Shown: piece by piece, positions 1-64,000 of the stretch | Numbering within the stretch: the stretch's first letter is position 1 | Layout of the letters: every line of letters starts with the position of its first letter | Virus record (IMG/VR): IMGVR_UViG_3300027792_000307 | Location: 866-64,865 of that record | Strand: one strand, 5' to 3' | Length of the DNA: 64,000 nucleotides | From: a virus | Lineage: Duplodnaviria; Heunggongvirae; Uroviricota; Caudoviricetes | Notes under the pieces: generated by a model | The model's input: the letters and a program-made list of their open reading frames with translations, nothing else | Databases searched by the model: none | Told to the model about the DNA's origin: nothing | Translations under genes and position numbers: made by a program

Positions 1-859
1 TGAATAAATGAAAAAAGCAAAAACATTTGACGAAATCGACATCGAATATTATTTAGAATATCTATAATCGATCATTTTTTATTTTTTTCTCTTACGGTGG
101 GACCCGCGTGCTAGACATTCTCACGCGATCGAGGCGAACAAGGCGAGCTAAACATTGTCATGCGTGCTAAACACTGACACGCGTGCTAGAGAGTGTCTAG
201 CGTGCTATGATGTGTCGGGTGGGTCCCACCCTGATAAAGAATAGCATGGCGATCCTTGCCATGCCACCTATTAGCGTGCTAACCTAACACATGCGTGACG
301 ATCTTTGTCATGTCACCTGCTACCCTGACATTTGCTGTCGTGCCATACATTGACATGTCAAGACCTATCGTGCCAACATGTAACCCGTCAGGATTTTGCA
401 CGTCAATGTATGCCATTGCCATGCTATCCCTTGACAAGCGAAGTGTTGCCATGAGATTATTTGACTTGCCAGACCTTCGCACGGTGATCTTTGGTTTATC
501 AGCCTTTTCAGTTCCAATAATATTTTCTGTCATAATATACCATAACGCGTGTTGGTTTATATACTTTGCGTGACAAGCATTAGCATGGATCAGGTTACGG
601 TGGGACCGCCGTGCTAGAGTCTGTCATTCAGGGTCTGGTCCCACCATGACAATGATTATCATGTGGGTCCCACCTGTGCTAATTGTTAGCATGCTACAGA
701 TCCCCATGACACCTGTTAGCACGCCTCCTGTTGGCACTATTATTATATTAAAATGCGTATAAATGGCTTAAAATAAAAATAGTTGTATAAAATGCCCTAT
801 ATATTATAGAATTTAAATAAAATTGCATAGATATACGCATAAAAAAATAAAAGAAAGAA

Positions 860-1096
860 TTAAAGGGAAATGTAGCCTTTTTGCTTTAAATCCCTGAAAT
901 TCTTATCAGCGACCATGTTACTGAGTGCCATGACGCTGTTTCTCTTATCGAGAATATTTATCTGTTGCTCGCGGGACAAGTCATCCCAATTTTTTCCATA
1001 TACCCGTAAGGATATATATTTCATGGTGTCGACTTTCGTCATAATATACTGTATGGCGAGGTAGGTATATATAGTTTGCGTGACACATATTAGCAC
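860..1096 (-). CDS. hypothetical small protein (only plausible minus-strand ORF; lies inside repeat region)
   Basis: 78-aa ORF with non-repetitive, protein-like composition (..KYISLRVYGKNWDDLSREQQINILDKRNSVMALSNMVADKNFRDLKQKG..); no homology recognised. Confidence 0.3.
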   Translation of the reverse strand: MLICVTQTIYTYLAIQYIMTKVDTMKYISLRVYGKNWDDLSREQQINILDKRNSVMALSNMVADKNFRDLKQKGYISL

Positions 1097-1670
1097 GGAT
1101 CGTTGGATATGGTGGGACCGGCGTGCTACTTGTTAGCAGGAGGCGGCCGTGCTAGAGATTGTCACGCGTGGGTCTGATATTGTGTAGCATGGGGGTCCCA
1201 CCCTTGACACATGTTAGCGTGCTACATGTTAACATTGATCAGGCCGAAACCTTTAAATACCCCTCGCTGATACGGGGTTGTTAAGGTAGTTACGTAACAA
1301 ACGGATCCCCGTGAGACTTGTTAGCACGGACCATGATAAGAATTATATTTATCGTGTTACTGATTGGCACGGATTATATATAAAAGGAATTATAAAAGGT
1401 TAAAAATAGAATAATTAGCACGGTTATTTGTTGCATATAATTAATATTTATGATTTACATAATAATAAATCAAAAAAAGATATACAAAAAGATATATGAA
1501 TTTCTGCCGTGCTAATGTTTGCCGTGATATATATAAAAGTGAAAAACCTCTCTCCGAGAACTCTCGAAGAACCGAAAAGTATTTAAACTCACAATGGTTT
1601 ATGGTCTTGTCGGTGTGTAAGACGCAAGACAAGTCTTGCATATCGTGAGTACAACACAGGAGAAAACATT

Positions 1671-2207
1671 ATGTCTATGAGCAAACAAGACAAAAAGGAT
1701 ATTGCTGATATGATTAGTGCTTCATTACAGGCACTCATAACAGCAAAAAAGCCAGAAACTCCAAGTAAAAAGGAGAAACCTAAACAACAGGAGAAAAACG
1801 CCTCCCCACCACATAAAAAGAGCGATATTCCTCAACTTTTAACAGATATGCCTCAAAAGGAGTGCATTGATTTATTCGGTAATCTGTTACAAAGTGAACC
1901 GTACAAAGCGAGTATATCGCCCTTTTACGCAAAATACAATATCGTATTAGATACCGAGAAGTACGAGCGTAAAACCCTCACATACGAGCAAAAACACAAC
2001 ATTATCTTAAAACAACTACAGGGAGCGAGTAAAAAGGAATTTACCCGTCAAAAAGCACGTCATTTAAAATTCCTCCGAGAAAAACTCGCCTCCCCTCCAG
2101 AAACCAACATATTCGGAAAGGTAATGAGCGACAAAAACCTCGAAAACTGGCAAAACGCCCTTACAAAAGAGGTACAACGGTGGGAAAATGAATCCTACAA
2201 AGAGTAA
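1671..2207 (+). CDS. lysine-rich basic hypothetical protein
   Basis: 178-aa ORF preceded by aggag-like SD (acaggagaaaacattATG); K/E-rich, no domain recognised. Confidence 0.55.
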   Translation: MSMSKQDKKDIADMISASLQALITAKKPETPSKKEKPKQQEKNASPPHKKSDIPQLLTDMPQKECIDLFGNLLQSEPYKASISPFYAKYNIVLDTEKYERKTLTYEQKHNIILKQLQGASKKEFTRQKARHLKFLREKLASPPETNIFGKVMSDKNLENWQNALTKEVQRWENESYKE

Positions 2208-4091
2208 AAACGACAAATTCGACGAAAAGGTACGGAATTACCTTAAACAGAAAGAGAAAGAGGGAGTAATTCCCTCTTCCTCTATAAAAGAACGAAGAGA
2301 ATTTCAAAATAGAGTATCAAAGATGGATTTTTCAGAAATCCAAAAACTCTATGATAATGAATAGCACGGGAAAGGTTCTCATGCTAACTACCCTGAAGTA
2401 CGCCCTCGATGGCGTTGGGCGTGATAAAGACTATCACGAATCCCTATGGGAGATGGGCTTGACCCATGTGTCAGTAAGTAGCACGAGAACCCCTGACATG
2501 CTATTCGTTGTCATTATTTTTTTTTTTGCTGGACCATGCTACATGTTAGCACGGATCATGGTAGAGTGGGTGGGACTCCAGTGCCAATTGTTAACATTTC
2601 GCCTGTTTAAGTATATAAACTTTGTGGTGGAAAAATTCCTCGAGAGGTTTCTCCTGTTGAGCCTGTTTTCTACTATATAAAGGTTTCTGTAGTTCTCCTT
2701 TATATACCTTTCGGTTGTTTTGAGGTTTCCTCCGAGAGAGCATTTTTTGGTGGGACCCCCGTGCTAGACCTTATCAGCCATGGCACGAGGCGGCGTGACA
2801 CATGTTAGCACGCTTCAAGGTAAGCGTTGTCATGGGGGTCCCACCTCCGATAGATTTATATACTCATAGCAGATACGGGGCTGTTACGGTAGTAGTTTAA
2901 CAGGAGTAACGGTGGGACTGCCGTGCTAAACAATATCTCGCTTTCCACACGTACATATATATGATGTTGCGAATAATAATATTATATGAATTAGTACGCC
3001 AACAGATAGCACGGGGCAGGGTAGTCCCACCATAAATGCCGTGCCACGCTATAACATGACACTATAAAAGAGTATTATAATGGTTGCTATTATATAGTTA
3101 AAACGGCATTATAATGGTGAAAATTGAAAGGCTCTATATAAATGCCCCTATATAGTAAAGAAAATGCCCCGATTATAATAGAAATTGAGAGTTTTTTTAA
3201 GGAGGGAATTATAATGGCGAGGTAATTGTAGTATATAGTAATACTTGGATGTATAGAATTGTACATTGTGGGATAAAAAATAACGTGTTTATATATATAC
3301 ACCTCAGTATTATAAATGTAATCACCTTATAATACAATATACCGTTCATAAAACAATTTGTTGTTTATTCTCATTATACAATACATAGATATTCTTTATA
3401 CGGTAATTGCCTCGGAAAAGGTTTTATCTATTGTTACATATAATAGCAGTTTATTGCGTGGAATGTAATAGCAACAGGAATAATACCACCCGAAACGTAG
3501 AGCCGTCAATTATTAATGGGCATATATAGAACTATATTCCTTGACCGAAAGGTTTATAAACCCTGTTCGGTTCTACCTATTGACGATGAAACTTTCGTCA
3601 GGAACGTGAGAAAGTATGAAATGCAATAATAACGGCAAGAACAAGCAATATAACGTAACAAACAAGCAACTATTAAAGGAATTAAAAGGCACAGGCAGGT
3701 GTATATATGCAAACTAAAGTACAATGTGATAAAGTATATTGTGGGCATAATATAGGGCAATTTTGCTCATTAAAAAAGATACATATTACAATCGGGGGTT
3801 GTGATATGTATAGGAATTGTAAAGGGTGTGATTAAAAATGAACAGAGCAGATTCTATAATGATAGGGGATAATCTATTATTAATATCCCAACAATTACAA
3901 ACAACCAATCAAGCATTAATAGAGATAATTAAAATAATGAGAGATGATTAAAATGCAATCAATAATAAAGAAAAAGGACTATATAATAGAGGCAGGTGAA
4001 ATAAAAAACAAGTTGTACAATTTAAATGTCGGAGAGCAACTTACAATACAAACACAATATACAACGAGAATATTTGAGAGAGTGATTTAAA

Positions 4092-4370
4092 ATGGCTTTG
4101 GAAGATATAATTATATATAAAGGGCATCAAATTGTATTAATTCGAGAAATATTAATAGATAAATTTGTTAATGGATATGTTTATCTCGAACATTTACAAG
4201 AAATGCCTAAAGAATTAACAGGGGAAACATATAGGAAGGGAAAAATAATTGGGGTTGATACAGCACACTATTATAATCAAAAAATGACTTACGAGCAAAA
4301 AAAGGAGGATGCAATAAGACAAATAAAAACAATTATAGATGAATACGAAGAATTAATAGGAGGTAATTAA
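4092..4370 (+). CDS. hypothetical protein
   Basis: 92-aa ORF with recurrent start context gATTtAAAATG seen at several neighbouring small genes. Confidence 0.5.
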   Translation: MALEDIIIYKGHQIVLIREILIDKFVNGYVYLEHLQEMPKELTGETYRKGKIIGVDTAHYYNQKMTYEQKKEDAIRQIKTIIDEYEELIGGN

Positions 4371-4556
4371 AATGCAAGACCTATTAGATAATTGGAGAAT
4401 GTTTAATACAATCGAGGTATTAGAAAAGGCAGGACAAACAGCAAATATTATGGTATTAGAAAAGGAGTTGATATAATGGGCAAAATAAGAGAGAAAGTTA
4501 GCGATATATGGAGTAAAATAAAAGAACAATATAAAAAGGACATGAGGTAGATAAAA

Positions 4557-5762
4557 ATGGTAGACATAAATAAATATACAAAAGCAGATGGAAACATTGA
4601 TTTCGACCTATTATATGAGGAAGATATGTCGGAGAAAACACAACAAGCAATTATAAAGATAGAGGCACAAAAGGAAATACCAACAGGAGTATTATCAAGT
4701 GCTAAAATGCTTGAAAGAGATATTAAATTAGCCGAGAGAAAAATGCCTTTTGTTGTATATAATGCCGAGCAGAAAGAGAGAATTAAAAAGGCAAAGAAAG
4801 AAAAGGCACGGGTTGAACAGGAATTTACTGAAATGGTATCCGAAAGGAAATCATTAGATGTAGCAGTAAAAGAAGATGATTTAATGGTAAATGAGATTAT
4901 TAATAAGAAAAACAAATCTCTTGAAACATTAAATCAGTCGGAAATTATGAATGTTGCCACAGTAAAGAACAAATATGGAAAGCAACGCAACATTATAATA
5001 GCAAATACCAAAATCGGAAGACATATAACTGAAAATGCTATATGGAATTTCGGTTGTATTGGCGATTATAATGTAGATAGTGTTCCACGTTCAAAGGTAA
5101 CTTGTAAAGGCACAGAGATTACTACTGTAAACACATACAATAAAGAAAATCGGAAGAATAAGCAATTAATTAGTAGAAGATTTTGCTCAAAAGTTGTAAT
5201 GTGTTGGGCAAAAATGGTTGATATGCAATATTCAAGTAAGGATATTGATAAACCAACAGCAATGTCTTTATGGGGTACACCAATAGAGTATCAGGGATTA
5301 GAAGGTGCTTGTTATCAGTACTTTATAAATGGAGAAACTATTGTTAAAATCCTCAAAGATATACTCTATATAATAAGAGGTAGACCTTACTCAAAGACCA
5401 ATTACAGTAACCAATTACAATGGGTTATTGAAAGGAGATTGAAATTAAGAAAAAGGAATCCCGACAAAATTACTAATGATATGAAAAACCGATTATACTA
5501 TACATATCAAAGTAATTCATTGGTATGGGGTTATCCTAAAGTTTCTCCTGAATATGTATTGGGATTAATAAGACACCTTGAAACGGGAGAATTTGGTAGA
5601 TTATTAAAGGAATATGATACACAAATAATGATACCTTTAATTAGTAATTTAAGAAGGTATCCATTAAAATGCACAGCATATCATAAACCTAAAGATAATG
5701 CCGACCATAAAAAACAAGCAGATGATTATGCAATAGACCAATATATATTTGAAAGGGATTAA
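4557..5762 (+). CDS. hypothetical 401-aa protein flanked on both sides by ~1 kb structured non-coding DNA
   Basis: Long uninterrupted ORF, good SD (aggtagataaaaATG); no recognisable motifs. Confidence 0.7.
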   Translation: MVDINKYTKADGNIDFDLLYEEDMSEKTQQAIIKIEAQKEIPTGVLSSAKMLERDIKLAERKMPFVVYNAEQKERIKKAKKEKARVEQEFTEMVSERKSLDVAVKEDDLMVNEIINKKNKSLETLNQSEIMNVATVKNKYGKQRNIIIANTKIGRHITENAIWNFGCIGDYNVDSVPRSKVTCKGTEITTVNTYNKENRKNKQLISRRFCSKVVMCWAKMVDMQYSSKDIDKPTAMSLWGTPIEYQGLEGACYQYFINGETIVKILKDILYIIRGRPYSKTNYSNQLQWVIERRLKLRKRNPDKITNDMKNRLYYTYQSNSLVWGYPKVSPEYVLGLIRHLETGEFGRLLKEYDTQIMIPLISNLRRYPLKCTAYHKPKDNADHKKQADDYAIDQYIFERD

Positions 5763-6811
5763 TAATCTCTTTCTTCTTTTTTTTTTACTTTTAGCCGTGC
5801 TACTTGCTAACACTTCTACTAATTACTTTTATATTTAAATGAGGCGATTCCAGATTCTACGTACAATATAATATATTAATAAGTTAGTACAAATTAGTAC
5901 AGTAGTTAGTACATAATACCATTGGAAAGAGTTATAATAATTGCCTCTATTATAAGAGTAAAAGGCAACTTTTTGGTATAAAATTGCAGTATATTATGCT
6001 GTATTACACCACTATATTCCTGATTTTTCTTCGAGAGACGAAAGGTTTAAGTACTCGATGATTTCGTTCTCGGAGAGATTTCCGAAAGACTTATAAACTT
6101 TTCGGTTGCGAAATCCGTACGGGTTGAGAACAAGTTTTCTGTTTGTTTGTTATTTTTGATATGGTTACTTTAGTATCCATATTATAACTTATACATACAT
6201 ACTTGAGTCGCATTAAAATTACCTTACCCAATCATTCGCACCTTTTAGATATACTTATACCTAAAAGGGGTTGATTATAAAGGCAATTAGGTTATTCCTG
6301 TATTGGACAGGTTTTTAATTAATCTAATGAGGGTTATAATCAATTCGGGAAAATTAGTAGATATTAATCCCATTAGGTTTTGGTAATACCTATTTCAACG
6401 CAAAATCTACACAGTAATACAGTATAACAAGACTTCGGAAAGGATTATAATTACTTTATTGGGTTGTTATCCAACCCTCTAATCCTTTTCTACATAATTT
6501 AAAAATGCTTACCCAATTGTAAAATTGGGTGTTAAATCAACAGAAGGTGAAGGAAAAAAGGGAATAGGGTTGCGTTTATCCTATGGTATAGGTTAGGTTA
6601 CATTACCATTAATGGTTCGATTCCATTAAAAATCCTCGAGATTTTATCCTATTCCTAAATATTATTTAAATTCAGAAGCATAATATGAGCATAAAATCAT
6701 TTTTAGAGCAAAAAGCACAAGATATAGGCAAAATTGAAAGGAAAATTGATATATATAGGCACAAAATAATTGATTGCCAAAAAGAGATAGAAGAATTAAG
6801 GAAGGATTAAA
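5763..6811. other. AT-rich structured non-coding region with repeated GGAAAG(R)-N-TTATAA (BRE/TATA-like) motifs and multiple hairpins
   Basis: ggaaagagttataataa (5927), cgaaaggtttaagtac (6041), ccgaaagacttataaacttttcgg hairpin (6086), ggttgattataaaggc (6270), gggttataatc (6329), ggaaaggattataatt (6434), ggaatagg..cctattcc 8-bp inverted repeat (6561/6645) enclosing a tRNA-like T-arm AATGGTTCGATTCCATT (6610-6626). Confidence 0.6.
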
Positions 6812-7024
6812 ATGAGCAATATAAAAGTAAAAATAGATAATGAAATATACAAGAATACAAGGCAGGTTGCATTAACAAATACAGAAAGGATATTAGACGA
6901 ATTAGCATTATTAATGAGAGAATTAACAGGAAATACATTAGAAATAAATAATGCAAGTAAAGAGAAAGTTGCATTAATAATTCAAGGAATATCTCATACA
7001 ATAGATTATATACAATGTGCATAG
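6812..7024 (+). CDS. hypothetical protein
   Basis: 70-aa ORF, ggaggATTAAAATG start context. Confidence 0.5.
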   Translation: MSNIKVKIDNEIYKNTRQVALTNTERILDELALLMRELTGNTLEINNASKEKVALIIQGISHTIDYIQCA

Positions 7025-7034
7025 AGGTATTAAA

Positions 7035-7217
7035 ATGAAAACAATTAGATACAATAAAATAGAACGGATATTAAGTGCCCATTTGATTGTATATAATGGC
7101 AGGGTACATATGGTAAAGGAAAATGTAGAATTAAAACCACGATTGGTTACATTAATAGATGGAGGATTATCTGAAGATGATTATGCTGAATTAAGGCAAG
7201 AGGCATATATATTGTAA
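7035..7217 (+). CDS. hypothetical protein
   Basis: ORF with gaggtATTAAAATG start context directly after the previous stop. Confidence 0.5.
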   Translation: MKTIRYNKIERILSAHLIVYNGRVHMVKENVELKPRLVTLIDGGLSEDDYAELRQEAYIL

Positions 7218-7356
7218 AGGAGGTAATTATGATAGAAATACAAACCGACAAACCTTTTGTATTACTAACGGAATTATCCGACAAACCAAAATTGGCGATG
7301 ATAGAAGAAACCAAAGATACAAAGGGTAATTCCAGATTTAAATTGAGGTTTATATA

Positions 7357-7614
7357 ATGACTCGTTTAAATGATAAAATTAATAAAGACATTAAATTGGT
7401 TAAAAATTACTTTAAAAATAGATATAAAAATGACTATATAAATAAACAATACACCATATGCGTATTATTATGGGCAGATAAAGATTATTGTATAAGATTA
7501 AGGCACGGAAATGCAATTAAAGATATAGAATATCATAATTCTGAAAAAACTTTAATAGAATACAATACTAAACATCATATAGATAGTATAACTAAATTGA
7601 GGAACAGAAAATGA
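7357..7614 (+). CDS. hypothetical protein
   Basis: 85-aa ORF; ATGA overlap with next gene. Confidence 0.5.
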   Translation: MTRLNDKINKDIKLVKNYFKNRYKNDYINKQYTICVLLWADKDYCIRLRHGNAIKDIEYHNSEKTLIEYNTKHHIDSITKLRNRK

Positions 7615-7841
7615 AATTAAGAAAGGCAGATTATTGTTTAATGAAAGGAACGTATTTACGCATTAAATCAGCAAGTTTGGATGATATAATTAGAGTTACA
7701 AGCACAAAATCAAGAACGATTAGAGGTAGAGTTTTAAAATCTCTTGTTTCAGAAGATGTTGGTAAACTTTATAGATATATAGTAGAAGAATTAGATATTA
7801 ATGTAATTAAAAAGAAAGATTTGATGTTGGAATTATTATAA
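7611..7841 (+). CDS. hypothetical protein
   Basis: 76-aa ORF starting in ATGA overlap. Confidence 0.5.
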   Translation: MKLRKADYCLMKGTYLRIKSASLDDIIRVTSTKSRTIRGRVLKSLVSEDVGKLYRYIVEELDINVIKKKDLMLELL

Positions 7842-7972
7842 AGGAGAATTAAAATGGAAGAAATAAACGAAGATGATATATTTGTTTTCCACGCAAGAAC
7901 AGGAAATAAAGTAATGCTGATGAAAATTAGTTTCTGTCAAGTATCCAGAGATTTTAAAATGGAGAAAATGTA

Positions 7973-8092
7973 ATGCAAACTTCCTGCCCGATTTGTAAAA
8001 AACCATTAAAGGTGTGGTATTCAGGTTGTGGAGGCAAAAAGTTTATGGGTTGCTCGGATATTAAATGCCAATTTAAAGAGGAAATTGAATAA
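7973..8092 (+). CDS. small zinc-ribbon protein (39 aa)
   Basis: CPICKK..(16)..GC..C spacing; ATG overlaps previous stop (aTGtaATGc). Confidence 0.35.
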   Translation: MQTSCPICKKPLKVWYSGCGGKKFMGCSDIKCQFKEEIE

Positions 8093-8139
8093 AATTTAGG
8101 GTTACTATATGATTAGTAACAGATATGGAGGTATATATT

Positions 8140-8337
8140 ATGGCAACAAAGAAAGAAGAAACCCAAAAACCAAAGGCAGTAGCACACACAATGACCATCG
8201 AAAACATTATGGCGTATCCTTATACAAAGGAAGGAGATGCCGATGGATTCATTCGCAGGAGATTAATTGGTCAAGTTGTGTTTGAAGGCAAAATCCTGCA
8301 GATTAATGGTTTCGCAACACAGCGAAAAGGTCAGTAA
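8140..8337 (+). CDS. hypothetical protein
   Basis: ORF with ggaggtatatattATG SD context. Confidence 0.5.
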   Translation: MATKKEETQKPKAVAHTMTIENIMAYPYTKEGDADGFIRRRLIGQVVFEGKILQINGFATQRKGQ

Positions 8338-8347
8338 TTCGACACAG

Positions 8348-8409
8348 AATCGGGGTGCATTACAACCCCAGATAAAGACCACACGGGCAATTAAAATAGC
8401 ACCCCGATT
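8348..8409 (+). terminator. perfect 11-bp-stem hairpin (AATCGGGGTGC..40 nt..GCACCCCGATT) followed by T-rich run
   Basis: Read directly; immediately 3' of CDS ending 8337 and followed by attattttaattt. Confidence 0.5.
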
Positions 8410-8432
8410 ATTTTAATTTCAAGGAGGAAATT

Positions 8433-8603
8433 ATGAGACTAATATCATTTATACTTGGAATTGTAATGATTTTTTGTTTCTTTTTAAATTGGAATTCAGC
8501 AAGAGTAGTAAGAGGAAACGGAAAATACATTGCAATTATATTAATGCCGACCTGTATCATTTTTGCTATACTTGATTTTATGGCAGCATTTGAATTATTT
8601 TAA
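8433..8603 (+). CDS. small hydrophobic membrane protein
   Basis: aaggaggaaattATG SD; 56 aa, two hydrophobic stretches. Confidence 0.4.
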   Translation: MRLISFILGIVMIFCFFLNWNSARVVRGNGKYIAIILMPTCIIFAILDFMAAFELF

Positions 8604-8934
8604 TTCTTAATACTACGGTAGATGATATAGCAATACCAAAGATGGATACACAAGGGGTATCGGCATATAGGGATAGAAAATATAAGTGTTGCCCTAAAGG
8701 AGTTAGGTGACGGCTTACTCCCCTTATATCATTCTATCTACCCATATCCTATCCTATAACTTTGGTTAAAGCCGATATAGTATTTGGAATTGGAGGATAA
8801 TTATGAACAGGTTTTTAAAGTGGCTATTATATGGCAAAATCCATTGGAAAATGCGACATATAGCATACTTTATAGTAGTTTGCTTGTTTTTGAGTGCATT
8901 TGTAAGCATATTATTAAGATAAGGAGGGAAAATT

Positions 8935-9177
8935 ATGGAACAAATAGAATATAAAGGGCAAAAATATAGAGTAAAATACACACATATAAGACCAATTTTG
9001 AATGGTAAAATACAATCGAGAGGCGGTACGACAGTTGCATTTATAACGGATAGAGAACAAAATGTGATTGCAAGCGGTCAGGCAAATGTATCTTTAAAGG
9101 ACACTTACCAGAAAAAATTGGGAAGGATTATAGCAACTGGCAGATTATTAAAGGCACTTGGATTACCACGAAAATGA
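8935..9177 (+). CDS. hypothetical protein (weak resemblance to phage N4 gp49 / Sf6 gp66-type small proteins); first gene of the contiguous small-gene array
   Basis: 80-aa ORF, aaggagggaaaattATG; ..TTVAFITDREQNVIASGQANVSLKDTYQKKLGRIIATGRL.. Resemblance is from memory only. Confidence 0.5.
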   Translation: MEQIEYKGQKYRVKYTHIRPILNGKIQSRGGTTVAFITDREQNVIASGQANVSLKDTYQKKLGRIIATGRLLKALGLPRK

Positions 9178-9401
9178 AATACGCAAAATTAACTATGAAA
9201 CAACCAAGCGATTCAATAAAAATAAAATGGGTTGAAATAATTAAGGTTTTAAAAGACGATAGATTTCCAACTTGTATAAAAGGAAAATGCCTAATGTGTA
9301 ATGCAGATAAAGAAGATGTTGGAAGAACCTTTTATTATGATAAAAAATATTGGGATGTAATTACTTTAACAAAAGAGCAGGTTTTTATGGAGATGATATG
9401 A
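9174..9401 (+). CDS. small protein with stereotyped LE(V/I)L-junction C-terminus (array member; tail VFMEMI)
   Basis: ATGA overlap at both ends; 3' end gtttttatggagatgatATGA. Confidence 0.55.
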   Translation: MKYAKLTMKQPSDSIKIKWVEIIKVLKDDRFPTCIKGKCLMCNADKEDVGRTFYYDKKYWDVITLTKEQVFMEMI

Positions 9402-9598
9402 ATAAATTTGAGATAAATGATTATATTAGACTCAAATACGCCCAAGATTATATTGGAGTAATAATAGGAATGAGATACGAATGTAATAAGCACTATGTAT
9501 ATAGAGTTGCATTTATTAAGAATTCAAAGGTATCATTTGAAGATGAAATAGACCTTATTAAACTTACCGAGCAAGAATTATTTATGGAGATATTATGA
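9398..9598 (+). CDS. small protein, LEVL-junction array member (tail LFMEIL)
   Basis: Start in ATGA overlap; 3' end ttatttatggagatattATGA. Confidence 0.55.
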   Translation: MNKFEINDYIRLKYAQDYIGVIIGMRYECNKHYVYRVAFIKNSKVSFEDEIDLIKLTEQELFMEIL

Positions 9599-9846
9599 AT
9601 AAATACAAGTATAGTGTAAAGAATTTAAAGGTTGGAGATTGGATAGATTCTACAGATTATTGGAATATGAGATATCTATATAAAGTTTTATTTATAAAAA
9701 AAAAGATATATATGACTTTAAATTGTTATATAATTAGAAACAACTCACCAGAAAATTTAGGAATAACTAAACATCGTATTAATTATTTCGATGAAAATCA
9801 ATTTAAAGTAATAGACGAATCGGAAGCATTTCAATGGTTTATATAA
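9595..9846 (+). CDS. small protein, array member (N-terminal KVGDWI motif; degenerate tail AFQWFI)
   Basis: ATGA-overlap start; N-terminal ..LKVGDWIDS.. shared with other members. Confidence 0.5.
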   Translation: MNKYKYSVKNLKVGDWIDSTDYWNMRYLYKVLFIKKKIYMTLNCYIIRNNSPENLGITKHRINYFDENQFKVIDESEAFQWFI

Positions 9847-9855
9847 GGAAAAATT

Positions 9856-10083
9856 ATGAAAATAGGCAGGATTGTAAGATTAACTTGGAAAGAAGATAAA
9901 CATTATATAGTTATTCTTCAAGTAAAAACAAAGGATACCAGAATGAAACCTGTTACTTATTCTGGAATTGTAATTTCTAATCCAGAAAGGGATACATATA
10001 TTGGCGAAGAATTTTGGTTTAATAGTCGTTATTGGAATATAGAAATATTAAAAAAAGATAAGGCATTTTTGGAGATATTATGA
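9856..10083 (+). CDS. small protein, array member (tail AFLEIL)
   Basis: 3' end gcatttttggagatattATGA overlapping next start. Confidence 0.55.
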   Translation: MKIGRIVRLTWKEDKHYIVILQVKTKDTRMKPVTYSGIVISNPERDTYIGEEFWFNSRYWNIEILKKDKAFLEIL

Positions 10084-10277
10084 AAGAAGCATTATATTTT
10101 GGGAATTTTTGGTTTGAAAATGCCTATTCTAACAGAGGAACATGTAGGATATGCAACGAAAAAATTAAAAAGGACGAAGGATTATTAGTTGCTTGGTTTA
10201 ACAATAGAAGATGTGCAATTCATTCAAGACATTTTAACGAGGAAATTAGGAATGAAATTTTAATACATATGTTGTGA
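10080..10277 (+). CDS. small Cys/His-containing protein, array member (tail ILIHML)
   Basis: ATGA-overlap start; CRIC..(n)..C..H. Confidence 0.5.
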   Translation: MKEALYFGNFWFENAYSNRGTCRICNEKIKKDEGLLVAWFNNRRCAIHSRHFNEEIRNEILIHML

Positions 10278-10425
10278 GGTAATATGCACACACTAATTAC
10301 TAAATTCGATGCAGGATATAGATTTTACAGGGATACAAGATATGGTAATTTTCATTTGATTTGTTACCTATATAAGTATCTATCAGTTATATCTCTTTGG
10401 ATATGGGTTAAATCTGGGGGGAATT

Positions 10426-10695
10426 ATGAAACGAGTTAGTAAATACAAATTAGAGAATGGAAAAATCTATAAAATATGGAATAAAAGGTTGGGCGAATTA
10501 ATAATTTTCAAGATACTTTCTGAAAGTATAAGAGAATTATATGATGGGTGTATTGATGTTAATAAGACACATATTTATATAAGAAAACAAGATAATAAAA
10601 TTTACACGCAAAATGAGGAAATGGATTTAAAGATATTTAAAGATGACACTTTATATGAATTGTCCGAGTTGCAATTATTTGGGGAACTTTTATAG
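10426..10695 (+). CDS. small protein, array member (tail LFGELL)
   Basis: gggggaattATG SD; junction-type C-terminus. Confidence 0.5.
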   Translation: MKRVSKYKLENGKIYKIWNKRLGELIIFKILSESIRELYDGCIDVNKTHIYIRKQDNKIYTQNEEMDLKIFKDDTLYELSELQLFGELL

Positions 10696-10701
10696 GAGAA
10701 A

Positions 10702-11088
10702 TTGGAAATGAACGATATATACATAACAACGAAGGGCGTTAAGAAGCGATTAAAACAGGAAAAAGTTGGGTTTATTTCAAGAACACAAACCTTGTTTTTA
10801 ACGTGGTTATTAGAACCAATAACAGGGGGTTGGCATTTACACTATAAGGGCAACAAATACAATAATTTTTCCTTAATATTCCTCAACTTACGAAATTTAA
10901 ATAGAAAACATAAAATATCTCACTATAATGGAGATAGAGTTACTAATACTATAAACCACGAAATGCTACACCACGTTCTAACAAAATATATAGATAGCAA
11001 TACATCAAGTAAATTAGATAAATTAGTATATAAAGCAATTAAGGATATGAAATTTAGGGAATGGGCATCGGAATATGGATTAATATGA
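10702..11088 (+). CDS. hypothetical 128-aa protein containing an HExxH motif (INHEMLHHV)
   Basis: aggagaaattggaaATG; HEMLH read directly. Metalloprotease assignment speculative. Confidence 0.5.
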   Translation: MEMNDIYITTKGVKKRLKQEKVGFISRTQTLFLTWLLEPITGGWHLHYKGNKYNNFSLIFLNLRNLNRKHKISHYNGDRVTNTINHEMLHHVLTKYIDSNTSSKLDKLVYKAIKDMKFREWASEYGLI

Positions 11089-11345
11089 TAAAACAGATTG
11101 AATTAAAAGAAGGATATTTTTATTACGCAGAGCATAATAAAGATTCTAAGTGGCAGGATTGGAGATTCATAGGGAAAATTACTGGAAAGAAAGTTAAGAA
11201 AGCAAAAACATTTTGGTTTCCTTATTTAATTGTAAGGGGAAAATATGAACACGAAACTGGAGAATTCTCCCACGATTCTGCTCATTTCGAATCAATTAAA
11301 GGAGTTTCAAAAACAATAACTGGATTGAGAGTTTATATGCTTTAG
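11085..11345 (+). CDS. small protein, array member
   Basis: ATGA overlap with upstream stop (ggattaatATGAtaaaac). Confidence 0.5.
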   Translation: MIKQIELKEGYFYYAEHNKDSKWQDWRFIGKITGKKVKKAKTFWFPYLIVRGKYEHETGEFSHDSAHFESIKGVSKTITGLRVYML

Positions 11346-11358
11346 AGGAAATATAAAA

Positions 11359-11520
11359 ATGGAAATAGATATATGGGCGTTATTCATAACATTATTTACG
11401 GTTGCTTTATTGCAGGAATTAATCATAAAACCATTGGTAGAATTTCTAAAGGAATACCTGAAAAAATACTACAAGAAATCTAAACGGCACATTAAGAAAT
11501 TAATTAAGGAGGAATTATGA
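11359..11520 (+). CDS. small hydrophobic membrane protein (53 aa)
   Basis: Hydrophobic N-terminal helix; ends ggaggaattATGA overlapping next start. Confidence 0.4.
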   Translation: MEIDIWALFITLFTVALLQELIIKPLVEFLKEYLKKYYKKSKRHIKKLIKEEL

Positions 11521-11765
11521 GGAAAGTAAAACCACAGGATATAAAGGTTGGACAAATATATTTACAGATTATTGGTTTCACTAAATTGTATAAAAAAAGA
11601 ATTAGTAAAGGAAATGAAGATGAAATATGGGGTAATTATATTAAAACAGATAGACCAAATTGTTATCCAAAAGGAGAACATGGATTTGTAAGGTATGATA
11701 GTGGTGCAGAATTTTATCTATTAAATGAAAAGGAAATTGGGGAATTATTTTTTGAGGAAATATAA
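11517..11765 (+). CDS. small protein, array member (paralog A of a recent tandem duplicate; MRKVKPQDIKVGQIYLQ..)
   Basis: First 18 aa almost identical to next gene; tail LFFEEI. Confidence 0.65.
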   Translation: MRKVKPQDIKVGQIYLQIIGFTKLYKKRISKGNEDEIWGNYIKTDRPNCYPKGEHGFVRYDSGAEFYLLNEKEIGELFFEEI

Positions 11766-12016
11766 TGAGGAAAGTAAAACCACAGGATATAAAGGTTGGG
11801 CAAATATATCTACAGGTTATGGGAGAAACTAAACTATATAAGAAACGAATTAATAAAGGAAAAAAAGATGAAATATGGGGATATTATATTACATCAAACA
11901 AAAACTATTTTTTTCCTAAAGGAGAAGATGGTTTCGTACCCTATAATAGTACCGATGCTAAATTTTATCTATTAAATGAAAAGGAAATCGGAGAATTGTT
12001 TTTGGAGGAATTATAA
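11765..12016 (+). CDS. small protein, array member (paralog B of tandem duplicate)
   Basis: MRKVKPQDIKVGQIYLQ.. and ..FYLLNEKEIGELF.. shared with 11517..11765; tail LFLEEL. Confidence 0.65.
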   Translation: MRKVKPQDIKVGQIYLQVMGETKLYKKRINKGKKDEIWGYYITSNKNYFFPKGEDGFVPYNSTDAKFYLLNEKEIGELFLEEL

Positions 12017-12234
12017 TGTATCGAAAAGATATGGATAAATACAAAGAAAAACTTACAATGATATTAGAAAAAGGAATACAGAAGGAAGGTTTTTCTCACC
12101 AAGAATTACAAGACCTTGAAAATGAATTTGAAAAGATAATCCAAGAGATATATGAGCACGGTTACGAAGATGGCACTAATGAAAGGGAACACGAACAGGA
12201 AAAAGAACCTGTGCCTTGGGAGGATTTAGATTAA
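12016..12234 (+). CDS. acidic hypothetical protein
   Basis: 72-aa ORF starting in ggaggaattATAATG context. Confidence 0.5.
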   Translation: MYRKDMDKYKEKLTMILEKGIQKEGFSHQELQDLENEFEKIIQEIYEHGYEDGTNEREHEQEKEPVPWEDLD

Positions 12235-12235
12235 A

Positions 12236-12526
12236 ATGGGAAAGAAATTTATTCTTGGAGAAAATGAAGATAGAGATAAAAAATTAACTGGAAAGATTAT
12301 ATGGTTTAAGGGAAGAAAAATTGATAGTAAAACTATCTTTAGAACGGGAATAGCAAAAGTTAAGGGAGTAGAAACAGGAATGGATGGTCTTCGTATATAT
12401 ATTGATATGATAACTGAATTATCAAAAGAGCATACAAATGATTTTAGTTCATTTGAATGGGAAATACATAAAGGAGATGAAGTAGAAATATTAACTAAAA
12501 AAGAGGCATTTCTCTATCAATTATAG
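12236..12526 (+). CDS. small protein, array member (tail AFLYQL)
   Basis: 96-aa ORF; junction-type C-terminus (gaggcatttctctatcaattatag). Confidence 0.5.
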   Translation: MGKKFILGENEDRDKKLTGKIIWFKGRKIDSKTIFRTGIAKVKGVETGMDGLRIYIDMITELSKEHTNDFSSFEWEIHKGDEVEILTKKEAFLYQL

Positions 12527-12535
12527 GAGATTAAT

Positions 12536-12802
12536 ATGTTGCCAAAATCAAAATTCAAGGAAGGATATTATTATTACGTAGATTTTGTATCAGCCCATTT
12601 TTTAGAAAAAGTTTGCTTTATTGCTCAAATAGAAAAAATAGACGGAGAATTTATTCACTATAAAATTATAAACTCTTATGAATCTGGTAAAAGAGTTTGG
12701 AAAGAAAATGAATGTGGAGTTATGGAAGTTGGCTCAATGCATTATAAAGGAATTAAGGCAGTAGAAAAAGAAAAGAAGGATTTATTCTTATATATTTTAT
12801 GA
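12536..12802 (+). CDS. small protein, array member (tail LFLYIL)
   Basis: aggagattaatATG SD. Confidence 0.5.
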   Translation: MLPKSKFKEGYYYYVDFVSAHFLEKVCFIAQIEKIDGEFIHYKIINSYESGKRVWKENECGVMEVGSMHYKGIKAVEKEKKDLFLYIL

Positions 12803-12841
12803 GGCGATTTGATTTTTCAGATAAGGTTAGGAGATATATAT

Positions 12842-13078
12842 ATGAAGAAAAAATGTAATTGCGACAAGGTACATATAACCCAGAAACAGATAAAGGAAAT
12901 GCAGGAAAGGGTTGAAAGAATTGAAGAATTGATGAAAAAGGTTACAAAAACCCTTGAAAAGGAAGGTTGGGTACAAAATGAATACTGGGAATTAGATGGC
13001 AACGAAGATAATGTAATATGTGCCTCGTTTATTAATATAGATTTAGACCAATTATCTGTATTTTTTAACAGGGATTAA
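12842..13078 (+). CDS. hypothetical protein (CNCDK.. N-terminus)
   Basis: aggttaggagatatatATG SD; start chosen at internal ATG of track ORF 12809..13078. Confidence 0.5.
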   Translation: MKKKCNCDKVHITQKQIKEMQERVERIEELMKKVTKTLEKEGWVQNEYWELDGNEDNVICASFINIDLDQLSVFFNRD

Positions 13079-13080
13079 AT

Positions 13081-13302
13081 ATGATTAAAATTGGAGATTG
13101 GTATAGATGTCCTACACATTCGTTAATCGAGCAAGAATTTATGAGTAAATATTATTCTCCATTTAAAATCATAGATATAGAGGAAAGTATGTGCACTTGT
13201 AAAGGTCATAATTCGGGTTTTACTTGGCGTTGGAGTAAAAACTATATCAAAGCGTGTTGCAAAAAAATGACAAAAGGACAGGTATTTGAAGGAATGTTGT
13301 AA
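13081..13302 (+). CDS. small Cys-rich protein, array member (tail VFEGML)
   Basis: KIGDWYRC N-terminus; several Cys. Confidence 0.5.
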   Translation: MIKIGDWYRCPTHSLIEQEFMSKYYSPFKIIDIEESMCTCKGHNSGFTWRWSKNYIKACCKKMTKGQVFEGML

Positions 13303-13554
13303 ATGAAACGATTAAAGCAATCAAAAGAGATTAAAAAGGACGACTATATTAAAGCAATAAATAACCGAGGGAAATATATTGTTTTTAACTGCTTGGATAG
13401 TAGATACCCAAACACTGCTCTTATTTTAGATACCGATATAGCAGGGTTAGAAACAATGATAGGAAAGACCGAATATTTAAGTAAATTCGCACTCGAACAC
13501 GAATTTAAGTTATATAGGTTAAATAAGTTCGAAAAATGGCAATATATACTATAA
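13303..13554 (+). CDS. small protein, array member
   Basis: Immediately follows previous stop (gttgtaaATG). Confidence 0.5.
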   Translation: MKRLKQSKEIKKDDYIKAINNRGKYIVFNCLDSRYPNTALILDTDIAGLETMIGKTEYLSKFALEHEFKLYRLNKFEKWQYIL

Positions 13555-13749
13555 AGGAGAGAAAATGGCGGAAAACAAGTTATTGATACAGAACGAAGTG
13601 GTAAGGCAGGCATTTCTTATGGCAAACTATATGTATTTGTATAATAGTGCTAATGATTCGGCACTAACTATATTAATACCAGAAGAAAAGAGAACGGGAG
13701 AAGGAGAATTGGACAGGAAACCAGATTTACCAAAATCTCCTTAAAGATT

Positions 13750-14022
13750 ATGAGATATAAGATATTAAAACCAAATCATTACTACCGATTTACATATAAA
13801 GAAGGTAAGAATTTATGTAAGGCATATTACTTACATTTTTCTCACTATTCGGAACGGACTAAATTTATAAACGTATTTAAGGCATATAAAGTAAACCATA
13901 ATGGAAATATAAATAAATTTGGCACGAGAGAATTATTATTAAAACCCTACAGAAAAAATAGATATGCAAAGGAAATAACAGAAGAAGAATACGAACAGGG
14001 AGTTATGCTTGAGGTATTATGA
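13750..14022 (+). CDS. small protein, array member (tail VMLEVL)
   Basis: ATGA overlap with next gene. Confidence 0.55.
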   Translation: MRYKILKPNHYYRFTYKEGKNLCKAYYLHFSHYSERTKFINVFKAYKVNHNGNINKFGTRELLLKPYRKNRYAKEITEEEYEQGVMLEVL

Positions 14023-14267
14023 CGAACGTGAAGGTTGGTAAATACTATATGTTTACTTATAACTCCCCAAAATATGTAAAATTAATATATTGTAAAATTT
14101 TAGAAAAGACTAAAAGTTCCTTTTATATTAGAGGTTTTAGTATTGACCATGAAGATAGATTTTTTAAACATAATTATAGTTTAATTCCATTAATAAATCG
14201 AGATAGAAACATAAAAGAAATAACAGAAGAAGAATTCGAACGGGCAACCATGTTGGAGATGATATAA
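14019..14267 (+). CDS. small protein, array member (tail TMLEMI; shares EITEEE(F/Y)E internal motif with previous gene)
   Basis: ..KEITEEEYEQGVMLEVL vs ..KEITEEEFERATMLEMI: adjacent paralogs. Confidence 0.6.
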   Translation: MTNVKVGKYYMFTYNSPKYVKLIYCKILEKTKSSFYIRGFSIDHEDRFFKHNYSLIPLINRDRNIKEITEEEFERATMLEMI

Positions 14268-14463
14268 TGAAAACAAAAAAGTTGTTTGAAGATTTGGAAG
14301 TAGATATAACGCAGATGAAATACTGGCTAAAAGGCAAAGGTTGGCTTTAGAATGAAAGAGATTATAGATAAGAAACTTTGCCGATTCTGTGATTTTGGGG
14401 ATAAAAAACACGATGGAAGTTGCATTTTAAAGGGATGTAAATTTGAATCAGAGGTAAAAACCA

Positions 14464-14676
14464 ATGGAATTTGAAATTGGGGATTATGTTAGAATTAAGG
14501 TTCATTATTTAGCAAATCCAGATAATTGGAGAGGAAAAATAGTAAATAGAAAGATGAATTTCGACCAGTTTGGTTTACCATTCTATGTGTATAAAATTAT
14601 GATTAAAGATGGAAGAATTGCACATGAAATGGATTGCGATTTAGAGAAAATTGACTGGTTATTGGAGGAATTATGA
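14464..14676 (+). CDS. small protein, array member (IGDYVRIKV N-terminus; tail WLLEEL)
   Basis: ATGA overlap at 3' end (ttggaggaattATGA). Confidence 0.55.
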   Translation: MEFEIGDYVRIKVHYLANPDNWRGKIVNRKMNFDQFGLPFYVYKIMIKDGRIAHEMDCDLEKIDWLLEEL

Positions 14677-14918
14677 TAGAATTTAAAGTGGGGAGTTTCT
14701 ATAAGTTTATTCCCACAAATATAAAAAAAGGATTCTATATATGCAAAGTGTTGGAAGAAAGGAAAGACCTATATATAGTTGAGGTTATTTACGATAAAGA
14801 TGAGAGTAGTACAAGATTTGAAGTAGGAAAGATACTTAAATTTTCAAAAGATAGAGATAATATAAAACCACGAACTGAATATATCAAAGAGGAAGATGTT
14901 TTTCTGGAGGTATTATGA
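14673..14918 (+). CDS. small protein, array member (KVGSFYKF; tail VFLEVL)
   Basis: 3' end gtttttctggaggtattATGA. Confidence 0.55.
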   Translation: MIEFKVGSFYKFIPTNIKKGFYICKVLEERKDLYIVEVIYDKDESSTRFEVGKILKFSKDRDNIKPRTEYIKEEDVFLEVL

Positions 14919-15538
14919 CGCAATCTGAATACAATGAAGATTATATATGGTTTGATAGTAGTACACGGGGATATAGTTACTTTTCTTATTACTATCTCAC
15001 AAGAGTTCAAAATGGGTTAGCGAAAAAAATAAAATTTAAATACAAAGACAATGTAGATACTATAACTATATATGAAAACAACCATTCTTTTGGTAAAGTT
15101 TTAGAAAAACAACACTTTCAGGAATTCGTTGATTATTGTGTAAAGAAAGGAATAGAAATAAAGGAGATAGAAGAGGATAAAACCAGCAAGAAATTCACCG
15201 TTGAAAAACTATTGGAAAAGATGGGAATACAAAGAATGTCCTGCCAATATGGTTGTTCTCAAACAATTAAATACAATAAAGATAGAGAAATTGTAGCATA
15301 TACCCTCGGTCCATATTCGGGGTTGATTATAGTTAAAAAGTTAAATGAAAAGGAAGGATATTTTGCGAGCAGATTTTATATTACTTACTTAAAGAGAGGA
15401 GATGCAACATTTACAGGGATGGATTTAAATGAAGCGTTGGGAGAATTAAGGAGATTTAAGAAGGAAGGATTTAAGGTTGTATTAAGCAAAAAAACGGAGG
15501 AAAAATTGCAGAGTGCAATATTTATGAAGAATATATAG
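14915..15538 (+). CDS. hypothetical 207-aa protein
   Basis: ATGA-overlap start; no motif recognised. Confidence 0.6.
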   Translation: MTQSEYNEDYIWFDSSTRGYSYFSYYYLTRVQNGLAKKIKFKYKDNVDTITIYENNHSFGKVLEKQHFQEFVDYCVKKGIEIKEIEEDKTSKKFTVEKLLEKMGIQRMSCQYGCSQTIKYNKDREIVAYTLGPYSGLIIVKKLNEKEGYFASRFYITYLKRGDATFTGMDLNEALGELRRFKKEGFKVVLSKKTEEKLQSAIFMKNI

Positions 15539-15546
15539 GAGGAAAA

Positions 15547-15774
15547 ATGAAAGAAATATATATAAGGTGCGATTGTACAACGGAAGTTATGAGGATAGAA
15601 TATGATGAAGAAGAAAAACAATACTATATAAGTATATATGAATATAAAACAAGTAAGTATCCTATAAGGCAAAAATTAAAATGGATTTGGCGTATCTTTA
15701 GATTTGGAACTCCTTATGGAGACCAAATTGTAGTTTCAAAAGAAAAAATGGATAAACTAAAGGAGTTTTTATAA
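15547..15774 (+). CDS. hypothetical protein
   Basis: aggaggaaaaATG SD. Confidence 0.5.
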   Translation: MKEIYIRCDCTTEVMRIEYDEEEKQYYISIYEYKTSKYPIRQKLKWIWRIFRFGTPYGDQIVVSKEKMDKLKEFL

Positions 15775-15792
15775 TAAATTAGGAGATATAAT

Positions 15793-16017
15793 ATGGATTT
15801 AGTAGAGGTTAAAAAGAAAACCAAATGTATGTTCTGTAAGAAAACATTAAATAAGGGTGATATGGCAGATTATTCCTGTGGTAGAGGATATGCTTGTCAA
15901 TCCTGTCAGAAGAATATAGAACAAGATATAGAAAAAGAATTAGGAAAGATTCCAGATACAACCTGTCCTTTATGTAAAGGAACAGGCAAAGTTTCTGGAT
16001 TATATAATATATTTTAA
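15793..16017 (+). CDS. zinc-finger protein (multiple CxxC)
   Basis: CMFCKK..C..C..C..CPLCKGTGK. Confidence 0.5.
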   Translation: MDLVEVKKKTKCMFCKKTLNKGDMADYSCGRGYACQSCQKNIEQDIEKELGKIPDTTCPLCKGTGKVSGLYNIF

Positions 16018-16029
16018 AGGAGGTATATT

Positions 16030-17160
16030 ATGGAAGTATTTGAAGTAAACCACCAAGAACTTAAAGCATTCATTAAGAAATGCTATACAAGCAAATTGCC
16101 ACTACATATGTGGGGCACTATTGGAATTGGAAAATCTGAATCTGCCGATGAGGTTGCTAATGAATTGGCAGGGGAGTTCCAACGAAAATATGTTAAATGG
16201 AACAAACTGACGAAAGAGGAAAAGCACAAACTCGCAGAAAATCCAAAGGATTATTTCTTCTTTATGGATATTCGGTTGTCTCAATTAGACCCGAGTGATT
16301 TAAGAGGATTACCTGCACTGAATGGGCACGATACAGTAGAGTGGAAAATTCCATTCTGGTTACACGTAGCAACCCTGAAAGATGCCAAAGGAATTATCTT
16401 CTTTGATGAGATGAACCTTTCTCCACCGAGTATTCAAGCGAGTGGGTATCAGGTAATTCTTGACCGAGCATTAGGAGAGGTTACATTAGCAGACGGTGTT
16501 GGTGTAATCGCAGCAGGTAACAGGATTACAGATAAAGCAAATGTCTATGATATGGCAAAACCACTACAAAATCGGTTCAACCACGTTACCTTGAAAGTTC
16601 CAAACATCGAGGCATGGACATCTTGGGCAATTACCAAAGGAGTTGATACAAGAATAATTACATTCCTTAATGCACGACCACAACTTTTAATGGGTCGGTT
16701 GGATATGAAATCTGGAGATGTGGCATTTCCAACTCCGAGGACTTGGGGTAAATATTGTAGTGCCTTGATTAACGGAGAGACTGGGTTGGATAATCTTATG
16801 CAATTAGCCAGTGCATCTGTTGGAACAGGGGCAGCGACAGAATTTATCAGTTTCATTAAGTTGCAAAAGCAAATCAACTTACAGGAATTGCTAAAGAAAC
16901 CTGAAACGGCAACCAACATCAAGGAAACCGATATGTTATATTCGTTGGTCGGTTTAGTTTCAGAGTGGTATGATGCACATACCAAAGCCGATGACTTGGA
17001 TAAAGTTCTACAAATATCCAACAACCTACAGCCAGAGTTTGCTATCCTTATGCTTCGTATGTGTAAGGAACGACACCTGCCACAATTCAGACGAGATGTA
17101 AACAAATTGGATTCGTGGAAAATAACGTGGAAAAAGTATGGGAAATACTTTGAAATTTAA
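16030..17160 (+). CDS. MoxR-like AAA+ ATPase (AAA_5 type)
   Basis: Walker A GTIGIGKSE, Walker B IIFFDEMNL, sensor-1 AAGN read directly. Partner VWA protein lies 1.2 kb downstream, as in MoxR-VWA pairs. Confidence 0.75.
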   Translation: MEVFEVNHQELKAFIKKCYTSKLPLHMWGTIGIGKSESADEVANELAGEFQRKYVKWNKLTKEEKHKLAENPKDYFFFMDIRLSQLDPSDLRGLPALNGHDTVEWKIPFWLHVATLKDAKGIIFFDEMNLSPPSIQASGYQVILDRALGEVTLADGVGVIAAGNRITDKANVYDMAKPLQNRFNHVTLKVPNIEAWTSWAITKGVDTRIITFLNARPQLLMGRLDMKSGDVAFPTPRTWGKYCSALINGETGLDNLMQLASASVGTGAATEFISFIKLQKQINLQELLKKPETATNIKETDMLYSLVGLVSEWYDAHTKADDLDKVLQISNNLQPEFAILMLRMCKERHLPQFRRDVNKLDSWKITWKKYGKYFEI

Positions 17161-17398
17161 GATAGGAGACTATGTTCTCCTATCTAATCCCTGTGTTCCA
17201 CGATTTTTTATGACAGTTGGAAGGATTGTTAGTATAACTCCAAGAGGATTTTACGAGGTAAAATTATTAAATGGAAATCCTTACTTAAATAATATCCATT
17301 TACCAAAGGGTATTCATTGGACAAATACTAATGTTTATATGTTAGCAAAAGAAATGACTAAATTGACGGAAGAAGAATACCTAATCGAGGCATTATGA
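17138..17398 (+). CDS. small protein, array member (KIGDYVLL; tail YLIEAL)
   Basis: N-terminal KxKIGDYV motif; ATGA overlap at 3' end. Confidence 0.55.
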   Translation: MGNTLKFKIGDYVLLSNPCVPRFFMTVGRIVSITPRGFYEVKLLNGNPYLNNIHLPKGIHWTNTNVYMLAKEMTKLTEEEYLIEAL

Positions 17399-17607
17399 AA
17401 TCTAAACCAAAGTATAAAGTGGGGGATTATATACTTGTCCTCCGTTCCCAAAATCCTTATTTGATTTGTAAAATTAAAAAATTATATTCTTACATATTAG
17501 ATGAAATCGTTTATGTTGTTGAGTTTCCAAATGGAAATGAAGGATATTTAAGTGAAGAACAAATGAGAAAAATCAGCAAGGAAAGATACTTTTTAGAGGC
17601 ATTATGA
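17395..17607 (+). CDS. small protein, array member (KVGDYILV; tail YFLEAL)
   Basis: ATGA overlaps both ends. Confidence 0.6.
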   Translation: MKSKPKYKVGDYILVLRSQNPYLICKIKKLYSYILDEIVYVVEFPNGNEGYLSEEQMRKISKERYFLEAL

Positions 17608-17813
17608 AATTCAAAGTTGGCGACCACGTTAGAATAATAACAAAAGAATACGGAGATTTGTGGTATAATAAAGTTGGAACAGTAAAGGATATTTATACAA
17701 ATGAACAAGTTTCTATTGATGTAGAACATTTATCAGAAAAATATTTTGGTGCATTTTTTGAAAGAGAATTAAAAAAAATATCAAAGCAGGAATATTTCCT
17801 TGAGGTATTATAA
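17604..17813 (+). CDS. small protein, array member (KVGDHVRI; tail YFLEVL)
   Basis: Close paralog of previous two (..KISKQEYFLEVL vs ..KISKERYFLEAL). Confidence 0.6.
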   Translation: MKFKVGDHVRIITKEYGDLWYNKVGTVKDIYTNEQVSIDVEHLSEKYFGAFFERELKKISKQEYFLEVL

Positions 17814-18094
17814 TGCCGTATGTTATTAGAAATAAGGTAACTGGTTGGTTCTGGTATTCCGATAAATTTCAAAGGGCAAAAACATTTAGAAGTTTAACAG
17901 CAGCAAAATGTGCTTTAACATCTTTTATTGGAGATACCTACTACTTAAGGAATTGTAAGAAGTTAAAAGGAAAACCAGAAAGGGAACAACTCGAAAGATT
18001 TAGAATAAAAAGAGATGAATGGGAAATTATAGAGGTAGAATTAAAAATAGTAGATGAAGAAGTAGCAAAAAGAATATTTTTGGATATGTTATAA
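17813..18094 (+). CDS. hypothetical protein (tail IFLDML)
   Basis: 93-aa ORF; taATG right after previous stop. Confidence 0.5.
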   Translation: MPYVIRNKVTGWFWYSDKFQRAKTFRSLTAAKCALTSFIGDTYYLRNCKKLKGKPEREQLERFRIKRDEWEIIEVELKIVDEEVAKRIFLDML

Positions 18095-18105
18095 AGGAGA
18101 TAAAT

Positions 18106-18390
18106 ATGGTAAAACTACACTTTGAAGATGAAGATGGAAACATAGTAAATGAGGCATATTTTGATGCGTATGCTTTTGGAGATAGATTATTAGAGGGAGT
18201 AATATATAAGGCAACAATAGTAAATAATGAAATAGTTATAACCTATGCAGATAAAACCACGGCAGAATATATGGAACAATTCAATGAGAAAATGTGGTTT
18301 GAAAATGCAAAAGCATATATAGAAGATGAACCAGATTTGATGAGTAAAAATGGAAAGAAGGAGATTTATTTAGTTAAAGAAGAGGAATAG
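18106..18390 (+). CDS. acidic hypothetical protein
   Basis: aggagataaatATG SD. Confidence 0.5.
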   Translation: MVKLHFEDEDGNIVNEAYFDAYAFGDRLLEGVIYKATIVNNEIVITYADKTTAEYMEQFNEKMWFENAKAYIEDEPDLMSKNGKKEIYLVKEEE

Positions 18391-18391
18391 T

Positions 18392-19669
18392 ATGGTAGAA
18401 TTAAGTCCGTTGGATAAGTTAATTAAAGCAAGAATAGACCTATTAAGAGAAAAACCGTTCTTCGCATTTTTGGCAAACCACTTGGAGTTTGTGGAAGTTA
18501 CTGAGAAAGAATGCCCTACAATGGGGGTTGATATAAAGGGAACTATGGTATATAATCCCAACTTTGTAGCAAAACTTTCAAAGGAAGAATGTAAAGGGGT
18601 TCTTTGCCACGAGGTTATGCACTGTGCACTGGAACATATGAAACGGCACAGAGGAAAGAAATTGGATTTATGGAATGTTGCAGGTGATACAGTTATTAAT
18701 ACAATCCTTTCAGCAGATGGATTAACCTTGCCTAAAGATGGAATTATGCCTCACAACGGTGATATAACTCTATTTGGAATTAGGATAACTGAAACCGATA
18801 AGAAATGTGCCGAGGAAGTTTACGATGCTGTATATTCAAAGTTAAGGCAGAAAGATATAAAGGATTTGGAGAAATTCTTAAAGAGCCACGCTGATAGTAA
18901 AAAGGGATTTGATGTTCATATATACCCTGCACCTGGAGATGGAGAAGATGGGGACCAAAAAGGAAATGGAAAACAAGGAGAAGGATTATCTGGAGGATTA
19001 GCAGGGGAATTAAAGACAGATAAAGGAAAGAACTGGGGAAAATTAATGGTTGATGCTTGTACCTTTGCCAGAAACCAAGGTAAACTACCAGCAGGAATGG
19101 AAAGAATCCTCGGGGATTTATTGAAAACTGATTTGGATTGGAGAGGGTTACTCTATAGATATATCACAAACCAAATACCTGTGGATTATTCTTGGGCACA
19201 ACCATCAAAGAAATCCTATTCTGTTGGAACATATCTCCCGTCTGTTACAAAGGAATCCCTTGATTTAGTAATTGCCATAGATACCTCTGGGAGTATTTCC
19301 AAAACAGAGTTAGATGAATTTGCTTCGGAATTATGTGGTATTATTAATTCCTTTGCGAATGTTTCTCTTACGATTATAGATTGCGATTGCGAGATTAATT
19401 CTGTGGTTAAGAAACAACGAGCAACAGTAACCGACATTACAGATTTAAAATTAAGAGGGGGAGGAGGTACTTCACACATCCCAGTATATCGTTGGTTGGA
19501 CGAGAATCTTCCTAATGCCAAATTGGTTATCTGTTTTACGGATGGATATACATCGTTTCCGAAGTCAAGTTCAATCCCAACATTATGGGTAGTCGCAGGA
19601 AGCAGCAGAATGGAGGAAAACAAATTCCCATTCGGAGATGTGGTTTACCTTGATAGGAAAGAAAATTAG
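18392..19669 (+). CDS. putative metallopeptidase domain + von Willebrand factor A domain protein (DUF2201-like partner of MoxR ATPases)
   Basis: HExxH (CHEVMHCALEH) in the N-terminal half and a MIDAS-type motif DTSGSIS in the C-terminal half, read directly. Confidence 0.7.
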   Translation: MVELSPLDKLIKARIDLLREKPFFAFLANHLEFVEVTEKECPTMGVDIKGTMVYNPNFVAKLSKEECKGVLCHEVMHCALEHMKRHRGKKLDLWNVAGDTVINTILSADGLTLPKDGIMPHNGDITLFGIRITETDKKCAEEVYDAVYSKLRQKDIKDLEKFLKSHADSKKGFDVHIYPAPGDGEDGDQKGNGKQGEGLSGGLAGELKTDKGKNWGKLMVDACTFARNQGKLPAGMERILGDLLKTDLDWRGLLYRYITNQIPVDYSWAQPSKKSYSVGTYLPSVTKESLDLVIAIDTSGSISKTELDEFASELCGIINSFANVSLTIIDCDCEINSVVKKQRATVTDITDLKLRGGGGTSHIPVYRWLDENLPNAKLVICFTDGYTSFPKSSSIPTLWVVAGSSRMEENKFPFGDVVYLDRKEN

Positions 19670-19874
19670 GTACTTTAAGATTAGTTATGAAGGTGGAGAT
19701 TATTTTATAGTAAAAGAATTACCAAATCATAAATGGATTATTATATATTCTATTGTGGATGAAATTTTCCATAATCTTCAAGTCCAACATTATTTATACG
19801 ACCCGTTAAATTATGGAGTGAAAAGAGAGGAAATATCTGAAGCCGAAGCACAAATGGAGATTATGTTAGGATGA
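19638..19874 (+). CDS. hypothetical protein
   Basis: 78-aa ORF; start uncertain (overlaps upstream gene by ~30 nt). Confidence 0.4.
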   Translation: MWFTLIGKKIRYFKISYEGGDYFIVKELPNHKWIIIYSIVDEIFHNLQVQHYLYDPLNYGVKREEISEAEAQMEIMLG

Positions 19875-20137
19875 AAAGAACCAAAACAAAATTTAAGGTC
19901 GGAGATATAGTATTAATTTATAGATATAAGGAAGACATGTCTTTTGGATTTGCACATCTTATGGAAGAATGGGTTGGGAAAGTTGGGAGAATAATAGAGG
20001 TTACTTCTAATAAAGGTTATAAAGATGCCTATAAAATAGAAGCTATTAATTGGGAACCAGAAGATAGTAATTGGACTTGGGATGAATCTGTAATAAAAAA
20101 ACTATCAGATAAGGAAGCATTTCTGGAGTTAATATGA
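19871..20137 (+). CDS. small protein, array member (KVGDIVLI; tail AFLELI)
   Basis: ATGA overlaps; 3' end gcatttctggagttaatATGA. Confidence 0.6.
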   Translation: MKRTKTKFKVGDIVLIYRYKEDMSFGFAHLMEEWVGKVGRIIEVTSNKGYKDAYKIEAINWEPEDSNWTWDESVIKKLSDKEAFLELI

Positions 20138-20400
20138 TATTAAAGGTTGGTCATTACTATAAAACTACAAGAGTAAGAAAGGGACATTGGATGAAAGACC
20201 TCTTTATAAAGGTAGTTTCCTTAAATGAACATGGAAGCGAAGCAGAATATCCTCTTCAATATACCTTGGATTCTTTTGGTTATCATAATAGACCAACAAA
20301 AGGACGTACCTGGCATATGAGTGAACGATTTTGCTCTATCTATTTTAAGGAAATCACAAAGGAAGAATATGATACCGAGTGGTTATTGGTGAATCTATGA
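20134..20400 (+). CDS. small protein, array member (KVGHYYKT)
   Basis: ATGA-overlap start. Confidence 0.5.
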   Translation: MILKVGHYYKTTRVRKGHWMKDLFIKVVSLNEHGSEAEYPLQYTLDSFGYHNRPTKGRTWHMSERFCSIYFKEITKEEYDTEWLLVNL

Positions 20401-20663
20401 GATTAAAGGGAAGATATATTTTAACGACCAACGATTTTAAGTTGTTATTTAAATGCAACGAGGTTCTTGAAAGGCACAAAACAAGCGAAGGCATAGATTA
20501 TTATATATCTGCACACATATATAGATATAATAACACATACAGTAATATTGAGGGAACACCCAAAAATCAAAACAGAAAGTTATTTTTATTTACAGATAAA
20601 AATGATAAACCTCTGGACTGGGTTTTTCTTACGAGGAATGAATTCCTTGTGGAGTTATTATGA
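20397..20663 (+). CDS. small protein, array member (tail FLVELL)
   Basis: ATGA overlaps both ends. Confidence 0.5.
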   Translation: MRLKGRYILTTNDFKLLFKCNEVLERHKTSEGIDYYISAHIYRYNNTYSNIEGTPKNQNRKLFLFTDKNDKPLDWVFLTRNEFLVELL

Positions 20664-20935
20664 AATTAGAAAGAAACAAATGGTATTTAATAAGTAGTAA
20701 ATATATAGAAGAAAAAACAGGGAAAAGGATAGTTGCCGCAAAGTTTATTGGAGGAGAATCTATTCTTATGTCTTGGGAGTTATCAATACCAATAGAACAT
20801 CCAGCAAGGCATAACGGAGAAGTTATTGTAAATCGTATACTATATAAAGGAAGAATGGGATATTGTGTTTATATAGAACCAGAACGAGTTATAAGAAAAC
20901 TTACAAAGATGGAAGCATTTTTGGAATCACTATGA
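20660..20935 (+). CDS. small protein, array member (tail AFLESL)
   Basis: 3' end gcatttttggaatcactATGA. Confidence 0.55.
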   Translation: MKLERNKWYLISSKYIEEKTGKRIVAAKFIGGESILMSWELSIPIEHPARHNGEVIVNRILYKGRMGYCVYIEPERVIRKLTKMEAFLESL

Positions 20936-21171
20936 AAAAAGAGAAAATTAAAGTTGGGGATTATGTTAGGATAATAAAACCAGATACCATAATTGAAGGA
21001 GATAACTATTTTACAGCGGGGAAAGATAAAATAGCAAAAGTAGTACTCTTAAGGAAAGGAGATTGTAGATATAAAGTACAATTTTTAGAGAGAGTTTTTG
21101 CAGTGGAGATATACAGCGATAGTGAAGTAAAAAAATTGACCGATGTAGAGATATTTATGGAGATATTGTGA
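20932..21171 (+). CDS. small protein, array member (KVGDYVRI; tail IFMEIL)
   Basis: Canonical N- and C-terminal family motifs. Confidence 0.6.
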   Translation: MKKEKIKVGDYVRIIKPDTIIEGDNYFTAGKDKIAKVVLLRKGDCRYKVQFLERVFAVEIYSDSEVKKLTDVEIFMEIL

Positions 21172-22088
21172 TGGAAATTCAGGAAGAAATAAAGGAATTA
21201 ACCGAGAAGCAGAAGAAACTAATAAATCAATCCGTGGAGATTAATAAGGAAAAGATAGAGAAACTAAACGGGGCATATGGAATATACCCGAAGAATTACG
21301 CAAGATTGGACAAAATTCTACAGAAATATGACGAACTCCTCGGTAGTCAGAATAATTATACAACCAATAAGGAGGAAGTAAATAAGTTATATATGAGACT
21401 TTGCCAAAAGATTTTTAGTGAATCTATTAAATTAAATAGATATTATCGGGTCGACGATAAACTTCATTGGCATACACCAAACAAAAATGATAAAATCGCC
21501 TTTACAAGAAGGGGATTGGCATACAAACCAGAATACCACCATAGATTAAGAACTGTTGATGATATTACTTTTACAATTAAATACTTCAATCAAGACAAAT
21601 CTTTGAGGGATTTGCCTATATCAAAAAGAAAATTGGAAATGTGGCAGAAATTCTATGATATGATATTGCCATTTATTTTCCACGAGCATAAACTTGAGGA
21701 ATCTATTAAATTAGAAGTTCCAATAAAAACGGCGGTAGAACAAGATAGAGTTTATTGCAGAGATGAATATGACCACATAAAATATAGAGATATAAAGGAG
21801 GTAATTATTGATAAAATTGAGATAGATATTAATGAATATAGAAGGCAGATAAATTTTATCAAGCAACACAGCAGTGATTGTATTATTAGAATCAACTTTT
21901 CGAGAGGCGATTATGATGAGACAGATAACAGATACATTAAGCATATCATAAACCAAATGCCCGAGGAGATATTTACAAAACTCGAGAAATTCATAAACGA
22001 CGTACAGACAGCAACGGATAATAATAAAGCAATTCACGAAAAAATGAGGGAAGAATTCGGGCATTTATTACTATCGGAGGAAATATAA
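21171..22088 (+). CDS. hypothetical 305-aa protein
   Basis: Long ORF; no motif recognised. Confidence 0.6.
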   Translation: MEIQEEIKELTEKQKKLINQSVEINKEKIEKLNGAYGIYPKNYARLDKILQKYDELLGSQNNYTTNKEEVNKLYMRLCQKIFSESIKLNRYYRVDDKLHWHTPNKNDKIAFTRRGLAYKPEYHHRLRTVDDITFTIKYFNQDKSLRDLPISKRKLEMWQKFYDMILPFIFHEHKLEESIKLEVPIKTAVEQDRVYCRDEYDHIKYRDIKEVIIDKIEIDINEYRRQINFIKQHSSDCIIRINFSRGDYDETDNRYIKHIINQMPEEIFTKLEKFINDVQTATDNNKAIHEKMREEFGHLLLSEEI

Positions 22089-22387
22089 TGTTCAAATCAA
22101 AAGAAGACCTGATAAAAGAGGCAAAAGATACATATAAAAAACATTATGATAATCTTACATATGCTGATGGTATAAGAAACGCATTCCAATCCATCTCTGA
22201 ACGCATTGAGTTCTATGAAAGATATGAAGGGGATTGGTTCAAATTCAAAACTGAACAAGAGAAACTATATAACAAGTTTGTTTCTGATAGACCAGATATC
22301 TTAAAGGGTATAAACCAACGATTTGAAAGAGAAGCATTAATATTCAATGATTGGCTCTTCCACTTCTGTTTCGATGGGGTGAAGTAA
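22088..22387 (+). CDS. hypothetical protein
   Basis: 99-aa ORF, taATG after previous stop. Confidence 0.5.
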   Translation: MFKSKEDLIKEAKDTYKKHYDNLTYADGIRNAFQSISERIEFYERYEGDWFKFKTEQEKLYNKFVSDRPDILKGINQRFEREALIFNDWLFHFCFDGVK

Positions 22388-22481
22388 ATGGGATTCTTAG
22401 ATTGGATTGGGTTAGGTTGGTTTGTAGTGTTTGTATTGGCTTGTATAGGATTAGTAATCTGTATCTTTTTGGTGATTTAAA

Positions 22482-22739
22482 ATGACTCCAGAACCATTGA
22501 AAGGAAAAAGAGTTTGGTATAGAGATATGATACCTGCATATACAGAGGATGATATCAAATCAGCAGTAGCAGGTCTCATCAAATTCCACGAGGACAGGAT
22601 TGAAGAGCTGATAGAAAGAATTGTTGAATATAGTGATTGGAGTATAAGTGATGAAACTTATTGTGATTTATTAAGGGAAATCAAAAAGGAATATGAATCC
22701 ATCATGGCAATCGAGCATTGGTTGGAGGATGTGATATGA
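22482..22739 (+). CDS. hypothetical protein
   Basis: 85-aa acidic ORF. Confidence 0.5.
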   Translation: MTPEPLKGKRVWYRDMIPAYTEDDIKSAVAGLIKFHEDRIEELIERIVEYSDWSISDETYCDLLREIKKEYESIMAIEHWLEDVI

Positions 22740-23122
22740 AAGAAATCAGAAGGAAATTAGGCACGGTAAATATCGGCAATTACTTTAATAAAATCCTGTG
22801 GGTTGATATTATCCCACTTACCAACGATTTAATTAGGTATAAAATCTATTGTTGCGTATCTGAATTGCCAGACGGATTTGATATATCTCAAGTTCCAAAA
22901 GTATCCAACGGATTTATAGAAAAACGATTTCACTCGTGGTTTATTAATGGAGGGAGGAACTATAAAACCTACCACAAAATATATATGGATATGGATTCTA
23001 TGGAAGAATTGCGGGTAATTGTGGAGGAATTAATAAAGAACCCTATATTAGATATTTTCACGTTCAATATCACAATAGATGTGGAAAAAATACTAAACGA
23101 ACTAAAGATAAGTGTATTATGA
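22736..23122 (+). CDS. hypothetical protein
   Basis: ATGA-overlap start (gtgatATGAaag). Confidence 0.5.
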   Translation: MKEIRRKLGTVNIGNYFNKILWVDIIPLTNDLIRYKIYCCVSELPDGFDISQVPKVSNGFIEKRFHSWFINGGRNYKTYHKIYMDMDSMEELRVIVEELIKNPILDIFTFNITIDVEKILNELKISVL

Positions 23123-23355
23123 AGAGAGGGGATTATTTTATAGTTAATTGCGAGGGTAAAAAACTAATTGGAAGAATAACTTGTTTTAGGAAGGAAATTA
23201 TATATTATATTTGCTTGTACAATGATATTGATGATTTGGCTTATTCTTATGTAGAAGATAGAGCCGGGAGAAAAGACAAATTTACGAAACAAAGCAATAT
23301 GGCAGAAAGATTAAAAATGATAAACGAAGAGGAAGTTTTTTTAGAAATTCTATAA
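23119..23355 (+). CDS. small protein, array member (tail VFLEIL)
   Basis: ATGA-overlap start; last gene before a 125-bp promoter-like gap. Confidence 0.55.
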   Translation: MKRGDYFIVNCEGKKLIGRITCFRKEIIYYICLYNDIDDLAYSYVEDRAGRKDKFTKQSNMAERLKMINEEEVFLEIL

Positions 23356-23480
23356 GGAGAGAGCATTTAGAATGGCATAAAGTAGCCAAAATCACAAAAA
23401 TGAAAAATTATATGCTATATAGGTAATATTTTCAGAAAAAATCGATAGTATTAAGCAAAAATAAAAGGAGTTGAAAAGAA

Positions 23481-24155
23481 ATGGAAAAGAAACAAAAAAC
23501 AATAGTTGCGAGTACTTCCATAGTGGCAGCAGCCATAGTGGTTCTCGCAGCATTGGGAGGGCAGGTGTTTGGCACAGACACAACTGTGAGTGTTATCGTG
23601 CCTACAGGAACATATAGAATTGGAGATACAATTACTGTATCAATTCAATGTTCTCCGACAAGACCAGTAAAAGCATGGGAATTGAATGTAAATTTCAATA
23701 AGAATGTTTTGAATGCCAATGCGGTGTTTGAAGGAAATTTCTTTGTTGGTAAAACAACATTCTTTAATGCGGGAACTATACAGAATTCCAATGGAAAAAT
23801 TATCAACATATATGATTTGATAATTGGACCCGGAAATGTAACAACCCAAGGAAATTTAATTACAATATCTTTTACTGCGGTTGGGTATGGAACTAGTGCC
23901 GTAGAAATATACAATGTTGGACTTACAAATGAGACAATGTATATTCCAATTAGTATAGTTAATTCCACAACAATAGTATATTCTCCATATGATATGAATG
24001 CGGATGGTGTGGTTGATATGCTAGATTTAGTTGATGTTGCTGGGCACTATGGAGAAACTGGAACATCTGGTTGGATTATGCAGGATATAAACAAAGATGG
24101 GAAGATTTCGGTTATGGACTTGGTGTTAATATCTACTCATTGGGGTAGTTATTAA
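23481..24155 (+). CDS. secreted/membrane-anchored cohesin-like domain + type-I dockerin protein
   Basis: N-terminal hydrophobic segment; cohesin-like start TVSVIVPTGTYRIGDTITVSIQC; two textbook dockerin Ca-binding repeats DMNADGVVDMLDLVDV and DINKDGKISVMDLVLI at the C-terminus. Confidence 0.65.
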   Translation: MEKKQKTIVASTSIVAAAIVVLAALGGQVFGTDTTVSVIVPTGTYRIGDTITVSIQCSPTRPVKAWELNVNFNKNVLNANAVFEGNFFVGKTTFFNAGTIQNSNGKIINIYDLIIGPGNVTTQGNLITISFTAVGYGTSAVEIYNVGLTNETMYIPISIVNSTTIVYSPYDMNADGVVDMLDLVDVAGHYGETGTSGWIMQDINKDGKISVMDLVLISTHWGSY

Positions 24156-24652
24156 TGAGGAAGTGGTTGTTGGTCTCTGTAGGAATAGTAGGGATGGTGA
24201 TTATGGTTGTGATGAGTGGCTGTTTTGAGCCACCCACCACCACCAACACAGTATATATTTATCCACAAAGTTCCTATAAAGCAGTTGAGGAGCAATTTAC
24301 CATATCAATTAAGTGTGATTCAATACAGGAAATCAATGGATTTGAAACCTCACTAAAATTTAATAAAACCCATATAAGAGTAATTAGTTGGGAGTGGGAG
24401 GATTTCTTTTCCACAGATTCATTTAAGAGTGTGCCTATTATAGACAATGTAAATGGAATTGTATTTGATATCTACGCAGTTTCTATAGGATTGGATGGAG
24501 CAAAATCAAACAAACCAATAATAACCTTTACTTGTATTCCTATATCAACTGGAACAAGTAAAATTGAACTATATAATACAAACATTGTTAATGCCTCTGG
24601 AATTATTCCGTGTGAATTAATCAATGGAACGTTAATTTCAGCTTATTCGTAG
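24155..24652 (+). CDS. membrane-anchored cohesin-like domain protein (paralog of N-terminal domain of previous gene)
   Basis: TM helix; ..FTISIKCDSIQEINGFETSLKFNKTHIRVISW.. parallels ..ITVSIQCSPTRPVKAWELNVNFNKNVLNANAV.. Confidence 0.55.
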   Translation: MRKWLLVSVGIVGMVIMVVMSGCFEPPTTTNTVYIYPQSSYKAVEEQFTISIKCDSIQEINGFETSLKFNKTHIRVISWEWEDFFSTDSFKSVPIIDNVNGIVFDIYAVSIGLDGAKSNKPIITFTCIPISTGTSKIELYNTNIVNASGIIPCELINGTLISAYS

Positions 24653-24658
24653 GTAATT

Positions 24659-24844
24659 ATGATAGTTGTAAAAGGAATAGATTGGGAAGAATTTAAAGGT
24701 CTATTGGATGAAACATACGAACATTTTATTAAAAAGAAATATGTGGGTTCCACCGCCTTATTAGATAAGGTGTATAATAGATATCAAAAGGGAGAGAGAA
24801 CATTGCAATTATATAAGGAATTCATGGATATAGTGGGGGATTAG
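24659..24844 (+). CDS. hypothetical small protein
   Basis: 61-aa ORF. Confidence 0.4.
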   Translation: MIVVKGIDWEEFKGLLDETYEHFIKKKYVGSTALLDKVYNRYQKGERTLQLYKEFMDIVGD

Positions 24845-24846
24845 AA

Positions 24847-25779
24847 ATGGATAAAGAAAGAGTATGTTTGGATTGTGGTATTTCTATAAAAGAAAGACCT
24901 TATGGAAGTGTACGTTGTAAACCGTGCCAAGTAGAATATACAAGGAAGCGTGTGGCAGAAAGAAGTAGAAAAAGGTACGTTCCTAAAATACTAAAACCTC
25001 TTTTTTGTTTGGATTGTAAAAAACCAATGGAGAGGGGGAAATATAGGGGAAATAAAATAAGATGTGAATCTTGCAGGAAAGAATTTAAGGTGAAATATGC
25101 AAGAGAATACGAAGAAGTAATAGTTCTAAAATCTTGTTTAGAATGCCAGGAATTAATGGTTGTTGAAAGGAAAGAAGGGGAACATCTCGGAAAATATCGG
25201 AATTACTGCCCAACCTGTAGACCAAAGCATTATGGCAGAAGGAAATTTGGGTATGTTCCTAATTTAATGAGGACTTGCCCAGAATGTAAAAAGGAAATGA
25301 CATATTACCATATGAGACCGTACAATGGTGTGTTTTATTGTGTAAAGTGTAAAAAGAAAAAAATTAATAGAGAACGACACGAAAATGCTTTAAAGAAGAG
25401 AGAAGAATACAAAAAAAGAATGGAAGAAGTTGTATTGGAACGTAATAGTAGATATTGTGTGGATTGTAATAAAAAGATAGAAGGAATACCTCCAAGAAAT
25501 TGGAATACAATTAGATGTAAACCTTGCCAAGCAACTTATTCAAAAGCAACAACAGAAAATAGAATAAACAAAAGGATTGGAACAGTTTCTATGATTAGAA
25601 ATCTACATATAGAAAAAGATAAGGACGGTAATCCTGACTGGGCAAAGGAAGCGGAGAAAATCAAAAAATTAAAGCATAAAACATATTATCCTTATAAGGG
25701 GGATTACAAGAATAGAAGAATGGAAGAACATCTTAGAAAGAATACACACACATATAAACCAGAGGGAGAAGATGGGTAA
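24847..25779 (+). CDS. zinc-ribbon repeat protein (at least 7 CxxC..CxxC units)
   Basis: CLDCG..CKPCQ, CLDCKK..CESCR, CLECQ, CPTCR, CPECKK, CVKCKK, CVDCNK..CKPCQ. Confidence 0.6.
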   Translation: MDKERVCLDCGISIKERPYGSVRCKPCQVEYTRKRVAERSRKRYVPKILKPLFCLDCKKPMERGKYRGNKIRCESCRKEFKVKYAREYEEVIVLKSCLECQELMVVERKEGEHLGKYRNYCPTCRPKHYGRRKFGYVPNLMRTCPECKKEMTYYHMRPYNGVFYCVKCKKKKINRERHENALKKREEYKKRMEEVVLERNSRYCVDCNKKIEGIPPRNWNTIRCKPCQATYSKATTENRINKRIGTVSMIRNLHIEKDKDGNPDWAKEAEKIKKLKHKTYYPYKGDYKNRRMEEHLRKNTHTYKPEGEDG

Positions 25780-26011
25780 AATTTGTTCAATATGTGGGGA
25801 GAGAACCATATTTTTTGTTTGGGGGAGTAGCAGAAATATAAAAGGAACTGCCTCTAATTTAATAATTAAACACTGTAGCAGAGAATTAGATACTATGGAT
25901 GTATTTTGCCACAATTGTTGTAAGAAGTATGATATTTTAGAGGAAAGACCACCGATAATAAATAGACCGAGGAAATATAAGACTTGGAGCGATACAAAAT
26001 GGAGAAGTTAA
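25772..26011 (+). CDS. Cys-rich small protein (CSICGERTIFFVW family; paralog at 49068..49250)
   Basis: CSICGERTIFFVWGSSRN vs CSICGIRTIFYVWSTTRN in the 49068 gene. Confidence 0.5.
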   Translation: MGKICSICGERTIFFVWGSSRNIKGTASNLIIKHCSRELDTMDVFCHNCCKKYDILEERPPIINRPRKYKTWSDTKWRS

Positions 26012-26319
26012 AAAGTAATAAAAGAAAACCAAAAGTTGGAGATTGGGTGAGAATAACAAATCCTTGGGGAGATAAATGGAAGGAATCTGGGATTTCTCAA
26101 AAAGATAGAAAAGCAGTTAAGGGGATGGTAGGAAAAATAACAAGAATACAGGAAGGTATGAAAACTGGAGCAGGATTATACCTCGATTATGTTATTAATA
26201 TTATATCAAGTAAGGATGAAATAAGAAAATCAATGCCCGGTTTCTCTGGACAGGTTTGGGATATAAGGGAATTTGAAGTTATACACGATAAACTCGAGAT
26301 ATTTTGTGAGGTATTATAA
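25999..26319 (+). CDS. small protein, array member (KVGDWVRI; tail IFCEVL)
   Basis: N-terminal and junction motifs. Confidence 0.55.
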   Translation: MEKLKSNKRKPKVGDWVRITNPWGDKWKESGISQKDRKAVKGMVGKITRIQEGMKTGAGLYLDYVINIISSKDEIRKSMPGFSGQVWDIREFEVIHDKLEIFCEVL

Positions 26320-26321
26320 AA

Positions 26322-26948
26322 ATGAATACGATAGAATTGTTTTCTGGAACAAAATCCTTTAGTAAGGTAATGAAAAAATATAACCACGATGTATTTACTA
26401 TTGATAATAATCCAGATTTAAATCCAGATTTATGTATAGATATACTACAAATGCCAAAAACTATTAAGAAAGTGGATATATTCTGGGCTTCTCCTCCTTG
26501 CACAGGATTTAGTGTTGCTTCTATAAGTAGACATTGGACTGGAGGATACAGAAAGTATATACCTAAATCTGAAACGGCTAAATTAGGATTACAATTACTT
26601 GACAGAACTATAGAGATTATATCTATAAATAAACCAACAGAATGGTATATAGAAAATCCTCGGGGAGTTATGCGTAAAGTAATAGACGATATATTTAAGA
26701 AATATGGAATTGCAGATTATAGGAGAGTTACAATTACTTATTGCCAATATGGAGATATACGGATGAAACCAACTGATATATGGACAAATAATATGACTTG
26801 GATACCAAAACCTGTATGTAAAAATGGAGATACCTGCCATACCTCTGCACCGAGAGGTTCAAGAACAGGAACTCAAGGATTAAAGAATGCAACTGAAAGA
26901 GGAAAAATCCCAGAGGAATTATTTGTTGAGATACTAAATGGGAGGTAA
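26322..26948 (+). CDS. C5-cytosine DNA methyltransferase-like protein, unusually short (208 aa; motifs I, IV, VI, VIII-like only)
   Basis: LFSGTKS (motif I-like), SPPCTGFS (PC motif IV), ENPRG (ENV motif VI), QYGDIRMKP (VIII-like). No room for a canonical TRD or motifs IX/X. Confidence 0.65.
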   Translation: MNTIELFSGTKSFSKVMKKYNHDVFTIDNNPDLNPDLCIDILQMPKTIKKVDIFWASPPCTGFSVASISRHWTGGYRKYIPKSETAKLGLQLLDRTIEIISINKPTEWYIENPRGVMRKVIDDIFKKYGIADYRRVTITYCQYGDIRMKPTDIWTNNMTWIPKPVCKNGDTCHTSAPRGSRTGTQGLKNATERGKIPEELFVEILNGR

Positions 26949-26949
26949 T

Positions 26950-27240
26950 ATGAAACTAATTCCTGGAAGATATTATATACTAAGGAATATATTTTTGAGT
27001 ACTAGACTTAAAGGTAGAGAATTTATTGTTGGTAAGTATATAGAATCAATTGGAACCAAACCAAGGCATTTATTTAGAATTAGAGAATTAAGTGGTTATC
27101 TACATAATGGAAATGGTCATTGTAAAGAAATATTTTATGATAAAGATGGATGGTATTTTAGTAATGAAGACATAAAAGAAATAATTAACGGAAAAACAGA
27201 AGAAGAAATTAAGATAGGAATTTTTCTATATATGTTATAG
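26950..27240 (+). CDS. small protein, array member (tail IFLYML)
   Basis: ggaggtaatATG SD. Confidence 0.5.
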   Translation: MKLIPGRYYILRNIFLSTRLKGREFIVGKYIESIGTKPRHLFRIRELSGYLHNGNGHCKEIFYDKDGWYFSNEDIKEIINGKTEEEIKIGIFLYML

Positions 27241-27248
27241 GAGAAGAT

Positions 27249-27839
27249 ATGGTATATATGAGCGATGGAAACAGACGGATGAATATTCCAACGTTTTCTT
27301 TACTATCTGAACATACCTGTCCGAATGCAACGGAACTATGTAAAAAATACTGCTATGCAAAGAAGGCAGAGAGAGCATATAAAAATGCCTTTATTAATCG
27401 GATGACTAATACATTTGATAGTTTAAAGGCAACGTTTGTAGATGAAACTAAAAATATAATCTCCCAAAAGAAAAGCAAGTATATTAGAATCCACGAATCA
27501 GGGGATTTCTATTCTCAAGAATACCTCGAGAAGTGGTTTAAAATCTGTAAATCCTCGCCAGATAAGAAATTCCTCGTATATACACAAATGTTTAATTTAG
27601 ATTGGAGCGAAAAGCCCAAGAATATGGTAGTTTATTGGACAATTTGGCCAGATACAGCAACAATTCCAAGGAAAGGATTAAAAGCATATGTTATAGACAA
27701 CGGAGCAGGGAAAATTCCTTTATATAAGAAAAACATAACTGGATTTAGATGCCAGAAAGGTAAGGGAAATACTATGACCTGTAATCAATGTATGTATTGT
27801 TTTAAGGGGAAGGGAAATGTCCTATTCAAAATCCACTAA
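27249..27839 (+). CDS. Cys-containing hypothetical protein (weak resemblance to phage Gp37/Gp68-DUF5131 N-terminus: TCP..C..YCYA)
   Basis: HTCPNATELCKKYCYAKKAERAYKN; assignment speculative. Confidence 0.5.
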   Translation: MVYMSDGNRRMNIPTFSLLSEHTCPNATELCKKYCYAKKAERAYKNAFINRMTNTFDSLKATFVDETKNIISQKKSKYIRIHESGDFYSQEYLEKWFKICKSSPDKKFLVYTQMFNLDWSEKPKNMVVYWTIWPDTATIPRKGLKAYVIDNGAGKIPLYKKNITGFRCQKGKGNTMTCNQCMYCFKGKGNVLFKIH

Positions 27840-28104
27840 ATTTAAGGTTGGGGACTTTATTATTCATACGAAAGATGGTGTAGACAATAATACCTATATA
27901 TGTAAAATAACAAAAGTCTTTAAATCTACTTGTCATCGTGGTAGTTTTCAATATAATGCGGACTTTTTTAGAGAAATATTAATTGAACATGATGAATGGA
28001 TAAAACACTCAACTGGAAAACATAACTTTGAGGAAAAAAGTAACTTCTGTGATTATTGCAAAAAAATAAAAGATAAAGGAGAACTTTTCTTTTGGTTATT
28101 ATAA
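27817..28104 (+). CDS. small protein, array member (KVGDFIIH; tail LFFWLL)
   Basis: N-terminal family motif. Confidence 0.5.
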   Translation: MSYSKSTKFKVGDFIIHTKDGVDNNTYICKITKVFKSTCHRGSFQYNADFFREILIEHDEWIKHSTGKHNFEEKSNFCDYCKKIKDKGELFFWLL

Positions 28105-28115
28105 CGAGGGAAAAA

Positions 28116-28343
28116 ATGGGATATTCAAAATACATTAAGGACGTTAGAGTTAGAACAGGAGAATTCTATATAGCTAAAAAAATATCTAAAGATAGATATA
28201 AAATAATATTTATAAAAGGAAGTTGGGGTTTCCAAAGTCCAGATTCAGATATAGTTGATGAAAAGTGGGTATTTACAGAAAATGATGGCAAATACAAATC
28301 AGAATATATCAGCAAGCAAGAGGCTTTTTTGGAGATGTTATGA
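28116..28343 (+). CDS. small protein, array member (tail AFLEML)
   Basis: 3' end gcttttttggagatgttATGA. Confidence 0.55.
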   Translation: MGYSKYIKDVRVRTGEFYIAKKISKDRYKIIFIKGSWGFQSPDSDIVDEKWVFTENDGKYKSEYISKQEAFLEML

Positions 28344-28585
28344 AAAGAATTAAGAAATTAACCGAATTTAAGGTCGGAGAGAAGTACCTTTTCATAAGTA
28401 AATTAGGTAATAAATCCCTTGGTATTTCCACCGAACTTAAAGATGGATTTGCCATATTTAGAATATATCAATCCACATATAAAGACCTTCCTTCAGGAAC
28501 AGAATGTTGTTTAGATGAATTCTCCTTTAAAGATGGAAAATCTTACTTATTAACTGAAAACGAGTTTCTCGTGGAGTTATTATGA
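28340..28585 (+). CDS. small protein, array member (KVGEKYLF; tail FLVELL)
   Basis: ATGA overlaps both ends. Confidence 0.55.
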   Translation: MKRIKKLTEFKVGEKYLFISKLGNKSLGISTELKDGFAIFRIYQSTYKDLPSGTECCLDEFSFKDGKSYLLTENEFLVELL

Positions 28586-28857
28586 TTAAAGTGGGAGATA
28601 AGGTTAAATTTATCTACTATTATACAGATGCTACAAGGATATATTTTGGTATAATAAGAAAAATTGGAGAGAAAGTAGCTAGTTATCCAAATAATATAAA
28701 CATAGTAGAATTTGAGCAACGTTGTTTTATTAGGAGAAAACTAGATGGAACTATAGATGTAGATAATTATAAAGAGATATCTGGAAAATATTTTGCTTAT
28801 TCAAGTATAGAAAAAATAGATAATTTTGATTCGGAAATTTTCCTGGAGTTATTATGA
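28582..28857 (+). CDS. small protein, array member (KVGDKVKF; tail IFLELL)
   Basis: ATGA overlaps both ends. Confidence 0.55.
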   Translation: MIKVGDKVKFIYYYTDATRIYFGIIRKIGEKVASYPNNINIVEFEQRCFIRRKLDGTIDVDNYKEISGKYFAYSSIEKIDNFDSEIFLELL

Positions 28858-29099
28858 GTGAGGAAGATTCGGCAGTAAAACGATGGTTTAGAGACCACAC
28901 AGATGGAAGGCAGAAGTGTTCAATTTGCGATAGGTGTATTCCGAAGTATATAAAACGGGTTAGTTTTTCCTATACAGGTTCCTATGGAAATAGTGGTTCT
29001 ATAAGAATATGCGAGAAGTGCGTATTGGAATTATCAGAGGAAATTAACCACGCCAACGTAGATAAATGGAGAATGGAGATATTTATGGAGGAATTATGA
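28854..29099 (+). CDS. small Cys-rich protein, array member (tail IFMEEL)
   Basis: CSICDRC..C..C. Confidence 0.5.
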   Translation: MSEEDSAVKRWFRDHTDGRQKCSICDRCIPKYIKRVSFSYTGSYGNSGSIRICEKCVLELSEEINHANVDKWRMEIFMEEL

Positions 29100-29452
29100 C
29101 GACAGGACAATTTGCTATATGTGATTGCTGTAAAAGAATTGTTGCCACAGAAAAATGTGAATTATGTGGGGGAGATATGTGTAACAACCATACTACTTTT
29201 ATAGCATTAAATGTTGGTGACTCTTCAGATTGTGAATTTGGATTTATTTTTCAAAGTAGTTTGGGGGATATGAAGATATGCACTAATTGTAGAGATAGAT
29301 TAAGAAAATTCGGAGAATGTATAAAATCTGCCTTAAATATAGGTAGACATAATGAACAGAGAGCAACAAAAGACCAACGGAAAATAAGGAAGGAGATATG
29401 TAATAAGATATTATCAATAGTTTACGAGGAGGAAAAGGTGTTCGTAATATGA
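29096..29452 (+). CDS. Cys-rich (B-box-like) hypothetical protein
   Basis: CDCCKR..CELCGGDMCNNH..C..C. Confidence 0.5.
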   Translation: MTTGQFAICDCCKRIVATEKCELCGGDMCNNHTTFIALNVGDSSDCEFGFIFQSSLGDMKICTNCRDRLRKFGECIKSALNIGRHNEQRATKDQRKIRKEICNKILSIVYEEEKVFVI

Positions 29453-29661
29453 GAGTAGGAAAATATTATAGAGTTACAAACAAAAGACTTAAAGAGGAAT
29501 TCGTTTTAAAATGTATTGGTAAGAATTTGGTGTATCTTTATTGGAGAAATACTCCAAGAAATGCTAGCCCACATTATCTTGGAGAATGTGAATTTCCTTA
29601 CGAGGAAGGAGATGTGGAGATAGAGCTAAAGAAAACCCAGGTATTTATGGAAGTGATATGA
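29449..29661 (+). CDS. small protein, array member (tail VFMEVI)
   Basis: ATGA overlaps both ends. Confidence 0.55.
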   Translation: MRVGKYYRVTNKRLKEEFVLKCIGKNLVYLYWRNTPRNASPHYLGECEFPYEEGDVEIELKKTQVFMEVI

Positions 29662-29927
29662 TGGATAAAATGATAGGAAAGTTTATAAGAGATAAGGAAA
29701 CCGGAGATATAGGACAAATAATTGAATTAAAGGATTATACATATGGATGGAGATACAAAAAGAAAAGGATATACTATCTGATAAGATGGATTCATTTTGA
29801 AGATAAGTCTTGGCACAAGTCAATTAGAAAAGAGAATTACGCTCAATACACACCAGAAAACATATCTGAACCAAATGGTAGGTTCGAGATATTAACTGGC
29901 AGCGAGGCAATGTTCTATGTCATTTAA
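29658..29927 (+). CDS. small protein, array member (degenerate tail)
   Basis: ATGA-overlap start; followed by 145-bp intergenic region. Confidence 0.5.
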   Translation: MMDKMIGKFIRDKETGDIGQIIELKDYTYGWRYKKKRIYYLIRWIHFEDKSWHKSIRKENYAQYTPENISEPNGRFEILTGSEAMFYVI

Positions 29928-30072
29928 AAAACCCACCCGAAGAAATACAGGAAAAAACCTCGAAATTACGTAAATTTCTACATTTAAGACCAAAAATGAG
30001 GTAAAACCACCGAAAAGTATATAAACCCCACCTTCCTATTAGATATTTTATGAGGAGAAAAAGTAAATTAAT

Positions 30073-30342
30073 ATGAGTAACAATAAACAATCTAATAGAG
30101 TAAAAAAAGATTCAACTCTTACTACAGTTAATTGTTTTTTCTGTGGTAGAAATATAAAATATAAATATGATATTATTAGTCCAGAGGAATTATATAGTCT
30201 TTGGGGTATTATAAAATATGAGTCTGTATGTATGTGTGCAACATGTCAACATTTATATGAGGAACAACAGGAAGAAAAGGAATTAGATAGAATAAGACAA
30301 GAAGATGGATATGATTATTACTGGGAAGTAAGTAATCCTTAA
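30073..30342 (+). CDS. zinc-ribbon hypothetical protein
   Basis: CFFCGR..CMCATCQH. Confidence 0.5.
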   Translation: MSNNKQSNRVKKDSTLTTVNCFFCGRNIKYKYDIISPEELYSLWGIIKYESVCMCATCQHLYEEQQEEKELDRIRQEDGYDYYWEVSNP

Positions 30343-30357
30343 CCCTGTTGGATTTTT

Positions 30358-30888
30358 ATGAAGAATAAAATGAATAAATTAAGGACTTCTGGATATAGAA
30401 GTCAAAATGGATTCGATAATCTATTGGCTGAATTAGACAATTCCAGTTTAAAATTCTTAAGTAGTAAATATAATAGAGATTTAGTATATTATAGAATACA
30501 TCATAATCTTAATGACCAAACATACGCTCAAGAATACAAAGAAATGCAACAAAGAAAGAGTATGGTTGATCAAGAGATTAAAAATAGGAAAAGATATGGA
30601 ACTGCAATTACTGGTTCTTATAATGAAGTTAGGTTTAATTCAGAAACAGGTTGTGTAATAGATTCCGATAATAATGTATTAGAAGAACTTGCTTACAATG
30701 AAACCGAGACCGAGATAATTAATTTACCTTCTGGAACTAAAGGAAAGAAAGAAGATTATCCAGAATGGGAAAATCTATCAGATACATTAGATGACGACCC
30801 AACATTCGAATATACATTAAAAGATGAGGTTGAGTTATCCTGGGAAGATTGGTGTAAAAAGAAGAAATTGGTAAAATCAAATGACTAG
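30358..30888 (+). CDS. hypothetical protein
   Basis: 176-aa ORF. Confidence 0.55.
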   Translation: MKNKMNKLRTSGYRSQNGFDNLLAELDNSSLKFLSSKYNRDLVYYRIHHNLNDQTYAQEYKEMQQRKSMVDQEIKNRKRYGTAITGSYNEVRFNSETGCVIDSDNNVLEELAYNETETEIINLPSGTKGKKEDYPEWENLSDTLDDDPTFEYTLKDEVELSWEDWCKKKKLVKSND

Positions 30889-31456
30889 TGGAGACATAAA
30901 GTTCAGAAAAAAAGGCTCTAAAGAACCTATAACTAAAAGAGCCAAAAGCAATTATCCTTTATATAAACTCGCAAGAGATTTGAAATTAGAAGAAATTACA
31001 ATGCTCATAACAGATAGAAGAAATAAAATAAAGTATGAGCAAGATTATAGTAAAATATTAGAATATAAAGAAGATATCCTTTTATTAGAGGATATGTATA
31101 AGATTAAAAGAGCCGAAGATGTGGCTGTTCTCAACAGATGGAAAGATGAGAATATAGATATATTATATTCTACTGTTCTTGGAGCAAGAGTTGGTTGTAT
31201 GATATCTTATTTAGGATTTACAGGTTCTCTATATAAAGACGAAGGAATTAAATTATCAGAAGGTCTATTTCAAGAGGATATGGAAACAAATATAGATATT
31301 ATCGCAGCCTCAATAGTAATAGAAATATTAGATTATTATAATGCAAAATTTGATGAGAATATATTAATAACTACTTATGATTTAGACAAGGGTTTATTAT
31401 ATAAAATTCATTTCTCTCTTCATAATTGGTGTAAAAAAAATTATTGGAAAAATTAG
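30881..31456 (+). CDS. hypothetical protein
   Basis: 191-aa ORF. Confidence 0.55.
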   Translation: MTSGDIKFRKKGSKEPITKRAKSNYPLYKLARDLKLEEITMLITDRRNKIKYEQDYSKILEYKEDILLLEDMYKIKRAEDVAVLNRWKDENIDILYSTVLGARVGCMISYLGFTGSLYKDEGIKLSEGLFQEDMETNIDIIAASIVIEILDYYNAKFDENILITTYDLDKGLLYKIHFSLHNWCKKNYWKN

Positions 31457-31565
31457 GTGAAACATATGGTAGAAGACAAAGAAAAAGAAAAAATTAGAAG
31501 CAGACATACAGACAAGCCAAAAAAAGCCAAGAGCATTTTAGAATGGATATTCGGAGAGCGATAAA

Positions 31566-32462
31566 ATGTTCGGAGTAATTTTAGGAGTATTCTTTTTAAT
31601 CGTTGCTATTGTAGCAATATTTTTGAAAAGAATGGATAAAAATGACGGTCCGTTACTTCCACAGAAGTTATGGTCAATAATTATCATTGGATCGTTAATT
31701 ATTTGTCCATTATCTATTTTAGGATTTGATTGTATTGTTACGGTGGACGCTGGAACTGTAGGAGTTCAGAATACATTTGGAAGTATCTCTCCAGAAGAGT
31801 TATCTCCTGGAATAGCATTTAAGAATCCATTTACAGATGTAATTCAATATTCAACACAAACACAGCAAGTATTTGAAATATCGTCCGTTCCATCCAAGGA
31901 AGGACTTATAGTTACATTGGATGTATCAATTCTATATAAGATTATGCCAACTAAAGCGGACGAAATAGCACAAAAATTGGGAGTTGAATATTCAGATACA
32001 GTTATAATATCTCAATTAAGATCTGTTGTTAGAGAAATCACAGCAAAATATGAAGCGAAGGCTCTATATACAGTTGGAAGGGAAAACATTACAAACGAGA
32101 TTTTTGATGTTTTAGAACCAGTATTAGCAGAGAGGGGAATTATTCTTGAGAAAGTTCTATTGAGAGATTTGCAGTTACCTTCAACCGTTACAACTTCTAT
32201 TGAAAAGAAATTAGCGGCAGAACAGGAAGCTCTACAAATGCAATTCGTTCTACAAAAGGAAACGCAGGAAGCTGAACGGAAAAGAGTTGAGGCACGAGGA
32301 ATCGCAGATGCACAGGCAATTATCCACGAAAGTTTAACACCGGCTTACTTAACGTGGTATTTCATTAGCCACTTGAAAGACATGGAAGGAACTTATTTTG
32401 TTCCACTCGGTAACAATGGACTGCCATTATTCTTTGATATGCAAGGTTTAATTAAGAATTAA
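31566..32462 (+). CDS. SPFH/band-7 (stomatin/prohibitin-like) membrane protein
   Basis: N-terminal TM helices followed by band-7 core (..VTVDAGTVGVQNTFG..VIQYSTQTQQVFEISSVPSKEGLIVTLDVSILYKI..) and C-terminal coiled-coil with AEQEA/EAERKR. Confidence 0.75.
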   Translation: MFGVILGVFFLIVAIVAIFLKRMDKNDGPLLPQKLWSIIIIGSLIICPLSILGFDCIVTVDAGTVGVQNTFGSISPEELSPGIAFKNPFTDVIQYSTQTQQVFEISSVPSKEGLIVTLDVSILYKIMPTKADEIAQKLGVEYSDTVIISQLRSVVREITAKYEAKALYTVGRENITNEIFDVLEPVLAERGIILEKVLLRDLQLPSTVTTSIEKKLAAEQEALQMQFVLQKETQEAERKRVEARGIADAQAIIHESLTPAYLTWYFISHLKDMEGTYFVPLGNNGLPLFFDMQGLIKN

Positions 32463-32495
32463 TAGTTTAATGTAAGAAAAAAAGGAGAACAAAAA

Positions 32496-33158
32496 ATGAG
32501 CAAAGTATTAACAGAAGATATGTTCGACGAAATTTTATCGTCAGGACCAAAGCAGTATTTCTTCCAAAAGGAAGAAGATGGTGAAGTAACAATTGTATTT
32601 CAATCGGAGATACGAGTTACTGATCCAGGTGAAGAAGATATAGTTGGACGGGTTTGGAATCCGCCAGTTACGGATGCCAATGGAAATCCCATCCTAAATT
32701 TCCGTGGAGAACCAAGATTACCTTGGTCCAAAGTAGAAGCGGAAGCAATTATCAAAGGAGCACCGATGGTTTATTCTTTCGGTGGTAAGGAAACAAACCT
32801 TTGTAAAGCGTGGATTTCAGCTTTCAGAGCCAACGAAATTCCAGCAAAAGAATTGCCAGGAACAAAATGGACCGCAATGAAAACTGGCAAGTGGAATTGG
32901 ACTATTCGGTACATTGGAAGGGAGGAAATTACCTCCACTCCCTCTCCAACCGGTCCAGATATTAGTGGGGTTAAACAAATTTTATCAGATTTAAAAGTAA
33001 AAAATCCAATGGTAACTAAAGGGGTTCAAAAGAGCCAATTAGTTAAAACTGTGGCGTTGTTATCAGGTAAATCCCAAGATGAAGTTGAGGGAATGTGGTC
33101 TAAATTAGTTAGAGAGAAAATTGTAGTGGAAAAGGACGGGAAGGTATCCGTTCTCTAA
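32496..33158 (+). CDS. hypothetical protein
   Basis: 220-aa ORF, aaaaggagaacaaaaaATG SD. Confidence 0.55.
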   Translation: MSKVLTEDMFDEILSSGPKQYFFQKEEDGEVTIVFQSEIRVTDPGEEDIVGRVWNPPVTDANGNPILNFRGEPRLPWSKVEAEAIIKGAPMVYSFGGKETNLCKAWISAFRANEIPAKELPGTKWTAMKTGKWNWTIRYIGREEITSTPSPTGPDISGVKQILSDLKVKNPMVTKGVQKSQLVKTVALLSGKSQDEVEGMWSKLVREKIVVEKDGKVSVL

Positions 33159-33160
33159 TT

Positions 33161-34069
33161 ATGACAACTATCAGAACACATCATGATGCAGACGGAATTA
33201 TCGCTGCATATTTCCTTTCTTTTTCGGTTCCAGACGCTATCATACAAATCTGGGATGGTCAATTCGGAGATACAACGGGTCTTAAACAGGGGGATTTCAT
33301 GACAGACATGAGACCTCTGCAAGATTTGGAAGGTCTTACGGTAATTGACCATCACTCTCCTTATCCAGAAGGGCATAAATATACATTAATTACCTCAGAA
33401 GAACCAGCTAGTTTAATTGCCTGGAAACATTGCAAGGATGTAATTCCTAAATCTCAATGGTGGAAATTAGCAATAGGATTGCTCGGGGATGGACAGCCGG
33501 AACTCATTCCTTACGAAGTGTTTGAACAATGCCCGATGCTATTAACCAAGGTAAAGACTTCTTCATACCAGGATAAATACACTTGGAAATGGAAAACCAG
33601 TTTTTTTATCTTATATAAGTTACTTTCCTCGGGAATTAATGCTCTATTACGAACTCGAGCGTATGAGACAGCTTTGAACTTGGTTAAGAAGGCAGAAACT
33701 CCAATGGATATAATGCACAACAAGGATTGTAAAATTGCCAAGGCAAAAGTAAAAGCGGAGTTCGAAACAATAAATCGAGCCTGTGAGATATTTTCATTTG
33801 ATAATCTAAAGGTTTGTATCTATGACTCCAACTTAAGAATGGCTGGATACATTGCTACGATGATGAATCTCGAAGATGAAGTTACAACTCTGGCAATTAA
33901 TAAGGCAGACGGTAGCGGCTCTTTGAGAGGCGATTTAGCATTATACTGGCGTGATGCCTTGAAGGAATTAGATTACCTCGAGATAGATGGACACCCAGGA
34001 TTTATGGGTGCAAGATTAAAAGACAAACCCGAAAGATTAATTAAAGACTTGTCGGAAAGATTGAAATGA
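33161..34069 (+). CDS. DHH-family phosphoesterase (RecJ/GAN-like)
   Basis: Motif I HHDADGI near N-terminus and motif III VIDHHSP read directly. Confidence 0.65.
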   Translation: MTTIRTHHDADGIIAAYFLSFSVPDAIIQIWDGQFGDTTGLKQGDFMTDMRPLQDLEGLTVIDHHSPYPEGHKYTLITSEEPASLIAWKHCKDVIPKSQWWKLAIGLLGDGQPELIPYEVFEQCPMLLTKVKTSSYQDKYTWKWKTSFFILYKLLSSGINALLRTRAYETALNLVKKAETPMDIMHNKDCKIAKAKVKAEFETINRACEIFSFDNLKVCIYDSNLRMAGYIATMMNLEDEVTTLAINKADGSGSLRGDLALYWRDALKELDYLEIDGHPGFMGARLKDKPERLIKDLSERLK

Positions 34070-34182
34070 ACGAAGAAACAAAACTATATGTTTGTGTTAA
34101 CAACTGTCACTTTAGATGGTGTACAAATGTTCCACCAAAAAATTGTCCTAAATGTGGAGTAAGATTACCAAATGATATCTGA
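34066..34182 (+). CDS. small zinc-ribbon protein (38 aa)
   Basis: ATGA-overlap start; CVNNCH..CPKCG. Confidence 0.35.
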   Translation: MNEETKLYVCVNNCHFRWCTNVPPKNCPKCGVRLPNDI

Positions 34183-34322
34183 AGAGATAAAAAAAGAAGA
34201 ATTGCTCGAAAAAGCGTTACCTTATACAATACTACATCCATCAATGGTTACTATGATATGTATGAGTTATAGCAATCCAGGAATGTTAATATTAAAAGGA
34301 TATTATAATACATGAGAACCTT

Positions 34323-35372
34323 ATGCAAATTCTATCAATTTTTTATGATAATATTGGAATTGGACGTGCTTTAATATTAGGAGATTCTGGAAAAACATAT
34401 AATACAAATGTAGACTTAGAAATGAATAAGGCGTGGTGTTCATGTGATTCTTATGTTTATAACAAAGACAAAGCATGTAAACATATCTCTTACTTGCTTA
34501 TGAATTTGGAGTTTGACAAAATGGTTAATAAAATTGATTCATTAGATAAATTATCCACAGGTTCAGATACAATTGATAAATTACTTGGTGGGGGTATTCC
34601 TTATGGAACTATCACCACGATTTTTGGAGAACCAAAGTGTGGCAAGTCTATGTTAGCATATCAAGTTGGAATCGCTAATATAGATAAAACAAACCTAAAA
34701 ACCCTGTATATAGATACAGAAGGAATTAGGAAGCAGGACTTTTTTTCAATCATAAATAAATTTAACTCAAGGTATAATGTGCCTCCGAAGGAATTAACGG
34801 ATAAATTCCAATATATAACAAGCCTGGCAGATTTAAAGTTAAAATCAATCCAGAAGTTATTTCAGATATTTGGTTTTCTGCCTATGATTGAAATGTCCAA
34901 AGGTGGAAGATATACAGTCCAGTTTGAAACCTGTGCTCCAACGATTAAAGAAGAGGAATGGAAGAATTATAGTATGATTATTATTGATTCTATGACAGCT
35001 CCTCTTAAAATGGCTATCGGTTCAAGCACGGCAAATCTTCCAACGAGAGCACAATTCACTGAACGGTTATTTGGTTTATTGATTGAAATAGCGATGCGAC
35101 ATAATATAGCGGTTATTGTAAACCACCACGCTTCAGTTGACCCGATGAATTTATTTGGTAGGGATTTTGGTAAGGCTTGGGGTGGAGACCCTATTCTATA
35201 CAATTCAAAATATGCCTTATTAATACTGGATGCAGATGCAAAGACCCGTAAGGAAACAAATTGGAACCACGAGGCTAGACGGGTTATGTTGATACGAAGA
35301 CCGGACGAACAAGATACGAACCAGAAATATCCGGTTAGATTAATGAAGGATTATGGGTACACAGACAAGTAA
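34323..35372 (+). CDS. SWIM-type zinc finger fused to RecA/RadA/KaiC-like ATPase
   Basis: N-terminal CSCDSYVYNKDKACKHI (CxC..CxH); Walker A GEPKCGKS; Walker B MIIIDS. Confidence 0.65.
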   Translation: MQILSIFYDNIGIGRALILGDSGKTYNTNVDLEMNKAWCSCDSYVYNKDKACKHISYLLMNLEFDKMVNKIDSLDKLSTGSDTIDKLLGGGIPYGTITTIFGEPKCGKSMLAYQVGIANIDKTNLKTLYIDTEGIRKQDFFSIINKFNSRYNVPPKELTDKFQYITSLADLKLKSIQKLFQIFGFLPMIEMSKGGRYTVQFETCAPTIKEEEWKNYSMIIIDSMTAPLKMAIGSSTANLPTRAQFTERLFGLLIEIAMRHNIAVIVNHHASVDPMNLFGRDFGKAWGGDPILYNSKYALLILDADAKTRKETNWNHEARRVMLIRRPDEQDTNQKYPVRLMKDYGYTDK

Positions 35373-35691
35373 TAGTTATTATCCAAGCAATATTATTATA
35401 AATCCGGCAGTTTGCCAAAGTTTAATGAGTGGTAACTATACTTATACTAATACTTCATCAAATATTAGTTCTGGATTTTTTACGATATCTGGTAATAGTA
35501 GTGCCTACGGAAATTGGGAACCACCTGCAATTCCAGAATCCCAACAAAGAATAGAAATCACATTTAAAGATGGTGGAACTATGGTTATGTCTTTAAAAGA
35601 CTATACTATATTCGTTGCTTTGCACGGAAAATCTCCGTCTGAATGCACGAAGCAAGAATATGAGGAATTAAGTTTTGGAGAGAGAGTATGA
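35353..35691 (+). CDS. hypothetical protein
   Basis: 112-aa ORF overlapping upstream gene end by 20 nt. Confidence 0.45.
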   Translation: MGTQTSNSYYPSNIIINPAVCQSLMSGNYTYTNTSSNISSGFFTISGNSSAYGNWEPPAIPESQQRIEITFKDGGTMVMSLKDYTIFVALHGKSPSECTKQEYEELSFGERV

Positions 35692-35813
35692 GAATAATAA
35701 GAAGTTGTCCAAATTGCCACAGAAAGTTAGATATACAGCATATGGTTTATGCTTGCCCATTTTGTGGTTGTGCAATAATCGATGAAGAAGGATACGGAGG
35801 ATTGGTAATATAG
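35688..35813 (+). CDS. small zinc-ribbon protein (41 aa)
   Basis: ATGA-overlap start; CPNCHRK..CPFCGC. Confidence 0.4.
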   Translation: MRIIRSCPNCHRKLDIQHMVYACPFCGCAIIDEEGYGGLVI

Positions 35814-36082
35814 GAAACATAAAAGACAACAAAATTAAAAAATATGCCCGAGAAATTATAGAGAAGTTTCCAGACAGAGTTTCTCTGGACTTTAACAAGA
35901 ATAAACTGCTTCTAAATGAAATCTGCGATATCCACGGAAAAATCTATAGAAACAGAATTGCTGGTTGTATAGTTTCAGAATTGAAAACCCAAGGAAATAC
36001 CTACGAAAATATTAAACGGGAACTTTATGAGAATAAAAATAAGCGGAAACGAAGGAAAGTGAAGGAAGAAGGAATTATATGA
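35810..36082 (+). CDS. ribosomal protein eS17 (S17e) homologue; no ATG/GTG/TTG start, apparent ATA (or ATT) initiation 9 nt after GGAGG
   Basis: Translation IGNIKDNKIKKYAREIIEKFPDRVSLDFNKNKLLLNEICDIHGKIYRNRIAGCIVSELK.. matches the conserved S17e pattern (MGxIR..ARE.IEK(F/Y)..(S/T).DF..NK....E......K.RNRIAG(Y/C)(I/V)). Missed by the ORF track; stop overlaps next ATG (attatATGA). Confidence 0.6.
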   Translation: MGNIKDNKIKKYAREIIEKFPDRVSLDFNKNKLLLNEICDIHGKIYRNRIAGCIVSELKTQGNTYENIKRELYENKNKRKRRKVKEEGII

Positions 36083-36786
36083 GAGATAAATTAAGTAAAT
36101 TTCGAGGCAAATTATCTTGTCCTCGTTGTAATGCTATGTGCGATTCGGAAGAACTATTAGATAGACACAGAGAATATCTCCACGGAGAATACAAATCTAA
36201 CGACGAAAAATACAAACGATATGAGAAGACAACTAAAAGCAAGCGGAAATTAGCAATCAATATAGGAAAGCACCCGCCAAGGAAGGAATGGATTCTAAAA
36301 ACCCCAACCAAACAGATGTTTATCTGGGATTGTTGGGATGGTTGCTACTATCAATATCATAAAGGAATTGGATTAATAGATGACCTCGATACAGTTGTTG
36401 TGGACGAGAGTTCAGATTACTTCAAAACTTTGATGAAGATAATCAACAAGGAATTGCCTTTGAGCAAGATAGTTCCTCAACCGATGAAAACCAAAGCCCA
36501 CGGATTGCCTTGGATTCCATTACCAGCGAAGATGAAGAAACTGCCAAAGGATTGTATACTTTGTGGAAGTTGCCACCAAATTATTAAAGTTATTGGTCCG
36601 CCTATAACTAATTTAACATTATGCCCCAATTGTGGGAGGAAGTTACCATATGAAGAGCCAAAAAGTAAGAAAAATAGACCCAAACAGGTGCAACAAAAAG
36701 CTCCTGGAATACAGCCAAAACAAGATAGAAAACGGGTGGGTAAAAAGAAACCTACTAAAGTGGAAGCAAGACAGCATCGCAAATAA
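36079..36786 (+). CDS. C2H2-zinc-finger protein with basic C-terminal tail
   Basis: CPRCNAMCDSEELLDRHREYLH (C2H2); C-terminal K/R/Q-rich tail overlaps next ORF. Confidence 0.55.
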   Translation: MRDKLSKFRGKLSCPRCNAMCDSEELLDRHREYLHGEYKSNDEKYKRYEKTTKSKRKLAINIGKHPPRKEWILKTPTKQMFIWDCWDGCYYQYHKGIGLIDDLDTVVVDESSDYFKTLMKIINKELPLSKIVPQPMKTKAHGLPWIPLPAKMKKLPKDCILCGSCHQIIKVIGPPITNLTLCPNCGRKLPYEEPKSKKNRPKQVQQKAPGIQPKQDRKRVGKKKPTKVEARQHRK

Positions 36787-37045
36787 ATCCTTAATAGAAG
36801 GAACCGACCCATTCTACACATACAAGGAATATAAGTATGCTAGAATTGTTGCTGGTTATTTACCGCAGGATATTCCAGAGTGTTGGAGAGTCAAATGCGT
36901 GGTAGAAGCTTACGATGAATTATTTGTAATAGATAAAGAAAAGAAAGAAGCGAAACAGAATGAGAAAGATGGAATAAAAACCATTAAGACAGAAAAGAGA
37001 ACCAAATTTGATTTTGGTAAGATAAAAGAGAAAAATAAGAGGTGA
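36632..37045 (+). CDS. hypothetical protein (overlaps previous gene by ~150 nt in another frame; start uncertain)
   Basis: 137-aa protein-like ORF; no alternative downstream start. Confidence 0.4.
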   Translation: MGGSYHMKSQKVRKIDPNRCNKKLLEYSQNKIENGWVKRNLLKWKQDSIANKSLIEGTDPFYTYKEYKYARIVAGYLPQDIPECWRVKCVVEAYDELFVIDKEKKEAKQNEKDGIKTIKTEKRTKFDFGKIKEKNKR

Positions 37046-37302
37046 TATATATAATTTGTCCAAAATGCAACGAAGGCCAATTTATGGCCAAAGGCAGCCG
37101 AATGTCCAAGCGAACTGGCTACTGGACAAGAACCCGTATCTGCGATAAATGCGGATACAAAACTATAACTATAGAAGTTAGTAGAGACCAATTCGGGCTT
37201 GAAATGGATCTTCTAAATGAGTTCCAAGATGCGATGGAAAGGTATGCATTTAAGAAATCGGAGATGGAAAAGCCTGCGGATGCAGATAAAGATGTGGCAT
37301 AA
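37042..37302 (+). CDS. zinc-ribbon protein (GTG start)
   Basis: CPKCNEGQ..(22)..CDKCGYK. Confidence 0.5.
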   Translation: MIYIICPKCNEGQFMAKGSRMSKRTGYWTRTRICDKCGYKTITIEVSRDQFGLEMDLLNEFQDAMERYAFKKSEMEKPADADKDVA

Positions 37303-37418
37303 AAAATGTATAATATATTAGATAAGTTTAACGAAAAACTATCTAATATAGCATACTTTTTAACAAAAACTCAATTTAAGCCATATTATACTAGGAAAAA
37401 TAGTCTTAAGGAGGGAAC

Positions 37419-37709
37419 ATGGAAATAAAAGAGTTATGTAAGAGGGCACACGAAACAGCAGCTAAAAAAGGATTTTGGAAAGAACCGAGGGCAATTTCTG
37501 AATTACTTATGCTTGTAGTTACTGAATTGGGAGAAGCTTGTGAGGCTGATAGAAAAGGGGACGAGGCTAACTTCCGAGAAGAAATAGCTGATACATTCAT
37601 ACGTTTATTTGATATGGTTGAAGCATTGGATATTGATATCGAGGAAGAAATTCTTAAGAAGATGAAAATTAATGAAGGAAGGCCGATGAAGCATGGGAAA
37701 CGGTACTAA
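37419..37709 (+). CDS. MazG-like nucleoside triphosphate pyrophosphohydrolase
   Basis: ELGEACEA..(n)..EEIADTFIRLFDM..IDIEEEILKKMKINEGR matches MazG EExxE/D motifs; taaggagggaacATG SD. Confidence 0.7.
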   Translation: MEIKELCKRAHETAAKKGFWKEPRAISELLMLVVTELGEACEADRKGDEANFREEIADTFIRLFDMVEALDIDIEEEILKKMKINEGRPMKHGKRY

Positions 37710-37923
37710 ATTTAGGATAAAACAAAGACCTGGGCATTCAAATAGTTCAATTACCTTCTATTGTGTATGTAAAAAAGTTCCATTACTTCCTTTATATATA
37801 GAAGAAGAATCGTTTATTAAATTAAAAGATGCTATAGAAAAGAAAAAAGAGTTGATGGAAAGAAAAGGAAAAATAAAAAGTAAGTGGATAACAGAAGAGG
37901 AACAATTTGCGGAGATATTATGA
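37693..37923 (+). CDS. small protein, array member (tail QFAEIL)
   Basis: 3' end caatttgcggagatattATGA. Confidence 0.5.
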   Translation: MGNGTKFRIKQRPGHSNSSITFYCVCKKVPLLPLYIEEESFIKLKDAIEKKKELMERKGKIKSKWITEEEQFAEIL

Positions 37924-38183
37924 TAGAAGAAGAATATCCAAAATATAAGATAAAAAAAGTATATAGTTCATTATATCCTTCATATAGAATATACATTCTT
38001 CATGAAAAAGAAGTCGGCTTTTTTAATAAGAGAATTGAAAGAGAATATAAGGTGCATTGGGCTAGTCTAGATTTTCCAACTTTAAATGCAGCGATTGAAC
38101 AACTTAAGAGAATAAAGGAAGCTGATGAAAAGAAAGATGGAGAGTGGATTACTCCCGAAGAACTTATGTTGGAGCAACTATGA
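37920..38183 (+). CDS. small protein, array member (tail LMLEQL)
   Basis: ATGA overlaps both ends. Confidence 0.5.
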   Translation: MIEEEYPKYKIKKVYSSLYPSYRIYILHEKEVGFFNKRIEREYKVHWASLDFPTLNAAIEQLKRIKEADEKKDGEWITPEELMLEQL

Positions 38184-38353
38184 AATACACAATAAATTGT
38201 TATGACACCAATTTTGGACTTGATTTAGCAGCTGGGTTATTTAGATATGACGAAGTTCAAGTTAAAGTAGAAGCTGAAAATAATGATGAAGCGATAGAAA
38301 AAGCAAAAAAGATTGTGAAAAGAAAACACTACAGGGTTGTTGCAGTGGAATGA
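38180..38353 (+). CDS. hypothetical small protein
   Basis: ATGA-overlap start. Confidence 0.45.
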   Translation: MKYTINCYDTNFGLDLAAGLFRYDEVQVKVEAENNDEAIEKAKKIVKRKHYRVVAVE

Positions 38354-38384
38354 AGAATGAGAACATTCCGAAGGAAATTCAAAT

Positions 38385-38801
38385 ATGGATGTGGATATGA
38401 TTGAATTTATAACTTTATTGATTTTTGGTTTAATTGGTTATGGATTTGGGGTTGTTATTGGATATATTTTTAGAACTCCAGAGAAAAAGGTGGAAGTTAG
38501 AGAAATTAACCCAAAAGTTAATGAAAAAGAATGGAAAAAGTGTATGAAGGGATGCGGGGCATATTACCAGGACAATGGAAAAATCTGGGATAATGAAACG
38601 GCTGTTATAGCTCAACAAACTTGTTACGATGGGTATGTTGAAAAACCTAAGAGAATAAAACACGGAAAGTGTAAGACAAATCCAAATGACCCAGGTAAAC
38701 CTTATAGTGAATGTAATAAAAATGTTAAAAAGAAAAAGAAGAAAAAGAATGATAGTAGACTCAAGGGAACCAAAACAAATAATTCAAAAACTAAAAGGTA
38801 A
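38385..38801 (+). CDS. membrane-anchored hypothetical protein with lysine-rich tail
   Basis: N-terminal TM helix. Confidence 0.5.
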   Translation: MDVDMIEFITLLIFGLIGYGFGVVIGYIFRTPEKKVEVREINPKVNEKEWKKCMKGCGAYYQDNGKIWDNETAVIAQQTCYDGYVEKPKRIKHGKCKTNPNDPGKPYSECNKNVKKKKKKKNDSRLKGTKTNNSKTKR

Positions 38802-39381
38802 GAAGGACTTACTTGTAGTTGAGGAATTCATTGAATGTGGAGACTACTTGCTCTCCGATGGTTATGCCGTGGAAAGAAAGACAATACAAGATTTTATTGC
38901 TTCTATTTCAGATAAACGATTGTTTACTCAATTAAACTCTCTAATTCAATACGAAAATCCTATACTTGCTATTATTAACGACAACAAATGGGAAGCGTTC
39001 TATTTTTGCCGTAATAGATATATCCATTCAGTATATTTAGGAACATTAACAACTATCCTATTAAGTTACCCAAAGGTTAAAATAATGCAATTCGACACGG
39101 AAAACGAGTTCGTATCGTTCCTTGCTTCACTTGAAAAGAAACTCAATGAAGATGGAAAGCACCACGAAAGACCAAAATTACTATTAAGAAAACCGCAGAG
39201 TTTACAAGATAGAAAAGAGAACTCCTTGACCTGTGCCAAAAGCATTGGTATAAAGACAGCAAAACTCTGCCTCGGAAGTTACAAAACAATTGATGATATA
39301 TGTAGGGCTTCGCCTAAAGAACTCGAGGCTATATTAGGAAAAAAAGCAGCGGAGAATTTATATGAACTCCTCCATAAATAA
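38749..39381 (+). CDS. ERCC4-type (Hef/XPF/Mus81-like) nuclease with C-terminal helix-hairpin-helix
   Basis: MIVDSREP start, GDYLLSDGYAVERKTIQDF (ERK..D catalytic motif), C-terminal IGIKTAKLCLGSYKTIDDICRASPKELEAILG (HhH). Confidence 0.7.
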   Translation: MIVDSREPKQIIQKLKGKKDLLVVEEFIECGDYLLSDGYAVERKTIQDFIASISDKRLFTQLNSLIQYENPILAIINDNKWEAFYFCRNRYIHSVYLGTLTTILLSYPKVKIMQFDTENEFVSFLASLEKKLNEDGKHHERPKLLLRKPQSLQDRKENSLTCAKSIGIKTAKLCLGSYKTIDDICRASPKELEAILGKKAAENLYELLHK

Positions 39382-39610
39382 AATAAAAGTAGGACAGATA
39401 AGAATTAGAGACATAAGTAGGAATAATTCAGAAAGAAAATTTGTATTCAAAATAATAAAAAAAGATAAATTTTCATATCACATTAGGGTAATGAAAAACG
39501 ATTGGTTTGATAATTATAGTTATCAATACGATATAAATATATATGAAGACGATTATTTTGATGATACCCATATAATAACTAAAAAACAAGCATTTATGGA
39601 ATTAATATGA
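39362..39610 (+). CDS. small protein, array member (KVGQIRIR; tail AFMELI)
   Basis: Family motifs both ends. Confidence 0.55.
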   Translation: MNSSINKIKVGQIRIRDISRNNSERKFVFKIIKKDKFSYHIRVMKNDWFDNYSYQYDINIYEDDYFDDTHIITKKQAFMELI

Positions 39611-39780
39611 AAAAATATTATAGATGGATAACAAGAAACGGAACCCTATTATATATTTATAGTATAGATGGACTAAATATAAAGGCAATATATTCTGATA
39701 TGTTCGCTGAATGGCCGCAACCTTGGGATTATTTAGAAGAAGAAATAACTAAAGAAGAAGCATTTATGGAGATGATATGA
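39607..39780 (+). CDS. small protein, array member (57 aa; tail AFMEMI); below the 60-aa track cutoff
   Basis: ATGA overlaps at both ends; 3' end gcatttatggagatgatATGA. Confidence 0.5.
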   Translation: MKKYYRWITRNGTLLYIYSIDGLNIKAIYSDMFAEWPQPWDYLEEEITKEEAFMEMI

Positions 39781-39962
39781 GCTTAAAACAAAATATCTGT
39801 GAAATCCTCGAAGAATCTGGGTTTGAATTAAAAGGAACACCCGGATACAGAGTTCATATCTATACAAAGGATAATGTTGTTGTGATTGTTGAAGAAAAGG
39901 AATACACCAAATCCTGCGAAGGGTCGTGCTGTGAAAATGGAAAAGGATACCAAAGAGAATAA
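39777..39962 (+). CDS. hypothetical small protein
   Basis: ATGA-overlap start. Confidence 0.45.
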   Translation: MSLKQNICEILEESGFELKGTPGYRVHIYTKDNVVVIVEEKEYTKSCEGSCCENGKGYQRE

Positions 39963-40116
39963 TATACTCTGGGTTATACTGGGTTCCATATTCTGTATAT
40001 TCCTATTTATTGTAAATCCATTTGAACTTTTAGTCCTAGCGGCAATGATTATTTTTCTGGTAGGATTGATGAGTTTTGTTATATGTTATTGTAGATATAA
40101 GGAAAGGAAGAAATGA
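39937..40116 (+). CDS. small membrane protein
   Basis: Two hydrophobic helices. Confidence 0.4.
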   Translation: MEKDTKENNILWVILGSIFCIFLFIVNPFELLVLAAMIIFLVGLMSFVICYCRYKERKK

Positions 40117-40427
40117 AAACGAAAGAAGAATTAGAAGACGAGATTAAAAGTATGGCAAGAAAACGGGATGAGCATATTTTAGAGGCAAACAAGATACAAG
40201 AACAAATGATATATAAAGTGGAACAAATATACGAAATGAGCGAAGATATGGTAAAGATAAAATGTATTACCTGCGGTGGAGTCGGTTACTTAAAAGAAGG
40301 GGAGAAGAAAAAACCTTGTAATCTATGTAATATGAAATGCTATAATTGGATGCCAAAATTCAAGGAGGAAAAAGATGGGGAATTACCTAAAAGAAAACGG
40401 CCTATTCGCTCTGATGATCTTGATTAG
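40113..40427 (+). CDS. coiled-coil / zinc-ribbon hypothetical protein
   Basis: CITCGG..C..CNLCNMKC. Confidence 0.5.
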   Translation: MKTKEELEDEIKSMARKRDEHILEANKIQEQMIYKVEQIYEMSEDMVKIKCITCGGVGYLKEGEKKKPCNLCNMKCYNWMPKFKEEKDGELPKRKRPIRSDDLD

Positions 40428-40617
40428 TCTTATTGTCTCCGGGTTATTTTTCTGGGCAATAGACTATTCTATACACAATAATTTGTTAGAAGTTAGAACT
40501 AATACTTTGGGATATATAATTACCTCGCTGATTCTTGGTTTCTTGGTGGTTTGGTTTGCATATATATCAATCGAGTGGTTAATAAAGAGAAAGAAAAAGA
40601 AAATGTGGCCTTGGTGA
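40375..40617 (+). CDS. small membrane protein
   Basis: AGGAGG 5 nt before ATG; two TM helices. Confidence 0.45.
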   Translation: MGNYLKENGLFALMILISLIVSGLFFWAIDYSIHNNLLEVRTNTLGYIITSLILGFLVVWFAYISIEWLIKRKKKKMWPW

Positions 40618-40620
40618 ATT

Positions 40621-41145
40621 ATGAGTTATAGACCTGTATGTGATGTCTGGCTTTTAGCTAGACCAAAAGTGAAATACTATGGAAGTTATCCAAATGGATT
40701 TCTTGAGCGAGCGAGAACATTACTTGGATGTTCAACAGATGACCCCATACTCCACGTATGTGGAGGAATGGCAAAGGCATATCCTAATAAGAAAGCCTAC
40801 GGACCAAATGACAAAACCTTGGATATAGACCCAGCATTACAACCAGATTTCTGCCAGGATGTAAAGAAAGGAATTCCTCACGGAGATTGGAAGGCAATTC
40901 TAATAGATCCACCTTATACATTAGATGATGCTAGGCACTATAACCAATTCAACGGATTTTTACCAGAACCCAACGAATTAGTTCGGAACGCGATTAATTC
41001 AGTGGCAATCGGTAGATGTGTCGGATTATTACATTATATCGTTCCTGCTTGCCCAAAAAATGCCAAAGAGGTCGCATTAGTTGCGGTTTGTATGGGACAC
41101 AATAATAGAATACGGTGTTTTTCCGTATTTAGGAGAACTGAATGA
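40621..41145 (+). CDS. DPPY-motif DNA amino-methyltransferase (N6A/N4C type), short
   Basis: AILIDPPY read directly (motif IV of amino-MTases); VCGGMA possible SAM motif. Confidence 0.5.
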   Translation: MSYRPVCDVWLLARPKVKYYGSYPNGFLERARTLLGCSTDDPILHVCGGMAKAYPNKKAYGPNDKTLDIDPALQPDFCQDVKKGIPHGDWKAILIDPPYTLDDARHYNQFNGFLPEPNELVRNAINSVAIGRCVGLLHYIVPACPKNAKEVALVAVCMGHNNRIRCFSVFRRTE

Positions 41146-41813
41146 AAGAAAGTAAATTCAACCCGATGGGTATGAAAAAGCAAGATTTGGCTGTGCTATT
41201 CACAGAACATTGTAAGCACGGACATTTATACGCTGAACACCCTGCCTGTTACCTGGCAGAACACGAAGACAAACTTAAGATAGGATTTTTGGACATCGAG
41301 ACCTCCAATTTGAAGGCAGATTTTGGAATTATGCTATCTTATTGTATCAAAGAAGCAAACAACAAGAAAATCCTTGGACGAGCAATAAATAAGAAAGAAC
41401 TCGACAATGGAACCCTCGATAAGGATTTAGTTAAGGAATGTATAGCGGATGTAGGAAAATTTAACCTAATAGTTACCTACTATGGCACGAAGTTCGATGT
41501 CCCATTTATTCGCTCGAGGGCATTATATTGGGATATAGAGTTTCCAAAGTTTGGTAGTCATAATCATAAAGACTGCTATTATATGGTCCGTAATAGATTA
41601 TGTATCCATAGAAACAGAATGGAAGATGCGGCGAGATTACTCGGCATAGAAGGAAAGAACCACATAGATGGATATTATTGGATTACAGCATTAACTGGAA
41701 ATCCGAAGGCACTAGCATATATTCTGGACCACAACGAAAGAGATGTAGAAGTTCTCGAGAAAGTATACTATAAAATGAAGGACTTCTCAAGAGATGTTAG
41801 TAAGAGTATCTAA
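41142..41813 (+). CDS. RNase H-like 3'-5' exonuclease (YprB/PolB-exonuclease-like)
   Basis: IGFLDIETSNL (Exo I-like DIET) and YYGTKFDVPFI (YNG..FD.P-type motif). Confidence 0.6.
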   Translation: MKESKFNPMGMKKQDLAVLFTEHCKHGHLYAEHPACYLAEHEDKLKIGFLDIETSNLKADFGIMLSYCIKEANNKKILGRAINKKELDNGTLDKDLVKECIADVGKFNLIVTYYGTKFDVPFIRSRALYWDIEFPKFGSHNHKDCYYMVRNRLCIHRNRMEDAARLLGIEGKNHIDGYYWITALTGNPKALAYILDHNERDVEVLEKVYYKMKDFSRDVSKSI

Positions 41814-41819
41814 TAATAG

Positions 41820-42020
41820 ATGATAATTGAAGAATTCCCATATAATTTTGGAGTTCCTCCACGAGATATGGTTTTTATCTGGTTCCACAAGAAAGACCTG
41901 GAACCGGACTATATCTTAACTATTGATGAATTCAATGGAGTTAAAAAAATCCTTGGTAAAGATTACAAAAAAGTTTCACTTGAAGAATTTAAAATGGCTT
42001 ATATGGCGGAATTAATATGA
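41820..42020 (+). CDS. small protein, array member (tail YMAELI)
   Basis: ATGA overlap 3'. Confidence 0.5.
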   Translation: MIIEEFPYNFGVPPRDMVFIWFHKKDLEPDYILTIDEFNGVKKILGKDYKKVSLEEFKMAYMAELI

Positions 42021-42229
42021 CAGTTTTAAAAAAAGATTTAAAGAATGGAGCATATTATAGATTTGTAAATCATAGTACTAATTATTTTAAGTTTATTAAA
42101 ATGGGAAAGAATAAAGAATATCCTCTTATATTTAGAGAACCGAGTGGAAGACAATTAGAATGGTCTTTATCTGTATTAGAGATGATAACACCTTTAACAG
42201 AATTAGAGTATTTTCTGGAGGTATTATGA
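42017..42229 (+). CDS. small protein, array member (tail YFLEVL)
   Basis: 3' end tattttctggaggtattATGA. Confidence 0.55.
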   Translation: MTVLKKDLKNGAYYRFVNHSTNYFKFIKMGKNKEYPLIFREPSGRQLEWSLSVLEMITPLTELEYFLEVL

Positions 42230-42417
42230 ATTCCATTGTATTATATAACGAAACTGGAGAAACACTAATTACTATCCACGATGAATTAGAAGTAACTTTA
42301 TCCAATGGGATTAAGTTTATAGTAACACAAGAAGATATACAGAAATTTTGCGATGAGGGCATAGAGAAAATACATACAAAGGATTTATATGATTTTGTAT
42401 TAATAAATAGATTATAG
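42226..42417 (+). CDS. hypothetical small protein
   Basis: ATGA-overlap start. Confidence 0.45.
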   Translation: MNSIVLYNETGETLITIHDELEVTLSNGIKFIVTQEDIQKFCDEGIEKIHTKDLYDFVLINRL

Positions 42418-42426
42418 GTTGATATT

Positions 42427-42627
42427 ATGATTTTTAATAGAAGAATAAGATTATCCAAATTAATAACAACAGATACTCAAAGTTGTAAATCTTGGAATCA
42501 CCCCAGAAAGAATATAAATGAAAGAATATTTATTACTTACGATGAAATTAAAGACTTATTAAGTAGAGGAATAGACCGAGTTAGCGTAAAAGAATTAGAA
42601 ATGTATTTATTTGAAATGAGGTTATAA
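42427..42627 (+). CDS. hypothetical small protein (tail LFEMRL)
   Basis: 66-aa ORF. Confidence 0.45.
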   Translation: MIFNRRIRLSKLITTDTQSCKSWNHPRKNINERIFITYDEIKDLLSRGIDRVSVKELEMYLFEMRL

Positions 42628-42629
42628 AT

Positions 42630-42833
42630 ATGGTAAAAGAATTCCGTAGAGAGGGCTACAAATTAAAAGCCTATGAAGAGGAATCCTACCGGATGGACAT
42701 TGAGGACGACGAAAGCAACATATACACCAGCAAATATTCAAGCAACTGGGAGGAATTATATATGCTTGCAAAAACGCTGGTAAAAGAAGGCAAACGCTGC
42801 ATTATTATGGAGATTCGTTATGAGTTCGAATGA
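42630..42833 (+). CDS. hypothetical small protein
   Basis: 67-aa ORF. Confidence 0.45.
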   Translation: MVKEFRREGYKLKAYEEESYRMDIEDDESNIYTSKYSSNWEELYMLAKTLVKEGKRCIIMEIRYEFE

Positions 42834-43125
42834 TATCGGCTGGAACCACATTATCCTTGAAGGATTTTGTTGCAGAGAATATAATTGTAAGAAAGGTAAG
42901 TATGTATATGAATTCTATATAGATGATAAAAAAGAATTAAGAACCAAGAAAGTTAAAAATTCTTGTTACGATCCTAAATATAAAACACCTAGAAAACCCA
43001 AATATTGTAAAGATAGAATAAACCAAGATTGTTATTTTAAGAAATGCCCCCATTTAGGAATAGGGGAAGTCGAAGAAACAGATTACAAAAAGATTATGAA
43101 GAAAATCAATGAGGTGTATAAATGA
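42820..43125 (+). CDS. Cys-rich hypothetical protein
   Basis: 101-aa ORF with 7 Cys. Confidence 0.45.
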   Translation: MSSNDIGWNHIILEGFCCREYNCKKGKYVYEFYIDDKKELRTKKVKNSCYDPKYKTPRKPKYCKDRINQDCYFKKCPHLGIGEVEETDYKKIMKKINEVYK

Positions 43126-43304
43126 ATTTAAGTGATTACGAGAAATTATTTGGGGAGCACGGACATAAATATATGTATTACCCGAAGGAAATAATACAGG
43201 AGAAACTCAGAAAGGAACTTATAGAAGAACTTTCAAGGGAGTTTCCAGAGAATAAAAAAGAAATTAAGAAAACAATAAATATGTATTTTAGGGGTTATGA
43301 CTAA
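43122..43304 (+). CDS. hypothetical small protein
   Basis: ATGA-overlap start. Confidence 0.45.
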   Translation: MNLSDYEKLFGEHGHKYMYYPKEIIQEKLRKELIEELSREFPENKKEIKKTINMYFRGYD

Positions 43305-43542
43305 ATCTATAATGAATGGAAAAAGATTTACAACAATATTAAATAACTCCAATATCCTTGGCTACGAAATAACAGTTGGAGATGCCGACGAAATAACTTA
43401 TTGTAAATTATACTTTAAGAACGAAAAAGAGGAAATTATAATAACCAATAAAGAATTGGATTTATTAGAAAAAAACAATAAGAATTGGAATGAGTTAAAC
43501 CTCGAGGAATTTAAGAGTTTATTATTTTTCATAAGAATATAG
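43297..43542 (+). CDS. hypothetical protein
   Basis: 81-aa ORF. Confidence 0.45.
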   Translation: MTKSIMNGKRFTTILNNSNILGYEITVGDADEITYCKLYFKNEKEEIIITNKELDLLEKNNKNWNELNLEEFKSLLFFIRI

Positions 43543-43551
43543 TGATTATTT

Positions 43552-44445
43552 ATGAGCGACCTGTTAGATATTCCATTTGGAATTAGAAAATTCAGCCACT
43601 GGAGCAACGGAACTGGCAACCAGATACCGGTGAAAACTAGGGAAGAAATCTATGAACTTGTAGGTAGATACCTTGGTGAGGAGAATATAGGTTTATCAAT
43701 CTGCACCTATGTAGATGAAGTTCCATTTGTAATGTTTGTTCCCTTTGATTTCGATTCAAATGGGGATATTAAACTTGCCTGGAAAGATGCAATAAAACTC
43801 TATAATAAGTTCGTGGAGTTAAACTATAATGTTCGCCTGATATATTCAGGGAAAAAGGGATTCCACGTGATGGTTAAAGTTGTTCCTAAACCATATGGTA
43901 GAGAATGCCTCCGAGCATTCCAGAAGTGGTTTGTGAATATGCTGGATTTAAAAACTGCGGATATTCAAATATTCGGTGATACTAAGAGAATTATGCGGAT
44001 GATTTATACTTATAATATAAAGGGGGATTTATGCCGGGAAATAGCATATAATCCAGGTATTCCTATAGATATTGAAGATTTGCTGTTAACTACCTATGTA
44101 GCAAAACCCACTACATATGAAAAGAGGGAGTTCCACGAGTATCCTTGTATCGAGGAATTAATGAAAACTGATCCAGAACCACGGGAATTGATTAGATTAT
44201 CCTACGTGGCATTAAGACTTGCTAAAGGAATGACCGAGGATGATATTATAGATGAAATGAAAACATTTGATATTGTAGACTTCGATGAGGAATTAAGTAG
44301 AAGAAAAATACAATATATAAATGACGGGGAATACGACCCATTAAGTTGTAGAAGTTTAGATGGAATGGGGTTTTGTTTAAAAGAAAAATGTAAATTATAT
44401 TGCGAGAAGAATATTGATGTGGATGGTTATTTAAATGGCAACTAG
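43552..44445 (+). CDS. archaeo-eukaryotic primase (AEP) PriS-like primase/polymerase
   Basis: Motif I FVPFDFDSNGD (DxD), motif II YSGKKGFHVMV (SGxxGFH), motif III FGDTKRIMRMIYTYNIK. Confidence 0.7.
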   Translation: MSDLLDIPFGIRKFSHWSNGTGNQIPVKTREEIYELVGRYLGEENIGLSICTYVDEVPFVMFVPFDFDSNGDIKLAWKDAIKLYNKFVELNYNVRLIYSGKKGFHVMVKVVPKPYGRECLRAFQKWFVNMLDLKTADIQIFGDTKRIMRMIYTYNIKGDLCREIAYNPGIPIDIEDLLLTTYVAKPTTYEKREFHEYPCIEELMKTDPEPRELIRLSYVALRLAKGMTEDDIIDEMKTFDIVDFDEELSRRKIQYINDGEYDPLSCRSLDGMGFCLKEKCKLYCEKNIDVDGYLNGN

Positions 44446-44758
44446 CGAAGCATTAAGAAAATATAGGAACGCTCAAAAGCGGAGATACTATAAAACAACC
44501 CACGGAAAAGCGATAAAGAAATTCAATAACCGCAGGAGAAGGAAGCGGTTGAAATATTTTAATCTATTTGAAAATCCATTCCCACCGGAAGAGTTTGATA
44601 TAGAATATCATCATATAGACACATTGATAACAGTTCCTATACCAAGAAAGATGCATATTGCAGCGAGAGGATATCAACATCACAAAAAATGCAGGAAGAT
44701 TATTATTGATTTATATGGATTTGATGTTTATGAATTATTTAAAGAGGTTAAAAAATGA
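44435..44758 (+). CDS. basic HNH-like nuclease-domain protein
   Basis: EYHHID..(n)..VPIPRKMH; K/R-rich N-terminus. Confidence 0.45.
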   Translation: MATSEALRKYRNAQKRRYYKTTHGKAIKKFNNRRRRKRLKYFNLFENPFPPEEFDIEYHHIDTLITVPIPRKMHIAARGYQHHKKCRKIIIDLYGFDVYELFKEVKK

Positions 44759-45000
44759 AACCACCAGTTCCTTTCAAGTGGAGAGGGGTCCACCATTCTT
44801 ATCTGGGGGCATTCTTCGTGGCATTCGGGGCATTCTTCTTATATATGAATGCCGGCAATGGATTAGATTTCTTGAATTGCTTCTACTGGATGTTCGTAGT
44901 TACCGGGGTATATTTTATAATTGATGACCTCATAGAACATTTAATCACAGAGGACACGCCGTTAAGAACAATATGGAATAAAATGATAGGAGCAAAATAA
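44755..45000 (+). CDS. small membrane protein
   Basis: Two TM helices. Confidence 0.45.
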   Translation: MKPPVPFKWRGVHHSYLGAFFVAFGAFFLYMNAGNGLDFLNCFYWMFVVTGVYFIIDDLIEHLITEDTPLRTIWNKMIGAK

Positions 45001-45126
45001 TGAAAGAAACGAACGAGAAAGAAATTAGAGCCCTAGCAGAATTACATTGGGAATACGTCGAATCTATATGCCATAAAATGTACGTGGACGCGTTTATCCA
45101 CGGATATGGACACGGAAGAGGTAAAA

Positions 45127-45294
45127 ATGGTAACCTGTAGAAATTGCGGCAAGGAAGTTCCTTGGGTAGACGACGATGGTTATTGTCAAGAATGCCTCGA
45201 TTCCGATGACGAGGATGATGAAGAGTGGACTGGAGAGGAGATGGACGACTTCGCCACTTGTATAATCAATAGTCCATTTAATCCAATAAAATGA
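45127..45294 (+). CDS. zinc-ribbon acidic small protein
   Basis: CRNCGK..CQEC; aggtaaaaATG SD. Confidence 0.45.
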   Translation: MVTCRNCGKEVPWVDDDGYCQECLDSDDEDDEEWTGEEMDDFATCIINSPFNPIK

Positions 45295-45303
45295 GGCAAA
45301 ATA

Positions 45304-45564
45304 ATGTGGTATAACTATGTAATATTTATTGCAGGCTGCGGAACAATAGCGTATCTATGCTATAGGCAAGTGAGTTCTATGGTCTATAATACGTTGTTAA
45401 CTAGAAAGATGAGAGGAGAACAAGTTCCTGGTTTTCCAAAGTTAGATGAATTCGAAGACAATATCAAGGAAATGACCAGGGAAATCATAGAAAATTACGA
45501 AGCTATGAAGGAAAAGAAAACCCGAAAGAAGAAAGATAATAAAGATGACCGAATGTTTCAGTGA
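45304..45564 (+). CDS. membrane-anchored hypothetical protein
   Basis: N-terminal TM helix. Confidence 0.45.
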   Translation: MWYNYVIFIAGCGTIAYLCYRQVSSMVYNTLLTRKMRGEQVPGFPKLDEFEDNIKEMTREIIENYEAMKEKKTRKKKDNKDDRMFQ

Positions 45565-45568
45565 AAAT

Positions 45569-45994
45569 ATGATAAAAATAAACCCAACAAATTATACACT
45601 AAATTATCCACTTGCAGGTGGAGGAAACTGTGGATTTAAATTAGAAACATTGGAAGATATAAATCTTGTAACAGGAACGGGTCCAGTAGATATAGATATA
45701 GGAAATATGATATTAAGAGATTGTTATATAACTGGATATATTAAAAATTGTAATATGGTTAGATATGAAATTGTAGGGTCGGACGAAGCTTGTAATATCC
45801 CTGGAAGAATTGAAGTTGTTATAGAAGGAGTATTTATGTCCTGCGATGAGCAAAAAAAGGTTAAATTCAAGGGAGAAAAGAAATATAGAAATATATGGAA
45901 AACTGATTATGAAAAAGCTACAGAAATACTAGGAAAATTATCTAAAGTTACTTATGAAGAATATGAGAGACAGGTGTTTTCGGAGAGAATATGA
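45569..45994 (+). CDS. hypothetical protein
   Basis: Start at first ATG after upstream stop. Confidence 0.5.
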   Translation: MIKINPTNYTLNYPLAGGGNCGFKLETLEDINLVTGTGPVDIDIGNMILRDCYITGYIKNCNMVRYEIVGSDEACNIPGRIEVVIEGVFMSCDEQKKVKFKGEKKYRNIWKTDYEKATEILGKLSKVTYEEYERQVFSERI

Positions 45995-48513
45995 TAGAAC
46001 CTATACCAGATTTATTGAAAATGGATTTCGATGGAGATTCTTTAGTATATGTAAATGATAATGAATTCTACTATGGAGACCAAGTTGATAAGAAACTATT
46101 GGAAGACCTAAAGAACAAAGATATACAGGTTTATGGCGGGTATTATGAATTCTATAAGTATAAGAAATCCCCACTAATCTTTTTACTTTGTAGGGGTAAG
46201 TTATCTGGTAAGATTAAAGTTAAGATAGAGAATTTCCTGCCGTATTGTTATATATCTAAAAATGACGGGGAATATAAAACCTACCTTGGAGAACCCTGTG
46301 AGAAGATTTCATTCCAATCATCGCATCCATCGAGGGTTGCCTTCTTTAGGGATTTAAGGAAGAGGAAAGGTTACCCACTGCCACACGAGGCAGATATCCT
46401 TTTCGTGAGGCGATTCCTTTGTGATGTCTACGATATGTTCAAATCAACAGAACCAATCAAACCAAGGGTAGTTATAGTGGATATAGAGACAAATCACCCA
46501 GTTTCAGAGGATATTATATCTTATTGTATAAATGATATGGAAAATGACTTGGTATATGATTCCAAGTTCAATAGTAACTGCCTGGTAATGGCATTGGATT
46601 TATACCAGAAACTGCAAGAATATGACTGGATGACTGGTTGGAACATAAAGTTTGATAAAGACATATTGAATAAAGAATTGCTTCAAATTAAGGACGTTAC
46701 TGATTACATACTCAAGAACATAGGGATGTTTACTAAAGAAGAAATAATTGCCACCTACTCGATAAACACATTCTATAAGGATAAAATAGCCGAATTACTG
46801 GAATCGCTCTCAAACTATGGATATATAGTAGAATTGGAAGAAAAAAAGCTATATATAGGTGCTCCATTCGATCCTGCCATAGAACATTCCATTTCAGATA
46901 TAGATTTACTTACGGTGTCAAAGAAAATGTATGGACAGGAGATTCGTGGAAACTGGACATTAGGTAATGTCGGTCATAGAATCTGCGGCATAGATAAAGC
47001 CTATATAGGTGGAAAACACATTAGAGACCTTTCCGAGGAGGAACTATTCATATATAATACGCTGGATACAATAATCCCAGAGATTGTGGATAACTTCCTT
47101 GGGGGTTTAGAAGCTCATTTGATGCTAGCATGGTCTTTACATTGTATCATAGAAGAAACACAGATAACTGCGGTAGTGAATGATATTGCATTGATTAGAG
47201 CCTATCACAAAGCTGGACTCGTTCTTCCTTCCAGAGATTATGGAAAAGAGAAGGACGATGATGAACCTAAATATAAGGCAGCAGAACCAGATGCCAAGCC
47301 AGGAGTTTACAAAGGAATTATTGCAACGGATTTATCTCACGCCTATCCATTTGCGGTTATATCTAAAAATATATCCCCTGAAACAAAGGATTTAAATGGG
47401 GATAATATAGTGAAATACAAAGATCGAGAAGGAAACGAGAAAGAGATACATTTCAATAATAACAATAGTGTATTTATAGAAACACTTAAAGATATTATGA
47501 CGGAGAGAGCCAAAGCAAAGAAGATGATGGAATCGCTGGAAAAAGGAACACAGGAATGGCGTAAATATAAGTATATTGACTTTGCCTTGAAGACTCAAGC
47601 GGCAGCATTTTCTCACGGTATCTTTGGATGGACAAATTCAAGGATGGTAGATTATGAAGTTGCGGATGCAATTACTGGTATTGTAAGAAATTTATTAGAT
47701 GAAATTAAGAAATCCTGTGAAGCTATAGGTAGGGAATGGATTTACGTACATACTGATAGTTGCTATGTAAATTCACTAAAAGAGGAAAAAGATAAACTTC
47801 TAACATATTTGAATGAACAAATTAGCAAGTATTGTGAAGGTTATTTGGTTCAACCGAATCTCGACTTTAAGAATTTCTATCCAATCGGTTATATTCATTC
47901 CAAGGCAAGAAATGTTCTTGTTCCAGAGGATGGAGATATCTATAATTCTGAGACTTGGGATATTACAGGAATGGATTTCCTCCGCAGTGAAACCCCAGAA
48001 CCTATTGGAGATATAGAAATAAAACTAATATCTATGGTGTTCGAAGGACATACACGGGAAGAACTTATCAATAGCTTACGAGAAATGGTTCAAAATCTTG
48101 TATCTATTGATTCTACGTTGCTTGGGACAATGAAACCCCTACATAAACCTATAACAGCATATGGTAAAATGAAGAAAGATGGAACCTGGGGCGGTGTGCC
48201 ATTTCACATAAAAGCGTTACAGAAAGCAAACGTGGAATACGGGTTTCAAGTTAATCTAAATGAAAAGTTTATGGTGATACCTATTATATCGGATGAAACA
48301 GAAGGAAAGAGAGTTATTAAGAGAAAGAGGGCATTTATTGCGTATAGCCCAGAAACTGGTTTGCCCAGTTCATATAGAATTGATTTTGAGAACTATTTAA
48401 GAAGTAATCTATGGGGAAAAATCGATTCTCTGTTTAATTGTAAACCAAAGGAGTTGGAAAAAGAAATTATGAATGATGATGTGAAGATGTGTTTATTTTC
48501 AGAGTTGATTTAG
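45991..48513 (+). CDS. family B DNA polymerase (divergent)
   Basis: Exo I VVIVDIET; motif A ATDLSHAYPF; motif C YVHTDSCYV (DTD). Motif B not recognisable in canonical K..NS.YG form. Confidence 0.8.
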   Translation: MIEPIPDLLKMDFDGDSLVYVNDNEFYYGDQVDKKLLEDLKNKDIQVYGGYYEFYKYKKSPLIFLLCRGKLSGKIKVKIENFLPYCYISKNDGEYKTYLGEPCEKISFQSSHPSRVAFFRDLRKRKGYPLPHEADILFVRRFLCDVYDMFKSTEPIKPRVVIVDIETNHPVSEDIISYCINDMENDLVYDSKFNSNCLVMALDLYQKLQEYDWMTGWNIKFDKDILNKELLQIKDVTDYILKNIGMFTKEEIIATYSINTFYKDKIAELLESLSNYGYIVELEEKKLYIGAPFDPAIEHSISDIDLLTVSKKMYGQEIRGNWTLGNVGHRICGIDKAYIGGKHIRDLSEEELFIYNTLDTIIPEIVDNFLGGLEAHLMLAWSLHCIIEETQITAVVNDIALIRAYHKAGLVLPSRDYGKEKDDDEPKYKAAEPDAKPGVYKGIIATDLSHAYPFAVISKNISPETKDLNGDNIVKYKDREGNEKEIHFNNNNSVFIETLKDIMTERAKAKKMMESLEKGTQEWRKYKYIDFALKTQAAAFSHGIFGWTNSRMVDYEVADAITGIVRNLLDEIKKSCEAIGREWIYVHTDSCYVNSLKEEKDKLLTYLNEQISKYCEGYLVQPNLDFKNFYPIGYIHSKARNVLVPEDGDIYNSETWDITGMDFLRSETPEPIGDIEIKLISMVFEGHTREELINSLREMVQNLVSIDSTLLGTMKPLHKPITAYGKMKKDGTWGGVPFHIKALQKANVEYGFQVNLNEKFMVIPIISDETEGKRVIKRKRAFIAYSPETGLPSSYRIDFENYLRSNLWGKIDSLFNCKPKELEKEIMNDDVKMCLFSELI

Positions 48514-48526
48514 GTAGGAGATTTAT

Positions 48527-49057
48527 ATGAATAATCTTAAAGATAGTTCAGAACAGATTAGCACATCGAAAGTATTAACAATCGATGAAGCTATACAAAG
48601 AAAAGGGGTGGTAGGACCAGCAGCAGAAGAATTTAAAAATTTAGTCGTTGGTAAGCAAGATGATTTGTTCAAGGATATAATGTGTATCGTATTCGGCTGG
48701 AAATTGCAACCCGATGGAAGTAAGAAGTTGGTGGCTAAACTGCCGAATGGCAAGATTATATTCCCAGACAGGTCTGAACAAGGTGCCGTGGAACCAGGAG
48801 TTCCATATATTTGTCTTGTTTATGAACGAGAACGAGAGGCATTTGCCAAGGTTTGTAGCGAAGAATACCAACCAAAAATATATGTTCAATCCAATCGGAT
48901 AGTAACAATGGTTTGGAGAGAACCATCCGGAAAAGTTACTAATAAAGTTGCTATAGGTAACTCCTTCGAAGAGAGGATTGCCGTCGCAATTAAAGAAATG
49001 GAAGAATTAAAATTGCCTTCGGTGAAGGTAGTTTATAGGTCGAACCAAAGTGGATAG
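48527..49057 (+). CDS. hypothetical protein
   Basis: 176-aa ORF. Confidence 0.55.
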   Translation: MNNLKDSSEQISTSKVLTIDEAIQRKGVVGPAAEEFKNLVVGKQDDLFKDIMCIVFGWKLQPDGSKKLVAKLPNGKIIFPDRSEQGAVEPGVPYICLVYEREREAFAKVCSEEYQPKIYVQSNRIVTMVWREPSGKVTNKVAIGNSFEERIAVAIKEMEELKLPSVKVVYRSNQSG

Positions 49058-49067
49058 GAGAAAAAAT

Positions 49068-49250
49068 ATGTCGAACAATTGTAGTATTTGTGGAATAAGA
49101 ACAATCTTTTATGTATGGAGCACAACAAGAAACTTTCCCTTGGATACATATTTTGGAAAGATGAAAATAACAAATAAAAGAGAAATGAAACAATTGAGAT
49201 ATAATGGAAGGCCAGTCTGCTTTCACTGTTTAAATGAGTTAAAGAAATAG
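49068..49250 (+). CDS. Cys-rich small protein (CSICGIRTIFYVW; paralog of 25772..26011)
   Basis: Shared N-terminal motif with the 25772 gene. Confidence 0.5.
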   Translation: MSNNCSICGIRTIFYVWSTTRNFPLDTYFGKMKITNKREMKQLRYNGRPVCFHCLNELKK

Positions 49251-49260
49251 GAGTTTTTAA

Positions 49261-50214
49261 ATGAAAATCGGAGTACAATGTGCAAGTATGGGCGACAGAT
49301 GCGGGATCTGGACCTATACAGATAGATTAGTTACCTATCTAAATAAAATAGATGGTATAAAGGCAGTGCCATTTGTGGATAAAATTAGAGAAAAGGTGGA
49401 TTTAATAAGTTTACAATACGAGCCGGGTTTAATGCAACCAGATAAATTACAGTGGTTCCTTCAGAAATATTCTCAACCCATAGTAATAACTGCTCATCAC
49501 ACAGGTTATCTTCCACAATTTTATCCAATGGTTGATGGTTTTATATTCCATTCAAAGAATCAAATAGTTGGGGACCCGTGGAATTATAAAGTTATTTTAC
49601 ACCCTGCATTAGTATATCCAGAAAAAGGAAAAGAAGCGATGCGTAAGAAATACGGCATTCCTTTAGATAAAAAAGTCCTTGGAACAGCTGGATTTATAGC
49701 AGGAACTGGCAAAGAATTACCAGTATTAATTAGGCCCATATTAGAGAAATTAAAAGACGATGAATTCGTTTACTTTATTACCTCTTTCTGGAAGGGTGGA
49801 GATTTCTCGGCATTAAGTCTTCTTAAAGACGCAGTTAAAGAATATGGTAGAGAGAAACAATTTAAAATAGATATAGACTTCGTAAAAGATGAAACAATGA
49901 ATGAGAAAATCCAATGCTGCGATTTATTATTCTCTTGGAATAACTCAAATGGACCCGGTGGAACATCTGGAATTGCTATGGATATTATAGGTGCACGTAG
50001 AAAACTTATAGTTAAATCAGTTCCTCATTATGAGGAAGCAGCAAAGATTCCAGGAGTTGAAAAGGGTAGAAATCCACCAAAAGAATTCGTGGAAGATGTA
50101 TTCAAGGTATTTCGTGAGGGAGATTTAAATAATGTTCCTGATCCAACTCCATATTCTTGGGAAACTTTAACTCCTCAATATGTGTCTTATTTTAAAGAGA
50201 TCATTGGAGAGTAA
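49261..50214 (+). CDS. putative glycosyltransferase (GT-B fold, weak)
   Basis: C-terminal half resembles GT-B nucleotide-sugar binding domain (GTAGFIAGTGKE..(n)..GGTSGIAMDIIGARRKLIV). Assignment tentative. Confidence 0.45.
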   Translation: MKIGVQCASMGDRCGIWTYTDRLVTYLNKIDGIKAVPFVDKIREKVDLISLQYEPGLMQPDKLQWFLQKYSQPIVITAHHTGYLPQFYPMVDGFIFHSKNQIVGDPWNYKVILHPALVYPEKGKEAMRKKYGIPLDKKVLGTAGFIAGTGKELPVLIRPILEKLKDDEFVYFITSFWKGGDFSALSLLKDAVKEYGREKQFKIDIDFVKDETMNEKIQCCDLLFSWNNSNGPGGTSGIAMDIIGARRKLIVKSVPHYEEAAKIPGVEKGRNPPKEFVEDVFKVFREGDLNNVPDPTPYSWETLTPQYVSYFKEIIGE

Positions 50215-50335
50215 TATGTATATATTTAAATGTTTTGAAATGGGATGCAGGAGTTTATATCATAATAAATAATAAATTATTCATAAAAACTTAGCTTCTT
50301 ACAAAATTTAAACTGTAATAACGAGGAAAATTATT

Positions 50336-50872
50336 ATGATATGGATCTCAGCATTAAGTGATGTTGATTTTTGTGAATATAAATTTTATCATAAATATGT
50401 ATTGAAAACCCCAGAAACTGAGACAAACTCAATGAAAAGTGGAACTATTAATCATTATAATCTAAGTAAGAATCCGAATGGAGATAACGAAGTTTGGATT
50501 AAATATAAGGATGTGCGTGGAAAAATAGACCATATAGGTTATAGTGGAAATACATTAAGAGTTGTTGAATATAAGAGTAATAAAAATGGAGAAGTGTATG
50601 AAAGCCAAAAAATACAAGTAGCAGCCTATTGTTATTTATTGAAAAAGGAACTTCCTCTTCTATTTGAAAAATACGAAAAAGTTCAATGCGTAATTAGAAG
50701 GATTGGGGATTTAAAAGTTCTTTATGAAAGTGATTATACTCCTCTAAAAGAGATAGATATAGAAAAAAAGTTAGAAAAAGTCAATTATATATTAACTGGA
50801 GCCGAAATACCAGAAAAGGCTACAAACAAAAATAAATGTGCGAAATGCGGGTATAAGGATGTGTGTTGGTAA
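50336..50872 (+). CDS. Cas4/RecB-like PD-(D/E)xK nuclease with Cys cluster
   Basis: N-terminal Cys (DFCEYKF), core D..VVEYKS..QKIQVAAY, C-terminal CAKCGYKDVC (Cx2Cx5C) typical of Cas4 Fe-S nucleases. Confidence 0.6.
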   Translation: MIWISALSDVDFCEYKFYHKYVLKTPETETNSMKSGTINHYNLSKNPNGDNEVWIKYKDVRGKIDHIGYSGNTLRVVEYKSNKNGEVYESQKIQVAAYCYLLKKELPLLFEKYEKVQCVIRRIGDLKVLYESDYTPLKEIDIEKKLEKVNYILTGAEIPEKATNKNKCAKCGYKDVCW

Positions 50873-50873
50873 T

Positions 50874-52013
50874 ATGCCTAAAAAATTAACAATTGAAGAA
50901 ATGCAGAGAATTGCTGAATCTAGAGGTGGAAAATGTCTTTCTGAAAAATATATTAATAATAGGACTAAATTAAAGTGGCAGTGTGAGAAAGGCCACATTT
51001 GGGAAGCAGCTCCTAGAAGAAGTTGGTGTCCTTATTGTAGTGAGAATAAAAATGAGGATTTTAATATGGAATTTGATGATATGTCTAAACAAATAATTGA
51101 AGGATGTTTATTAGGTGATGGATGTATTGACGGTTATATTAAAAGAAAAAACCGTACATTTAGAATTTGTTGTATTAAAAAAGAATATATAGAATATCTA
51201 AAAACTAATTTTGAAAAAAATGGAATCAAAGTAGGTAAATTAATCACATATAAAATAAAAGATAGAGATTTTGGCGATTATATATCAAAATGTAAAGATC
51301 AATATAGTATAAGTTTATATGTCTATAAAGAAATAAATAAATTCAGGGATATGTGGTATAAAAATAAAAAGAAAATTATTCCCTCGGATTTAAAATTAAC
51401 ATCAATTAATTTATTACATTGGTTTATTGGTGATGGTAGTTTTACATTTAGAAAAAATAAAAAAGGATGTTGGGCTCACATACAACTATCAACAAATTGT
51501 TTTTCTTTATCGGATATAAATAATTTATTAAATAAATTAAAAGTAGATTTAAATCTTAATTTTAATAAATATGAAGTTAATCCAGGACAATACAAATTAT
51601 CTATTAGTAATTACAAAGAAATATGTAAATTTTTTGATATTATAAAAGATTGCCCAAAAGAATTTGTAAATGATTATGGATATAAATGGCCTACAGAAGA
51701 TATATTTAATTATTTAAGAGAGGCACAACTTCCCAAAAAACAACTTATATTTTATATATGCGATATTTGTAAAGAGATGATATCTGTAAGAAGTGAAACA
51801 GATTTAAAGCGTCATGAGAAAGGAATTTGTCAGAAATGTAACTGTAATATTATGAGAGAAAAAACTATAGATAAACAAAAAGAAAAAAATATAGAAAGAG
51901 ATTCTTTATATTATAGTCTGTATGAATTTGGATATAGTAATAAAGAAATAAAAAATATATTAGATATTAAAAATGATTCTTATGAAGGTTGGAAATATTA
52001 TAGAGGATTATAA
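50874..52013 (+). CDS. LAGLIDADG homing endonuclease with N-terminal zinc-ribbon-like domain
   Basis: LLGDGCIDGY and HWFIGDGSF (two LAGLIDADG motifs); N-terminal C..(n)..CPYC. Confidence 0.65.
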   Translation: MPKKLTIEEMQRIAESRGGKCLSEKYINNRTKLKWQCEKGHIWEAAPRRSWCPYCSENKNEDFNMEFDDMSKQIIEGCLLGDGCIDGYIKRKNRTFRICCIKKEYIEYLKTNFEKNGIKVGKLITYKIKDRDFGDYISKCKDQYSISLYVYKEINKFRDMWYKNKKKIIPSDLKLTSINLLHWFIGDGSFTFRKNKKGCWAHIQLSTNCFSLSDINNLLNKLKVDLNLNFNKYEVNPGQYKLSISNYKEICKFFDIIKDCPKEFVNDYGYKWPTEDIFNYLREAQLPKKQLIFYICDICKEMISVRSETDLKRHEKGICQKCNCNIMREKTIDKQKEKNIERDSLYYSLYEFGYSNKEIKNILDIKNDSYEGWKYYRGL

Positions 52014-52014
52014 T

Positions 52015-52587
52015 ATGAAGTGGAGAAATAGATATTTCTTTGAATGCGAACAATGTGGGAAAATAGTCCAAGAAAGATTGGATAATATAAGAGAAAGAAA
52101 ATATCTACATTGTAGAGATTGTAAATATAAAAAATTACACAAAGATTATATTAATGGAGACTTTAAAATCTGGAATAAAGGAAACCATAAGTGTCTAAAT
52201 TCTGGCAGAACACACTTTAAAAGAGGACAACATATATCTCAAAAAACAGAATTTAAACGAGGAAAACTACATTTACAATGGAAACAAAATAGGAATGAAT
52301 TAAGAACTCCATTAAGAGAATTAATAAGAGGATGTGCTAATTATATAGAATGGAGAGAAAAAATATATAAAAGAGATAAATATACTTGCCAAATTTGTCA
52401 TGAAATGGGAGGCAAATTAGTTTCTCATCATATTAATACATTTGATAAAATATTGAGAAAGTATAATATTAAAGATTTAGAAGATGCATTAATATGTAAA
52501 GATTTATGGGATATTAATAATGGAATTACTTTATGTAATTATTGTCATAAGTATGTTCATAATGCAAATGTATTAAATCAAAATTAA
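52015..52587 (+). CDS. HNH homing-type endonuclease
   Basis: CQICHEMGGKLVSHHINTFD..(n)..NGITLCNYCHKYVHN. Confidence 0.65.
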   Translation: MKWRNRYFFECEQCGKIVQERLDNIRERKYLHCRDCKYKKLHKDYINGDFKIWNKGNHKCLNSGRTHFKRGQHISQKTEFKRGKLHLQWKQNRNELRTPLRELIRGCANYIEWREKIYKRDKYTCQICHEMGGKLVSHHINTFDKILRKYNIKDLEDALICKDLWDINNGITLCNYCHKYVHNANVLNQN

Positions 52588-52594
52588 GGATAAA

Positions 52595-53890
52595 ATGGTA
52601 AAAGAGAAAATATTAATTTGTGGAGATAGTCTTCAAGGACCTACAGGATTTGCCAATGATTTGGCCGGTATTGCGTGGTCTTTAGCAGAGAAATTTGATG
52701 TTCATTGTCTTGGTCTTCAATCATTCCAAGATGAAAAAGTAAAAGTTAATATGCACGGAATAGACCGAGTTATTCATCAACACGCAAATCAACCTAGAGG
52801 TCGTGACCGCTGGGACTTTGGTCAAAGAAGTCTACCACGGATATTGGATAATTTGGAACCAGAAATTCTTCTGACAGTGAATGATATCCAAATGGTTCAA
52901 CATATTCCCGGTATTATGTGTCCAAATACAATTAACTTAAATGCGGTAGATTTACCCTCAAAGGAGTATGTATCAGAAGAGGCATTAATTAATCAACTTA
53001 AGGGACAAATGCAGAAGTTTAAAGAAAAATTCCCAAGAACAACAAAGTGGATTCAATATGCCCCACAAGATGGAGATCCTCCAATGCCGCAGTGGGAACA
53101 TATTTATAGAATGGCTGATAACGTGGTAGCTATGAGTAAATATGGCCAGTGGGTATTTAAGCAGTGGTTTGGGATGAATGTTCCTTGGATTTATCACGGT
53201 GTAGATACAAATATATTTAAAGACCTTAATAACAAACCAAAAGAATTGGAAGACAAATTTATAGTTGGTAATCTTAATAGGAACCAACCACGAAAACAAC
53301 CAATTCGGACTATGATGGCATTTGCAAAATTTGCAAAGGATAAAAAGGATGTAGCATTACATATGCAGATGGATTGGAACGATGAATTCGGGTGGCCTAT
53401 AGAATACTTTGTGCAACAATATGGACTAGGTAATAAAATGATTCAACCAGCCCCTGTAGGAATTGGAAGAAAACAAGTAGCTAATATCTATAATATGTGG
53501 GATTTAAATCTAAATGCAACAGGTGGAGAAGGATTTGGTCTTACACATATAGAAGGATTTGCTTGCGGGGTTCCATCTTTAGGTTGTGACTATACAACAA
53601 GTAGAGAACTTATTATGGAAGGAGAACCTTCTCCAAGAGGATCCTTATTAAAAGTATTGGATTTACACTGGCAGATGATGGATGTAGCAGCAGTTCGTAG
53701 ATCTTTAGTGGATATTGATGATATGGCAAATGTAATGAATAAATACTATTATAATAGACAATTGGTACAAGAGCATGGTAAGAACGCCCAAGAATGGACT
53801 AAACAGAACGTTGCATGGGAAGTTGTAGGTAAACAGTGGATTAAATTTGTTGAAGATGTATTATCAGGTGATGATAAAGATGCAAAGTAG
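52595..53890 (+). CDS. GT4-family glycosyltransferase
   Basis: GGEGFGLTHIEGFACGVPS (E-x7-E motif of retaining GT-B GT4 enzymes). Confidence 0.7.
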   Translation: MVKEKILICGDSLQGPTGFANDLAGIAWSLAEKFDVHCLGLQSFQDEKVKVNMHGIDRVIHQHANQPRGRDRWDFGQRSLPRILDNLEPEILLTVNDIQMVQHIPGIMCPNTINLNAVDLPSKEYVSEEALINQLKGQMQKFKEKFPRTTKWIQYAPQDGDPPMPQWEHIYRMADNVVAMSKYGQWVFKQWFGMNVPWIYHGVDTNIFKDLNNKPKELEDKFIVGNLNRNQPRKQPIRTMMAFAKFAKDKKDVALHMQMDWNDEFGWPIEYFVQQYGLGNKMIQPAPVGIGRKQVANIYNMWDLNLNATGGEGFGLTHIEGFACGVPSLGCDYTTSRELIMEGEPSPRGSLLKVLDLHWQMMDVAAVRRSLVDIDDMANVMNKYYYNRQLVQEHGKNAQEWTKQNVAWEVVGKQWIKFVEDVLSGDDKDAK

Positions 53891-54044
53891 ATTTGCAGAA
53901 ATAACTTGCCCGGTTTGTTGCATAGACTTTAAGATAAAGTTGGAATCAGATGAGTATGTTCCTGACATGGCATACTTATTTTGTCCAATATGTGGTGGAA
54001 TAGATTGCAAAGCAAGATGGATAGATCATGACAATGGTAAGTGA
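53880..54044 (+). CDS. small zinc-ribbon protein
   Basis: CPVCC..(n)..CPICGG..C. Confidence 0.4.
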   Translation: MQSRFAEITCPVCCIDFKIKLESDEYVPDMAYLFCPICGGIDCKARWIDHDNGK

Positions 54045-54255
54045 TATATTAGAAAATGCGATTGCATTTATTTTCATTATATTAATGTTTATATTTTTTT
54101 TCGTGATGCTATAGAGATGATAAGATGGAATTAAGTAAGTGTTGCAGAGCGAAATTAATTAAAACAGGATATACAGATTGCAATTATTGTAGCAAATGTG
54201 GATTGATGTATTTTAAGATAAAAAAGAGATTAAAACCAGAAGAAGAAATTGATGA

Positions 54256-54723
54256 ATGGGAATAGACGTGGTATGTATGAATTTAATAAAAGCATTTGAT
54301 AGAAGCCAGGTATCAGGACTAGAACCAAGACCGAACAGTGTATTGATAATAATAACATCTCCAAACTCTGAATTTCCAGAATTGAGTAAAAAATGGATGG
54401 AAGTTCTACAAATTAAATTCGATGACGTGGAGAACGGATTTGGTCTAAAGGATAAAAAATACACCGCTATGACAGAATACGATGCAGAAACAATTCTGGA
54501 CTTTGTAATAAGAAATATAGACAAAGATATATTCATAAGTTGCGATGCCGGAATGAGTAGAAGTCCCGGAGTTCTTGTTGCTTTAGAACAGATATTCAAT
54601 AGTAAAGATGTAACCGATGACTATCCTTACCACAATAGATATGTTAAGAATAAGATTCGGGATGTTTGGTTTAGAAGGGTTTGGAGAAAAACTTACTCTG
54701 AACCTAAAGTATTTAATATATAG
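54256..54723 (+). CDS. CX5R protein-tyrosine/dual-specificity phosphatase-like protein
   Basis: ISCDAGMSRSPGV = (H)CxAGxSRS P-loop signature. Start uncertain (54256 or 54277). Confidence 0.6.
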   Translation: MGIDVVCMNLIKAFDRSQVSGLEPRPNSVLIIITSPNSEFPELSKKWMEVLQIKFDDVENGFGLKDKKYTAMTEYDAETILDFVIRNIDKDIFISCDAGMSRSPGVLVALEQIFNSKDVTDDYPYHNRYVKNKIRDVWFRRVWRKTYSEPKVFNI

Positions 54724-54731
54724 GAGAAACT

Positions 54732-55079
54732 ATGTGGTTTAAAAAGAAATACACTGTAAAAGCGTATAAATACATAGATAAATTTTATGTAAAGATATAC
54801 CATAAAAATGCCCAATACGGATATATGTCTGTTTATATAAATGGAATTACATTAGAAACATTACAAAAATGGTATTTGAGCGAAGTGGAATCAAATATAG
54901 AAATACAAGATTTATCTATAGATAAACTAATTTTATCAAAGAGCGGTTTATATGCATTATCTTCAGAACAGCAGAAGGAATGGTATAAATCGGATGAATA
55001 TGATACAGAAGAACAAGCTGAACAAGCTTCCAAAACTTTAGGAAGCGAATGGCATGATGTTAAAGTTAGGAGAAATTAA
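54732..55079 (+). CDS. hypothetical protein
   Basis: aggagaaactATG SD. Confidence 0.5.
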   Translation: MWFKKKYTVKAYKYIDKFYVKIYHKNAQYGYMSVYINGITLETLQKWYLSEVESNIEIQDLSIDKLILSKSGLYALSSEQQKEWYKSDEYDTEEQAEQASKTLGSEWHDVKVRRN

Positions 55080-55248
55080 TTATGATAATAAATCAAAATA
55101 CGTTGGCAAAAACCATAACATTAGCAGAAGGTAAAAAGAATATTTTAAAAATTGGAGATGTAAAAGAAGTTATCAAGTTAACTTTGATTGAACTTGCGAA
55201 GTTTGAGGATGAGGAAGTTCTAAAGTTAATTAAGAAATATAAATAAAA

Positions 55249-56142
55249 ATGTTGCTAATTTGTTGGGACTCGCTACGTTTGGACGCGGTAGAACCTCTCA
55301 AAGGAATTTTGGGTGAAGAGAGTTGGACAAGCATTCCTTCCATAGATGGATTTACTGGGCCAATCTTGCCTGCTATAGTAACAGGTAAATCCCCAGAGGA
55401 ATTAGGAATTCAGCGAGATGACTCCGCATTTTATTCAGGAATTGACCCAAGTAAAATAAATGATACTATATTTGATCATTTCGATAGTTATATTACTATA
55501 TCTAGGCTAATTGGACCAGAAACCCAATGTTGCCCACTTCCACCTAGCAGAAGGCAGCAAAATGTATTTATGCCTCCTATAAAATGGAACGCTGTCTCGA
55601 ATTGGGATGTTGACATATGGCGTTATGTGGCAAGAAAATGGTCTCTAGCGACAAATGATTGGTGGGATATGATATTCGCTTGGTCATTTATAACCCACGG
55701 TAACTTTTCTATTTACGATTCGATGGGAGCAGTGGAATCACCAGAGATTAAAGATGGTTCTATGGTAATGCGTAGATTAGCAGAGAATGACCCACAAAAA
55801 CTACGAGATTTATATATGAAGGGAGTATATTATGCAGCAGAAACACTCAGAGGTCTTAATGAAATTTGTGGAGGTCGTGAACTCATCATTTGTTTTGCGG
55901 ACCATAATGAAGCTCTGGGAGAGGAAGTTAATGGCCAAAAATATACGGGTCACTTTCACGGAATGGAAACAATCCCAGGATTAGAGAAAGTTCCGGTTTG
56001 GATTAATAGACCCAACGTAGAATTTCCAAAGGATTTTTCACAATTAAAACTAAAAGATTGGATAGTAGAAATGTATGATAAATACGAAAGAAATAATCCA
56101 GAGGTAATGGAATGGAAGATGAAGAAATTGTATCATTCTTAA
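55249..56142 (+). CDS. alkaline-phosphatase-superfamily enzyme (NPP/phosphodiesterase-like N-terminus)
   Basis: MLLICWDSLRLDAV resembles metal-binding N-terminal motif (hhhhxxDGxRxD) of nucleotide pyrophosphatase/phosphodiesterase-type AP-superfamily enzymes; later HN..G/H-rich patches. Confidence 0.45.
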   Translation: MLLICWDSLRLDAVEPLKGILGEESWTSIPSIDGFTGPILPAIVTGKSPEELGIQRDDSAFYSGIDPSKINDTIFDHFDSYITISRLIGPETQCCPLPPSRRQQNVFMPPIKWNAVSNWDVDIWRYVARKWSLATNDWWDMIFAWSFITHGNFSIYDSMGAVESPEIKDGSMVMRRLAENDPQKLRDLYMKGVYYAAETLRGLNEICGGRELIICFADHNEALGEEVNGQKYTGHFHGMETIPGLEKVPVWINRPNVEFPKDFSQLKLKDWIVEMYDKYERNNPEVMEWKMKKLYHS

Positions 56143-56226
56143 ATGGTTTACAATATCATTTAGATAGGATTCAAGAAGATATTAATCGCTTGAAAGATGT
56201 TTTGATGTCAAAAAAGGAGAAAAAGA

Positions 56227-56760
56227 ATGAGTAAAATTTTAGAAACAGCAGCTATTATTGTGGCTATTGTCGCAATAATGATATCCTGCGTAGCAGTGGG
56301 ATTAAACCGAGAACCAGGACCAAAGGGTAGTATTGGTCAAATTGGTCCAATAGGTCCAACTGGGGCAACTGGGGCAACAGGTCCGCAAGGATTACCAGGA
56401 AAAGATGGAATTAATGCACCGGTAAATAAACTCCCAATTATAAAACTTAATAATATGGGTGGAAATTACGTGGCAATTCTCCCGAGGATTTGTAATTATT
56501 GCAAATATGAGTATACAATTTCAGTAGTTATAGATGATCCAGAAGATGAAACAATGAAAGTTACATTCAATTATGCAAATAGTATTTCTGGACCTTGGAA
56601 TGAGGTTAGTGTATTCTATGGTAAGGATGGAACTTACTCAGCCACCACAGAATTCCAATATGAAACCCCGCAGGGAGTTAAAAAAATCTATTGGTTAGTT
56701 GAAGCATGGGATGGTTCGGATATATCAACGGAAATTTTCCCACAAGAAATTTCCCCTTAG
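56227..56760 (+). CDS. membrane-anchored collagen-like (Gly-X-Y repeat) protein
   Basis: TM helix then GPKGSIGQIGPIGPTGATGATGPQGLPGKDG (10 consecutive G-X-Y triplets). Confidence 0.75.
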   Translation: MSKILETAAIIVAIVAIMISCVAVGLNREPGPKGSIGQIGPIGPTGATGATGPQGLPGKDGINAPVNKLPIIKLNNMGGNYVAILPRICNYCKYEYTISVVIDDPEDETMKVTFNYANSISGPWNEVSVFYGKDGTYSATTEFQYETPQGVKKIYWLVEAWDGSDISTEIFPQEISP

Positions 56761-57084
56761 ATTTATTTAATATGTTATTGATGTAATAAATAGGAAATAA
56801 AAATGGCGAAAAAAACTAAAAAAGATAAGGCTAAGAAAGAAGAACAAAAGCAGAAGAAAAAACAGAAGAAAAAATAAAAAGGGGAATTTTATTCCCCAAC
56901 CTACAAGGTGATATTATGAGGAAAATTAAAATAATAACACAGGATTTAGGAATAAAGGAAACCCACGAAGACTTTGAAAAAAGAGTGATAGAATTTATAA
57001 ATAAAGCAAATGTTTATGATGTAAATTACTCGCTAGCCTATGATGCTGGATTTGATGATTATGTTAATAGCGTCCTGGTGATAT

Positions 57085-57318
57085 ATGATGATTAAAAAAG
57101 ATAAAGAAATAGACTGCTGGTGTGGTTTTAAATCTTACTATCATCACACATCCACAGCAAATAGAAAAGACGGAAAGATAACTGTTTGGTATAAGTGTAG
57201 TGATAAACACATGACACCGGTAGATGTTAATTATAAAGCTGTCACCAAAGAACCAGTTAAAAAGAAGAAGGAGAAGAAGGATGGAAAAGACAAAAAAACC
57301 GAAGTGCCTACACAATAG
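57085..57318 (+). CDS. lysine-rich Cys-containing small protein
   Basis: 77-aa ORF; an overlapping alternative-frame ORF (57224..57418) also exists. Confidence 0.4.
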   Translation: MMIKKDKEIDCWCGFKSYYHHTSTANRKDGKITVWYKCSDKHMTPVDVNYKAVTKEPVKKKKEKKDGKDKKTEVPTQ

Positions 57319-57414
57319 GTCTGTTGATTGCGATATATTTGATGATACGATAAACTGCTGGTATGAGAGTTGGATGTTATGCAGACAAGCTAAATCCAAA
57401 AGAGATAAGAAAAA

Positions 57415-57738
57415 ATGACTTTATTTAGTAAAGAAAAAGAGAAATATTATTTTTGTGAAAACTGCGGGTCTATAAAATCTGAAACAGAAATAAAGAATGA
57501 CAAAGTTGATAGACTGGCCTACGGAAGTAAAATATGTAACTGCGAATATGGTTATTTGAGATATGATAAACTATCGGATTCTTTTTTACCAGTTTATGGA
57601 AAAACATTTATTCCAATGGTAGAAATTCCAAAGGCAATTTACGATGTTCTTCATACTGAAGAAAATGAAATTATCCGTATGAGAATGTATAATAGTTGGA
57701 AGAAACAGATATCAGATGAAAAGGAGCAAGAATGTTAG
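57415..57738 (+). CDS. zinc-ribbon hypothetical protein
   Basis: CENCG..(n)..CNCEYG. Confidence 0.5.
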   Translation: MTLFSKEKEKYYFCENCGSIKSETEIKNDKVDRLAYGSKICNCEYGYLRYDKLSDSFLPVYGKTFIPMVEIPKAIYDVLHTEENEIIRMRMYNSWKKQISDEKEQEC

Positions 57739-58354
57739 GAAAAGTAAAGAATAAAGAGTATTTTAAGAACTATTTAGAAAAACTATCAACAGCGGAATTA
57801 CTTGCCTTAATGCAGGCAATTACAGAGTTTGGATTAGAAATGGCTGGGGCAACAGGTAAGTTCCCCAAAAAGGGATTTGATCAAGACGTTACTTGAATAT
57901 GAGACAACAGTACTATTGTAAAAGATGTGAAGAGTTCTTTCCCTTGAATGAATTCTCTCCAAAGAGATGTCCAAAATGTTTCTGTGGAGCAGAATTTATA
58001 CTCGGACCTTATCCAGTGAGTGAATATTTTTATTAGGAAAAAATGAATAATTTATTCGTTCCGTATATACCAATAATTCCATCGGATGAAACAATTGAAA
58101 CCTCGGGAGAGTTAATTATTGTAGGTATCATAGTTATATTAATAGTATTATTTAGTTTATTAGCATATAAGATATGGAAGGAAGAACATGAAACATAAAG
58201 ACAAAATTGAAGGCGTAATAATAGAAATCGACGATGGAGACAAATCAACCGACGATATTACGGAACTCCACGGAACCCTCGCAGAAGAAGCAGATAATGA
58301 CCTTGTGGAATTTGCCAAGAAGATTCTATTAGATAGGGGATATAAGGTGAGTAA

Positions 58355-58639
58355 ATGAAGAAACTGAAAACATTGAAAGACATAGAAGGTATTATAAATC
58401 CATCAGAATATTCGTGGGAAATAGATGAAATTGGCATAGGAAGTAATGAACTAAGAGAAGTAGCAAAAGAATGGATAAAAGAACTTGGGGAACCAGTTCC
58501 TATTTATGGAATTCCTATTATAACGGCAAAACTTAAGGAACTATCAGATAAGGAATTTGTTGAAGCATATAACTTACATATGAGAACTTCTGCACAAAAT
58601 ATTCTAAAACACTTCTTCAATTTGGAGGAAGAACAATGA
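58355..58639 (+). CDS. hypothetical protein
   Basis: 94-aa ORF. Confidence 0.5.
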   Translation: MKKLKTLKDIEGIINPSEYSWEIDEIGIGSNELREVAKEWIKELGEPVPIYGIPIITAKLKELSDKEFVEAYNLHMRTSAQNILKHFFNLEEEQ

Positions 58640-58935
58640 AAAAATTAAGTATATTAATCATAATACTAATAATCTTATCTTGTATATCCATTTCTGGGTG
58701 TACAGAAGAAGAGGAGAAAATACTGGAAGGAAAATTAACTGGTGTGGATTACAGAAAAGGAGGATGGGCAGAATACGATAAAATTGTTTTGATTATTGAT
58801 TCAATTCCATATAGATTCTATAATGGATTTGAATTTAAATTATTAGCAGAAGGGTTTATAAATAAAACTATTATAATAACTTATACCATTCGGAGTAATG
58901 AATATCCAATAATAAGTAAAATAGAGGAAAAATGA
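58636..58935 (+). CDS. putative lipoprotein
   Basis: Signal peptide + lipobox-like ISGCTEEE. Confidence 0.5.
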   Translation: MKKLSILIIILIILSCISISGCTEEEEKILEGKLTGVDYRKGGWAEYDKIVLIIDSIPYRFYNGFEFKLLAEGFINKTIIITYTIRSNEYPIISKIEEK

Positions 58936-59171
58936 GATTTATACCATTAACTGAAATGAAAGCAAATGAAATAGGAACCATATCTTGCTTGAATTGTGGT
59001 GATACCTGTTGCCAACGCCTTTGTGATATGGGTTTAACCAAGGGAACAGAGATTAAATTGCTTCGAATGGTTCCTTATGGGCCAGTTGAAATAACTGTGA
59101 GAGGAACAAACCTTGTCATAGGAAGAGGAATGGCTAGTAAGGTTTATGTTGAGGTGGAAGAATGTTTATAG
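58932..59171 (+). CDS. FeoA-domain-like small protein
   Basis: ..GTISCLNCGDT..RLCDMGLTKGTEIKLLRMVPYGPVEITVRGTNLVIGRGMASKVYV fits the FeoA SH3-like pattern (rL.dmGl.pG..i.v.r..p.gP..i.v.g..lalgr..A..i.V). Confidence 0.55.
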   Translation: MRFIPLTEMKANEIGTISCLNCGDTCCQRLCDMGLTKGTEIKLLRMVPYGPVEITVRGTNLVIGRGMASKVYVEVEECL

Positions 59172-59362
59172 AAATCGTAATAGCAGCACTGCTTATCATA
59201 ATGGATATTCTCTGTTTCACGTTTCCATACCTATATTCCACAGAATTTGAGAAACTTTATTATAAGATATTAATTCTACTCAGTGGGTATTCTCTATGGA
59301 TAATGGGAAATTTGGTTGCCTTGGAATTAATTGGAGTAATTACATTTGTTCCGTTATGGTAA
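59162..59362 (+). CDS. small membrane protein
   Basis: Two TM helices. Confidence 0.45.
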   Translation: MFIEIVIAALLIIMDILCFTFPYLYSTEFEKLYYKILILLSGYSLWIMGNLVALELIGVITFVPLW

Positions 59363-59374
59363 AGGTGGAAGAAA

Positions 59375-59698
59375 ATGAGTGAAGATAATTGGATTGGAAT
59401 TATCATACCAACAAAAGATGGGAAATATATGATGGCAAGAGCAACAATCGAAGAAGATAAAACTATAGAAACTTTAAACGATGCAGCAATAACTGTATCA
59501 GATTCAGAAGGAAAGAAAGAGGATTTAAAATATCCATTTGTATTATTGGAGGATATCGAAACCCTCAGACAGAAGCTGATCGAAGATATCGCTGATTATG
59601 ATAGTTATCTTTCTGATAAAGGAATTGATGGAGTTTGGGAAGCACCAAAAGCAGATATAATTGAAATCATCAACAAACGATTTGGAGTGGAAAAATGA
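59375..59698 (+). CDS. acidic hypothetical protein
   Basis: 107-aa ORF. Confidence 0.5.
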   Translation: MSEDNWIGIIIPTKDGKYMMARATIEEDKTIETLNDAAITVSDSEGKKEDLKYPFVLLEDIETLRQKLIEDIADYDSYLSDKGIDGVWEAPKADIIEIINKRFGVEK

Positions 59699-59937
59699 TA
59701 CATAAAAAATCAGTAAAAGAAATGTGTGAAGAATTTGATAGAAAAATGGAAAACCTTGAGAATCCTAAAGAACCAGAGATTAAGTCTAAATGTGAATTAT
59801 GTAAAATTACATTGGAAGCACATAGAGAAAGTTCTATGCCAAATAATCCAGTTTTTGGTCAAACCTATCGTTCATATGTAGATTACTATTATTGTCCAAA
59901 TTGCAAATTAATGTATAGTCCAATGGTAGAAGAATGA
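59695..59937 (+). CDS. zinc-ribbon hypothetical protein
   Basis: CELCK..(n)..CPNCK. Confidence 0.5.
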   Translation: MIHKKSVKEMCEEFDRKMENLENPKEPEIKSKCELCKITLEAHRESSMPNNPVFGQTYRSYVDYYYCPNCKLMYSPMVEE

Positions 59938-59971
59938 AAATGTTTAACTATGTTTTAAAGGAGATGAATAA

Positions 59972-60160
59972 ATGAGAAGTTTTGGAAGAGGAAGAGGATT
60001 TGCAGGTCGTGGAAGAATGCCTGGAGGAGATAGACCAGGAAGTGGACCCGGAGGTAGCTGCGTGTGTCCATCATGTGGATATACAATGGCACATTCAAGA
60101 TACTCCCCGTGCAACCAAAGAAAATGCCCAAAATGTGGCACAACATTAACTAGAGAGTGA
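59972..60160 (+). CDS. RG/RGG-rich zinc-ribbon small protein
   Basis: GRGRGFAGRGRMPGG then CVCPSCGY..(n)..CPKCG. Confidence 0.5.
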   Translation: MRSFGRGRGFAGRGRMPGGDRPGSGPGGSCVCPSCGYTMAHSRYSPCNQRKCPKCGTTLTRE

Positions 60161-60305
60161 ACTATGACTGAAGATGTTCATTTATGTGAAACTTGTAAAT
60201 GGTGGGATTATCTAACAGATACCTGCCATTTTCAACCATTTATGACCCAAACCGGGAAATTAAGATTTCCTAAAATAGCAAGTAAAGTACATAAGTGTGG
60301 GAAAT

Positions 60306-60530
60306 ATGAAAATAATCCAAAAAGAAAGTAAATCGACATATTATGATATAGATAAACCTTGTTGTAAACAAATGAAAAAACATCTTAAACATAATGTTAC
60401 AGTTCAAAATGGGCATGCTCAATTCCAGCTAATAATGGATAATCGATATTCTATGGAGACATTAAACTTTAATTACTGTCCTTGGTGTGGGCAGCAGATA
60501 ACAGATGAAATTGAGTGGGCGTTAAAATGA
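60306..60530 (+). CDS. Cys-containing hypothetical protein
   Basis: 75-aa ORF. Confidence 0.45.
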   Translation: MKIIQKESKSTYYDIDKPCCKQMKKHLKHNVTVQNGHAQFQLIMDNRYSMETLNFNYCPWCGQQITDEIEWALK

Positions 60531-60775
60531 AAGTAATTAATAAACTCTTTTGTCCGATTTGCGGTAAAGAAATGGATGCAGATTGTCATGCAGTTGAAGA
60601 TGGTGCAAAATGGATGGGTAATCCACCAGATTGGTCGCTTGATACAAAGAAAGCAAGAGATATAGATAATTGGATTTGTATAGACCATCCAGAACATAAG
60701 CATTGCGTGGTTTTTTGTAGAGAAGACATTAAAGATTGGTTAGAAGAAAAATATAAAGAGGAAAGTGGACTATGA
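60527..60775 (+). CDS. zinc-ribbon hypothetical protein
   Basis: CPICGKEMDADCH..(n)..H..HC. Confidence 0.5.
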   Translation: MKVINKLFCPICGKEMDADCHAVEDGAKWMGNPPDWSLDTKKARDIDNWICIDHPEHKHCVVFCREDIKDWLEEKYKEESGL

Positions 60776-62658
60776 AAGTGATAAAAAAAAGTGGTTTTCG
60801 CCAAGATTATCAGGTGGAAAAGATTAAGATAGCCTTACAGAAAACAGCAAAATCAATTAATGAGGAATTCAAGGAAGCAGATTGGAAAGAATTCAAACCA
60901 AGGGTTCTTGCTAGATTAGAACCTGTTATGGAAAATAGAGAGGAAATCTTCTTCTGGGAGATAGACGATGCAGTTATTGATTCATTACTTCGAAGCAGAT
61001 TCAAGGAGATTGCCAAGGAATATATCCAGTCACGAAGTAGGATTAGAAAGGATAAACTTAATGATTTGGGTCTTTCTCCAGTCGCTATGCAATTATTAAA
61101 GGAACGATATTTAAAGAAAGATGACAAAGAGGAACCCATAGAGACAGCGAAGGAAATGATGTGTAGAATTGCCACTGCAATTTCAAGTGTAGAAAAACAA
61201 CAAAAATTGAAGGAAGAATATTCAGAGAAGTTTACTAATATGCTCTGCAATTTGGAATTCCTCCCAAATAGTCCCTGCATTTTTAATGCTGGAACTGGTA
61301 GAAGAGGAACACTAGCAGCTTGCTTTGGTTATACAATAGAAGATTCTCTGGACTCTATATTTGAAACTCTTAAATTATCTGCTAAAACATTCCAAATGGG
61401 TGGAGGAGTAGGAATTAATATATCTAAATTAAGGGAAGCTGGTTGCAGTATAAAATCTTCCCACGGCACCTCTTCTGGGCCTATAGCATTCTTATATCTA
61501 TTTGATACTATGGTAGAAACAGTTAAATCTGGTGGAGCTCGTAGAGGGGCTATGTTGTCTATGATGCATTATACGCACCCAGATATAGAGAAGTTTATAG
61601 ATTGCAAGAATCAAACAAACCAATTAAATAATATGAATGTAAGCGTTCTTTTAGATGATAAATTTATAAAAGCTGTAGACAAGGACGAGTTAATTGTTCT
61701 AAAATCACCTAAAACTGGAAAAGAGATAAACGCAATTCCTGCAAGGCAGCTATTAGAATCTATAGCAATTCATATCTATAATACAGGTGAACCGGGAGTA
61801 TTGTTTGATGAGAATATAAATAAGGACAATCCAACACCACATCTTGGTCCTTTAGATGTAATTAATCCGTGCGGTGAAAGCCCTATGAGAGGAACTCCTG
61901 GAGAAAGTTGTAATCTTGGTTCTATAAATCTTACAAAATTTGTAAGAGATAAAGATGTAGACTGGGATAGACTCTCCGAAATAACCAAATTAGCAGTGAG
62001 ATTTTTAGATAATATGATAGATGCAAGTGCTTATCCATCGAAGATAGTAGAACAATCAGTTAAAGATACCAGAAAGATAGGATTAGGCATTATGGGATTT
62101 GCTGATTTGTTAATTATGATGGATATAAAATATAGCTCTAAACAGGCAATAGAAATGGCTGGTAAGATTACTTCTTTCATAAGTGATGTAGCAAGTCAAT
62201 ATTCTACAGAATTAGGAAAAGAAAAAGGAACCTATCTCGCTTATAAGGAAGGATATAAGAATAGAAGGAATTCTGTTTGCTGTATTGTTGCACCAACGGG
62301 AACTTTATCTCTATTAGCTGGATGCTCTTCTGGGATAGAACCGAACTTCTCAAAGGAATACACAAGAATTTTGGGCAACGAGATAGTAAAAATTGCTCAT
62401 CCGCTCAAGGATAATTCTTCATTCGAAATGACATATGATGTTCCGGTAGAGCAACATTTAGCAATACAAGCAGAAGTTCAGAAAAATATTGAGGGAGCAA
62501 TTAGTAAGACAATCAACGCACCAGAAAATATAACTGTAAGAGAAATAAAAGAATTGATAATCAAGGCCCATAAATTAGGAATTAAAGGATTTACTTTGTT
62601 CAGGCAGAATTGTAGTAGAGAAGCTCTTATAAAAGGATGTACGGAGTGTCAAATATGA
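60772..62658 (+). CDS. nrdJ: class II (adenosylcobalamin-type) ribonucleotide reductase with N-terminal ATP-cone
   Basis: ATP-cone start VIKKSGFRQDYQVEKIKIAL; NSPCIFNAG; GGGVGINISKLREAGCSIKSSHGTSSGPIAF; NPCGE and CNLGSINL active-site motifs; C-terminal Cys pair GCTECQI. No glycyl-radical motif. Confidence 0.75.
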   Translation: MKVIKKSGFRQDYQVEKIKIALQKTAKSINEEFKEADWKEFKPRVLARLEPVMENREEIFFWEIDDAVIDSLLRSRFKEIAKEYIQSRSRIRKDKLNDLGLSPVAMQLLKERYLKKDDKEEPIETAKEMMCRIATAISSVEKQQKLKEEYSEKFTNMLCNLEFLPNSPCIFNAGTGRRGTLAACFGYTIEDSLDSIFETLKLSAKTFQMGGGVGINISKLREAGCSIKSSHGTSSGPIAFLYLFDTMVETVKSGGARRGAMLSMMHYTHPDIEKFIDCKNQTNQLNNMNVSVLLDDKFIKAVDKDELIVLKSPKTGKEINAIPARQLLESIAIHIYNTGEPGVLFDENINKDNPTPHLGPLDVINPCGESPMRGTPGESCNLGSINLTKFVRDKDVDWDRLSEITKLAVRFLDNMIDASAYPSKIVEQSVKDTRKIGLGIMGFADLLIMMDIKYSSKQAIEMAGKITSFISDVASQYSTELGKEKGTYLAYKEGYKNRRNSVCCIVAPTGTLSLLAGCSSGIEPNFSKEYTRILGNEIVKIAHPLKDNSSFEMTYDVPVEQHLAIQAEVQKNIEGAISKTINAPENITVREIKELIIKAHKLGIKGFTLFRQNCSREALIKGCTECQI

Positions 62659-62897
62659 ATAAGGAAGAAAAGGTGGTTATAGATTGTTTGGACGAAATGT
62701 ATAAAGCGAGCGATCCACCGATTACCTGGAAACGGATATTAAGAGACTATTCCAACACCGATATTCAATTCTGCCAGCTACATAAGATAAAGGAGGAAGA
62801 CTACATTAGAATCAAGGAAAAATATAAGAAGAAGTTATCCAAAGCTTACCACAAGTCTTTAGAGATGGATTTACTTAATTATGCTCCTTCAATATAA
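62655..62897 (+). CDS. hypothetical protein
   Basis: ATGA-overlap start. Confidence 0.5.
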   Translation: MNKEEKVVIDCLDEMYKASDPPITWKRILRDYSNTDIQFCQLHKIKEEDYIRIKEKYKKKLSKAYHKSLEMDLLNYAPSI

Positions 62898-62909
62898 GGA
62901 GAGAACCAT

Positions 62910-62935
62910 TTTACCTAGGCAAATGTGCCTAAAAA
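62910..62935 (+). terminator. hairpin TAGGCA-aatg-TGCCTA followed by A-rich tract
   Basis: Perfect 6-bp inverted repeat read directly after the RNR operon. Confidence 0.35.
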
Positions 62936-63020
62936 TGAAAATGTGCTCAGAAATAGCATATATTAGCTATATTTTCTTTAAAAATAGCAAGATGTACTAA
63001 CAAAAAAAAAAGGTGTATGT

Positions 63021-63272
63021 GTGATTAGAGTTTATAGCATGAAAAACTGCAAATATTGCGAGCAGGCGAAGGAATATCTTAAGGAAAGGGGAATTCCCTA
63101 CGAGGAAATAAACCTTTCAGATAAGAACAACGGAGAGGCAAGGAAATACTATAGAAGCCTTGGAATAAACGTTGCCCCGATAATCACGGAGAATTCCTGG
63201 ATTATATGTGGGTTTGATGAAGAGAAGAAATGTCTATTAGATAAATATATCAAAGGAGTCCATGAAGAATAA
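63021..63272 (+). CDS. glutaredoxin (NrdH/Grx-like redoxin), GTG start
   Basis: IRVYSMKNCKYCEQAKEYL (CxxC active site in glutaredoxin context), AAAGGTG SD. Confidence 0.7.
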   Translation: MIRVYSMKNCKYCEQAKEYLKERGIPYEEINLSDKNNGEARKYYRSLGINVAPIITENSWIICGFDEEKKCLLDKYIKGVHEE

Positions 63273-63453
63273 GAGTAATAAAAAAGCGGAAGAAGACATA
63301 CACATCGTAACTCGTGGGGTTAGAATCAATACTCCTGGGGTTCAGGTGGAACTTCAATCAAATGACCACCGAGAAACATTGAAAGATATTAAAAAAATGG
63401 CAGAAGAACTTATAGATAAGTATAAGGAAAAACAGGATGGTAATTGTAGATGA
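63262..63453 (+). CDS. hypothetical small protein
   Basis: 63-aa ORF. Confidence 0.45.
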   Translation: MKNKSNKKAEEDIHIVTRGVRINTPGVQVELQSNDHRETLKDIKKMAEELIDKYKEKQDGNCR

Positions 63454-63893
63454 AAGCGGAAGATATAGATGAGCTATTTAAACTGATGGAAAAGATGATG
63501 AACGGGCAATATTATAATGGTGGAGCATATATGAAGCAACCTCTATTAGATGATGATTCCGATGAAGATGATTCTATTGATATAACAGAAGATAGTAAAT
63601 ACATATATATAACGGTTGAATTAAGAGGTATTAATAAAGAGGACTTTAATGTTCTCGTTGAACCCTACGCGGTTATATTGGAAGTATTTTCTGAGGGTAA
63701 ATGGTATAGTGACAAATTTAATTTGCCACATAAAGTTAAGAGAAAAGCGAAGATAGAGTTTAATAATTGTATATTAGATGTTATTTTAACAAAGGATAAG
63801 GAGAAAAATGGCAAGGATAAGAAAGGAAAGTCCGGAAAAAGTAGAGGAAGTATTAGAGGCACTAACGGCAAAGAATCCCCGGAAATCGCCTAA
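63450..63893 (+). CDS. Hsp20/alpha-crystallin-like small heat-shock protein
   Basis: ITEDSKYIYITVELRGINKEDFNVLVEPYAVILEV then ILDVIL (IxI-like) motif. 3' end probably shorter than the ORF (overlaps next gene). Confidence 0.6.
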   Translation: MKAEDIDELFKLMEKMMNGQYYNGGAYMKQPLLDDDSDEDDSIDITEDSKYIYITVELRGINKEDFNVLVEPYAVILEVFSEGKWYSDKFNLPHKVKRKAKIEFNNCILDVILTKDKEKNGKDKKGKSGKSRGSIRGTNGKESPEIA

Positions 63894-64000
63894 TGGGTAT
63901 ATTCCTGTAAAATACGATGATATTGAGTTATGGTTTGACCCATCCGATGGAAAGTATTTTGCAACTATTAGATTAGGAACGAAGAAATTGACTTTGGAGG
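63808..64000 (+). CDS. hypothetical protein, 3'-partial at window end
   Basis: AGGAG 6 nt upstream of ATG; MARIRKESPEKVEEVLEALTAK.. open to window end. Confidence 0.45.
   Translation, partial: MARIRKESPEKVEEVLEALTAKNPRKSPNGYIPVKYDDIELWFDPSDGKYFATIRLGTKKLTLE

What the first reader, a model, noticed from the sequence alone, without database searches (positions are those of the whole stretch)
1..3100. 3-kb GC-elevated non-coding region built from inverted-repeat units of GGTGGGACC and CGTGCTAR motifs
In an otherwise AT-rich, gene-dense sequence, the first 3.1 kb has almost no convincing ORFs and visibly higher GC. Two short motifs recur on both strands far above chance. GGTGGGACC-NN(N)-GTGCTAG pairs with a downstream GGGTCCCACC ~90-130 nt away at about 96/226, 599/634+668, 1109/1197, 2749/2840 and 2912/3029, giving hairpin-capable units. 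Isolated CGTGCTAA/TTAGCACG copies occur roughly every 50-150 bp. A second shared element, GATACGGGG(Y)TGTTA(M)GGTAGT, appears at ~1269 and ~2873. This looks like an origin of replication, a packaging/terminal region, or an array of binding sites for an element-encoded DNA-binding protein. MITE-like insertions are also possible.
Basis: seen in the sequence. Interest (0 to 1): 0.7.

Follow-up and report, generated by a model that had tools for sequence, protein, structure and literature searches.

The report
Repeated promoter-operator cassettes in archaeal virus
The repeat-rich first 3 kb is real: it is half of a roughly 6.5-kb control region of an uncultivated, probably archaeal, tailed virus, where promoters, protein-binding-type boxes and inverted repeats are reused as cassettes around small, fast-changing genes, which resembles something already described in T4-type phages and one haloarchaeal virus.

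Summary
All 12 GGTGGGAC copies in the 64-kb window lie in 96-3031, where shuffles predict 0.04. CGTGCTA occurs 21 times in 1-3100 against 0.27 expected. GC is 40.5% against 32.6% in the rest.

The feature continues about 3.4 kb upstream of the window. It sits between leftward packaging genes (TerL, portal, Alba) and a long rightward gene array.

It has three parts:
- An A box with 15-nt periodicity (CAYG every 7-8 nt). It appears as 19-bp dyads, CGTGACA-N5-TAGCACG, and as tandem arrays.
- A B half-site, GGTGGGACC. Inverted pairs 40-125 nt apart bracket A boxes.
- Archaeal-type BRE/TATA promoters. An A box often abuts the BRE, and an ATG follows the TATA by 23-25 nt.

Related metagenomic viruses keep box A but replace box B with GTGGGACT, GGTTGGACC or CAGCGGGAT. 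They also differ by whole cassettes. One relative carries a hybrid unit at a deletion junction.

My best reading is a hyperplastic, probably early-gene control region made of promoter/operator/inverted-repeat cassettes. This parallels PeSLs of T4-type phages and the TATA-plus-inverted-repeat motif of haloarchaeal virus HGTV-1. A replication origin is not excluded. MITEs, known RNA families and assembly artefact are rejected. No binding protein was identified.

The parts
96..230 (.). Unit 1. B half-site GGTGGGACC (96-104, +) and its inverted partner (222-230) bracket A boxes. Includes a 19-nt-period tandem array GCGTGCTAAACACTGTCAA x3.4 (143-207) and a tight palindrome GGGTGGG-T-CCCACCC (217-231).
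   Evidence: TRF L001 8473-8537 = window 143-207; fold z -4.5 on +, -3.4 on -
279..533 (-). 84-aa ORF whose ATG lies 23 nt downstream of the TATA box at 556-563 (leaderless distance). It is an ORFan, so whether it codes is unproven. This cassette is absent from relative L075.
556..587 (-). Minus-strand archaeal-type promoter. TATA is 556-563 (TATATAAA on the minus strand) and BRE 564-570 (CGCAAAG). A 19-bp A box, CGTGACAAGCATTAGCATG (569-587), abuts and overlaps the BRE.
599..723 (.). Unit 2. B (599-607, +) with two inverted partners (637-645 and 666-674). A boxes at 610-626, 645-663 and 705-723.
725..859 (-). AT-rich spacer with T-runs on the minus strand, giving an oligo-T terminator-like stretch after the ORF at 860-1042. 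Also carries TATA-like AAAATGCCC motifs.
   Evidence: families D10, D14; AT-rich 768-830
860..1042 (-). Small ORF of about 60 aa from the ATG at 1040-1042, which lies 23 nt downstream of the TATA at 1066-1073. It shares the conserved start context GTATATTATGAC with the other cassettes.
1066..1097 (-). Minus-strand promoter. TATA 1066-1073 and BRE 1074-1080 (CGCAAAC), with the abutting A box CGTGACACATATTAGCACG at 1079-1097. It is a paralogue of 551-591 (83% identity over 41 nt).
   Evidence: (D16)
1111..1235 (.). Unit 3. B (1111-1119) and inverted partner (1194-1202) bracket A boxes (1122, 1148-1166, 1185). Further A half-sites follow at 1210-1231. The unit is 77-90% conserved in relatives L075 and L076.
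1244..1290 (+). Plus-strand promoter CCGAAACCTTTAAATA (BRE/TATA 1244-1259), followed 9 nt later by the conserved 'C box' GATACGGGGTTGTTAAGGTAGT (1269-1290). The box spans the expected transcription start.
   Evidence: (D12); no covariation for a hairpin
1309..1530 (.). Scattered A boxes (1309-1328, 1353-1371, 1416, 1508-1529) around an AT-rich block (1410-1470) that is nearly invariant in L075 and L076. The number of A boxes to its left differs between relatives.
1572..2364 (+). Promoter-like CCGAAAAG-TATTTAAA (1572-1587), then the conserved 178-aa gene (1671-2207) and an overlapping 58-aa ORF (2188-2364). The 178-aa protein is all-helical and of unknown function.
2342..2576 (.). 50-nt imperfect inverted repeat (2342-2391 / 2474-2523) built of A half-sites. 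Followed by a T13 run (2517-2530), A box 2535-2553 and a solitary B half-site GGTGGGACT (2569-2576).
   Evidence: (I1)
2699..2713 (-). Minus-strand BRE/TATA (CGAAAGGTATATAAA on the minus strand). No clear ORF lies downstream.
2749..2845 (.). Unit 4. B (2749-2757) and inverted partner (2837-2845) with A boxes inside, including the full dyad 2794-2812. It has the strongest hairpin potential and is conserved in L076 (78%).
   Evidence: (z -5.7)
2847..2893 (+). Plus-strand promoter CCGATAGATTTATATA (TATA 2855-2862) followed 9 nt later by the C box GATACGGGGCTGTTACGGTAGT (2872-2893). It points into unit 5.
   Evidence: (D12)
2911..3058 (.). Unit 5. GGTGGGACTGCCGTGCTA (2911-2928) pairs with TAGCACGGGGCAGGGTAGTCCCACC (3007-3031) around an AT-rich centre. 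A box CGTGCCACGCTATAACATG follows at 3040-3058. This is the right-hand end of the A/B motif field.
   Evidence: I9; z -5.7
3060..3240 (.). Adjacent AT-rich block with its own repeats (ATTATAATGG x4; AAATGCCCC followed by TATA-like sequence). It is conserved in L043 and L076. It separates the motif field from the first promoter of the long plus-strand gene array, CGAAAGGTTTATAAA at 3546-3560.
   Evidence: (D14)

Best explanation
Window 1-3100 is the right half of a roughly 6.5-kb hyperplastic control region of an uncultivated tailed virus of about 140-155 kb whose host is most likely an archaeon. The whole region spans L001 about 5000 to window about 3100.

The region is assembled from reused regulatory cassettes. 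Read along the minus strand, a typical cassette runs: oligo-T stretch, then a 75-135-bp unit bounded by inverted B half-sites (GGTGGGACC) and filled with A boxes, then one 19-bp A dyad (CRTGMYA-N5-TRKCAYG) abutting the BRE, then BRE/TATA, then a start codon about 24 nt later, then a small and poorly conserved ORF. A second promoter class points rightward and carries the conserved GATACGGGGYTGTTAAGG box over its start site.

Inferred mechanism. A and B are operators for two sequence-specific DNA-binding proteins. The A binder is common to the whole virus group and may be host-encoded. The B binder differs between viruses. These proteins bind cooperatively: A in 15-bp register along the arrays, B as dimers on tight palindromes or across the units. 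In this way they switch the whole battery of cassette promoters on or off together, probably as an early-gene class.

Because the cassettes share 20-40-bp identical stretches, recombination between them adds, deletes and swaps genes. That recombination explains why the region is so variable.

What is shown: the motifs, their phasing, their conservation and the cassette turnover. What is inferred: protein binding, promoter activity, timing of expression and the archaeal host.
For: Localisation and excess.
- 109 of the 127 CRTG[ACT][CT]A half-sites in 72.3 kb lie in the 6.5-kb region.
- In 1-3100 there are 63 half-sites against 4.9 expected.
- All 12 B copies lie in the region.

Binding-site geometry.
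- Same-strand spacing peaks at 15 and 30 nt, convergent spacing at 5/12/20/27 and divergent spacing at 3/10/18/25.
- TRF finds a 15-nt array of 8.1 copies and a 19-nt array of 3.4 copies.
- There are 16 full 19-bp dyads.

Promoter linkage.
- Eight minus-strand BRE/TATA matches (GCAAAGTATATAAA type) lie in the region, against very few in the 60-kb gene array.
- An ATG follows at 23-25 nt, in the shared context GTATATTATGAC.
- Across this virus and nine related loci, 13 of 42 promoters have an A half-site starting 20-32 nt upstream of TATA (mode 24 nt). Random positions in the same regions give 7.6%.
- The only promoters in that list that can be tied to conserved genes (window 3546, L006 8040, L043 3163) carry no A half-site.

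Conservation pattern.
- The syntenic region of a virus with 62% TerL identity has the same A arrays and GTGGGAC pairs.
- Other relatives keep A but use GGTTGGACC palindromes 15-20 nt upstream of each TATA (L009) or CAGCGGGAT/ATCCCGCTG pairs (L043, L064, L077).
- Units and promoters are 77-90% conserved between close relatives, while the number of A boxes and the genes between them change.

Cassette turnover.
- L075 lacks window 150-716, which is one ORF plus promoter. It carries a unit that is unit 1 on its left and unit 2 on its right.
- L076 replaces about 4.4 kb between conserved flanks.
- The 84-aa ORF is an ORFan.

Archaeal context.
- Alba domain above the Pfam threshold.
- XPF/ERCC4-HhH, a RadA/Rad51-like ATPase, family B polymerase and a weak archaeo-eukaryotic primase match.
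- Leaderless first genes combined with GGAGG motifs before internal genes (reading).

Precedent.
- PeSL cassettes in T4-type phages (PMC2839356, PMC4122927).
- The TATA-plus-inverted-repeat motif before small ORFs of the 143.8-kb haloarchaeal virus HGTV-1 (PMC3950731). I re-found it as 21 copies of a 68-nt motif in NC_021328, 128-143.8 kb.
Against: - All promoters are consensus matches. No transcript data were available.
- The small minus-strand ORFs have no homologues and may not be genes.
- Coding density here is much lower than in PeSL regions or in HGTV-1.
- Several A arrays have no promoter next to them, such as L001 6081-6310 with about 17 units. Something beyond promoter control is therefore likely.
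- B half-sites 75-125 bp apart are an odd geometry for a simple dimer. Equally strong hairpins on both strands would also fit an RNA or cruciform role.
- An origin function would produce much of the same anatomy.
Confidence: 0.55

Rival explanations
1. Replication origin. The A arrays are iterons for an initiator, viral or host. The neighbouring AT-rich blocks are the unwinding elements. The inverted B sites orient the loading of the replication machinery. The promoters are incidental, or they activate the origin by transcription. This reading can coexist with the main explanation.
For: - Tandem direct repeats with a 15-nt period (8.1 copies) and a 19-nt period (3.4 copies).
- Six AT-rich blocks of at most 15% GC are interleaved with the arrays. 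One of them (1410-1470) is nearly invariant in relatives.
- The region sits where gene orientation diverges, at the flat minimum of cumulative G-C (minimum at window -890).
- Replication genes lie directly to the right: PolB, a primase-like protein, RadA-like and nucleases.
Against: - No Rep, Orc1/Cdc6 or MCM gene was found in the 72 kb examined.
- The skew minimum is what the switch in coding strand alone would give.
- The 15-bp register is not in helical phase, unlike the classical iterons of about 20-22 bp (from memory).
- The boxes are spread over 6.5 kb in more than 10 clusters rather than forming one compact origin.
- Many boxes are fixed relative to BRE/TATA.
- The RadA-like protein, Cas4-like nuclease and XPF would allow recombination-dependent replication without a fixed origin (inference).
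Confidence: 0.2
2. Transcribed structured RNAs. The B...B' units are expressed, for example from the rightward GATACGGGG promoters. They then act as long hairpin RNAs, such as small regulatory RNAs, processing or stability elements, or hairpin parts of promoter-terminator cassettes as in PeSLs.
For: - All five units fold far better than shuffles, with z from -3.0 to -5.7 on the plus strand.
- The promoter at 2847-2862 points into unit 5, with no run of five or more T until about 3194.
- Arms extend beyond B into the adjoining A half-site, giving 15-18 bp stems.
- In PeSLs the stem-loop is a functional terminator (PMC2839356).
Against: - The minus strand folds nearly as well (z -2.9 to -4.4), as any DNA palindrome would.
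- Only the ends of the units are conserved. The interiors differ in length (76-135 nt) and consist of the same A boxes that also occur outside any hairpin.
- There is no Rfam match, even at E up to 1.
- The one candidate small hairpin, after GATACGGGG, shows no compensatory change in seven sequences.
- The C-to-T and G-to-A change in the stem between this virus and L076 affects every B copy in L076. It is therefore a change of the box consensus, not a pair-specific compensation.
- Units 2, 3 and 4 lie upstream of the predicted minus-strand promoters, and no plus-strand promoter was found reading into them (reading).
Confidence: 0.1
3. Titration or segregation array. The more than 100 A half-sites act in bulk. 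They either soak up a host transcription factor or serve as a centromere-like, episome-tethering array. Analogues are operator/centromere heptad arrays of plasmids and the EBNA1-binding repeats of EBV oriP.
For: - There are far more sites than promoters, and some arrays have no promoter at all (L001 6081-6310 and 5148-5262).
- Half-sites are contiguous at 7-8-bp spacing in both orientations.
- The A motif is constant across viruses that differ in everything else in the region.
- Two tandem A-type units lie between the TATA box and the start codon of an ADH-synthase-like (aroA') gene in four Methanotrichaceae genomes and four high-GC metagenome contigs.
Against: - The genome-wide pattern scan was expected to give about four chance hits (my estimate) and gave two independent loci, so the Methanotrichaceae match alone is not statistically significant.
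- The virus has 32% GC against 53-62% for those genomes, which argues against them being the host.
- No ParA-, ParB- or RHH-type gene was found.
- Other hits to the same pattern were eukaryote-like satellites (L051, L055, L059). The motif can therefore arise as simple repeat DNA.
Confidence: 0.08
4. Packaging signal or genome terminus. On this reading the repeats are terminase-binding sites or terminal repeats, because the terminase genes lie just to the left.
For: - TerL and two small upstream genes end 0.4-2.6 kb to the left of the first arrays.
- An HNH-like gene, often a partner of terminase in cos phages (from memory), lies inside the region at L001 7231-7653.
Against: - No contig ends in the region. 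The JGI contig ends at window 4838. The 137.8-kb relative has the region at about 16.6-18.6 kb from a contig end (my arithmetic from the contig range), and other assemblies read through it.
- About 100 sites over 6.5 kb is far beyond the size of known pac or cos sites (from memory).
- A better pac/cos candidate is the separate conserved 400-nt non-coding stretch directly upstream of the terminase-side genes (L001 4580-5000).
- The boxes are phased to promoters.
Confidence: 0.04
5. Miniature inverted-repeat transposable elements (MITEs) that have inserted repeatedly into a non-coding region.
For: The units are 75-135 bp long with terminal inverted repeats of about 28 bp that are 79-86% complementary (I2-I5).
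Against: - There are no target-site duplications at any of the five units (flanks read).
- No copy lies anywhere else in 72 kb.
- The interiors are not homologous to one another.
- Units sit at fixed positions relative to promoters and are syntenic in relatives.
- No transposase gene was found.
Confidence: 0.03

Closest known systems
PeSL (promoter-early stem-loop) regulatory cassettes in hyperplastic regions of T4-type phages (Arbiol et al. 2010, PMC2839356; Comeau et al. 2014, PMC4122927)
   Same: - Short regulatory cassettes are repeated many times in a genome segment full of small, non-conserved genes.
- Each cassette combines a promoter with an inverted repeat.
- Differences between close relatives are insertions, deletions or replacements of whole gene-plus-cassette modules, with junctions inside the cassettes. 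Here that is the hybrid unit of L075.
   Different: - The promoter here is archaeal BRE/TATA, not sigma-70 type.
- The inverted repeat is a long-range pair 40-125 nt apart that encloses other boxes, not a compact terminator hairpin. Termination signals here look like oligo-T runs.
- There are two or three separate box families and promoter-less tandem arrays.
- Gene density is much lower.
- There is no sequence similarity.
- Terminator activity and mini-circles were not testable.
Conserved 'TATA box-like region plus inverted repeat' motif preceding small ORFs in haloarchaeal myovirus HGTV-1 (described in PMC3950731, citing Sencilo et al. 2013)
   Same: - An archaeal tailed virus of similar size (143.8 kb) with a block of small genes next to the terminase module.
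- Each of those genes is preceded by a repeated TATA-containing motif with an inverted repeat. I re-found 21 copies of a 68-nt motif in NC_021328, 128-143.8 kb.
- The gene repertoires overlap: Band 7, LAGLIDADG, HNH, and a Mu-like portal next to TerL.
   Different: - The HGTV-1 motif is one compact, well-conserved unit (TTTATATACCATAA..CTCCTCGTGCCACGAGGAG..CTATAAAAAGG) with an 8-bp stem and 3-nt loop, one per roughly 130-nt intergenic gap.
- Here the elements are modular (A, B and C boxes), variable in number and spacing, and include arrays without genes.
- There is no sequence similarity.
- TerL is only distantly related. HGTV-1 is not among the listed TerL matches.
Contiguous heptad operator/centromere arrays bound by ribbon-helix-helix proteins, e.g. 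omega of inc18 plasmids or ParR-parC (from memory, not checked in the library)
   Same: Short half-sites follow each other every 7-8 bp in direct and inverted orientation. The runs extend up to about 150-230 bp, and some overlap promoters.
   Different: - No RHH or partition gene was detected.
- The unit here is 15 bp with two CAYG cores.
- Protein binding is untested.
Iteron-type replication origins of phages and plasmids, e.g. lambda ori or P1 oriR (from memory)
   Same: Tandem repeats of a protein-binding-type sequence lie next to AT-rich DNA at a divergence point of transcription.
   Different: - No initiator gene lies nearby.
- The repeat period is 15 bp.
- The sites are dispersed over 6.5 kb in many clusters.
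- The sites are tightly coupled to promoters.

Membership tests
PeSL-type regulatory cassettes (T4-type phages; HGTV-1 motif) | A repeated motif occupies intergenic spaces of a hyperplastic region rich in small, non-conserved genes | tested here: met
   - Motifs are confined to the 6.5-kb region.
- The small ORFs have no homologues.
- Gene content between conserved flanks differs in L075, L076, L043 and L006.
PeSL-type regulatory cassettes (T4-type phages; HGTV-1 motif) | The cassette contains a promoter | tested here: met
   This is met at the sequence level only. BRE/TATA consensus is followed by an ATG 23-25 nt downstream, with a conserved start context. Promoter activity was not testable.
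PeSL-type regulatory cassettes (T4-type phages; HGTV-1 motif) | The cassette contains a stem-loop that acts as a transcription terminator | tested here: inconclusive
   An inverted repeat with significant folding is present. However, its arms are 40-125 nt apart and it is not followed by a T-run. Oligo-T stretches lie elsewhere in the cassette. Termination could not be measured.
PeSL-type regulatory cassettes (T4-type phages; HGTV-1 motif) | Indel or replacement breakpoints between close relatives fall inside the cassettes | tested here: met
   L075 lacks window 150-716 and has a hybrid unit made of unit 1's left part and unit 2's right part.
PeSL-type regulatory cassettes (T4-type phages; HGTV-1 motif) | Sequence similarity to the described motifs | tested here: not met
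   The HGTV-1 motif retrieved shares only the generic TATA element. The A and B boxes are absent from it.
Iteron-type replication origin | Tandem direct repeats of an initiator-binding sequence | tested here: met
   A 15-nt array of 8.1 copies, a second of 2.8 copies, and a 19-nt array of 3.4 copies. The 15-nt period is atypical.
Iteron-type replication origin | An adjacent AT-rich unwinding element | tested here: met
   Six blocks of at most 15% GC are interleaved with the arrays. The block at 1410-1470 is conserved.
Iteron-type replication origin | An initiator gene (Rep, Orc1/Cdc6 or similar) in or next to the element | tested here: not met
   No such domain was found in any protein examined. 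The 178-aa protein has no informative fold match.
Iteron-type replication origin | Replication starts here (strand-composition switch or mapped intermediates) | tested here: inconclusive
   The cumulative G-C minimum lies in the region. It coincides with the switch in coding strand, which would produce it by itself.
MITE | Target-site duplications flank each copy | tested here: not met
   The flanks of the five units are tac/ctg, tac/atg (tac/tgt for the outer partner), tat/ctt, ttt/tcc and aac/ata, so there is no duplication.
MITE | Copies are homologous along their length and dispersed in the genome | tested here: not met
   Only the ends align. All copies lie within the 6.5-kb region.
Known RNA families (Rfam 15) or a structured ncRNA | A match to a covariance model, or covariation supporting a structure | tested here: not met
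   - No hit at gathering thresholds in the 64-kb window.
- Only chance-level hits at E up to 1 in the region.
- 0 of 12 pairs show compensatory change in the GATACGGGG element.
pac/cos packaging site or genome terminus | Genome ends or terminase cleavage map to the element | not testable with these tools
   No read data were available. Indirectly, contigs from several assemblies read through the region without ending there.
Heptad-type operator/centromere arrays (omega, ParR) | Contiguous short half-sites in direct and inverted orientation, bound cooperatively by a small dimeric protein encoded nearby | tested here: inconclusive
   The site geometry is met. No RHH or Par-like protein was detected. 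Binding is untested.

The most novel reading that the evidence does not exclude
The A box may be the operator of a host transcription factor rather than a viral one. On this reading the virus carries more than 100 copies, partly at its own cassette promoters and partly as promoter-less 15-bp tandem arrays. It would use them both to plug its early genes into a host regulatory circuit and to titrate that factor away from host promoters.

The lead is a pair of tandem A-type units, CATGTTAGCATG-N3-CATGTTAGCA. They sit between the TATA box and the start codon of an aromatic-amino-acid biosynthesis gene (ADH-synthase-like) in Methanotrichaceae. A palindromic version lies at the end of a phenylacetate-CoA-ligase-like gene. 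The second box (B) would be the virus-specific layer that differs between related viruses.
Probability: 0.12. Interest if true: 0.8.

Novelty: new variant of a known kind. Interest (0 to 1): 0.5.

Why it matters
Almost nothing is known about how tailed viruses of non-extremophilic archaea regulate their genes or generate new gene content. This region gives a concrete, testable map. It defines two or three operator-like boxes, with one invariant and one virus-specific across a group of related wetland and sediment viruses. It predicts promoters with fixed box-to-BRE geometry. It also gives direct comparative evidence that the repeated cassettes are the places where genes are gained and lost.

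This extends the 'mobile regulatory cassette' idea beyond T4-type phages and one haloarchaeal virus. The new case is a different and more elaborate layout in a new virus group.

The boxes can be used as probes in three ways: to fish out the binding proteins, to recognise related viruses in metagenomes, and possibly to assign a host if the invariant box proves to be a host operator.

On its own it is an incremental finding rather than a new kind of system.

Tried and rejected
- Rfam and tRNA scans of the window and a permissive Rfam scan of the region found nothing.
- DNA similarity search of 1-3300 against 50,697 phage records gave no match.
- A search for the B+A composite in IMG/VR returned one unrelated high-GC contig. 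An exact 14-mer search returned 25 loci, of which only one was a true relative.
- The metagenome and genome pattern scans also pulled in eukaryote-like satellites (L051, L055, L059) and a Lysinibacillus palindrome. I discarded these after reading them.
- Bulk Pfam scan of 140 small proteins for DNA-binding domains found none.
- The hairpin after GATACGGGG shows no covariation.
- Host assignment failed. TerL gives only 26-28% matches to assorted phages, one of them a Methanobacteriales virus, and PolB gives only distant hits. The Methanotrichaceae link rests on the motif alone and conflicts with GC content.
- The MITE, CRISPR-like and collapsed-assembly readings were rejected.

Full report

Yes. 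GGTGGGAC occurs 12 times on both strands, and every copy lies between 96 and 3031. Expectation is 0.45 for the whole window and 0.04 for dinucleotide shuffles of 1-3100 alone. CGTGCTA occurs 21 times in 1-3100 against 0.27 expected. GC is 40.5% there against 32.6% in the rest.

The GATACGGGG element is at 1269 and 2872. Two assemblies from other sequencing runs reproduce 1431-3019 and 1670-2797 at 99.9-100% identity, so this is not a collapsed repeat.

**2. Context.**

An exact look-up of the 178-aa protein found a JGI contig that overlaps the window without a mismatch and extends 8.3 kb to its left. To the left lie minus-strand genes for a portal protein, an Alba-domain protein (27.5 bits, above the Pfam cut-off), TerL and small proteins.

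To the right the window is 92.7% coding on the plus strand, mostly with small genes. These include family B polymerase, a RadA/Rad51-like ATPase, XPF/ERCC4-HhH, a Cas4-like nuclease, ribonucleotide reductase, a LAGLIDADG endonuclease and a Band 7 protein.

The motifs do not begin at window position 1. They fill L001 about 5000-8330 as well, interrupted by an HNH-like gene and a 227-aa gene. The finding is therefore the right half of a roughly 6.5-kb region that sits exactly where the two gene orientations diverge.

**3. Anatomy of the short repeat (box A).**

The degenerate half-site CRTG[ACT][CT]A occurs 127 times in 72.3 kb, and 109 of those copies are inside the region. Spacings are sharply non-random. 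Same-strand pairs peak at 15 and 30 nt, convergent pairs at 5, 12, 20 and 27 nt, and divergent pairs at 3, 10, 18 and 25 nt. This corresponds to a CAYG core every 7-8 nt in a 15-nt unit, nnACATGTTAGCAYG.

The unit appears in three forms:
- tandem arrays, such as L001 6181-6302 with 8.1 copies;
- a 19-nt-period array at window 143-207;
- 16 complete 19-bp dyads, CRTGMYA-N5-TRKCAYG, 12 of them in the window.

**4. Box B and the units.**

GGTGGGACC is a half-site. It forms a tight palindrome once (217-231) and otherwise occurs as inverted pairs 40-125 nt apart, with an A half-site directly inside each arm (I2-I5).

The pairs give hairpin-capable units with z-scores from -3 to -5.7. The complementary strand folds almost as well, which is what DNA-level symmetry predicts. 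The interiors of the units are not homologous to one another.

**5. Promoters and small genes.**

The recurring TTTATATACTTTGCG reads on the minus strand as CGCAAAG-TATATAAA. This is an archaeal-type BRE followed by a TATA box. There are eight such sites on the minus strand of the region, against a handful in the 60 kb of genes.

Where an ORF follows, its ATG lies 23-25 nt after the TATA box, in a shared context GTATATTATGAC. That is the distance expected for leaderless archaeal mRNAs (established knowledge). Internal genes of the long operons have GGAGG motifs (reading).

A 19-bp A dyad abuts or overlaps the BRE at 569-587 and 1079-1097, and at several sites upstream of the window and in relatives. 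A B half-site lies 11-13 nt further out. Over this virus and nine related loci, 13 of 42 promoters have an A half-site starting 20-32 nt upstream of TATA, with a mode of 24 nt. Random positions in the same regions give 7.6%. The only promoters in that list that can be tied to conserved genes (window 3546, L006 8040, L043 3163) carry no A half-site.

There are three copies in this genome, and it is conserved in L049, L075, L076 and L077. It is conserved as sequence, not as structure: 0 of 12 predicted pairs covary.

**6. Relatives.**

TerL found 11 related viral contigs. A motif-pattern scan of metagenomes and look-ups of homologues of the 178-aa protein added more.

- A 137.8-kb contig with 62% TerL identity has, at the syntenic place, the same A arrays and GTGGGAC pairs.
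- Another relative, with 61% TerL identity, has GGTTGGACC-N3-GGTCCAACC palindromes 15-20 nt upstream of the TATA box of each small gene, plus one array and one A box.
- A third group has CAGCGGGAT/ATCCCGCTG pairs in the same layout.

Box A is therefore invariant across the group while box B changes. More distant relatives (46-48% TerL identity) have no such arrays within 10 kb upstream of TerL.

**7. Turnover.**

Against close relatives, whose 178-aa proteins are 78-83% identical, unit 3 and the promoter/C-box block are 77-90% conserved. The number of A boxes next to them expands and contracts, and an AT-rich block (1410-1470) is nearly invariant.

L075 lacks window 150-716, which is one ORF plus its promoter. 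It carries a unit whose left part matches unit 1 and whose right part matches unit 2. This is the product expected from recombination between two units. L076 has other genes in place of about 4.4 kb between conserved flanks.

The small minus-strand ORFs have no homologues.

**8. Interpretation.**

The best-supported picture is a hyperplastic control region made of reused promoter/operator/inverted-repeat cassettes.

- What is shown: the motifs, their geometry, their coupling to promoter-like sites, their conservation and the cassette-level recombination.
- What is inferred: that A and B are protein-binding sites, that the promoters fire, that the class is early, and that the host is an archaeon.

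The inferred proteins would be a group-wide binder, possibly from the host, for A and a virus-specific one for B.

I could not name a binder. No DNA-binding domain was detected among 140 small proteins. The conserved 178-aa protein is an all-helical protein with no informative structural match.

**9. Comparison with known systems.**

The closest described systems are two:
- the PeSL cassettes of T4-type phages (PMC2839356, PMC4122927);
- the 'TATA box-like region and inverted repeat' motif in front of most small ORFs of one arm of haloarchaeal myovirus HGTV-1 (PMC3950731).

I re-found the HGTV-1 motif as 21 copies of a 68-nt sequence next to the terminase module.

The logic is the same as here. 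The implementation differs in four ways: modular boxes, long-range inverted pairs, promoter-less tandem arrays and low coding density. There is no sequence similarity. I therefore call this a new variant of a known kind.

**10. Rivals.**

An origin of replication would explain the tandem arrays, the AT-rich blocks and the location. It lacks an initiator gene and is confounded by gene orientation. It may coexist with the promoter function.

Structured RNAs, a packaging site and MITEs are each contradicted or unsupported, as set out in the rival and membership sections.

**11. A lead worth following.**

The only archaeal genomes hit by a two-unit A pattern were four Methanotrichaceae. In them the two units lie between the TATA box and the start of an ADH-synthase-like gene. 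Four high-GC metagenome contigs show the same locus. A fifth has a palindromic version after a phenylacetate-CoA-ligase-like gene.

The number of independent hits is no more than chance would give in 596 Gb, and the GC contents differ by more than 20 points. I treat this as a hypothesis that A is a host operator, not as a result.

Noticed in passing
window 3601-64000: GC-containing 4-bp palindromes are strongly avoided in the coding part. Observed against expected: GCGC 0/17.7, GATC 25/146, CATG 40/136, CGCG 4/13.8, GGCC 20/53, CTAG 38/99, GTAC 48/109. AT-only palindromes are at expectation. This looks like restriction avoidance. Notably, CATG is the core of the A box and is enriched in the control region (60 in the 6.5-kb region against 48 in the remaining 65 kb).
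   Followed up: partly
L001 4580-5000 (outside the window, 3.3-3.7 kb to its left); L006 8400-8760; L009 3330-3560: A conserved non-coding stretch of about 400 nt lies directly upstream of the terminase-side genes. It has a BRE/TATA (CACCGATACCTTTATATAC) and a repeated TTTCCGTTATA motif, and it is shared by three viruses with only about 60% TerL identity. It is a better pac/cos or ncRNA candidate than the A/B field.
   Followed up: no
window 1410-1470: An AT-rich block, ATTAGCACGGTTATTTGTTGCATATAATTAATATTTATGATTTACATAATAATAAA, is nearly invariant in two relatives whose flanks carry large indels. It could be an unwinding element or a promoter.
   Followed up: no
window 3060-3240; L043 4450-4570; L076 3023-3102: A separate repeat family: ATTATAATGG x4, and AAATGCCCC followed by TATA-like sequence. 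It lies between the last A/B unit and the first promoter of the long gene array and is conserved in relatives.
   Followed up: no
L068 1391-1415, L070 3017-3041, L071 270-294, L073 1108-1132 (Methanotrichaceae genomes); L045, L054, L057, L058, L066 (metagenome): Two tandem 15-nt A-type units lie between the TATA box and the start codon of an ADH-synthase-like gene. That gene is divergent from a 74-aa ORF that I read, without a family search, as resembling PC4/p15-type small DNA-binding proteins. A palindromic version lies after a PaaK-like gene. This is an operator-like element in host-type genomes.
   Followed up: partly
window 3300-64000: There are 133 plus-strand ORFs of 200 aa or fewer in one orientation, with 92.7% coding density. 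Only 16 Pfam families are hit among 140 small proteins: FeoA, glutaredoxin, MazG-like, an NrdR-type zinc ribbon, GP88, Cas4-like and others. The proteome is almost entirely uncharacterised.
   Followed up: partly
window 23481-24155: A 224-aa protein has both a cohesin and a dockerin domain. This is unusual for a virus and may be an adhesion or scaffolding protein.
   Followed up: no
window 50838-52013: A LAGLIDADG homing-endonuclease ORF overlaps the 3' end of the Cas4-like nuclease gene (50336-50872). It lies in the lowest-GC kilobase of the window (22.8% for 51001-52000), which suggests a recent mobile insertion.
   Followed up: no
L055 2600-3930, L059 6430-7060, L051 233-470: Eukaryote-like contigs carry satellites with a unit of about 15 nt built on CATGTTAGCATG- or CATGTTAACATGCCC-type sequence. 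They show that this sequence type also arises as plain satellite DNA and can contaminate motif-based searches.
   Followed up: yes
L003 (Logan SRR28346263), equal to window 1670-2797: A short independent contig starts one base before the ATG of the 178-aa gene and runs through the T13 tract at 2517-2530. If that run is RNA-derived, the contig would outline a transcript. The nature of the run is unknown to me.
   Followed up: no

What the first reader, a model, noticed from the sequence alone, without database searches (positions are those of the whole stretch)
3100..6811. Orphan 401-aa gene flanked by two ~1-kb structured AT-rich non-coding regions with BRE/TATA-like and hairpin motifs
Regions 3100-4090 and 5763-6811 lack long ORFs but carry repeated elements. 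ATTATAATGG occurs x4 within 3062-3220. GAAAGG-N-TTTATAAA resembles archaeal BRE+TATA promoters (3413, 3549, 5927, 6041, 6086, 6434). Stem-loops with loop TTATAAAC include CCGAAAGG..CTGTTCGG at 3547 and CCGAAAGAC..TTTCGG at 6086. TGACGA..TCGTCA is at 3586. They bracket the only large gene here (4557..5762, no homology recognised). The arrangement resembles a replication-initiator gene beside its origin, or a locus of small non-coding RNAs. Tiny ORFs (37-46 aa) with ATTAAAATG start contexts lie between 3838 and 4550.
Basis: partly seen in the sequence, partly recalled or inferred. Interest (0 to 1): 0.6.

Follow-up and report, generated by a model that had tools for sequence, protein, structure and literature searches.

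The report
Large structured RNA in archaeal virus
The gap after the 401-aa gene is not empty spacer or a replication origin: it most likely encodes a large folded RNA of about 440-620 nt, in no known RNA family, that is conserved in a group of big archaeal-type viruses, while the gap before the gene is an ordinary promoter region followed by tiny genes.

Summary
The window is part of a ~155-kb low-GC virus with archaeal-type genes (RadA/Rad51, Hef/Xpf, PolB), BRE/TATA promoters and oligo-T terminators. The two "non-coding" flanks differ.

Upstream:
- True non-coding DNA is only ~3050-3616: an AT-rich, unstructured spacer (z -0.08).
- It holds one canonical BRE/TATA promoter (3546-3560).
- That promoter probably drives six or seven tiny SD-led ORFs and the 401-aa gene, ending at a T-run (5770-5787).

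Downstream:
- 6039-6655 is a conserved, strand-specific, highly structured element (z -5.25 on +, -2.23 on -).
- It lies at the same position in five relatives whose neighbouring protein is only 24-38% identical.
- About 15 helices are collinear. They include a long-range closing helix, an H-type pseudoknot and a 3' multi-helix domain with a tRNA-like T-loop.
- Window against the closest alignable relative: 51 pairs, all paired, 8 changed on both sides, none broken.
- No Rfam, tRNA or tmRNA match.

The 401-aa protein is not an orphan (at least 55 clusters), but it matches no known family or fold. An initiator role is untested. A better origin candidate is the repeat-dense region 1-3050, outside the finding.

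The parts
3050..3545 (.). AT-rich spacer with ATTATAAT(G/A)G repeats at 3074, 3108, 3172 and 3208. No RNA structure signal and not conserved in sequence with distant relatives. Relative L077 has an analogous array of TATAAAAA-type repeats.
   Evidence: (z -0.08)
3546..3560 (+). Canonical archaeal BRE/TATA promoter CGAAAGGTTTATAAA. It probably drives the small-ORF and 401-aa gene cluster (first ATG at 3617).
   Evidence: Conserved in L003 while the flanking 'stem' is not. Similar CGACAGGTTTAAGTAC lies before the cluster in L077.
3581..3600 (+). Small hairpin TGACGA-N8-TCGTCA in the predicted 5' leader.
   Evidence: stem kept, loop base changed in L003
3617..4556 (+). Six or seven tightly packed small ORFs (24-92 aa) with GGTGAT-type Shine-Dalgarno sequences and ATTAAAATG start contexts.
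   Evidence: called on the identical public contig. A ~34-aa ORF directly before the big gene recurs in L002-L005.
4557..5762 (+). 401-aa protein of a conserved virus family with no known family or fold. The AF2 model shows two helix-helix-beta-hairpin (winged-helix-like) units at about residues 207-327.
5770..5787 (+). Oligo-T tract, the probable archaeal-type terminator of the gene cluster.
   Evidence: T-run after the stop codon in win and L002-L005
5796..5812 (.). Operator-like palindrome CGTGCTACTTGCTAACA, of the same family as the many copies in 1-3050. It is conserved right after the terminator in five relatives and followed by a TATA-like element.
6039..6104 (+). P1: long hairpin/palindrome, CGAAAGGTTTAAGTA ... 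ACTTATAAACTTTTCG, with an inner hairpin. Each arm reads as a BRE/TATA motif. All non-Watson-Crick positions are G.U on the + strand.
   Evidence: present in L002, L077, L078, L079, L087
6126..6157 (+). Short hairpin GAGAA/TTTTC followed by a T-rich tract. Possible terminator or attenuator between P1 and the core RNA.
   Evidence: TGAGAAC.AGTTT block conserved; T-run in 3 of 5 relatives; inference
6218..6655 (+). Core structured RNA of about 438 nt. Helices: P2 closing helix 6218-6223/6382-6387; P3 6229/6269; P4 6241-6248/6261-6268; P5 6271-6280/6334-6343; P6 6297/6307; P7 6347/6368.
6347..6410 (+). H-type pseudoknot. The loop of hairpin P7 (GTAGAT, 6357-6362) pairs with ATCTAC (6405-6410), 17 nt after the P2 3' strand.
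   Evidence: five loci, four different sequences, same position
6438..6490 (+). P14/P15: a 10-bp outer helix (GAAAGGATTA/TAATCCTTTTC) with an inner hairpin (GGGTTG/CAACCC).
   Evidence: same architecture predicted independently in 5 loci, z -2.4 to -5.6
6511..6530 (+). P8: 8-bp hairpin capped by a GTAA (GNRA-type) tetraloop.
6561..6655 (+). 3' multi-helix domain, closed by P9 (GGAATAGG/CCTATTCC). It contains a small GG-loop hairpin (6580-6592), a T-arm-like hairpin with loop TTCGATT (6609-6629) and a terminal hairpin (6630-6644).
   Evidence: The T-loop hairpin is in win, L002 and L077 only. No tRNA call.
6685..6810 (+). 41-aa ORF, the first gene of the next + strand cluster. Its start context is weak.

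Best explanation
The locus belongs to a large virus that uses archaeal transcription signals.

Upstream flank. It is a promoter region. One canonical BRE/TATA promoter (3546-3560) probably drives a leader hairpin, six or seven tiny ORFs and the 401-aa gene. The unit ends at an oligo-T terminator (5770-5787).

Downstream flank. It encodes, on the + strand, a large multi-domain structured RNA.
- The core is 6218-6655, about 440 nt. With the preceding long hairpin P1 (6039-6104) it is about 620 nt.
- The core is closed by a long-range helix.
- It contains a multi-helix junction, an H-type pseudoknot, a long bipartite hairpin and a GNRA-capped hairpin.
- Its 3' domain carries, in three of five lineages, a tRNA-elbow-like pair of a GG loop and a T-loop.

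Shown: conservation of position, strand-specific folding, and compensatory base changes across five loci.

Inferred:
- It is transcribed from a TATA-like element just after a conserved operator palindrome (5796-5812), or from one about 30 nt before P2.
- It acts in trans as a stable protein-binding RNA (scaffold or decoy, possibly engaging tRNA-recognising host factors through the T-loop domain), rather than as a DNA site.

The 401-aa protein is a conserved, fold-orphan, probably nucleic-acid-binding protein. Its link to the RNA is so far only conserved adjacency.
For: Virus type:
- Rad51/RadA far outscores RecA, and Hef/Xpf and PolB are present.
- BRE/TATA-like motifs are enriched: 7 observed against 1.84 expected.
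- The motif is identical to a promoter in archaeal MAGs.

Conserved placement:
- A non-coding stretch of 0.6-1.2 kb follows the family gene in L002, L077, L078 and L087, and its start is seen in L079.
- Protein identity in these loci is only 24-38%.

Structure:
- Window 6030-6665 folds with z -5.25 on the + strand and -2.23 on the - strand.
- The neighbouring spacers give z -0.08 and -1.36.
- Fifteen helices are collinear across loci, with different sequences in each.
- Window against L002: 51 pairs, 100% paired, 8 changed on both sides, 7 changed on one side (all still paired), none broken. Slid controls pair 31-50% and show 0-2 double changes.
- Closing helix P2 in five loci: 30 of 30 cells paired. 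The only two variable positions covary: U-A, A-U, G-C at one and U-A, C-G at the other.
- The pseudoknot is present in all five loci with four different sequences, 11-19 nt after P2.
- The P14 and 3' domains fold into the same architecture when each locus is folded alone.

Not a known family and not coding:
- No Rfam, tRNA or tmRNA match in the window or in relatives.
- No + strand ORF of 40 aa or more.
Against: - There is no transcript evidence. The ends of the RNA and its promoter are inferred.
- Only five or six homologous loci are available, and most helices were located by eye before being checked by script. The covariation counts are therefore partly circular. No R-scape-type test was possible.
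- Both arms of P1 look like canonical promoters facing each other. P1 could be a DNA-level element. Its G.U-only asymmetry rests on about five independent events.
- Gene order is conserved genome-wide in these viruses. Adjacency of the RNA to the 401-aa gene therefore does not show a functional link.
- The T-loop domain is missing in L078 and L087, so it cannot be the core function.
Confidence: 0.65

Rival explanations
1. The structured RNA is a cis-acting giant 5' leader of the next gene cluster (from 6685). It would control that cluster's transcription read-through or translation, like a very large riboswitch or attenuator.
For: There is no strong T-run between the 3' domain (ends 6655) and the ATG at 6685. 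In L077 the closing helix ends only 10 nt before the next ATG. The first downstream ORF has a weak SD in the window and in L077. A hairpin plus U-tract after P1 could be an attenuator.
Against: The distance from the RNA's end to the next start codon varies from about 10 to about 290 nt, with unconserved AT-rich filler. The first downstream ORFs are not homologous to each other. No expression-platform-like alternative pairing with the RBS is conserved.
Confidence: 0.17
2. The flanks are DNA-level elements: a replication origin or regulatory palindromes next to an initiator gene. P1 would be an inverted-repeat protein-binding site or a pair of face-to-face promoters.
For: The locus lies 3-6 kb from a repeat-dense region (1-3050) that in relative L077 sits at the GC-skew and strand switch. 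The P1 arms are sequence-conserved BRE/TATA-like motifs in inverted orientation, and a similar perfect palindrome occurs in an apparently different viral contig, L086. An operator palindrome sits at 5796-5812. The protein model has winged-helix-like units.
Against: For 6218-6655 the conserved feature is complementarity with changed sequence, including a pseudoknot and G.U pairs that work only on the + strand. DNA-binding sites conserve sequence instead. Strand asymmetry of folding points the same way. The protein has no similarity to Orc1/Cdc6, Rep, primase or any AAA+ protein. There are no iterons inside 3100-6811 beyond the single operator copy.
Confidence: 0.1
3. The region encodes several separate small RNAs (for example a P1 hairpin RNA, a mid-region RNA and a tRNA-like RNA) rather than one large RNA.
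For: A T-rich tract after P1 (6135-6157) could terminate a first short RNA. TATA-like elements lie 25-40 nt before P2 in every locus. The 3' domain is a self-contained fold.
Against: The long-range helix P2 and the pseudoknot tie 6218-6410 into one unit. No box C/D, H/ACA, tRNA or other small-RNA family matches. TATA-like strings are common in 30% GC DNA.
Confidence: 0.08

Closest known systems
ROOL and GOLLD RNAs (large ornate non-coding RNAs of phages and prophages; PMC5737381, PMC12286853)
   Same: Virus-encoded, several hundred nucleotides long, multi-domain with pseudoknots, no coding capacity, function unknown, found by comparative analysis of metagenomic intergenic regions.
   Different: No covariance-model match to either family, even at E up to 10. 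The host virus has archaeal-type rather than bacterial genes and promoters. Homo-oligomeric assembly was not tested. No tRNA genes lie next to it in the window, although a tRNA-Pro lies about 1.1 kb downstream in L087.
tRNA-like structures / tRNA elbow mimics (for example bacterial YrlA Y-RNA-like RNAs; from my own knowledge)
   Same: The 3' domain has an acceptor-like closing helix, a small hairpin with a GG loop and a 5-7-bp hairpin with the 7-nt loop TTCGATT / TTCAATT.
   Different: ARAGORN and the Rfam tRNA model do not recognise it. An extra hairpin lies between the T-arm and the 3' strand of the closing helix. There is no anticodon arm. The domain is absent in L078 and L087. No Ro60/TROVE gene was seen among the 28 of 36 ORFs of 150 aa or more that were scanned.
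Archaeal BRE/TATA promoters
   Same: CGAAAGG + TTTATAAA (3546) and CGAAAAG + TATATAAA (30011) lie 55-60 nt before start codons. The motif is identical to one before a conserved gene in Thermoproteota and Nitrososphaerota MAGs.
   Different: The copies at 6084 and 6438 are helix strands of the RNA. The 6039/6104 pair faces inward and pairs with itself. Transcription start sites were not measured.
Initiator-plus-origin modules (archaeal Orc1/Cdc6 with ORB repeats; plasmid Rep with iterons)
   Same: A gene of about 400 aa near AT-rich DNA, and near a repeat-dense region at a strand/GC-skew switch. The model has winged-helix-like units.
   Different: No sequence or fold similarity to any initiator. 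The repeats lie outside the finding (1-3050). The downstream flank is RNA-like, not origin-like.

Membership tests
Known Rfam RNA families (including ROOL, GOLLD, HEARO, OLE, RNase P, SRP, tmRNA, group I/II introns) | Match to the family covariance model at or near its gathering score | tested here: not met
   No hit at gathering score over the 64 kb. No relevant hit at E up to 10 in 1-9000. In relatives L002, L078, L087 and L085 the only hit at E up to 5 is an unrelated tRNA.
tRNA / tRNA-like structure | Cloverleaf with acceptor, D, anticodon and T arms recognised by tRNA detectors | tested here: not met
   ARAGORN finds 0 genes in the window. No Rfam tRNA hit.
tRNA / tRNA-like structure | T-arm: 5-bp stem with a 7-nt loop of the TTCRANY type, and a GG-containing partner loop | tested here: met
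   6609-6629 is TTAATGG-TTCGATT-CCATTAA, and the GG loop is at 6585-6587. The same occurs in L002 and L077. Absent in L078 and L087.
Archaeal BRE/TATA promoter | Purine-rich BRE directly upstream of an 8-bp A/T TATA box | tested here: met
   3546-3560, 6039-6053 and 30011-30025 match. Count is 7 against 1.84 expected. Identical motif before a conserved archaeal gene.
Archaeal BRE/TATA promoter | Transcription start about 23-27 nt downstream of the TATA box | not testable with these tools
   No transcript data. Spacing to the first ATG (about 57 nt at 3546; about 48 nt at 30011) is compatible.
Replication origin with adjacent initiator | Initiator protein homologous to Orc1/Cdc6, Rep, primase or another known initiator | tested here: not met
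Replication origin with adjacent initiator | Arrays of repeated binding sites (ORB or iterons) flanking an AT-rich unwinding element | tested here: inconclusive
   Inside 3100-6811 there is only one operator copy (5796-5812) and the ATTATAATGG repeats. Dense arrays lie at 1-3050.
Replication origin with adjacent initiator | Position at a GC-skew or strand-bias switch | tested here: inconclusive
   Skew is lowest at the window start. In L077 the switch lies at the start of the homologous repeat region, about 3-5 kb before the family gene. This may simply reflect gene orientation.
Box C/D or H/ACA small RNAs | C/D boxes (RUGAUGA / CUGA), or an ACA box after a pocket-bearing hairpin | tested here: not met
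   No Rfam hit. Inspection of the five aligned P1 regions shows no consistently placed boxes.

The most novel reading that the evidence does not exclude
This is a previously undescribed class of large (about 440-640 nt), pseudoknotted, 'ornate' RNA specific to a lineage of 140-155-kb archaeal-type viruses. It would be made early from the control region next to the probable origin. It would work as a ribonucleoprotein with its conserved neighbour, a 400-aa protein of unknown fold, or would capture host tRNA-recognising factors through its T-loop domain. That would make it the first large ornate RNA known from an archaeal virus.
Probability: 0.35. Interest if true: 0.8.

Novelty: new variant of a known kind. 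Interest (0 to 1): 0.62.

Why it matters
To my knowledge, large structured non-coding RNAs of unknown function (OLE, GOLLD, ROOL) are so far a bacterial and phage phenomenon. Recent cryo-EM work shows that they build surprising RNA-only assemblies (PMC12286853). A comparably large, pseudoknotted RNA conserved in viruses with archaeal-type genes and promoters would extend this class to the archaeal virosphere.

It would give RNA structural biologists a new target. The core helices are already defined, and it sits next to a conserved protein with no recognisable fold.

It also warns annotators. BRE/TATA-looking strings in such genomes can be strands of RNA helices, and 'orphan gene plus empty flanks' may hide a conserved RNA gene.

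Tried and rejected
- blastn and tblastn against 50,697 phage records: nothing for the locus, the 401-aa protein or RadA, and only about 23% identity for PolB.
- IMG/VR scans with two short RNA-core patterns gave only chance hits, confirmed by blastn screening of the 76 fetched loci.
- The P1 pattern found only the known relative plus an apparently different palindrome, L086.
- In GTDB genomes the P1 pattern found only a canonical promoter of archaeal MAGs and chance bacterial hits.
- A profile search of the 5.8-billion-protein set added only one usable contig.
- MAFFT plus RNAalifold on all five loci failed because the stems are too divergent.
- I did not build a covariance model. Sequence-based alignments put the P5 and P7 strands in different registers, which would have corrupted the model.
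- Ideas considered and dropped: TnpB/omega-RNA-like module (no RuvC or zinc-ribbon family hit); phi29-type packaging RNA (the PolB resembles RNA-primed T4/halovirus types); RNase P or SRP RNA (no conserved-region motifs, no Rfam hit); a paralogous copy elsewhere in the window (none).


Full report
**What the window is**

The 64-kb window has about 30% GC, and nearly all its genes lie on the + strand. The identical 401-aa protein is recorded on a public contig of 154,999 bp.

Recognisable genes:
- family-B DNA polymerase, ribonucleotide reductase, and a DUF2201 metallopeptidase/VWA protein with its ATPase partner;
- a recombinase that scores as Rad51/Dmc1/RadA/RadB (E about 1e-18) far better than as RecA (2e-7);
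- an ERCC4 + HhH nuclease that scores as archaeal Hef/Xpf (5e-32, 1e-23).

Genes start after GGTGAT-type Shine-Dalgarno sequences. Units end in oligo-T runs. Nothing similar exists among 50,697 deposited phage genomes. I read this as a large virus with archaeal-type genes and signals, with confidence about 0.8. The host was not identified.

**Checking the observation**

The ORF, the two gene-poor flanks and most quoted motifs are there.

- GAAAG-NN-TTATAA occurs four times in 64 kb, all on the + strand and all in this locus.
- A broader BRE/TATA pattern gives 7 matches against 1.84 expected. Six of the seven are in the first 6.1 kb.
- ATTATAATGG occurs three times, not four, plus one variant.
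- The upstream 'non-coding' kilobase is only about 570 nt. From 3617/3707 to 4556 there are six or seven small SD-led ORFs, which gene callers also called on the identical public contig.

**The upstream flank**

- 3050-3545 shows no excess folding (z -0.08).
- It has no sequence similarity to the corresponding region of distant relatives. L077 does have a comparable array of TATAAAAA-type repeats.
- The motif at 3546-3560 (CGAAAGGTTTATAAA) sits 57 nt before the first ATG.
- It is conserved in the 87%-identical relative L003, whereas the 'stem' around it (CCGAA/TTCGG) is not.
- A near-identical motif (CGAAAAGTATATAAA) precedes the gene at 30073.
- The same string is the promoter-like element before a conserved gene in ten archaeal MAGs.

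This flank is therefore a promoter region, not a structured RNA. The probable unit runs: promoter, leader hairpin (3581-3600), small ORFs, 401-aa gene, T-run (5770-5787).

**The protein**

It is not an orphan.
- An exhaustive HMMER scan finds 55 cluster representatives (28 below 1e-30), mostly 300-500 aa.
- The conserved core includes NFGSIGDY.ID..P, KGTEIT, LISRRF and a C-terminal H..N.DDYD motif.
- The AF2 model (pLDDT 73; above 85 for residues 200-350) shows two helix-helix-beta-hairpin units. These hint at nucleic-acid binding and nothing more.

**The downstream flank is conserved far beyond expectation**

Contigs encoding relatives of the protein were retrieved:

| Locus | Protein identity to window | Source calls |
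|---|---|---|
| L002 | 38% | 17, 20 |
| L077 (137,847-bp contig) | 34% | 35 |
| L078 | 33% | 40 |
| L079 | 36% | 40 |
| L087 | 24% | 60, 62 |

In each, a stretch of 0.6-1.2 kb without ORFs follows the gene, sometimes after one small extra gene.

Sequence blocks are shared. Examples are TACCTTACCCAA, GGGAAA.TT.AGTAGAT, TTAGGTTTTGGTA.T.CCTATTTCAAC and ATCTACACAG.A.TACAG. Between these blocks the sequences differ, but they remain self-complementary.

**Evidence that it is a folded RNA on the + strand**

1. Window 6030-6665 folds with z -5.25 on the + strand and -2.23 on the - strand. The spacer 5813-6038 gives -1.36.
2. Fifteen helices were located in up to six loci and verified by script. They are collinear everywhere.
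3. On an unedited MAFFT alignment of the window and L002, 51 pairs (including the pseudoknot) are all formed in both sequences. Eight pairs changed on both sides, seven on one side (all still paired) and none is broken. Sliding the partners by 1-3 columns gives 31-50% pairing and 0-2 double changes.
4. The long-range closing helix P2 is flanked by invariant sequence, so its alignment is unambiguous. It is ATTACC/GGTAAT in the window, AATACC/GGTATT in L002, ATCACC/GGTGAT in L078 and AGTACC/GGTACT in L087. All 30 cells pair, and the only two variable columns on each strand covary.
5. The loop of hairpin P7 pairs with a segment 11-19 nt beyond the P2 3' strand in all five loci, using four different sequences: GTAGAT/ATCTAC, GTAAA/TTTAC, GTCTA/TAGAC and TTTGT/ACAAA. 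This is an H-type pseudoknot.
6. When the orthologous segments are folded one by one, each gives the same picture:
   - a 7-12-bp outer helix with an inner hairpin (P14/P15; z -4.5 to -5.6 in four of five loci);
   - a 3' domain closed by an 8-11-bp helix.

No + strand ORF of 40 aa or more exists in the region. There is no second copy in the window.

- 'GAAAGGATTATAA' at 6438 is the 5' strand of P14. The equivalents are GATGAAAGGTAT/ATACCTTTCATC in L002 and GCAGGAAGATAT/ATATCTTCCTGC in L077.
- 'CCGAAAGAC..TTTCGG' at 6086 is part of the 3' arm of P1.
- P1 (6039-6053 / 6089-6104, with an inner hairpin) is the least clear element.
  - Both arms are sequence-conserved and each reads as a BRE/TATA motif, facing inward.
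  - All non-Watson-Crick positions in six loci are G.U on the + strand and never A.C. That favours a + strand hairpin, but it rests on about five independent changes.
  - A perfect palindrome of the same motif occurs in an apparently different viral contig, L086.
  - I treat P1 as probably part of the transcript. A DNA-level role remains open.

**Transcription (inferred)**

- After the terminator T-run, five relatives keep the palindrome CCGTGCTAC.TG.TA.CA. It belongs to the repeat family that fills 1-3050.
- A TATA-like element follows within 10-30 nt.
- A T-rich tract after P1 (6135-6157) and TATA-like strings 25-40 nt before P2 allow a second start.
- Only transcript mapping can settle the ends.

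**What it is not**

- No Rfam family matches, even at E up to 10, in the window or in relatives.
- ARAGORN finds no tRNA or tmRNA.
- The 3' domain has a convincing T-arm (TTAATGG-TTCGATT-CCATTAA) and a GG loop. It also has an extra hairpin and no anticodon arm, and it is missing from two lineages.

**Origin hypothesis**

In L077 the genes left of the homologous repeat region are on the - strand with negative GC skew. Those to the right are on the + strand with positive skew. Window 1-3050 has GC 0.41, twelve GGTGGGAC sites in both orientations, more than twenty CGTGCTA half-sites, and small genes on both strands with BRE/TATA motifs. It is therefore the better candidate for a control region or origin. 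It lies outside the finding. The 401-aa protein could still bind there, but nothing tested supports that.

**Verdict**

| Reading | My estimate |
|---|---|
| 6218-6655 is a functional structured RNA | about 0.85 |
| The full package as stated: a trans-acting RNA plus an ordinary promoter/small-ORF upstream flank | about 0.65 |
| Cis-acting giant leader of the next gene cluster | about 0.17 |
| DNA-level origin or operator function for the downstream flank as a whole | about 0.1 |

The RNA belongs to no described family, so it is a new variant of the 'large ornate viral RNA' kind. It is interesting but rests on few sequences and no expression data.

Noticed in passing
window 1-3050: Repeat-dense region with higher GC (0.41 against 0.30). 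It holds 12 copies of GGTGGGAC / GTCCCACC in both orientations and more than 20 CGTGCTA / TAGCACG half-sites forming palindromes. These are interleaved with small genes on both strands, each with a BRE/TATA motif. It is homologous to L077 6500-8470, which sits at the GC-skew and strand switch. Candidate origin or genetic-switch region.
   Followed up: partly
window 1244-1299 and 2847-2902: Two paralogous units (75% identical). Each is a BRE/TATA motif followed by the conserved GATACGGGG(T/C)TGTTA(A/C)GGTAGT and is bracketed by GGTCCCACC/GGTGGGAC repeats. They may be small RNAs or leader sequences.
   Followed up: no
window 2598-2725: A cluster of three BRE/TATA-like motifs oriented on the - strand, plus the TCTCCTGTTGAG motif that also forms the inner loop of P1 in L002, L078 and L087. 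It may be a degenerate paralogue of the P1 element at the end of ORF 2351-2680.
   Followed up: no
window 3199-3225: A three-codon mini-ORF (ATG GCG AGG TAA) with a perfect Shine-Dalgarno sequence (AAGGAGGG), overlapping one ATTATAATGG repeat.
   Followed up: no
window 50336-52594: The GC drops to 0.23. The stretch holds a LAGLIDADG homing-endonuclease ORF (50838-52013), then a Cys-rich region of about 580 nt with no call by my ATG-only gene caller (ORF 51973-52587, 204 aa, is listed). It looks like a mobile intron or intein-type insertion just before a glycosyltransferase gene.
   Followed up: no
window 23481-24155: A 224-aa viral protein with cohesin and dockerin type I domains (cellulosome-type modules), which is unusual in a virus.
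   Followed up: no
L086 503-562 (IMGVR_UViG_3300044960_000211): A viral contig with no evident relationship carries a perfect palindrome, ACGAAAAGTTTAAATA...TATTTAAACTTTTCGT, in a non-coding end region full of AGCGAAGCG repeats. Inward-facing BRE/TATA pairs may be a recurring element of archaeal viruses.
   Followed up: no
L087 7255-7327: A relative of the window virus encodes a tRNA-Pro (TGG) about 1.1 kb downstream of its copy of the structured RNA. The window itself has no tRNA.
   Followed up: partly
L003 against window 3546-4557: In the 87%-identical relative, the promoter lies only about 260 nt before the big gene. The window therefore carries about 750 nt of extra small ORFs (roughly 3707-4370) in this early cluster.
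   Followed up: partly

What the first reader, a model, noticed from the sequence alone, without database searches (positions are those of the whole stretch)
9174..42627. Array of >40 small paralogous genes whose conserved C-terminal codons double as the ribosome-binding site and overlapping start codon of the next gene
At least 45 consecutive or clustered 60-110-aa genes (9.2-23.4 kb, 26-30 kb, 37.7-39.8 kb, 41.8-42.6 kb) end in ..(E/K)E(A/V/I)F(L/M)E(V/I/L)(L/I)-stop. The DNA is a near-constant junction, about GCATTTYTGGAGRTATTATGA. The GAG-GT(A) of the Leu-Glu-Val codons is a GGAGG-type Shine-Dalgarno sequence; the TTA-TGA of Leu-stop contains the next ATG. Bodies are highly divergent: many begin MK(F)KVGDYVRI (SH3/Tudor-like feel), some are zinc ribbons. 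The unifying constraint is therefore the junction. The C-terminal peptide motif may be a by-product of translational coupling, or the conserved 20-25-nt junctions may be homologous-recombination sites that duplicate and shuffle cassettes. Such a large, rapidly diversifying tandem array is typical of counter-defence or host-range cassettes, but nothing here resembles a described family.
Basis: seen in the sequence. Interest (0 to 1): 0.88.

Follow-up and report, generated by a model that had tools for sequence, protein, structure and literature searches.

The report
Viral small-barrel gene array, coupled translation
An uncultivated large virus devotes about a quarter of the genes in this window to one fast-evolving family of tiny beta-barrel proteins, and the codons of their conserved end-helix have been tuned to double as the ribosome-binding site and start codon of the next gene; the coupling trick is ordinary, but the family has not been described.

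Summary
I count 41 small genes (50-106 aa, 7.6-42.2 kb, all + strand) that end in a hydrophobic/Glu/hydrophobic/Leu-Ile tail. A strict tail pattern hits 32 of 160 genes, against 0.12 expected, and 0 of 252 minus-strand ORFs.

28 of the 41 overlap the next start (ATGA or TAATG). In those, residue -3 is Glu in 27 and its codon is GAG in 23, against a 22% GAG background. The preceding codon ends in G in 23 of 28. This puts GGAG 5 nt before the ATG. Codon choice departs from the background towards rarer codons only at -4 and -3; codons -2 and -1 are enriched in A-ending codons. At -5 to -10 there is no clear departure.

The tail is not a by-product of the junction:
- It persists in 13 members with a spacer, where -3 is mostly Tyr or Trp and a separate SD follows the stop.
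- It persists in a distant lineage that ends in ALAWLI with no internal GGAG.
- It contains a Thr/Ser-x-x-Glu helix cap.
- AlphaFold models it as the C-terminal helix after an SH3/Tudor/Sm-like barrel (pLDDT 86 and 92).

Junctions are only 66% identical, so they make poor recombination sites, although related strains do differ by whole cassettes. No Pfam, PHROG, NCBIfam or PDB sequence match was found. The protein function is unknown.

The parts
7611..7841 (+). Family member, 76 aa, tail DLMLELL. Spacer of 12 nt with its own AGGAG; Glu is GAA.
   Evidence: HMM; junction table
9174..9401 (+). Member, 75 aa, tail QVFMEMI. ATGA overlap; ATG-GAG.
9398..9598 (+). Member, 66 aa (KVGD-type body), tail ELFMEIL. 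ATGA; ATG-GAG.
9595..9846 (+). Member, 83 aa, tail EAFQWFI. Spacer of 9 nt; -3 is Trp.
9856..10083 (+). Member, 75 aa, tail KAFLEIL. ATGA; TTG-GAG.
10426..10695 (+). Member, 89 aa, tail QLFGELL. Spacer of 12 nt; the TAG stop plus GAG forms the next SD; Glu is GAA.
11517..11765 (+). Member, 82 aa, tail ELFFEEI. TAATG overlap; GAG-GAA.
11765..12016 (+). Member, 83 aa, 72% identical to the previous gene (recent tandem duplicate), tail ELFLEEL. TAATG.
12236..12526 (+). Member, 96 aa, tail EAFLYQL. Spacer of 9 nt (TAGGAG); -3 is Tyr.
12536..12802 (+). Member, 88 aa, tail DLFLYIL. Spacer of 39 nt; -3 is Tyr.
13081..13302 (+). Member, 73 aa, Cys-rich body, tail QVFEGML. The next ATG abuts the stop.
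13303..13554 (+). Tail-only member, 83 aa, tail EKWQYIL. Spacer of 10 nt with AGGAG.
13750..14022 (+). Member, 90 aa (GxYY-type body), tail GVMLEVL. ATGA; CTT-GAG-GTA.
14019..14267 (+). Member, 82 aa, tail ATMLEMI. TAATG onto a 27-aa ORF. AlphaFold model 2.
14464..14676 (+). Member, 70 aa (KVGD type), tail DWLLEEL. ATGA; TTG-GAG-GAA.
14673..14918 (+). Member, 81 aa, tail DVFLEVL. ATGA; CTG-GAG-GTA.
17138..17398 (+). Member, 86 aa (KVGD type), tail EYLIEAL. ATGA.
17395..17607 (+). Member, 70 aa (KVGD type), tail RYFLEAL. ATGA.
17604..17813 (+). Member, 69 aa (KVGD type), tail EYFLEVL. TAATG.
17813..18094 (+). Tail-only member, 93 aa, tail RIFLDML. Spacer of 11 nt with AGGAG.
19871..20137 (+). 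Member, 88 aa (KVGD type), tail EAFLELI. ATGA. AlphaFold model 1.
20134..20400 (+). Member, 88 aa, tail EWLLVNL. ATGA; TTG-GTG-AAT (GGTGA-type SD).
20397..20663 (+). Tail-only member, 88 aa, tail NEFLVELL. ATGA; GTG-GAG.
20660..20935 (+). Member, 91 aa, tail EAFLESL. ATGA; TTG-GAA.
20932..21171 (+). Member, 79 aa (KVGD type), tail EIFMEIL. TGATG overlap; ATG-GAG.
23119..23355 (+). Member, 78 aa, tail EVFLEIL. End of the array block (125-nt gap); Glu is GAA.
25999..26319 (+). Member, 106 aa (KVGD type), tail EIFCEVL. 2-nt gap; GAG-GTA still serves as the SD.
26950..27240 (+). Tail-only member, 96 aa, tail GIFLYML. Spacer of 8 nt (TAGGAG).
27817..28104 (+). Member, 95 aa (KVGD type), tail ELFFWLL. 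Spacer of 11 nt; -3 is Trp.
28116..28343 (+). Member, 75 aa, tail EAFLEML. ATGA.
28340..28585 (+). Member, 81 aa, tail NEFLVELL. ATGA.
28582..28857 (+). Member, 91 aa, tail EIFLELL. ATGA.
28854..29099 (+). Tail-only member, 81 aa, Cys-containing body, tail EIFMEEL. ATGA.
29449..29661 (+). Member, 70 aa, tail QVFMEVI. TGATG overlap; ATG-GAA-GTG.
29661..29927 (+). Tail-only member, 88 aa, tail EAMFYVI. End of block (145-nt gap).
37693..37923 (+). Tail-only member, 76 aa, tail EQFAEIL. ATGA; GCG-GAG.
37920..38183 (+). Tail-only member, 87 aa, tail ELMLEQL. ATGA; TTG-GAG.
39362..39610 (+). Member, 82 aa, tail QAFMELI. ATGA; ATG-GAA.
39607..39780 (+). Member, 57 aa, tail EAFMEMI. ATGA; ATG-GAG.
41868..42020 (+). 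Tail-only member, 50 aa, tail AYMAELI. ATGA.
42017..42229 (+). Member, 70 aa, tail EYFLEVL. ATGA; CTG-GAG-GTA.

Best explanation
The array is a lineage-specific multigene family, expanded in tandem, in a large uncultivated dsDNA virus (source contig up to 155 kb; all genes on one strand; host unknown, with an archaeal-virus flavour).

The protein. Each gene encodes a 50-106-aa small beta-barrel of the SH3/Tudor/Sm type. A conserved C-terminal amphipathic helix follows the barrel and starts with a Thr/Ser-x-x-Glu capping box: ...K-[LI]-[TS]-x-x-E-x-[FM]-[LM]-E-[IVLM]-[LI]. The tail is therefore conserved because it belongs to the fold. That is shown by conservation patterns and by the models.

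The overlay. In this lineage a translation signal has been laid on top of the tail. The codon at -4 is chosen to end in G and the Glu at -3 is GAG, which gives GGAG(G) 4-5 nt upstream of an ATG. That ATG is built from the last Leu/Ile codon (NNA) and the TGA or TAA stop. Ribosomes that finish one gene would reinitiate on the next (translational coupling). The statistics show the signal; the coupling itself is inferred.

Where -3 is Tyr or Trp, no SD can be embedded. Those members instead have an 8-12-nt spacer with their own SD.

Growth and turnover. The family gains and loses members by duplication and unequal recombination between neighbouring paralogues, so related strains differ by whole cassettes. 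The strain differences are shown; the mechanism is inferred.

Function. The proteins are most likely expendable, fast-evolving binding modules made from the replication-gene region that act on host or viral macromolecules (host take-over or counter-defence). This last step is inference only.
For: Family and excess over chance.

Protein-level tail:
- It is kept in 13 spaced members of the window.
- It is kept in L013, where about 25 members end in EALA(W/Y)LI with the SD in spacers or a -13 overlap.
- It is kept in L092/L093, with GAA as often as GAG.
- It is kept in small full-length hits from other metagenomes.
- AlphaFold gives five strands plus a terminal helix for two different body types: pLDDT 86.3 and 91.9, and about 92-95 over most of the helix, dropping to 72 for the last two residues of model 2.

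Embedded SD:
- Background GAG is 22%; overlapped members have GAG 23 to GAA 4 (p = 5e-12).
- Glu occurs in 27 of 28 overlapped members against 4 of 13 spaced ones (p = 1.8e-5).
- The -4 codon is NNG in 23 of 28 against 3 of 13 (p = 5e-4).
- Codon choice departs from the background towards rarer codons only at -4 and -3, and codons -2 and -1 are enriched in A-ending codons.
- Pooled with relatives L006-L011: coupled GAG 51 to GAA 7; spaced GAG 1 to GAA 10.
- The spacer of 5 nt matches the free-standing genes of the genome.
- Non-family ATGA junctions embed the SD in other frames and have unrelated C-termini.

Turnover and speed:
- L008 and L009 are 98-99% identical but differ by whole cassettes.
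- L006, L007 and the window have different cassette content and order.
- Family orthologues are 49-64% identical where the neighbouring 59-aa gene is 91-93% identical and the ATPase DNA is 82% identical.
- 11517 and 11765 are a 72%-identical tandem pair.

General background: -4 and -1 are the commonest spacings of coupled genes, and an SD influences coupling (PMC12548453).
Against: - Common descent of all 41 bodies is not shown by sequence. With the last 14 aa removed, HMMs link only 10 members and six pairs.
- Only two members were modelled. I could not inspect coordinates, so the packing of the helix on the barrel rests on pLDDT and secondary structure.
- In sister lineages L092/L093 most junctions are ATGA overlaps without GAG or NNG enrichment. 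An embedded SD is therefore not required for this gene arrangement.
- Glu at -3 is common there for protein reasons too.
- There are no expression data, and host and function are unknown.
Confidence: 0.72

Rival explanations
1. The C-terminal peptide is merely a by-product of the nucleotide junction: SD plus overlapping start dictate ...L-E-V-L, and the proteins share nothing else.
For: - NNG-GAG-GNN-NNA-TGA does read as [L/M/V]-E-[V/A/E]-[L/I].
- Glu at -3 and NNG at -4 track the junction type.
- Body-only HMMs fail to unite most members.
Against: - The conserved tail is 12 residues long, including the T/S-x-x-E cap and Phe at -5, where codon usage matches the background.
- It persists in spaced members, in L013 without any internal GGAG, and in L092/L093 with GAA.
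- Other ATGA-coupled genes of the same genome have unrelated ends.
- Two AlphaFold models place the tail as a confident helix after the barrel.
Confidence: 0.07
2. The conserved junctions are recombination sites. Short homologies at gene boundaries let cassettes be duplicated, deleted and shuffled within and between co-infecting genomes, and this need maintains the junction sequence.
For: - Near-identical strains L008 and L009 differ by insertion or deletion of whole cassettes. One breakpoint sits in a shared ATATGAAAAAAGT junction or N-terminal tract.
- Homology blocks between L006, L007 and the window start or end within about 10-25 nt of junctions, and cassette order differs.
- Assemblers left 100-N gaps at or near cassette junctions.
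- The virus encodes a Rad51/RadA-like recombinase, an ERCC4 nuclease and a Cas4-like nuclease.
Against: - Junctions are only 66% identical over 24 nt, with no shared exact tract of 20 nt or more.
- Synonymous sites at -5 to -10 show no homogenisation.
- The L008/L009 deletion of the 92-aa cassette is explained by a crossover inside two 74%-identical paralogues.
- Selection removes any rearrangement that breaks an ORF, so gene-unit boundaries are expected anyway.
- Some of the 'indels' are scaffold gaps.
Confidence: 0.15
3. The C-terminal helix is a shared docking or sorting tag. It could be recognised by the MoxR-like AAA+ ATPase and VWA/metallopeptidase pair that sits inside the array in all relatives, by a packaging or secretion route, or by a host hub. 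The bodies would then be diverse cargo or effectors.
For: - The tail is the only sequence feature common to all members, and it also occurs on Cys-rich bodies.
- The ATPase (16030-17160) and the DUF2201 protein (18392-19669) are embedded in the array in the window and in L008-L011, L013, L092 and L093.
Against: - AlphaFold models the tail as a confident helix that completes the domain, not as a free peptide.
- 78 of the 80 loci returned by the genome scan for this ATPase (most of them with 30-36% identity, many inside bacterial contigs) have no family member; the exceptions are L012 and L013.
- No protein longer than 140 aa in the window carries the strict tail.
Confidence: 0.06

Closest known systems
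Translationally coupled overlapping genes (ATGA and TAATG junctions with the SD inside the upstream ORF), as in many bacterial, archaeal and phage operons (review PMC12548453)
   Same: The -4 and -1 overlaps, an SD a few nt upstream inside the preceding ORF, and long same-strand gene strings.
   Different: Here one protein motif, repeated about 28 times, carries the signal. The same helix codons (NNG-GAG-NNN-NNA-TGA) are therefore reused as a standard junction. Where the helix has Tyr or Trp instead of Glu, the genome switches to a spacer with its own SD.
Chromo-barrel and Tudor domains (e.g. MRG15, PDB 2f5k) and Sm/LSm small beta-barrels (e.g. LSm5, PDB 3swn)
   Different: Sequence identity is 8-22%. 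No conserved aromatic cage or Sm motifs are seen. These are stand-alone viral proteins, and the helix is C-terminal with its own conserved motif.
Pfam SH3-like families DUF1918 (PF08940) and SH3_15 (PF18346), and multi-repeat proteins such as P0131
   Same: A 'MKFKVGDxVxV ... Y.V.F' N-terminal barrel signature. P0131 strings three such units in one polypeptide, joined as ...LELVTEEEKV|MKFKVGD.
   Different: No window member reaches any Pfam gathering score. The conserved helix tail is not part of those models.
Expanded multigene families of large viruses and arrays of small early genes in large phages (from general knowledge, not tested here)
   Same: Many tandem, fast-diverging paralogues with copy-number differences between strains.
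   Different: Those families have no sequence relationship to this one. Their roles in host range or counter-defence were shown by experiment; here such a role is only a guess.

Membership tests
Translational coupling by overlap (termination-reinitiation) | The stop of the upstream gene overlaps or abuts the start of the downstream gene (-4 or -1 nt). | tested here: met
   28 of 41 members have ATGA, or TAATG/TGATG. The window-wide spacing mode is -4 (45 junctions).
Translational coupling by overlap (termination-reinitiation) | An SD-like element at a working distance inside the upstream ORF. | tested here: met
   GGAG lies 5 nt before the ATG. Synonymous bias is confined to those codons.
Translational coupling by overlap (termination-reinitiation) | Downstream translation depends on translation and termination of the upstream ORF. 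| not testable with these tools
   This needs reporters or ribosome profiling.
Tudor / chromo-barrel domains | A five-stranded SH3-like barrel. | tested here: met
Tudor / chromo-barrel domains | A conserved aromatic cage that binds methylated Lys or Arg. | tested here: not met
   Alignments A1 and A3 have no invariant or nearly invariant column apart from Met1.
Tudor / chromo-barrel domains | A sequence match to the Pfam models above the curated cut-off. | tested here: not met
   Only sub-threshold hits to SH3_15, GPKOW_C, KN17_SH3, BAH and similar models.
Sm/LSm | Sm1 and Sm2 sequence motifs, or a match to the LSM Pfam model. | tested here: not met
   No LSM hit in the Pfam scan of 32 members. 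The resemblance is by fold only.
Sm/LSm | Assembly into hexameric or heptameric rings that bind RNA. | not tested
   No multimer prediction was available.
Site-specific cassette systems (integron- or shufflon-like) | A dedicated site-specific recombinase next to the array. | tested here: not met
   Pfam and PHROG scans of the larger neighbours show an ATPase, DUF2201, Rad51-like protein, ERCC4, Cas4-like nuclease, PolB and RNR, but no integrase or invertase in the window.
Site-specific cassette systems (integron- or shufflon-like) | Conserved recombination sites of defined sequence or structure at every cassette boundary. | tested here: not met
   Junctions are 66% identical and the longest shared exact tract is 19 nt. 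Conservation is explained by the peptide plus the SD and ATG.
Described viral protein families (PHROGs) and NCBIfam | A significant profile match. | tested here: not met
   Best PHROG hit 7e-5 over 34 residues for one member; nothing for most. NCBIfam gave nothing. The PDB profile search gave nothing.

The most novel reading that the evidence does not exclude
The standardised boundary works as a plug-and-play cassette interface. The boundary is the helix tail with its embedded SD, the overlapping stop and start, and the conserved 'MK(F)KVGD' N-terminus. Under this reading, short-homology recombination, promoted by the virus's own Rad51-like, ERCC4 and Cas4-like enzymes, swaps whole binding-module genes within and between co-infecting genomes without ever disturbing expression. 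The result would be a rapidly reshuffled repertoire of host-targeting or counter-defence proteins in a possibly archaeal virus clade.
Probability: 0.12. Interest if true: 0.7.

Novelty: new member of a known kind. Interest (0 to 1): 0.4.

Why it matters
The array is a clean natural example of two codes sharing the same bases. A structural helix and a ribosome-binding site occupy the same 12 nt, about 28 times in one genome. The genome also carries internal controls: paralogues with a spacer, and sister lineages with other solutions. These show which residue gives way to the translation signal (Glu against Tyr/Trp at -3) and which residues do not.

It also flags an undescribed family that makes up about a quarter of the genes in this part of a large uncultivated virus. 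A profile search of a 1.84-billion-protein library found only 111 proteins at E <= 0.001, of which about 70 are small full-length proteins; the rest are long multi-repeat proteins. The family evolves faster than its neighbours and varies in copy number between strains. That makes it a reasonable place to look for host-interaction or counter-defence functions.

None of this changes how translational coupling or small beta-barrels are understood.

Tried and rejected
- Pfam, PHROGs and NCBIfam scans and a PDB profile search of members gave no family.
- The DNA polymerase against cultured phages gave only 22-24% identity to cyanophage gp43 and haloarchaeal virus polymerases, so there is no close cultured relative.
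- Host identification failed. There are no tRNAs. Related contigs are binned into Saccharibacteria, Actinomycetota (at 31% GC) and Iainarchaeum MAGs, which contradict each other and probably reflect mis-binning. Cluster names gave nothing.
- Sigma-70 promoter-like and terminator-like sites in 7-27 kb are not enriched over shuffles. Rfam found nothing.
- Body-only HMMs seeded from six pairs did not grow.
- A dN/dS comparison of tail against body was dropped, because orthologue pairs are too few and too divergent. I used codon usage conditional on the amino acid instead.
- The idea that the tail is a tag shared with large proteins was rejected: no protein longer than 140 aa in the window matches the strict tail.

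Full report
**What the window is.** All credible genes beyond about 3.6 kb lie on the + strand. GC is about 30-35%, and -4 nt is the commonest spacing between genes (45 junctions). Larger genes encode:
- a family-B DNA polymerase, a Rad51/RadA-like ATPase and a ribonucleotide reductase;
- a MoxR-like AAA+ ATPase followed by a DUF2201 metallopeptidase/VWA protein;
- an ERCC4+HhH nuclease, a Cas4-like nuclease and a LAGLIDADG endonuclease;
- a C5 methylase, a glycosyltransferase and a cohesin-dockerin protein.

The polymerase has no close relative among cultured phages (22-24% identity). Identical proteins occur on metagenomic contigs of up to 155 kb from JGI and Logan samples. This is therefore a large uncultivated dsDNA virus. 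The host is unknown: there are no tRNAs, and related contigs sit in mutually contradictory MAG bins. The ERCC4, Rad51-type and zinc-ribbon content gives an archaeal-virus flavour, but that is only an inference.

- An iterative HMM seeded with seven members converges on 32 genes, with no hit among shuffled or reversed decoys.
- Nine further small genes have the tail only.
- A strict tail pattern hits 32 of 160 genes, against 0.12 expected, and 0 of 252 minus-strand ORFs.
- 28 of the 41 have the next ATG overlapping the stop.
- The DNA is a degenerate consensus (...GAR nnn TTY nTG GAG nTA TTA TGA), not a near-constant repeat. Mean identity over the last 24 nt is 66%, and no pair shares 20 exact nt.

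**Protein or nucleotide constraint?** Both, and they can be separated.

Protein level:
- The conserved block spans about 12 residues, K-[LI]-[TS]-x-x-E-x-[FM]-[LM]-E-[IVLM]-[LI]. The Thr/Ser-x-x-Glu part reads as a helix N-capping box; that is my reading of the sequence.
- AlphaFold gives a five-stranded barrel followed by a terminal helix for two members with different body types. 19871-20137 has pLDDT 86.3 with helix 80-87. 14019-14267 has pLDDT 91.9 with helix 70-81.
- The tail survives where there is no overlap. This holds for 13 members in the window. It holds for about 25 members in the distant lineage L013, which end in EALA(W/Y)LI and place the SD in 8-16-nt spacers or use a different, -13 overlap. 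It also holds for members of L092/L093, where Glu is GAA as often as GAG.
- Other genes of this genome that use ATGA overlaps end in unrelated ways and embed the SD in other frames.

The peptide is therefore not a by-product of the junction.

Nucleotide level:
- I conditioned on the amino acids and drew codons from the genome's own usage. Codon choice then departs from the background towards rarer codons only at -4 and -3. Codons -2 and -1 are enriched in A-ending codons. Positions -5 to -10 show no clear departure; -8 and -10 are borderline at p about 0.03-0.04.
- In overlapped members the Glu codon is GAG 23 times and GAA 4 times, against a 22% GAG background (p = 5e-12).
- The -4 codon ends in G in 23 of 28 overlapped members, against 3 of 13 spaced ones.
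- With relatives L006-L011 the pooled counts are GAG 51 to GAA 7 when overlapped, and 1 to 10 when spaced.
- The resulting GGAG lies 5 nt before the ATG. That is the mode for overlapped starts, and it falls within the 5-9 nt seen at free-standing genes.
- One residue does yield to the signal. Position -3 is Glu in 27 of 28 overlapped members but in only 4 of 13 spaced ones, where Tyr or Trp dominates (7 of 13; p = 1.8e-5). Those spaced genes are followed by their own SD, often built on the stop codon (TAGGAG).

Dependence of downstream translation on upstream termination remains inferred from general knowledge of -4/-1 coupling (PMC12548453).

**Are all members one family?** Probably, but this is not proven. 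With the last 14 residues removed, profile searches join only the ten 'KVGDYVRI' members and six separate pairs. The case for common descent rests on three things: the full-length profile, the shared tail, and the same predicted architecture in two subgroups.

**Distribution.**
- A profile search of 1.84 billion representative proteins finds only 111 hits at E <= 0.001. About 70 of them are small full-length proteins with the same N-terminal 'KVGD' strand and a tail such as SKEEA(M/F)LE(L/M)L or EALAWLI.
- The other hits are long proteins with repeated SH3/Tudor-like units.
- Contigs carrying a 43-81% identical ATPase show that the array is a trait of a whole virus clade. L011 has at least 23 members in 21 kb, and L013 has about 25.
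- Of the 80 loci returned by the genome scan for this ATPase, only L012 and L013 carry the family. Most of the others have 30-36% identity, and many lie inside bacterial contigs.

**Turnover.**
- L008 and L009 are 98-99% identical over shared DNA but differ by whole cassettes.
- One junction shows the shared tract ATATGAAAAAAGT at both ends of the extra cassettes.
- Another difference is best read as a crossover inside two 74%-identical neighbouring paralogues. Some of the differences coincide with 100-N scaffold gaps, so they are uncertain.
- L006, L007 and the window share a 59-aa gene at 91-93% identity, but they differ in which cassettes follow it and in what order. Family orthologues are only 49-64% identical.
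- This fits fast evolution and gain or loss of whole gene units.
- It does not show that the junction itself is the recombination substrate. Junction identity is low and there is no synonymous homogenisation outside the SD.

**Function.** Nothing here tests it. The small size, the barrel fold used widely for binding peptides and nucleic acids, the speed of divergence, the copy-number variation and the location among replication genes all make host take-over or counter-defence binders a reasonable guess. I hold that part at about one in four.

**Verdict.** It is wrong that the junction is the unifying constraint. The recombination idea is weakly supported. The family is new as a sequence family, while its fold, its tandem expansion and its coupling mechanism are all known kinds.

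Noticed in passing
L013 14241-15451 (MAG contig JADBLP010000075.1): In this distant lineage the next gene's ATG sits inside the Ala-Trp codons of the tail (TTA GCA TGG TTA ATC TAA). This gives a -13 overlap and the N-terminus MVNLKFK(V/I)GD. It is a second, independent way of overlapping the same helix with the next start.
   Followed up: partly
L092 and L093: In these sister lineages most family junctions are ATGA overlaps, but the Glu is GAA as often as GAG, and the -4 codon is GTN (motif ...MVELL). No obvious embedded SD is present, so how reinitiation works there is open.
   Followed up: partly
window 5763-6684: A 922-nt stretch has no ORF of 38 aa or more, no tRNA and no Rfam match. It contains a T-arm-like GGTTCGATTCC near 6616. 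It may be a regulatory or origin region.
   Followed up: partly
L006 1417-1479 vs window 14463-14525: These 63 nt are 100% identical, while the flanking cassettes are about 70% identical. The 14464-type and 14673-type cassettes are in opposite order in the two genomes. This is either a recent exchange or a chimeric short contig.
   Followed up: partly
L008 2397-2496, 5602-5701, 9404-9503; L009 3806-3905, 9109-9208: 100-N scaffold gaps fall at or next to cassette junctions. These arrays therefore break short-read assemblies, and copy numbers in metagenomic contigs are lower bounds.
   Followed up: no
window 10693-10707, 12524-12535, 27238-27248: At several spaced junctions the TAG stop codon is itself the first part of the next gene's SD (TAGGAGA).
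   Followed up: no
protein P0131 (307 aa): Three copies of the same 'MKFKVGDKV...' barrel unit are fused in one polypeptide and joined as ...LELVTEEEKV|MKFKVGD. There are weak DUF1918 hits. It looks like an in-frame version of the array.
   Followed up: partly
window 23481-24155 and 24194-24652: A signal-peptide-like protein with cohesin and type-I dockerin domains, and a paralogue of it without the dockerin, interrupt the array.
   Followed up: partly
window 16030-17160 and 18392-19669: A MoxR-like AAA+ ATPase and a DUF2201 metallopeptidase/VWA protein lie inside the array, here and in every relative examined. Distant homologues of the ATPase occur in many loci, many of them inside bacterial contigs, without the small-gene family.
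   Followed up: partly
window 25772-26011 and 49068-49250: Two zinc-ribbon proteins share a 64%-identical 22-residue N-terminus (M..CSICG.RTIF.VW). This is a second, small paralogous set.
   Followed up: no
window 38722-39381, 34521-35372, 50336-50872, 50874-52013: An ERCC4+HhH (XPF/Hef-like) nuclease, a Rad51/RadA-like ATPase, a Cas4-like PD-(D/E)XK nuclease and a LAGLIDADG endonuclease. This recombination toolkit has an archaeal or eukaryotic flavour.
   Followed up: partly
window 1-3600: GC is higher here (0.37-0.40) and there is no convincing + strand gene string, unlike the rest of the window. The boundary of a different genome module may lie here.
   Followed up: no
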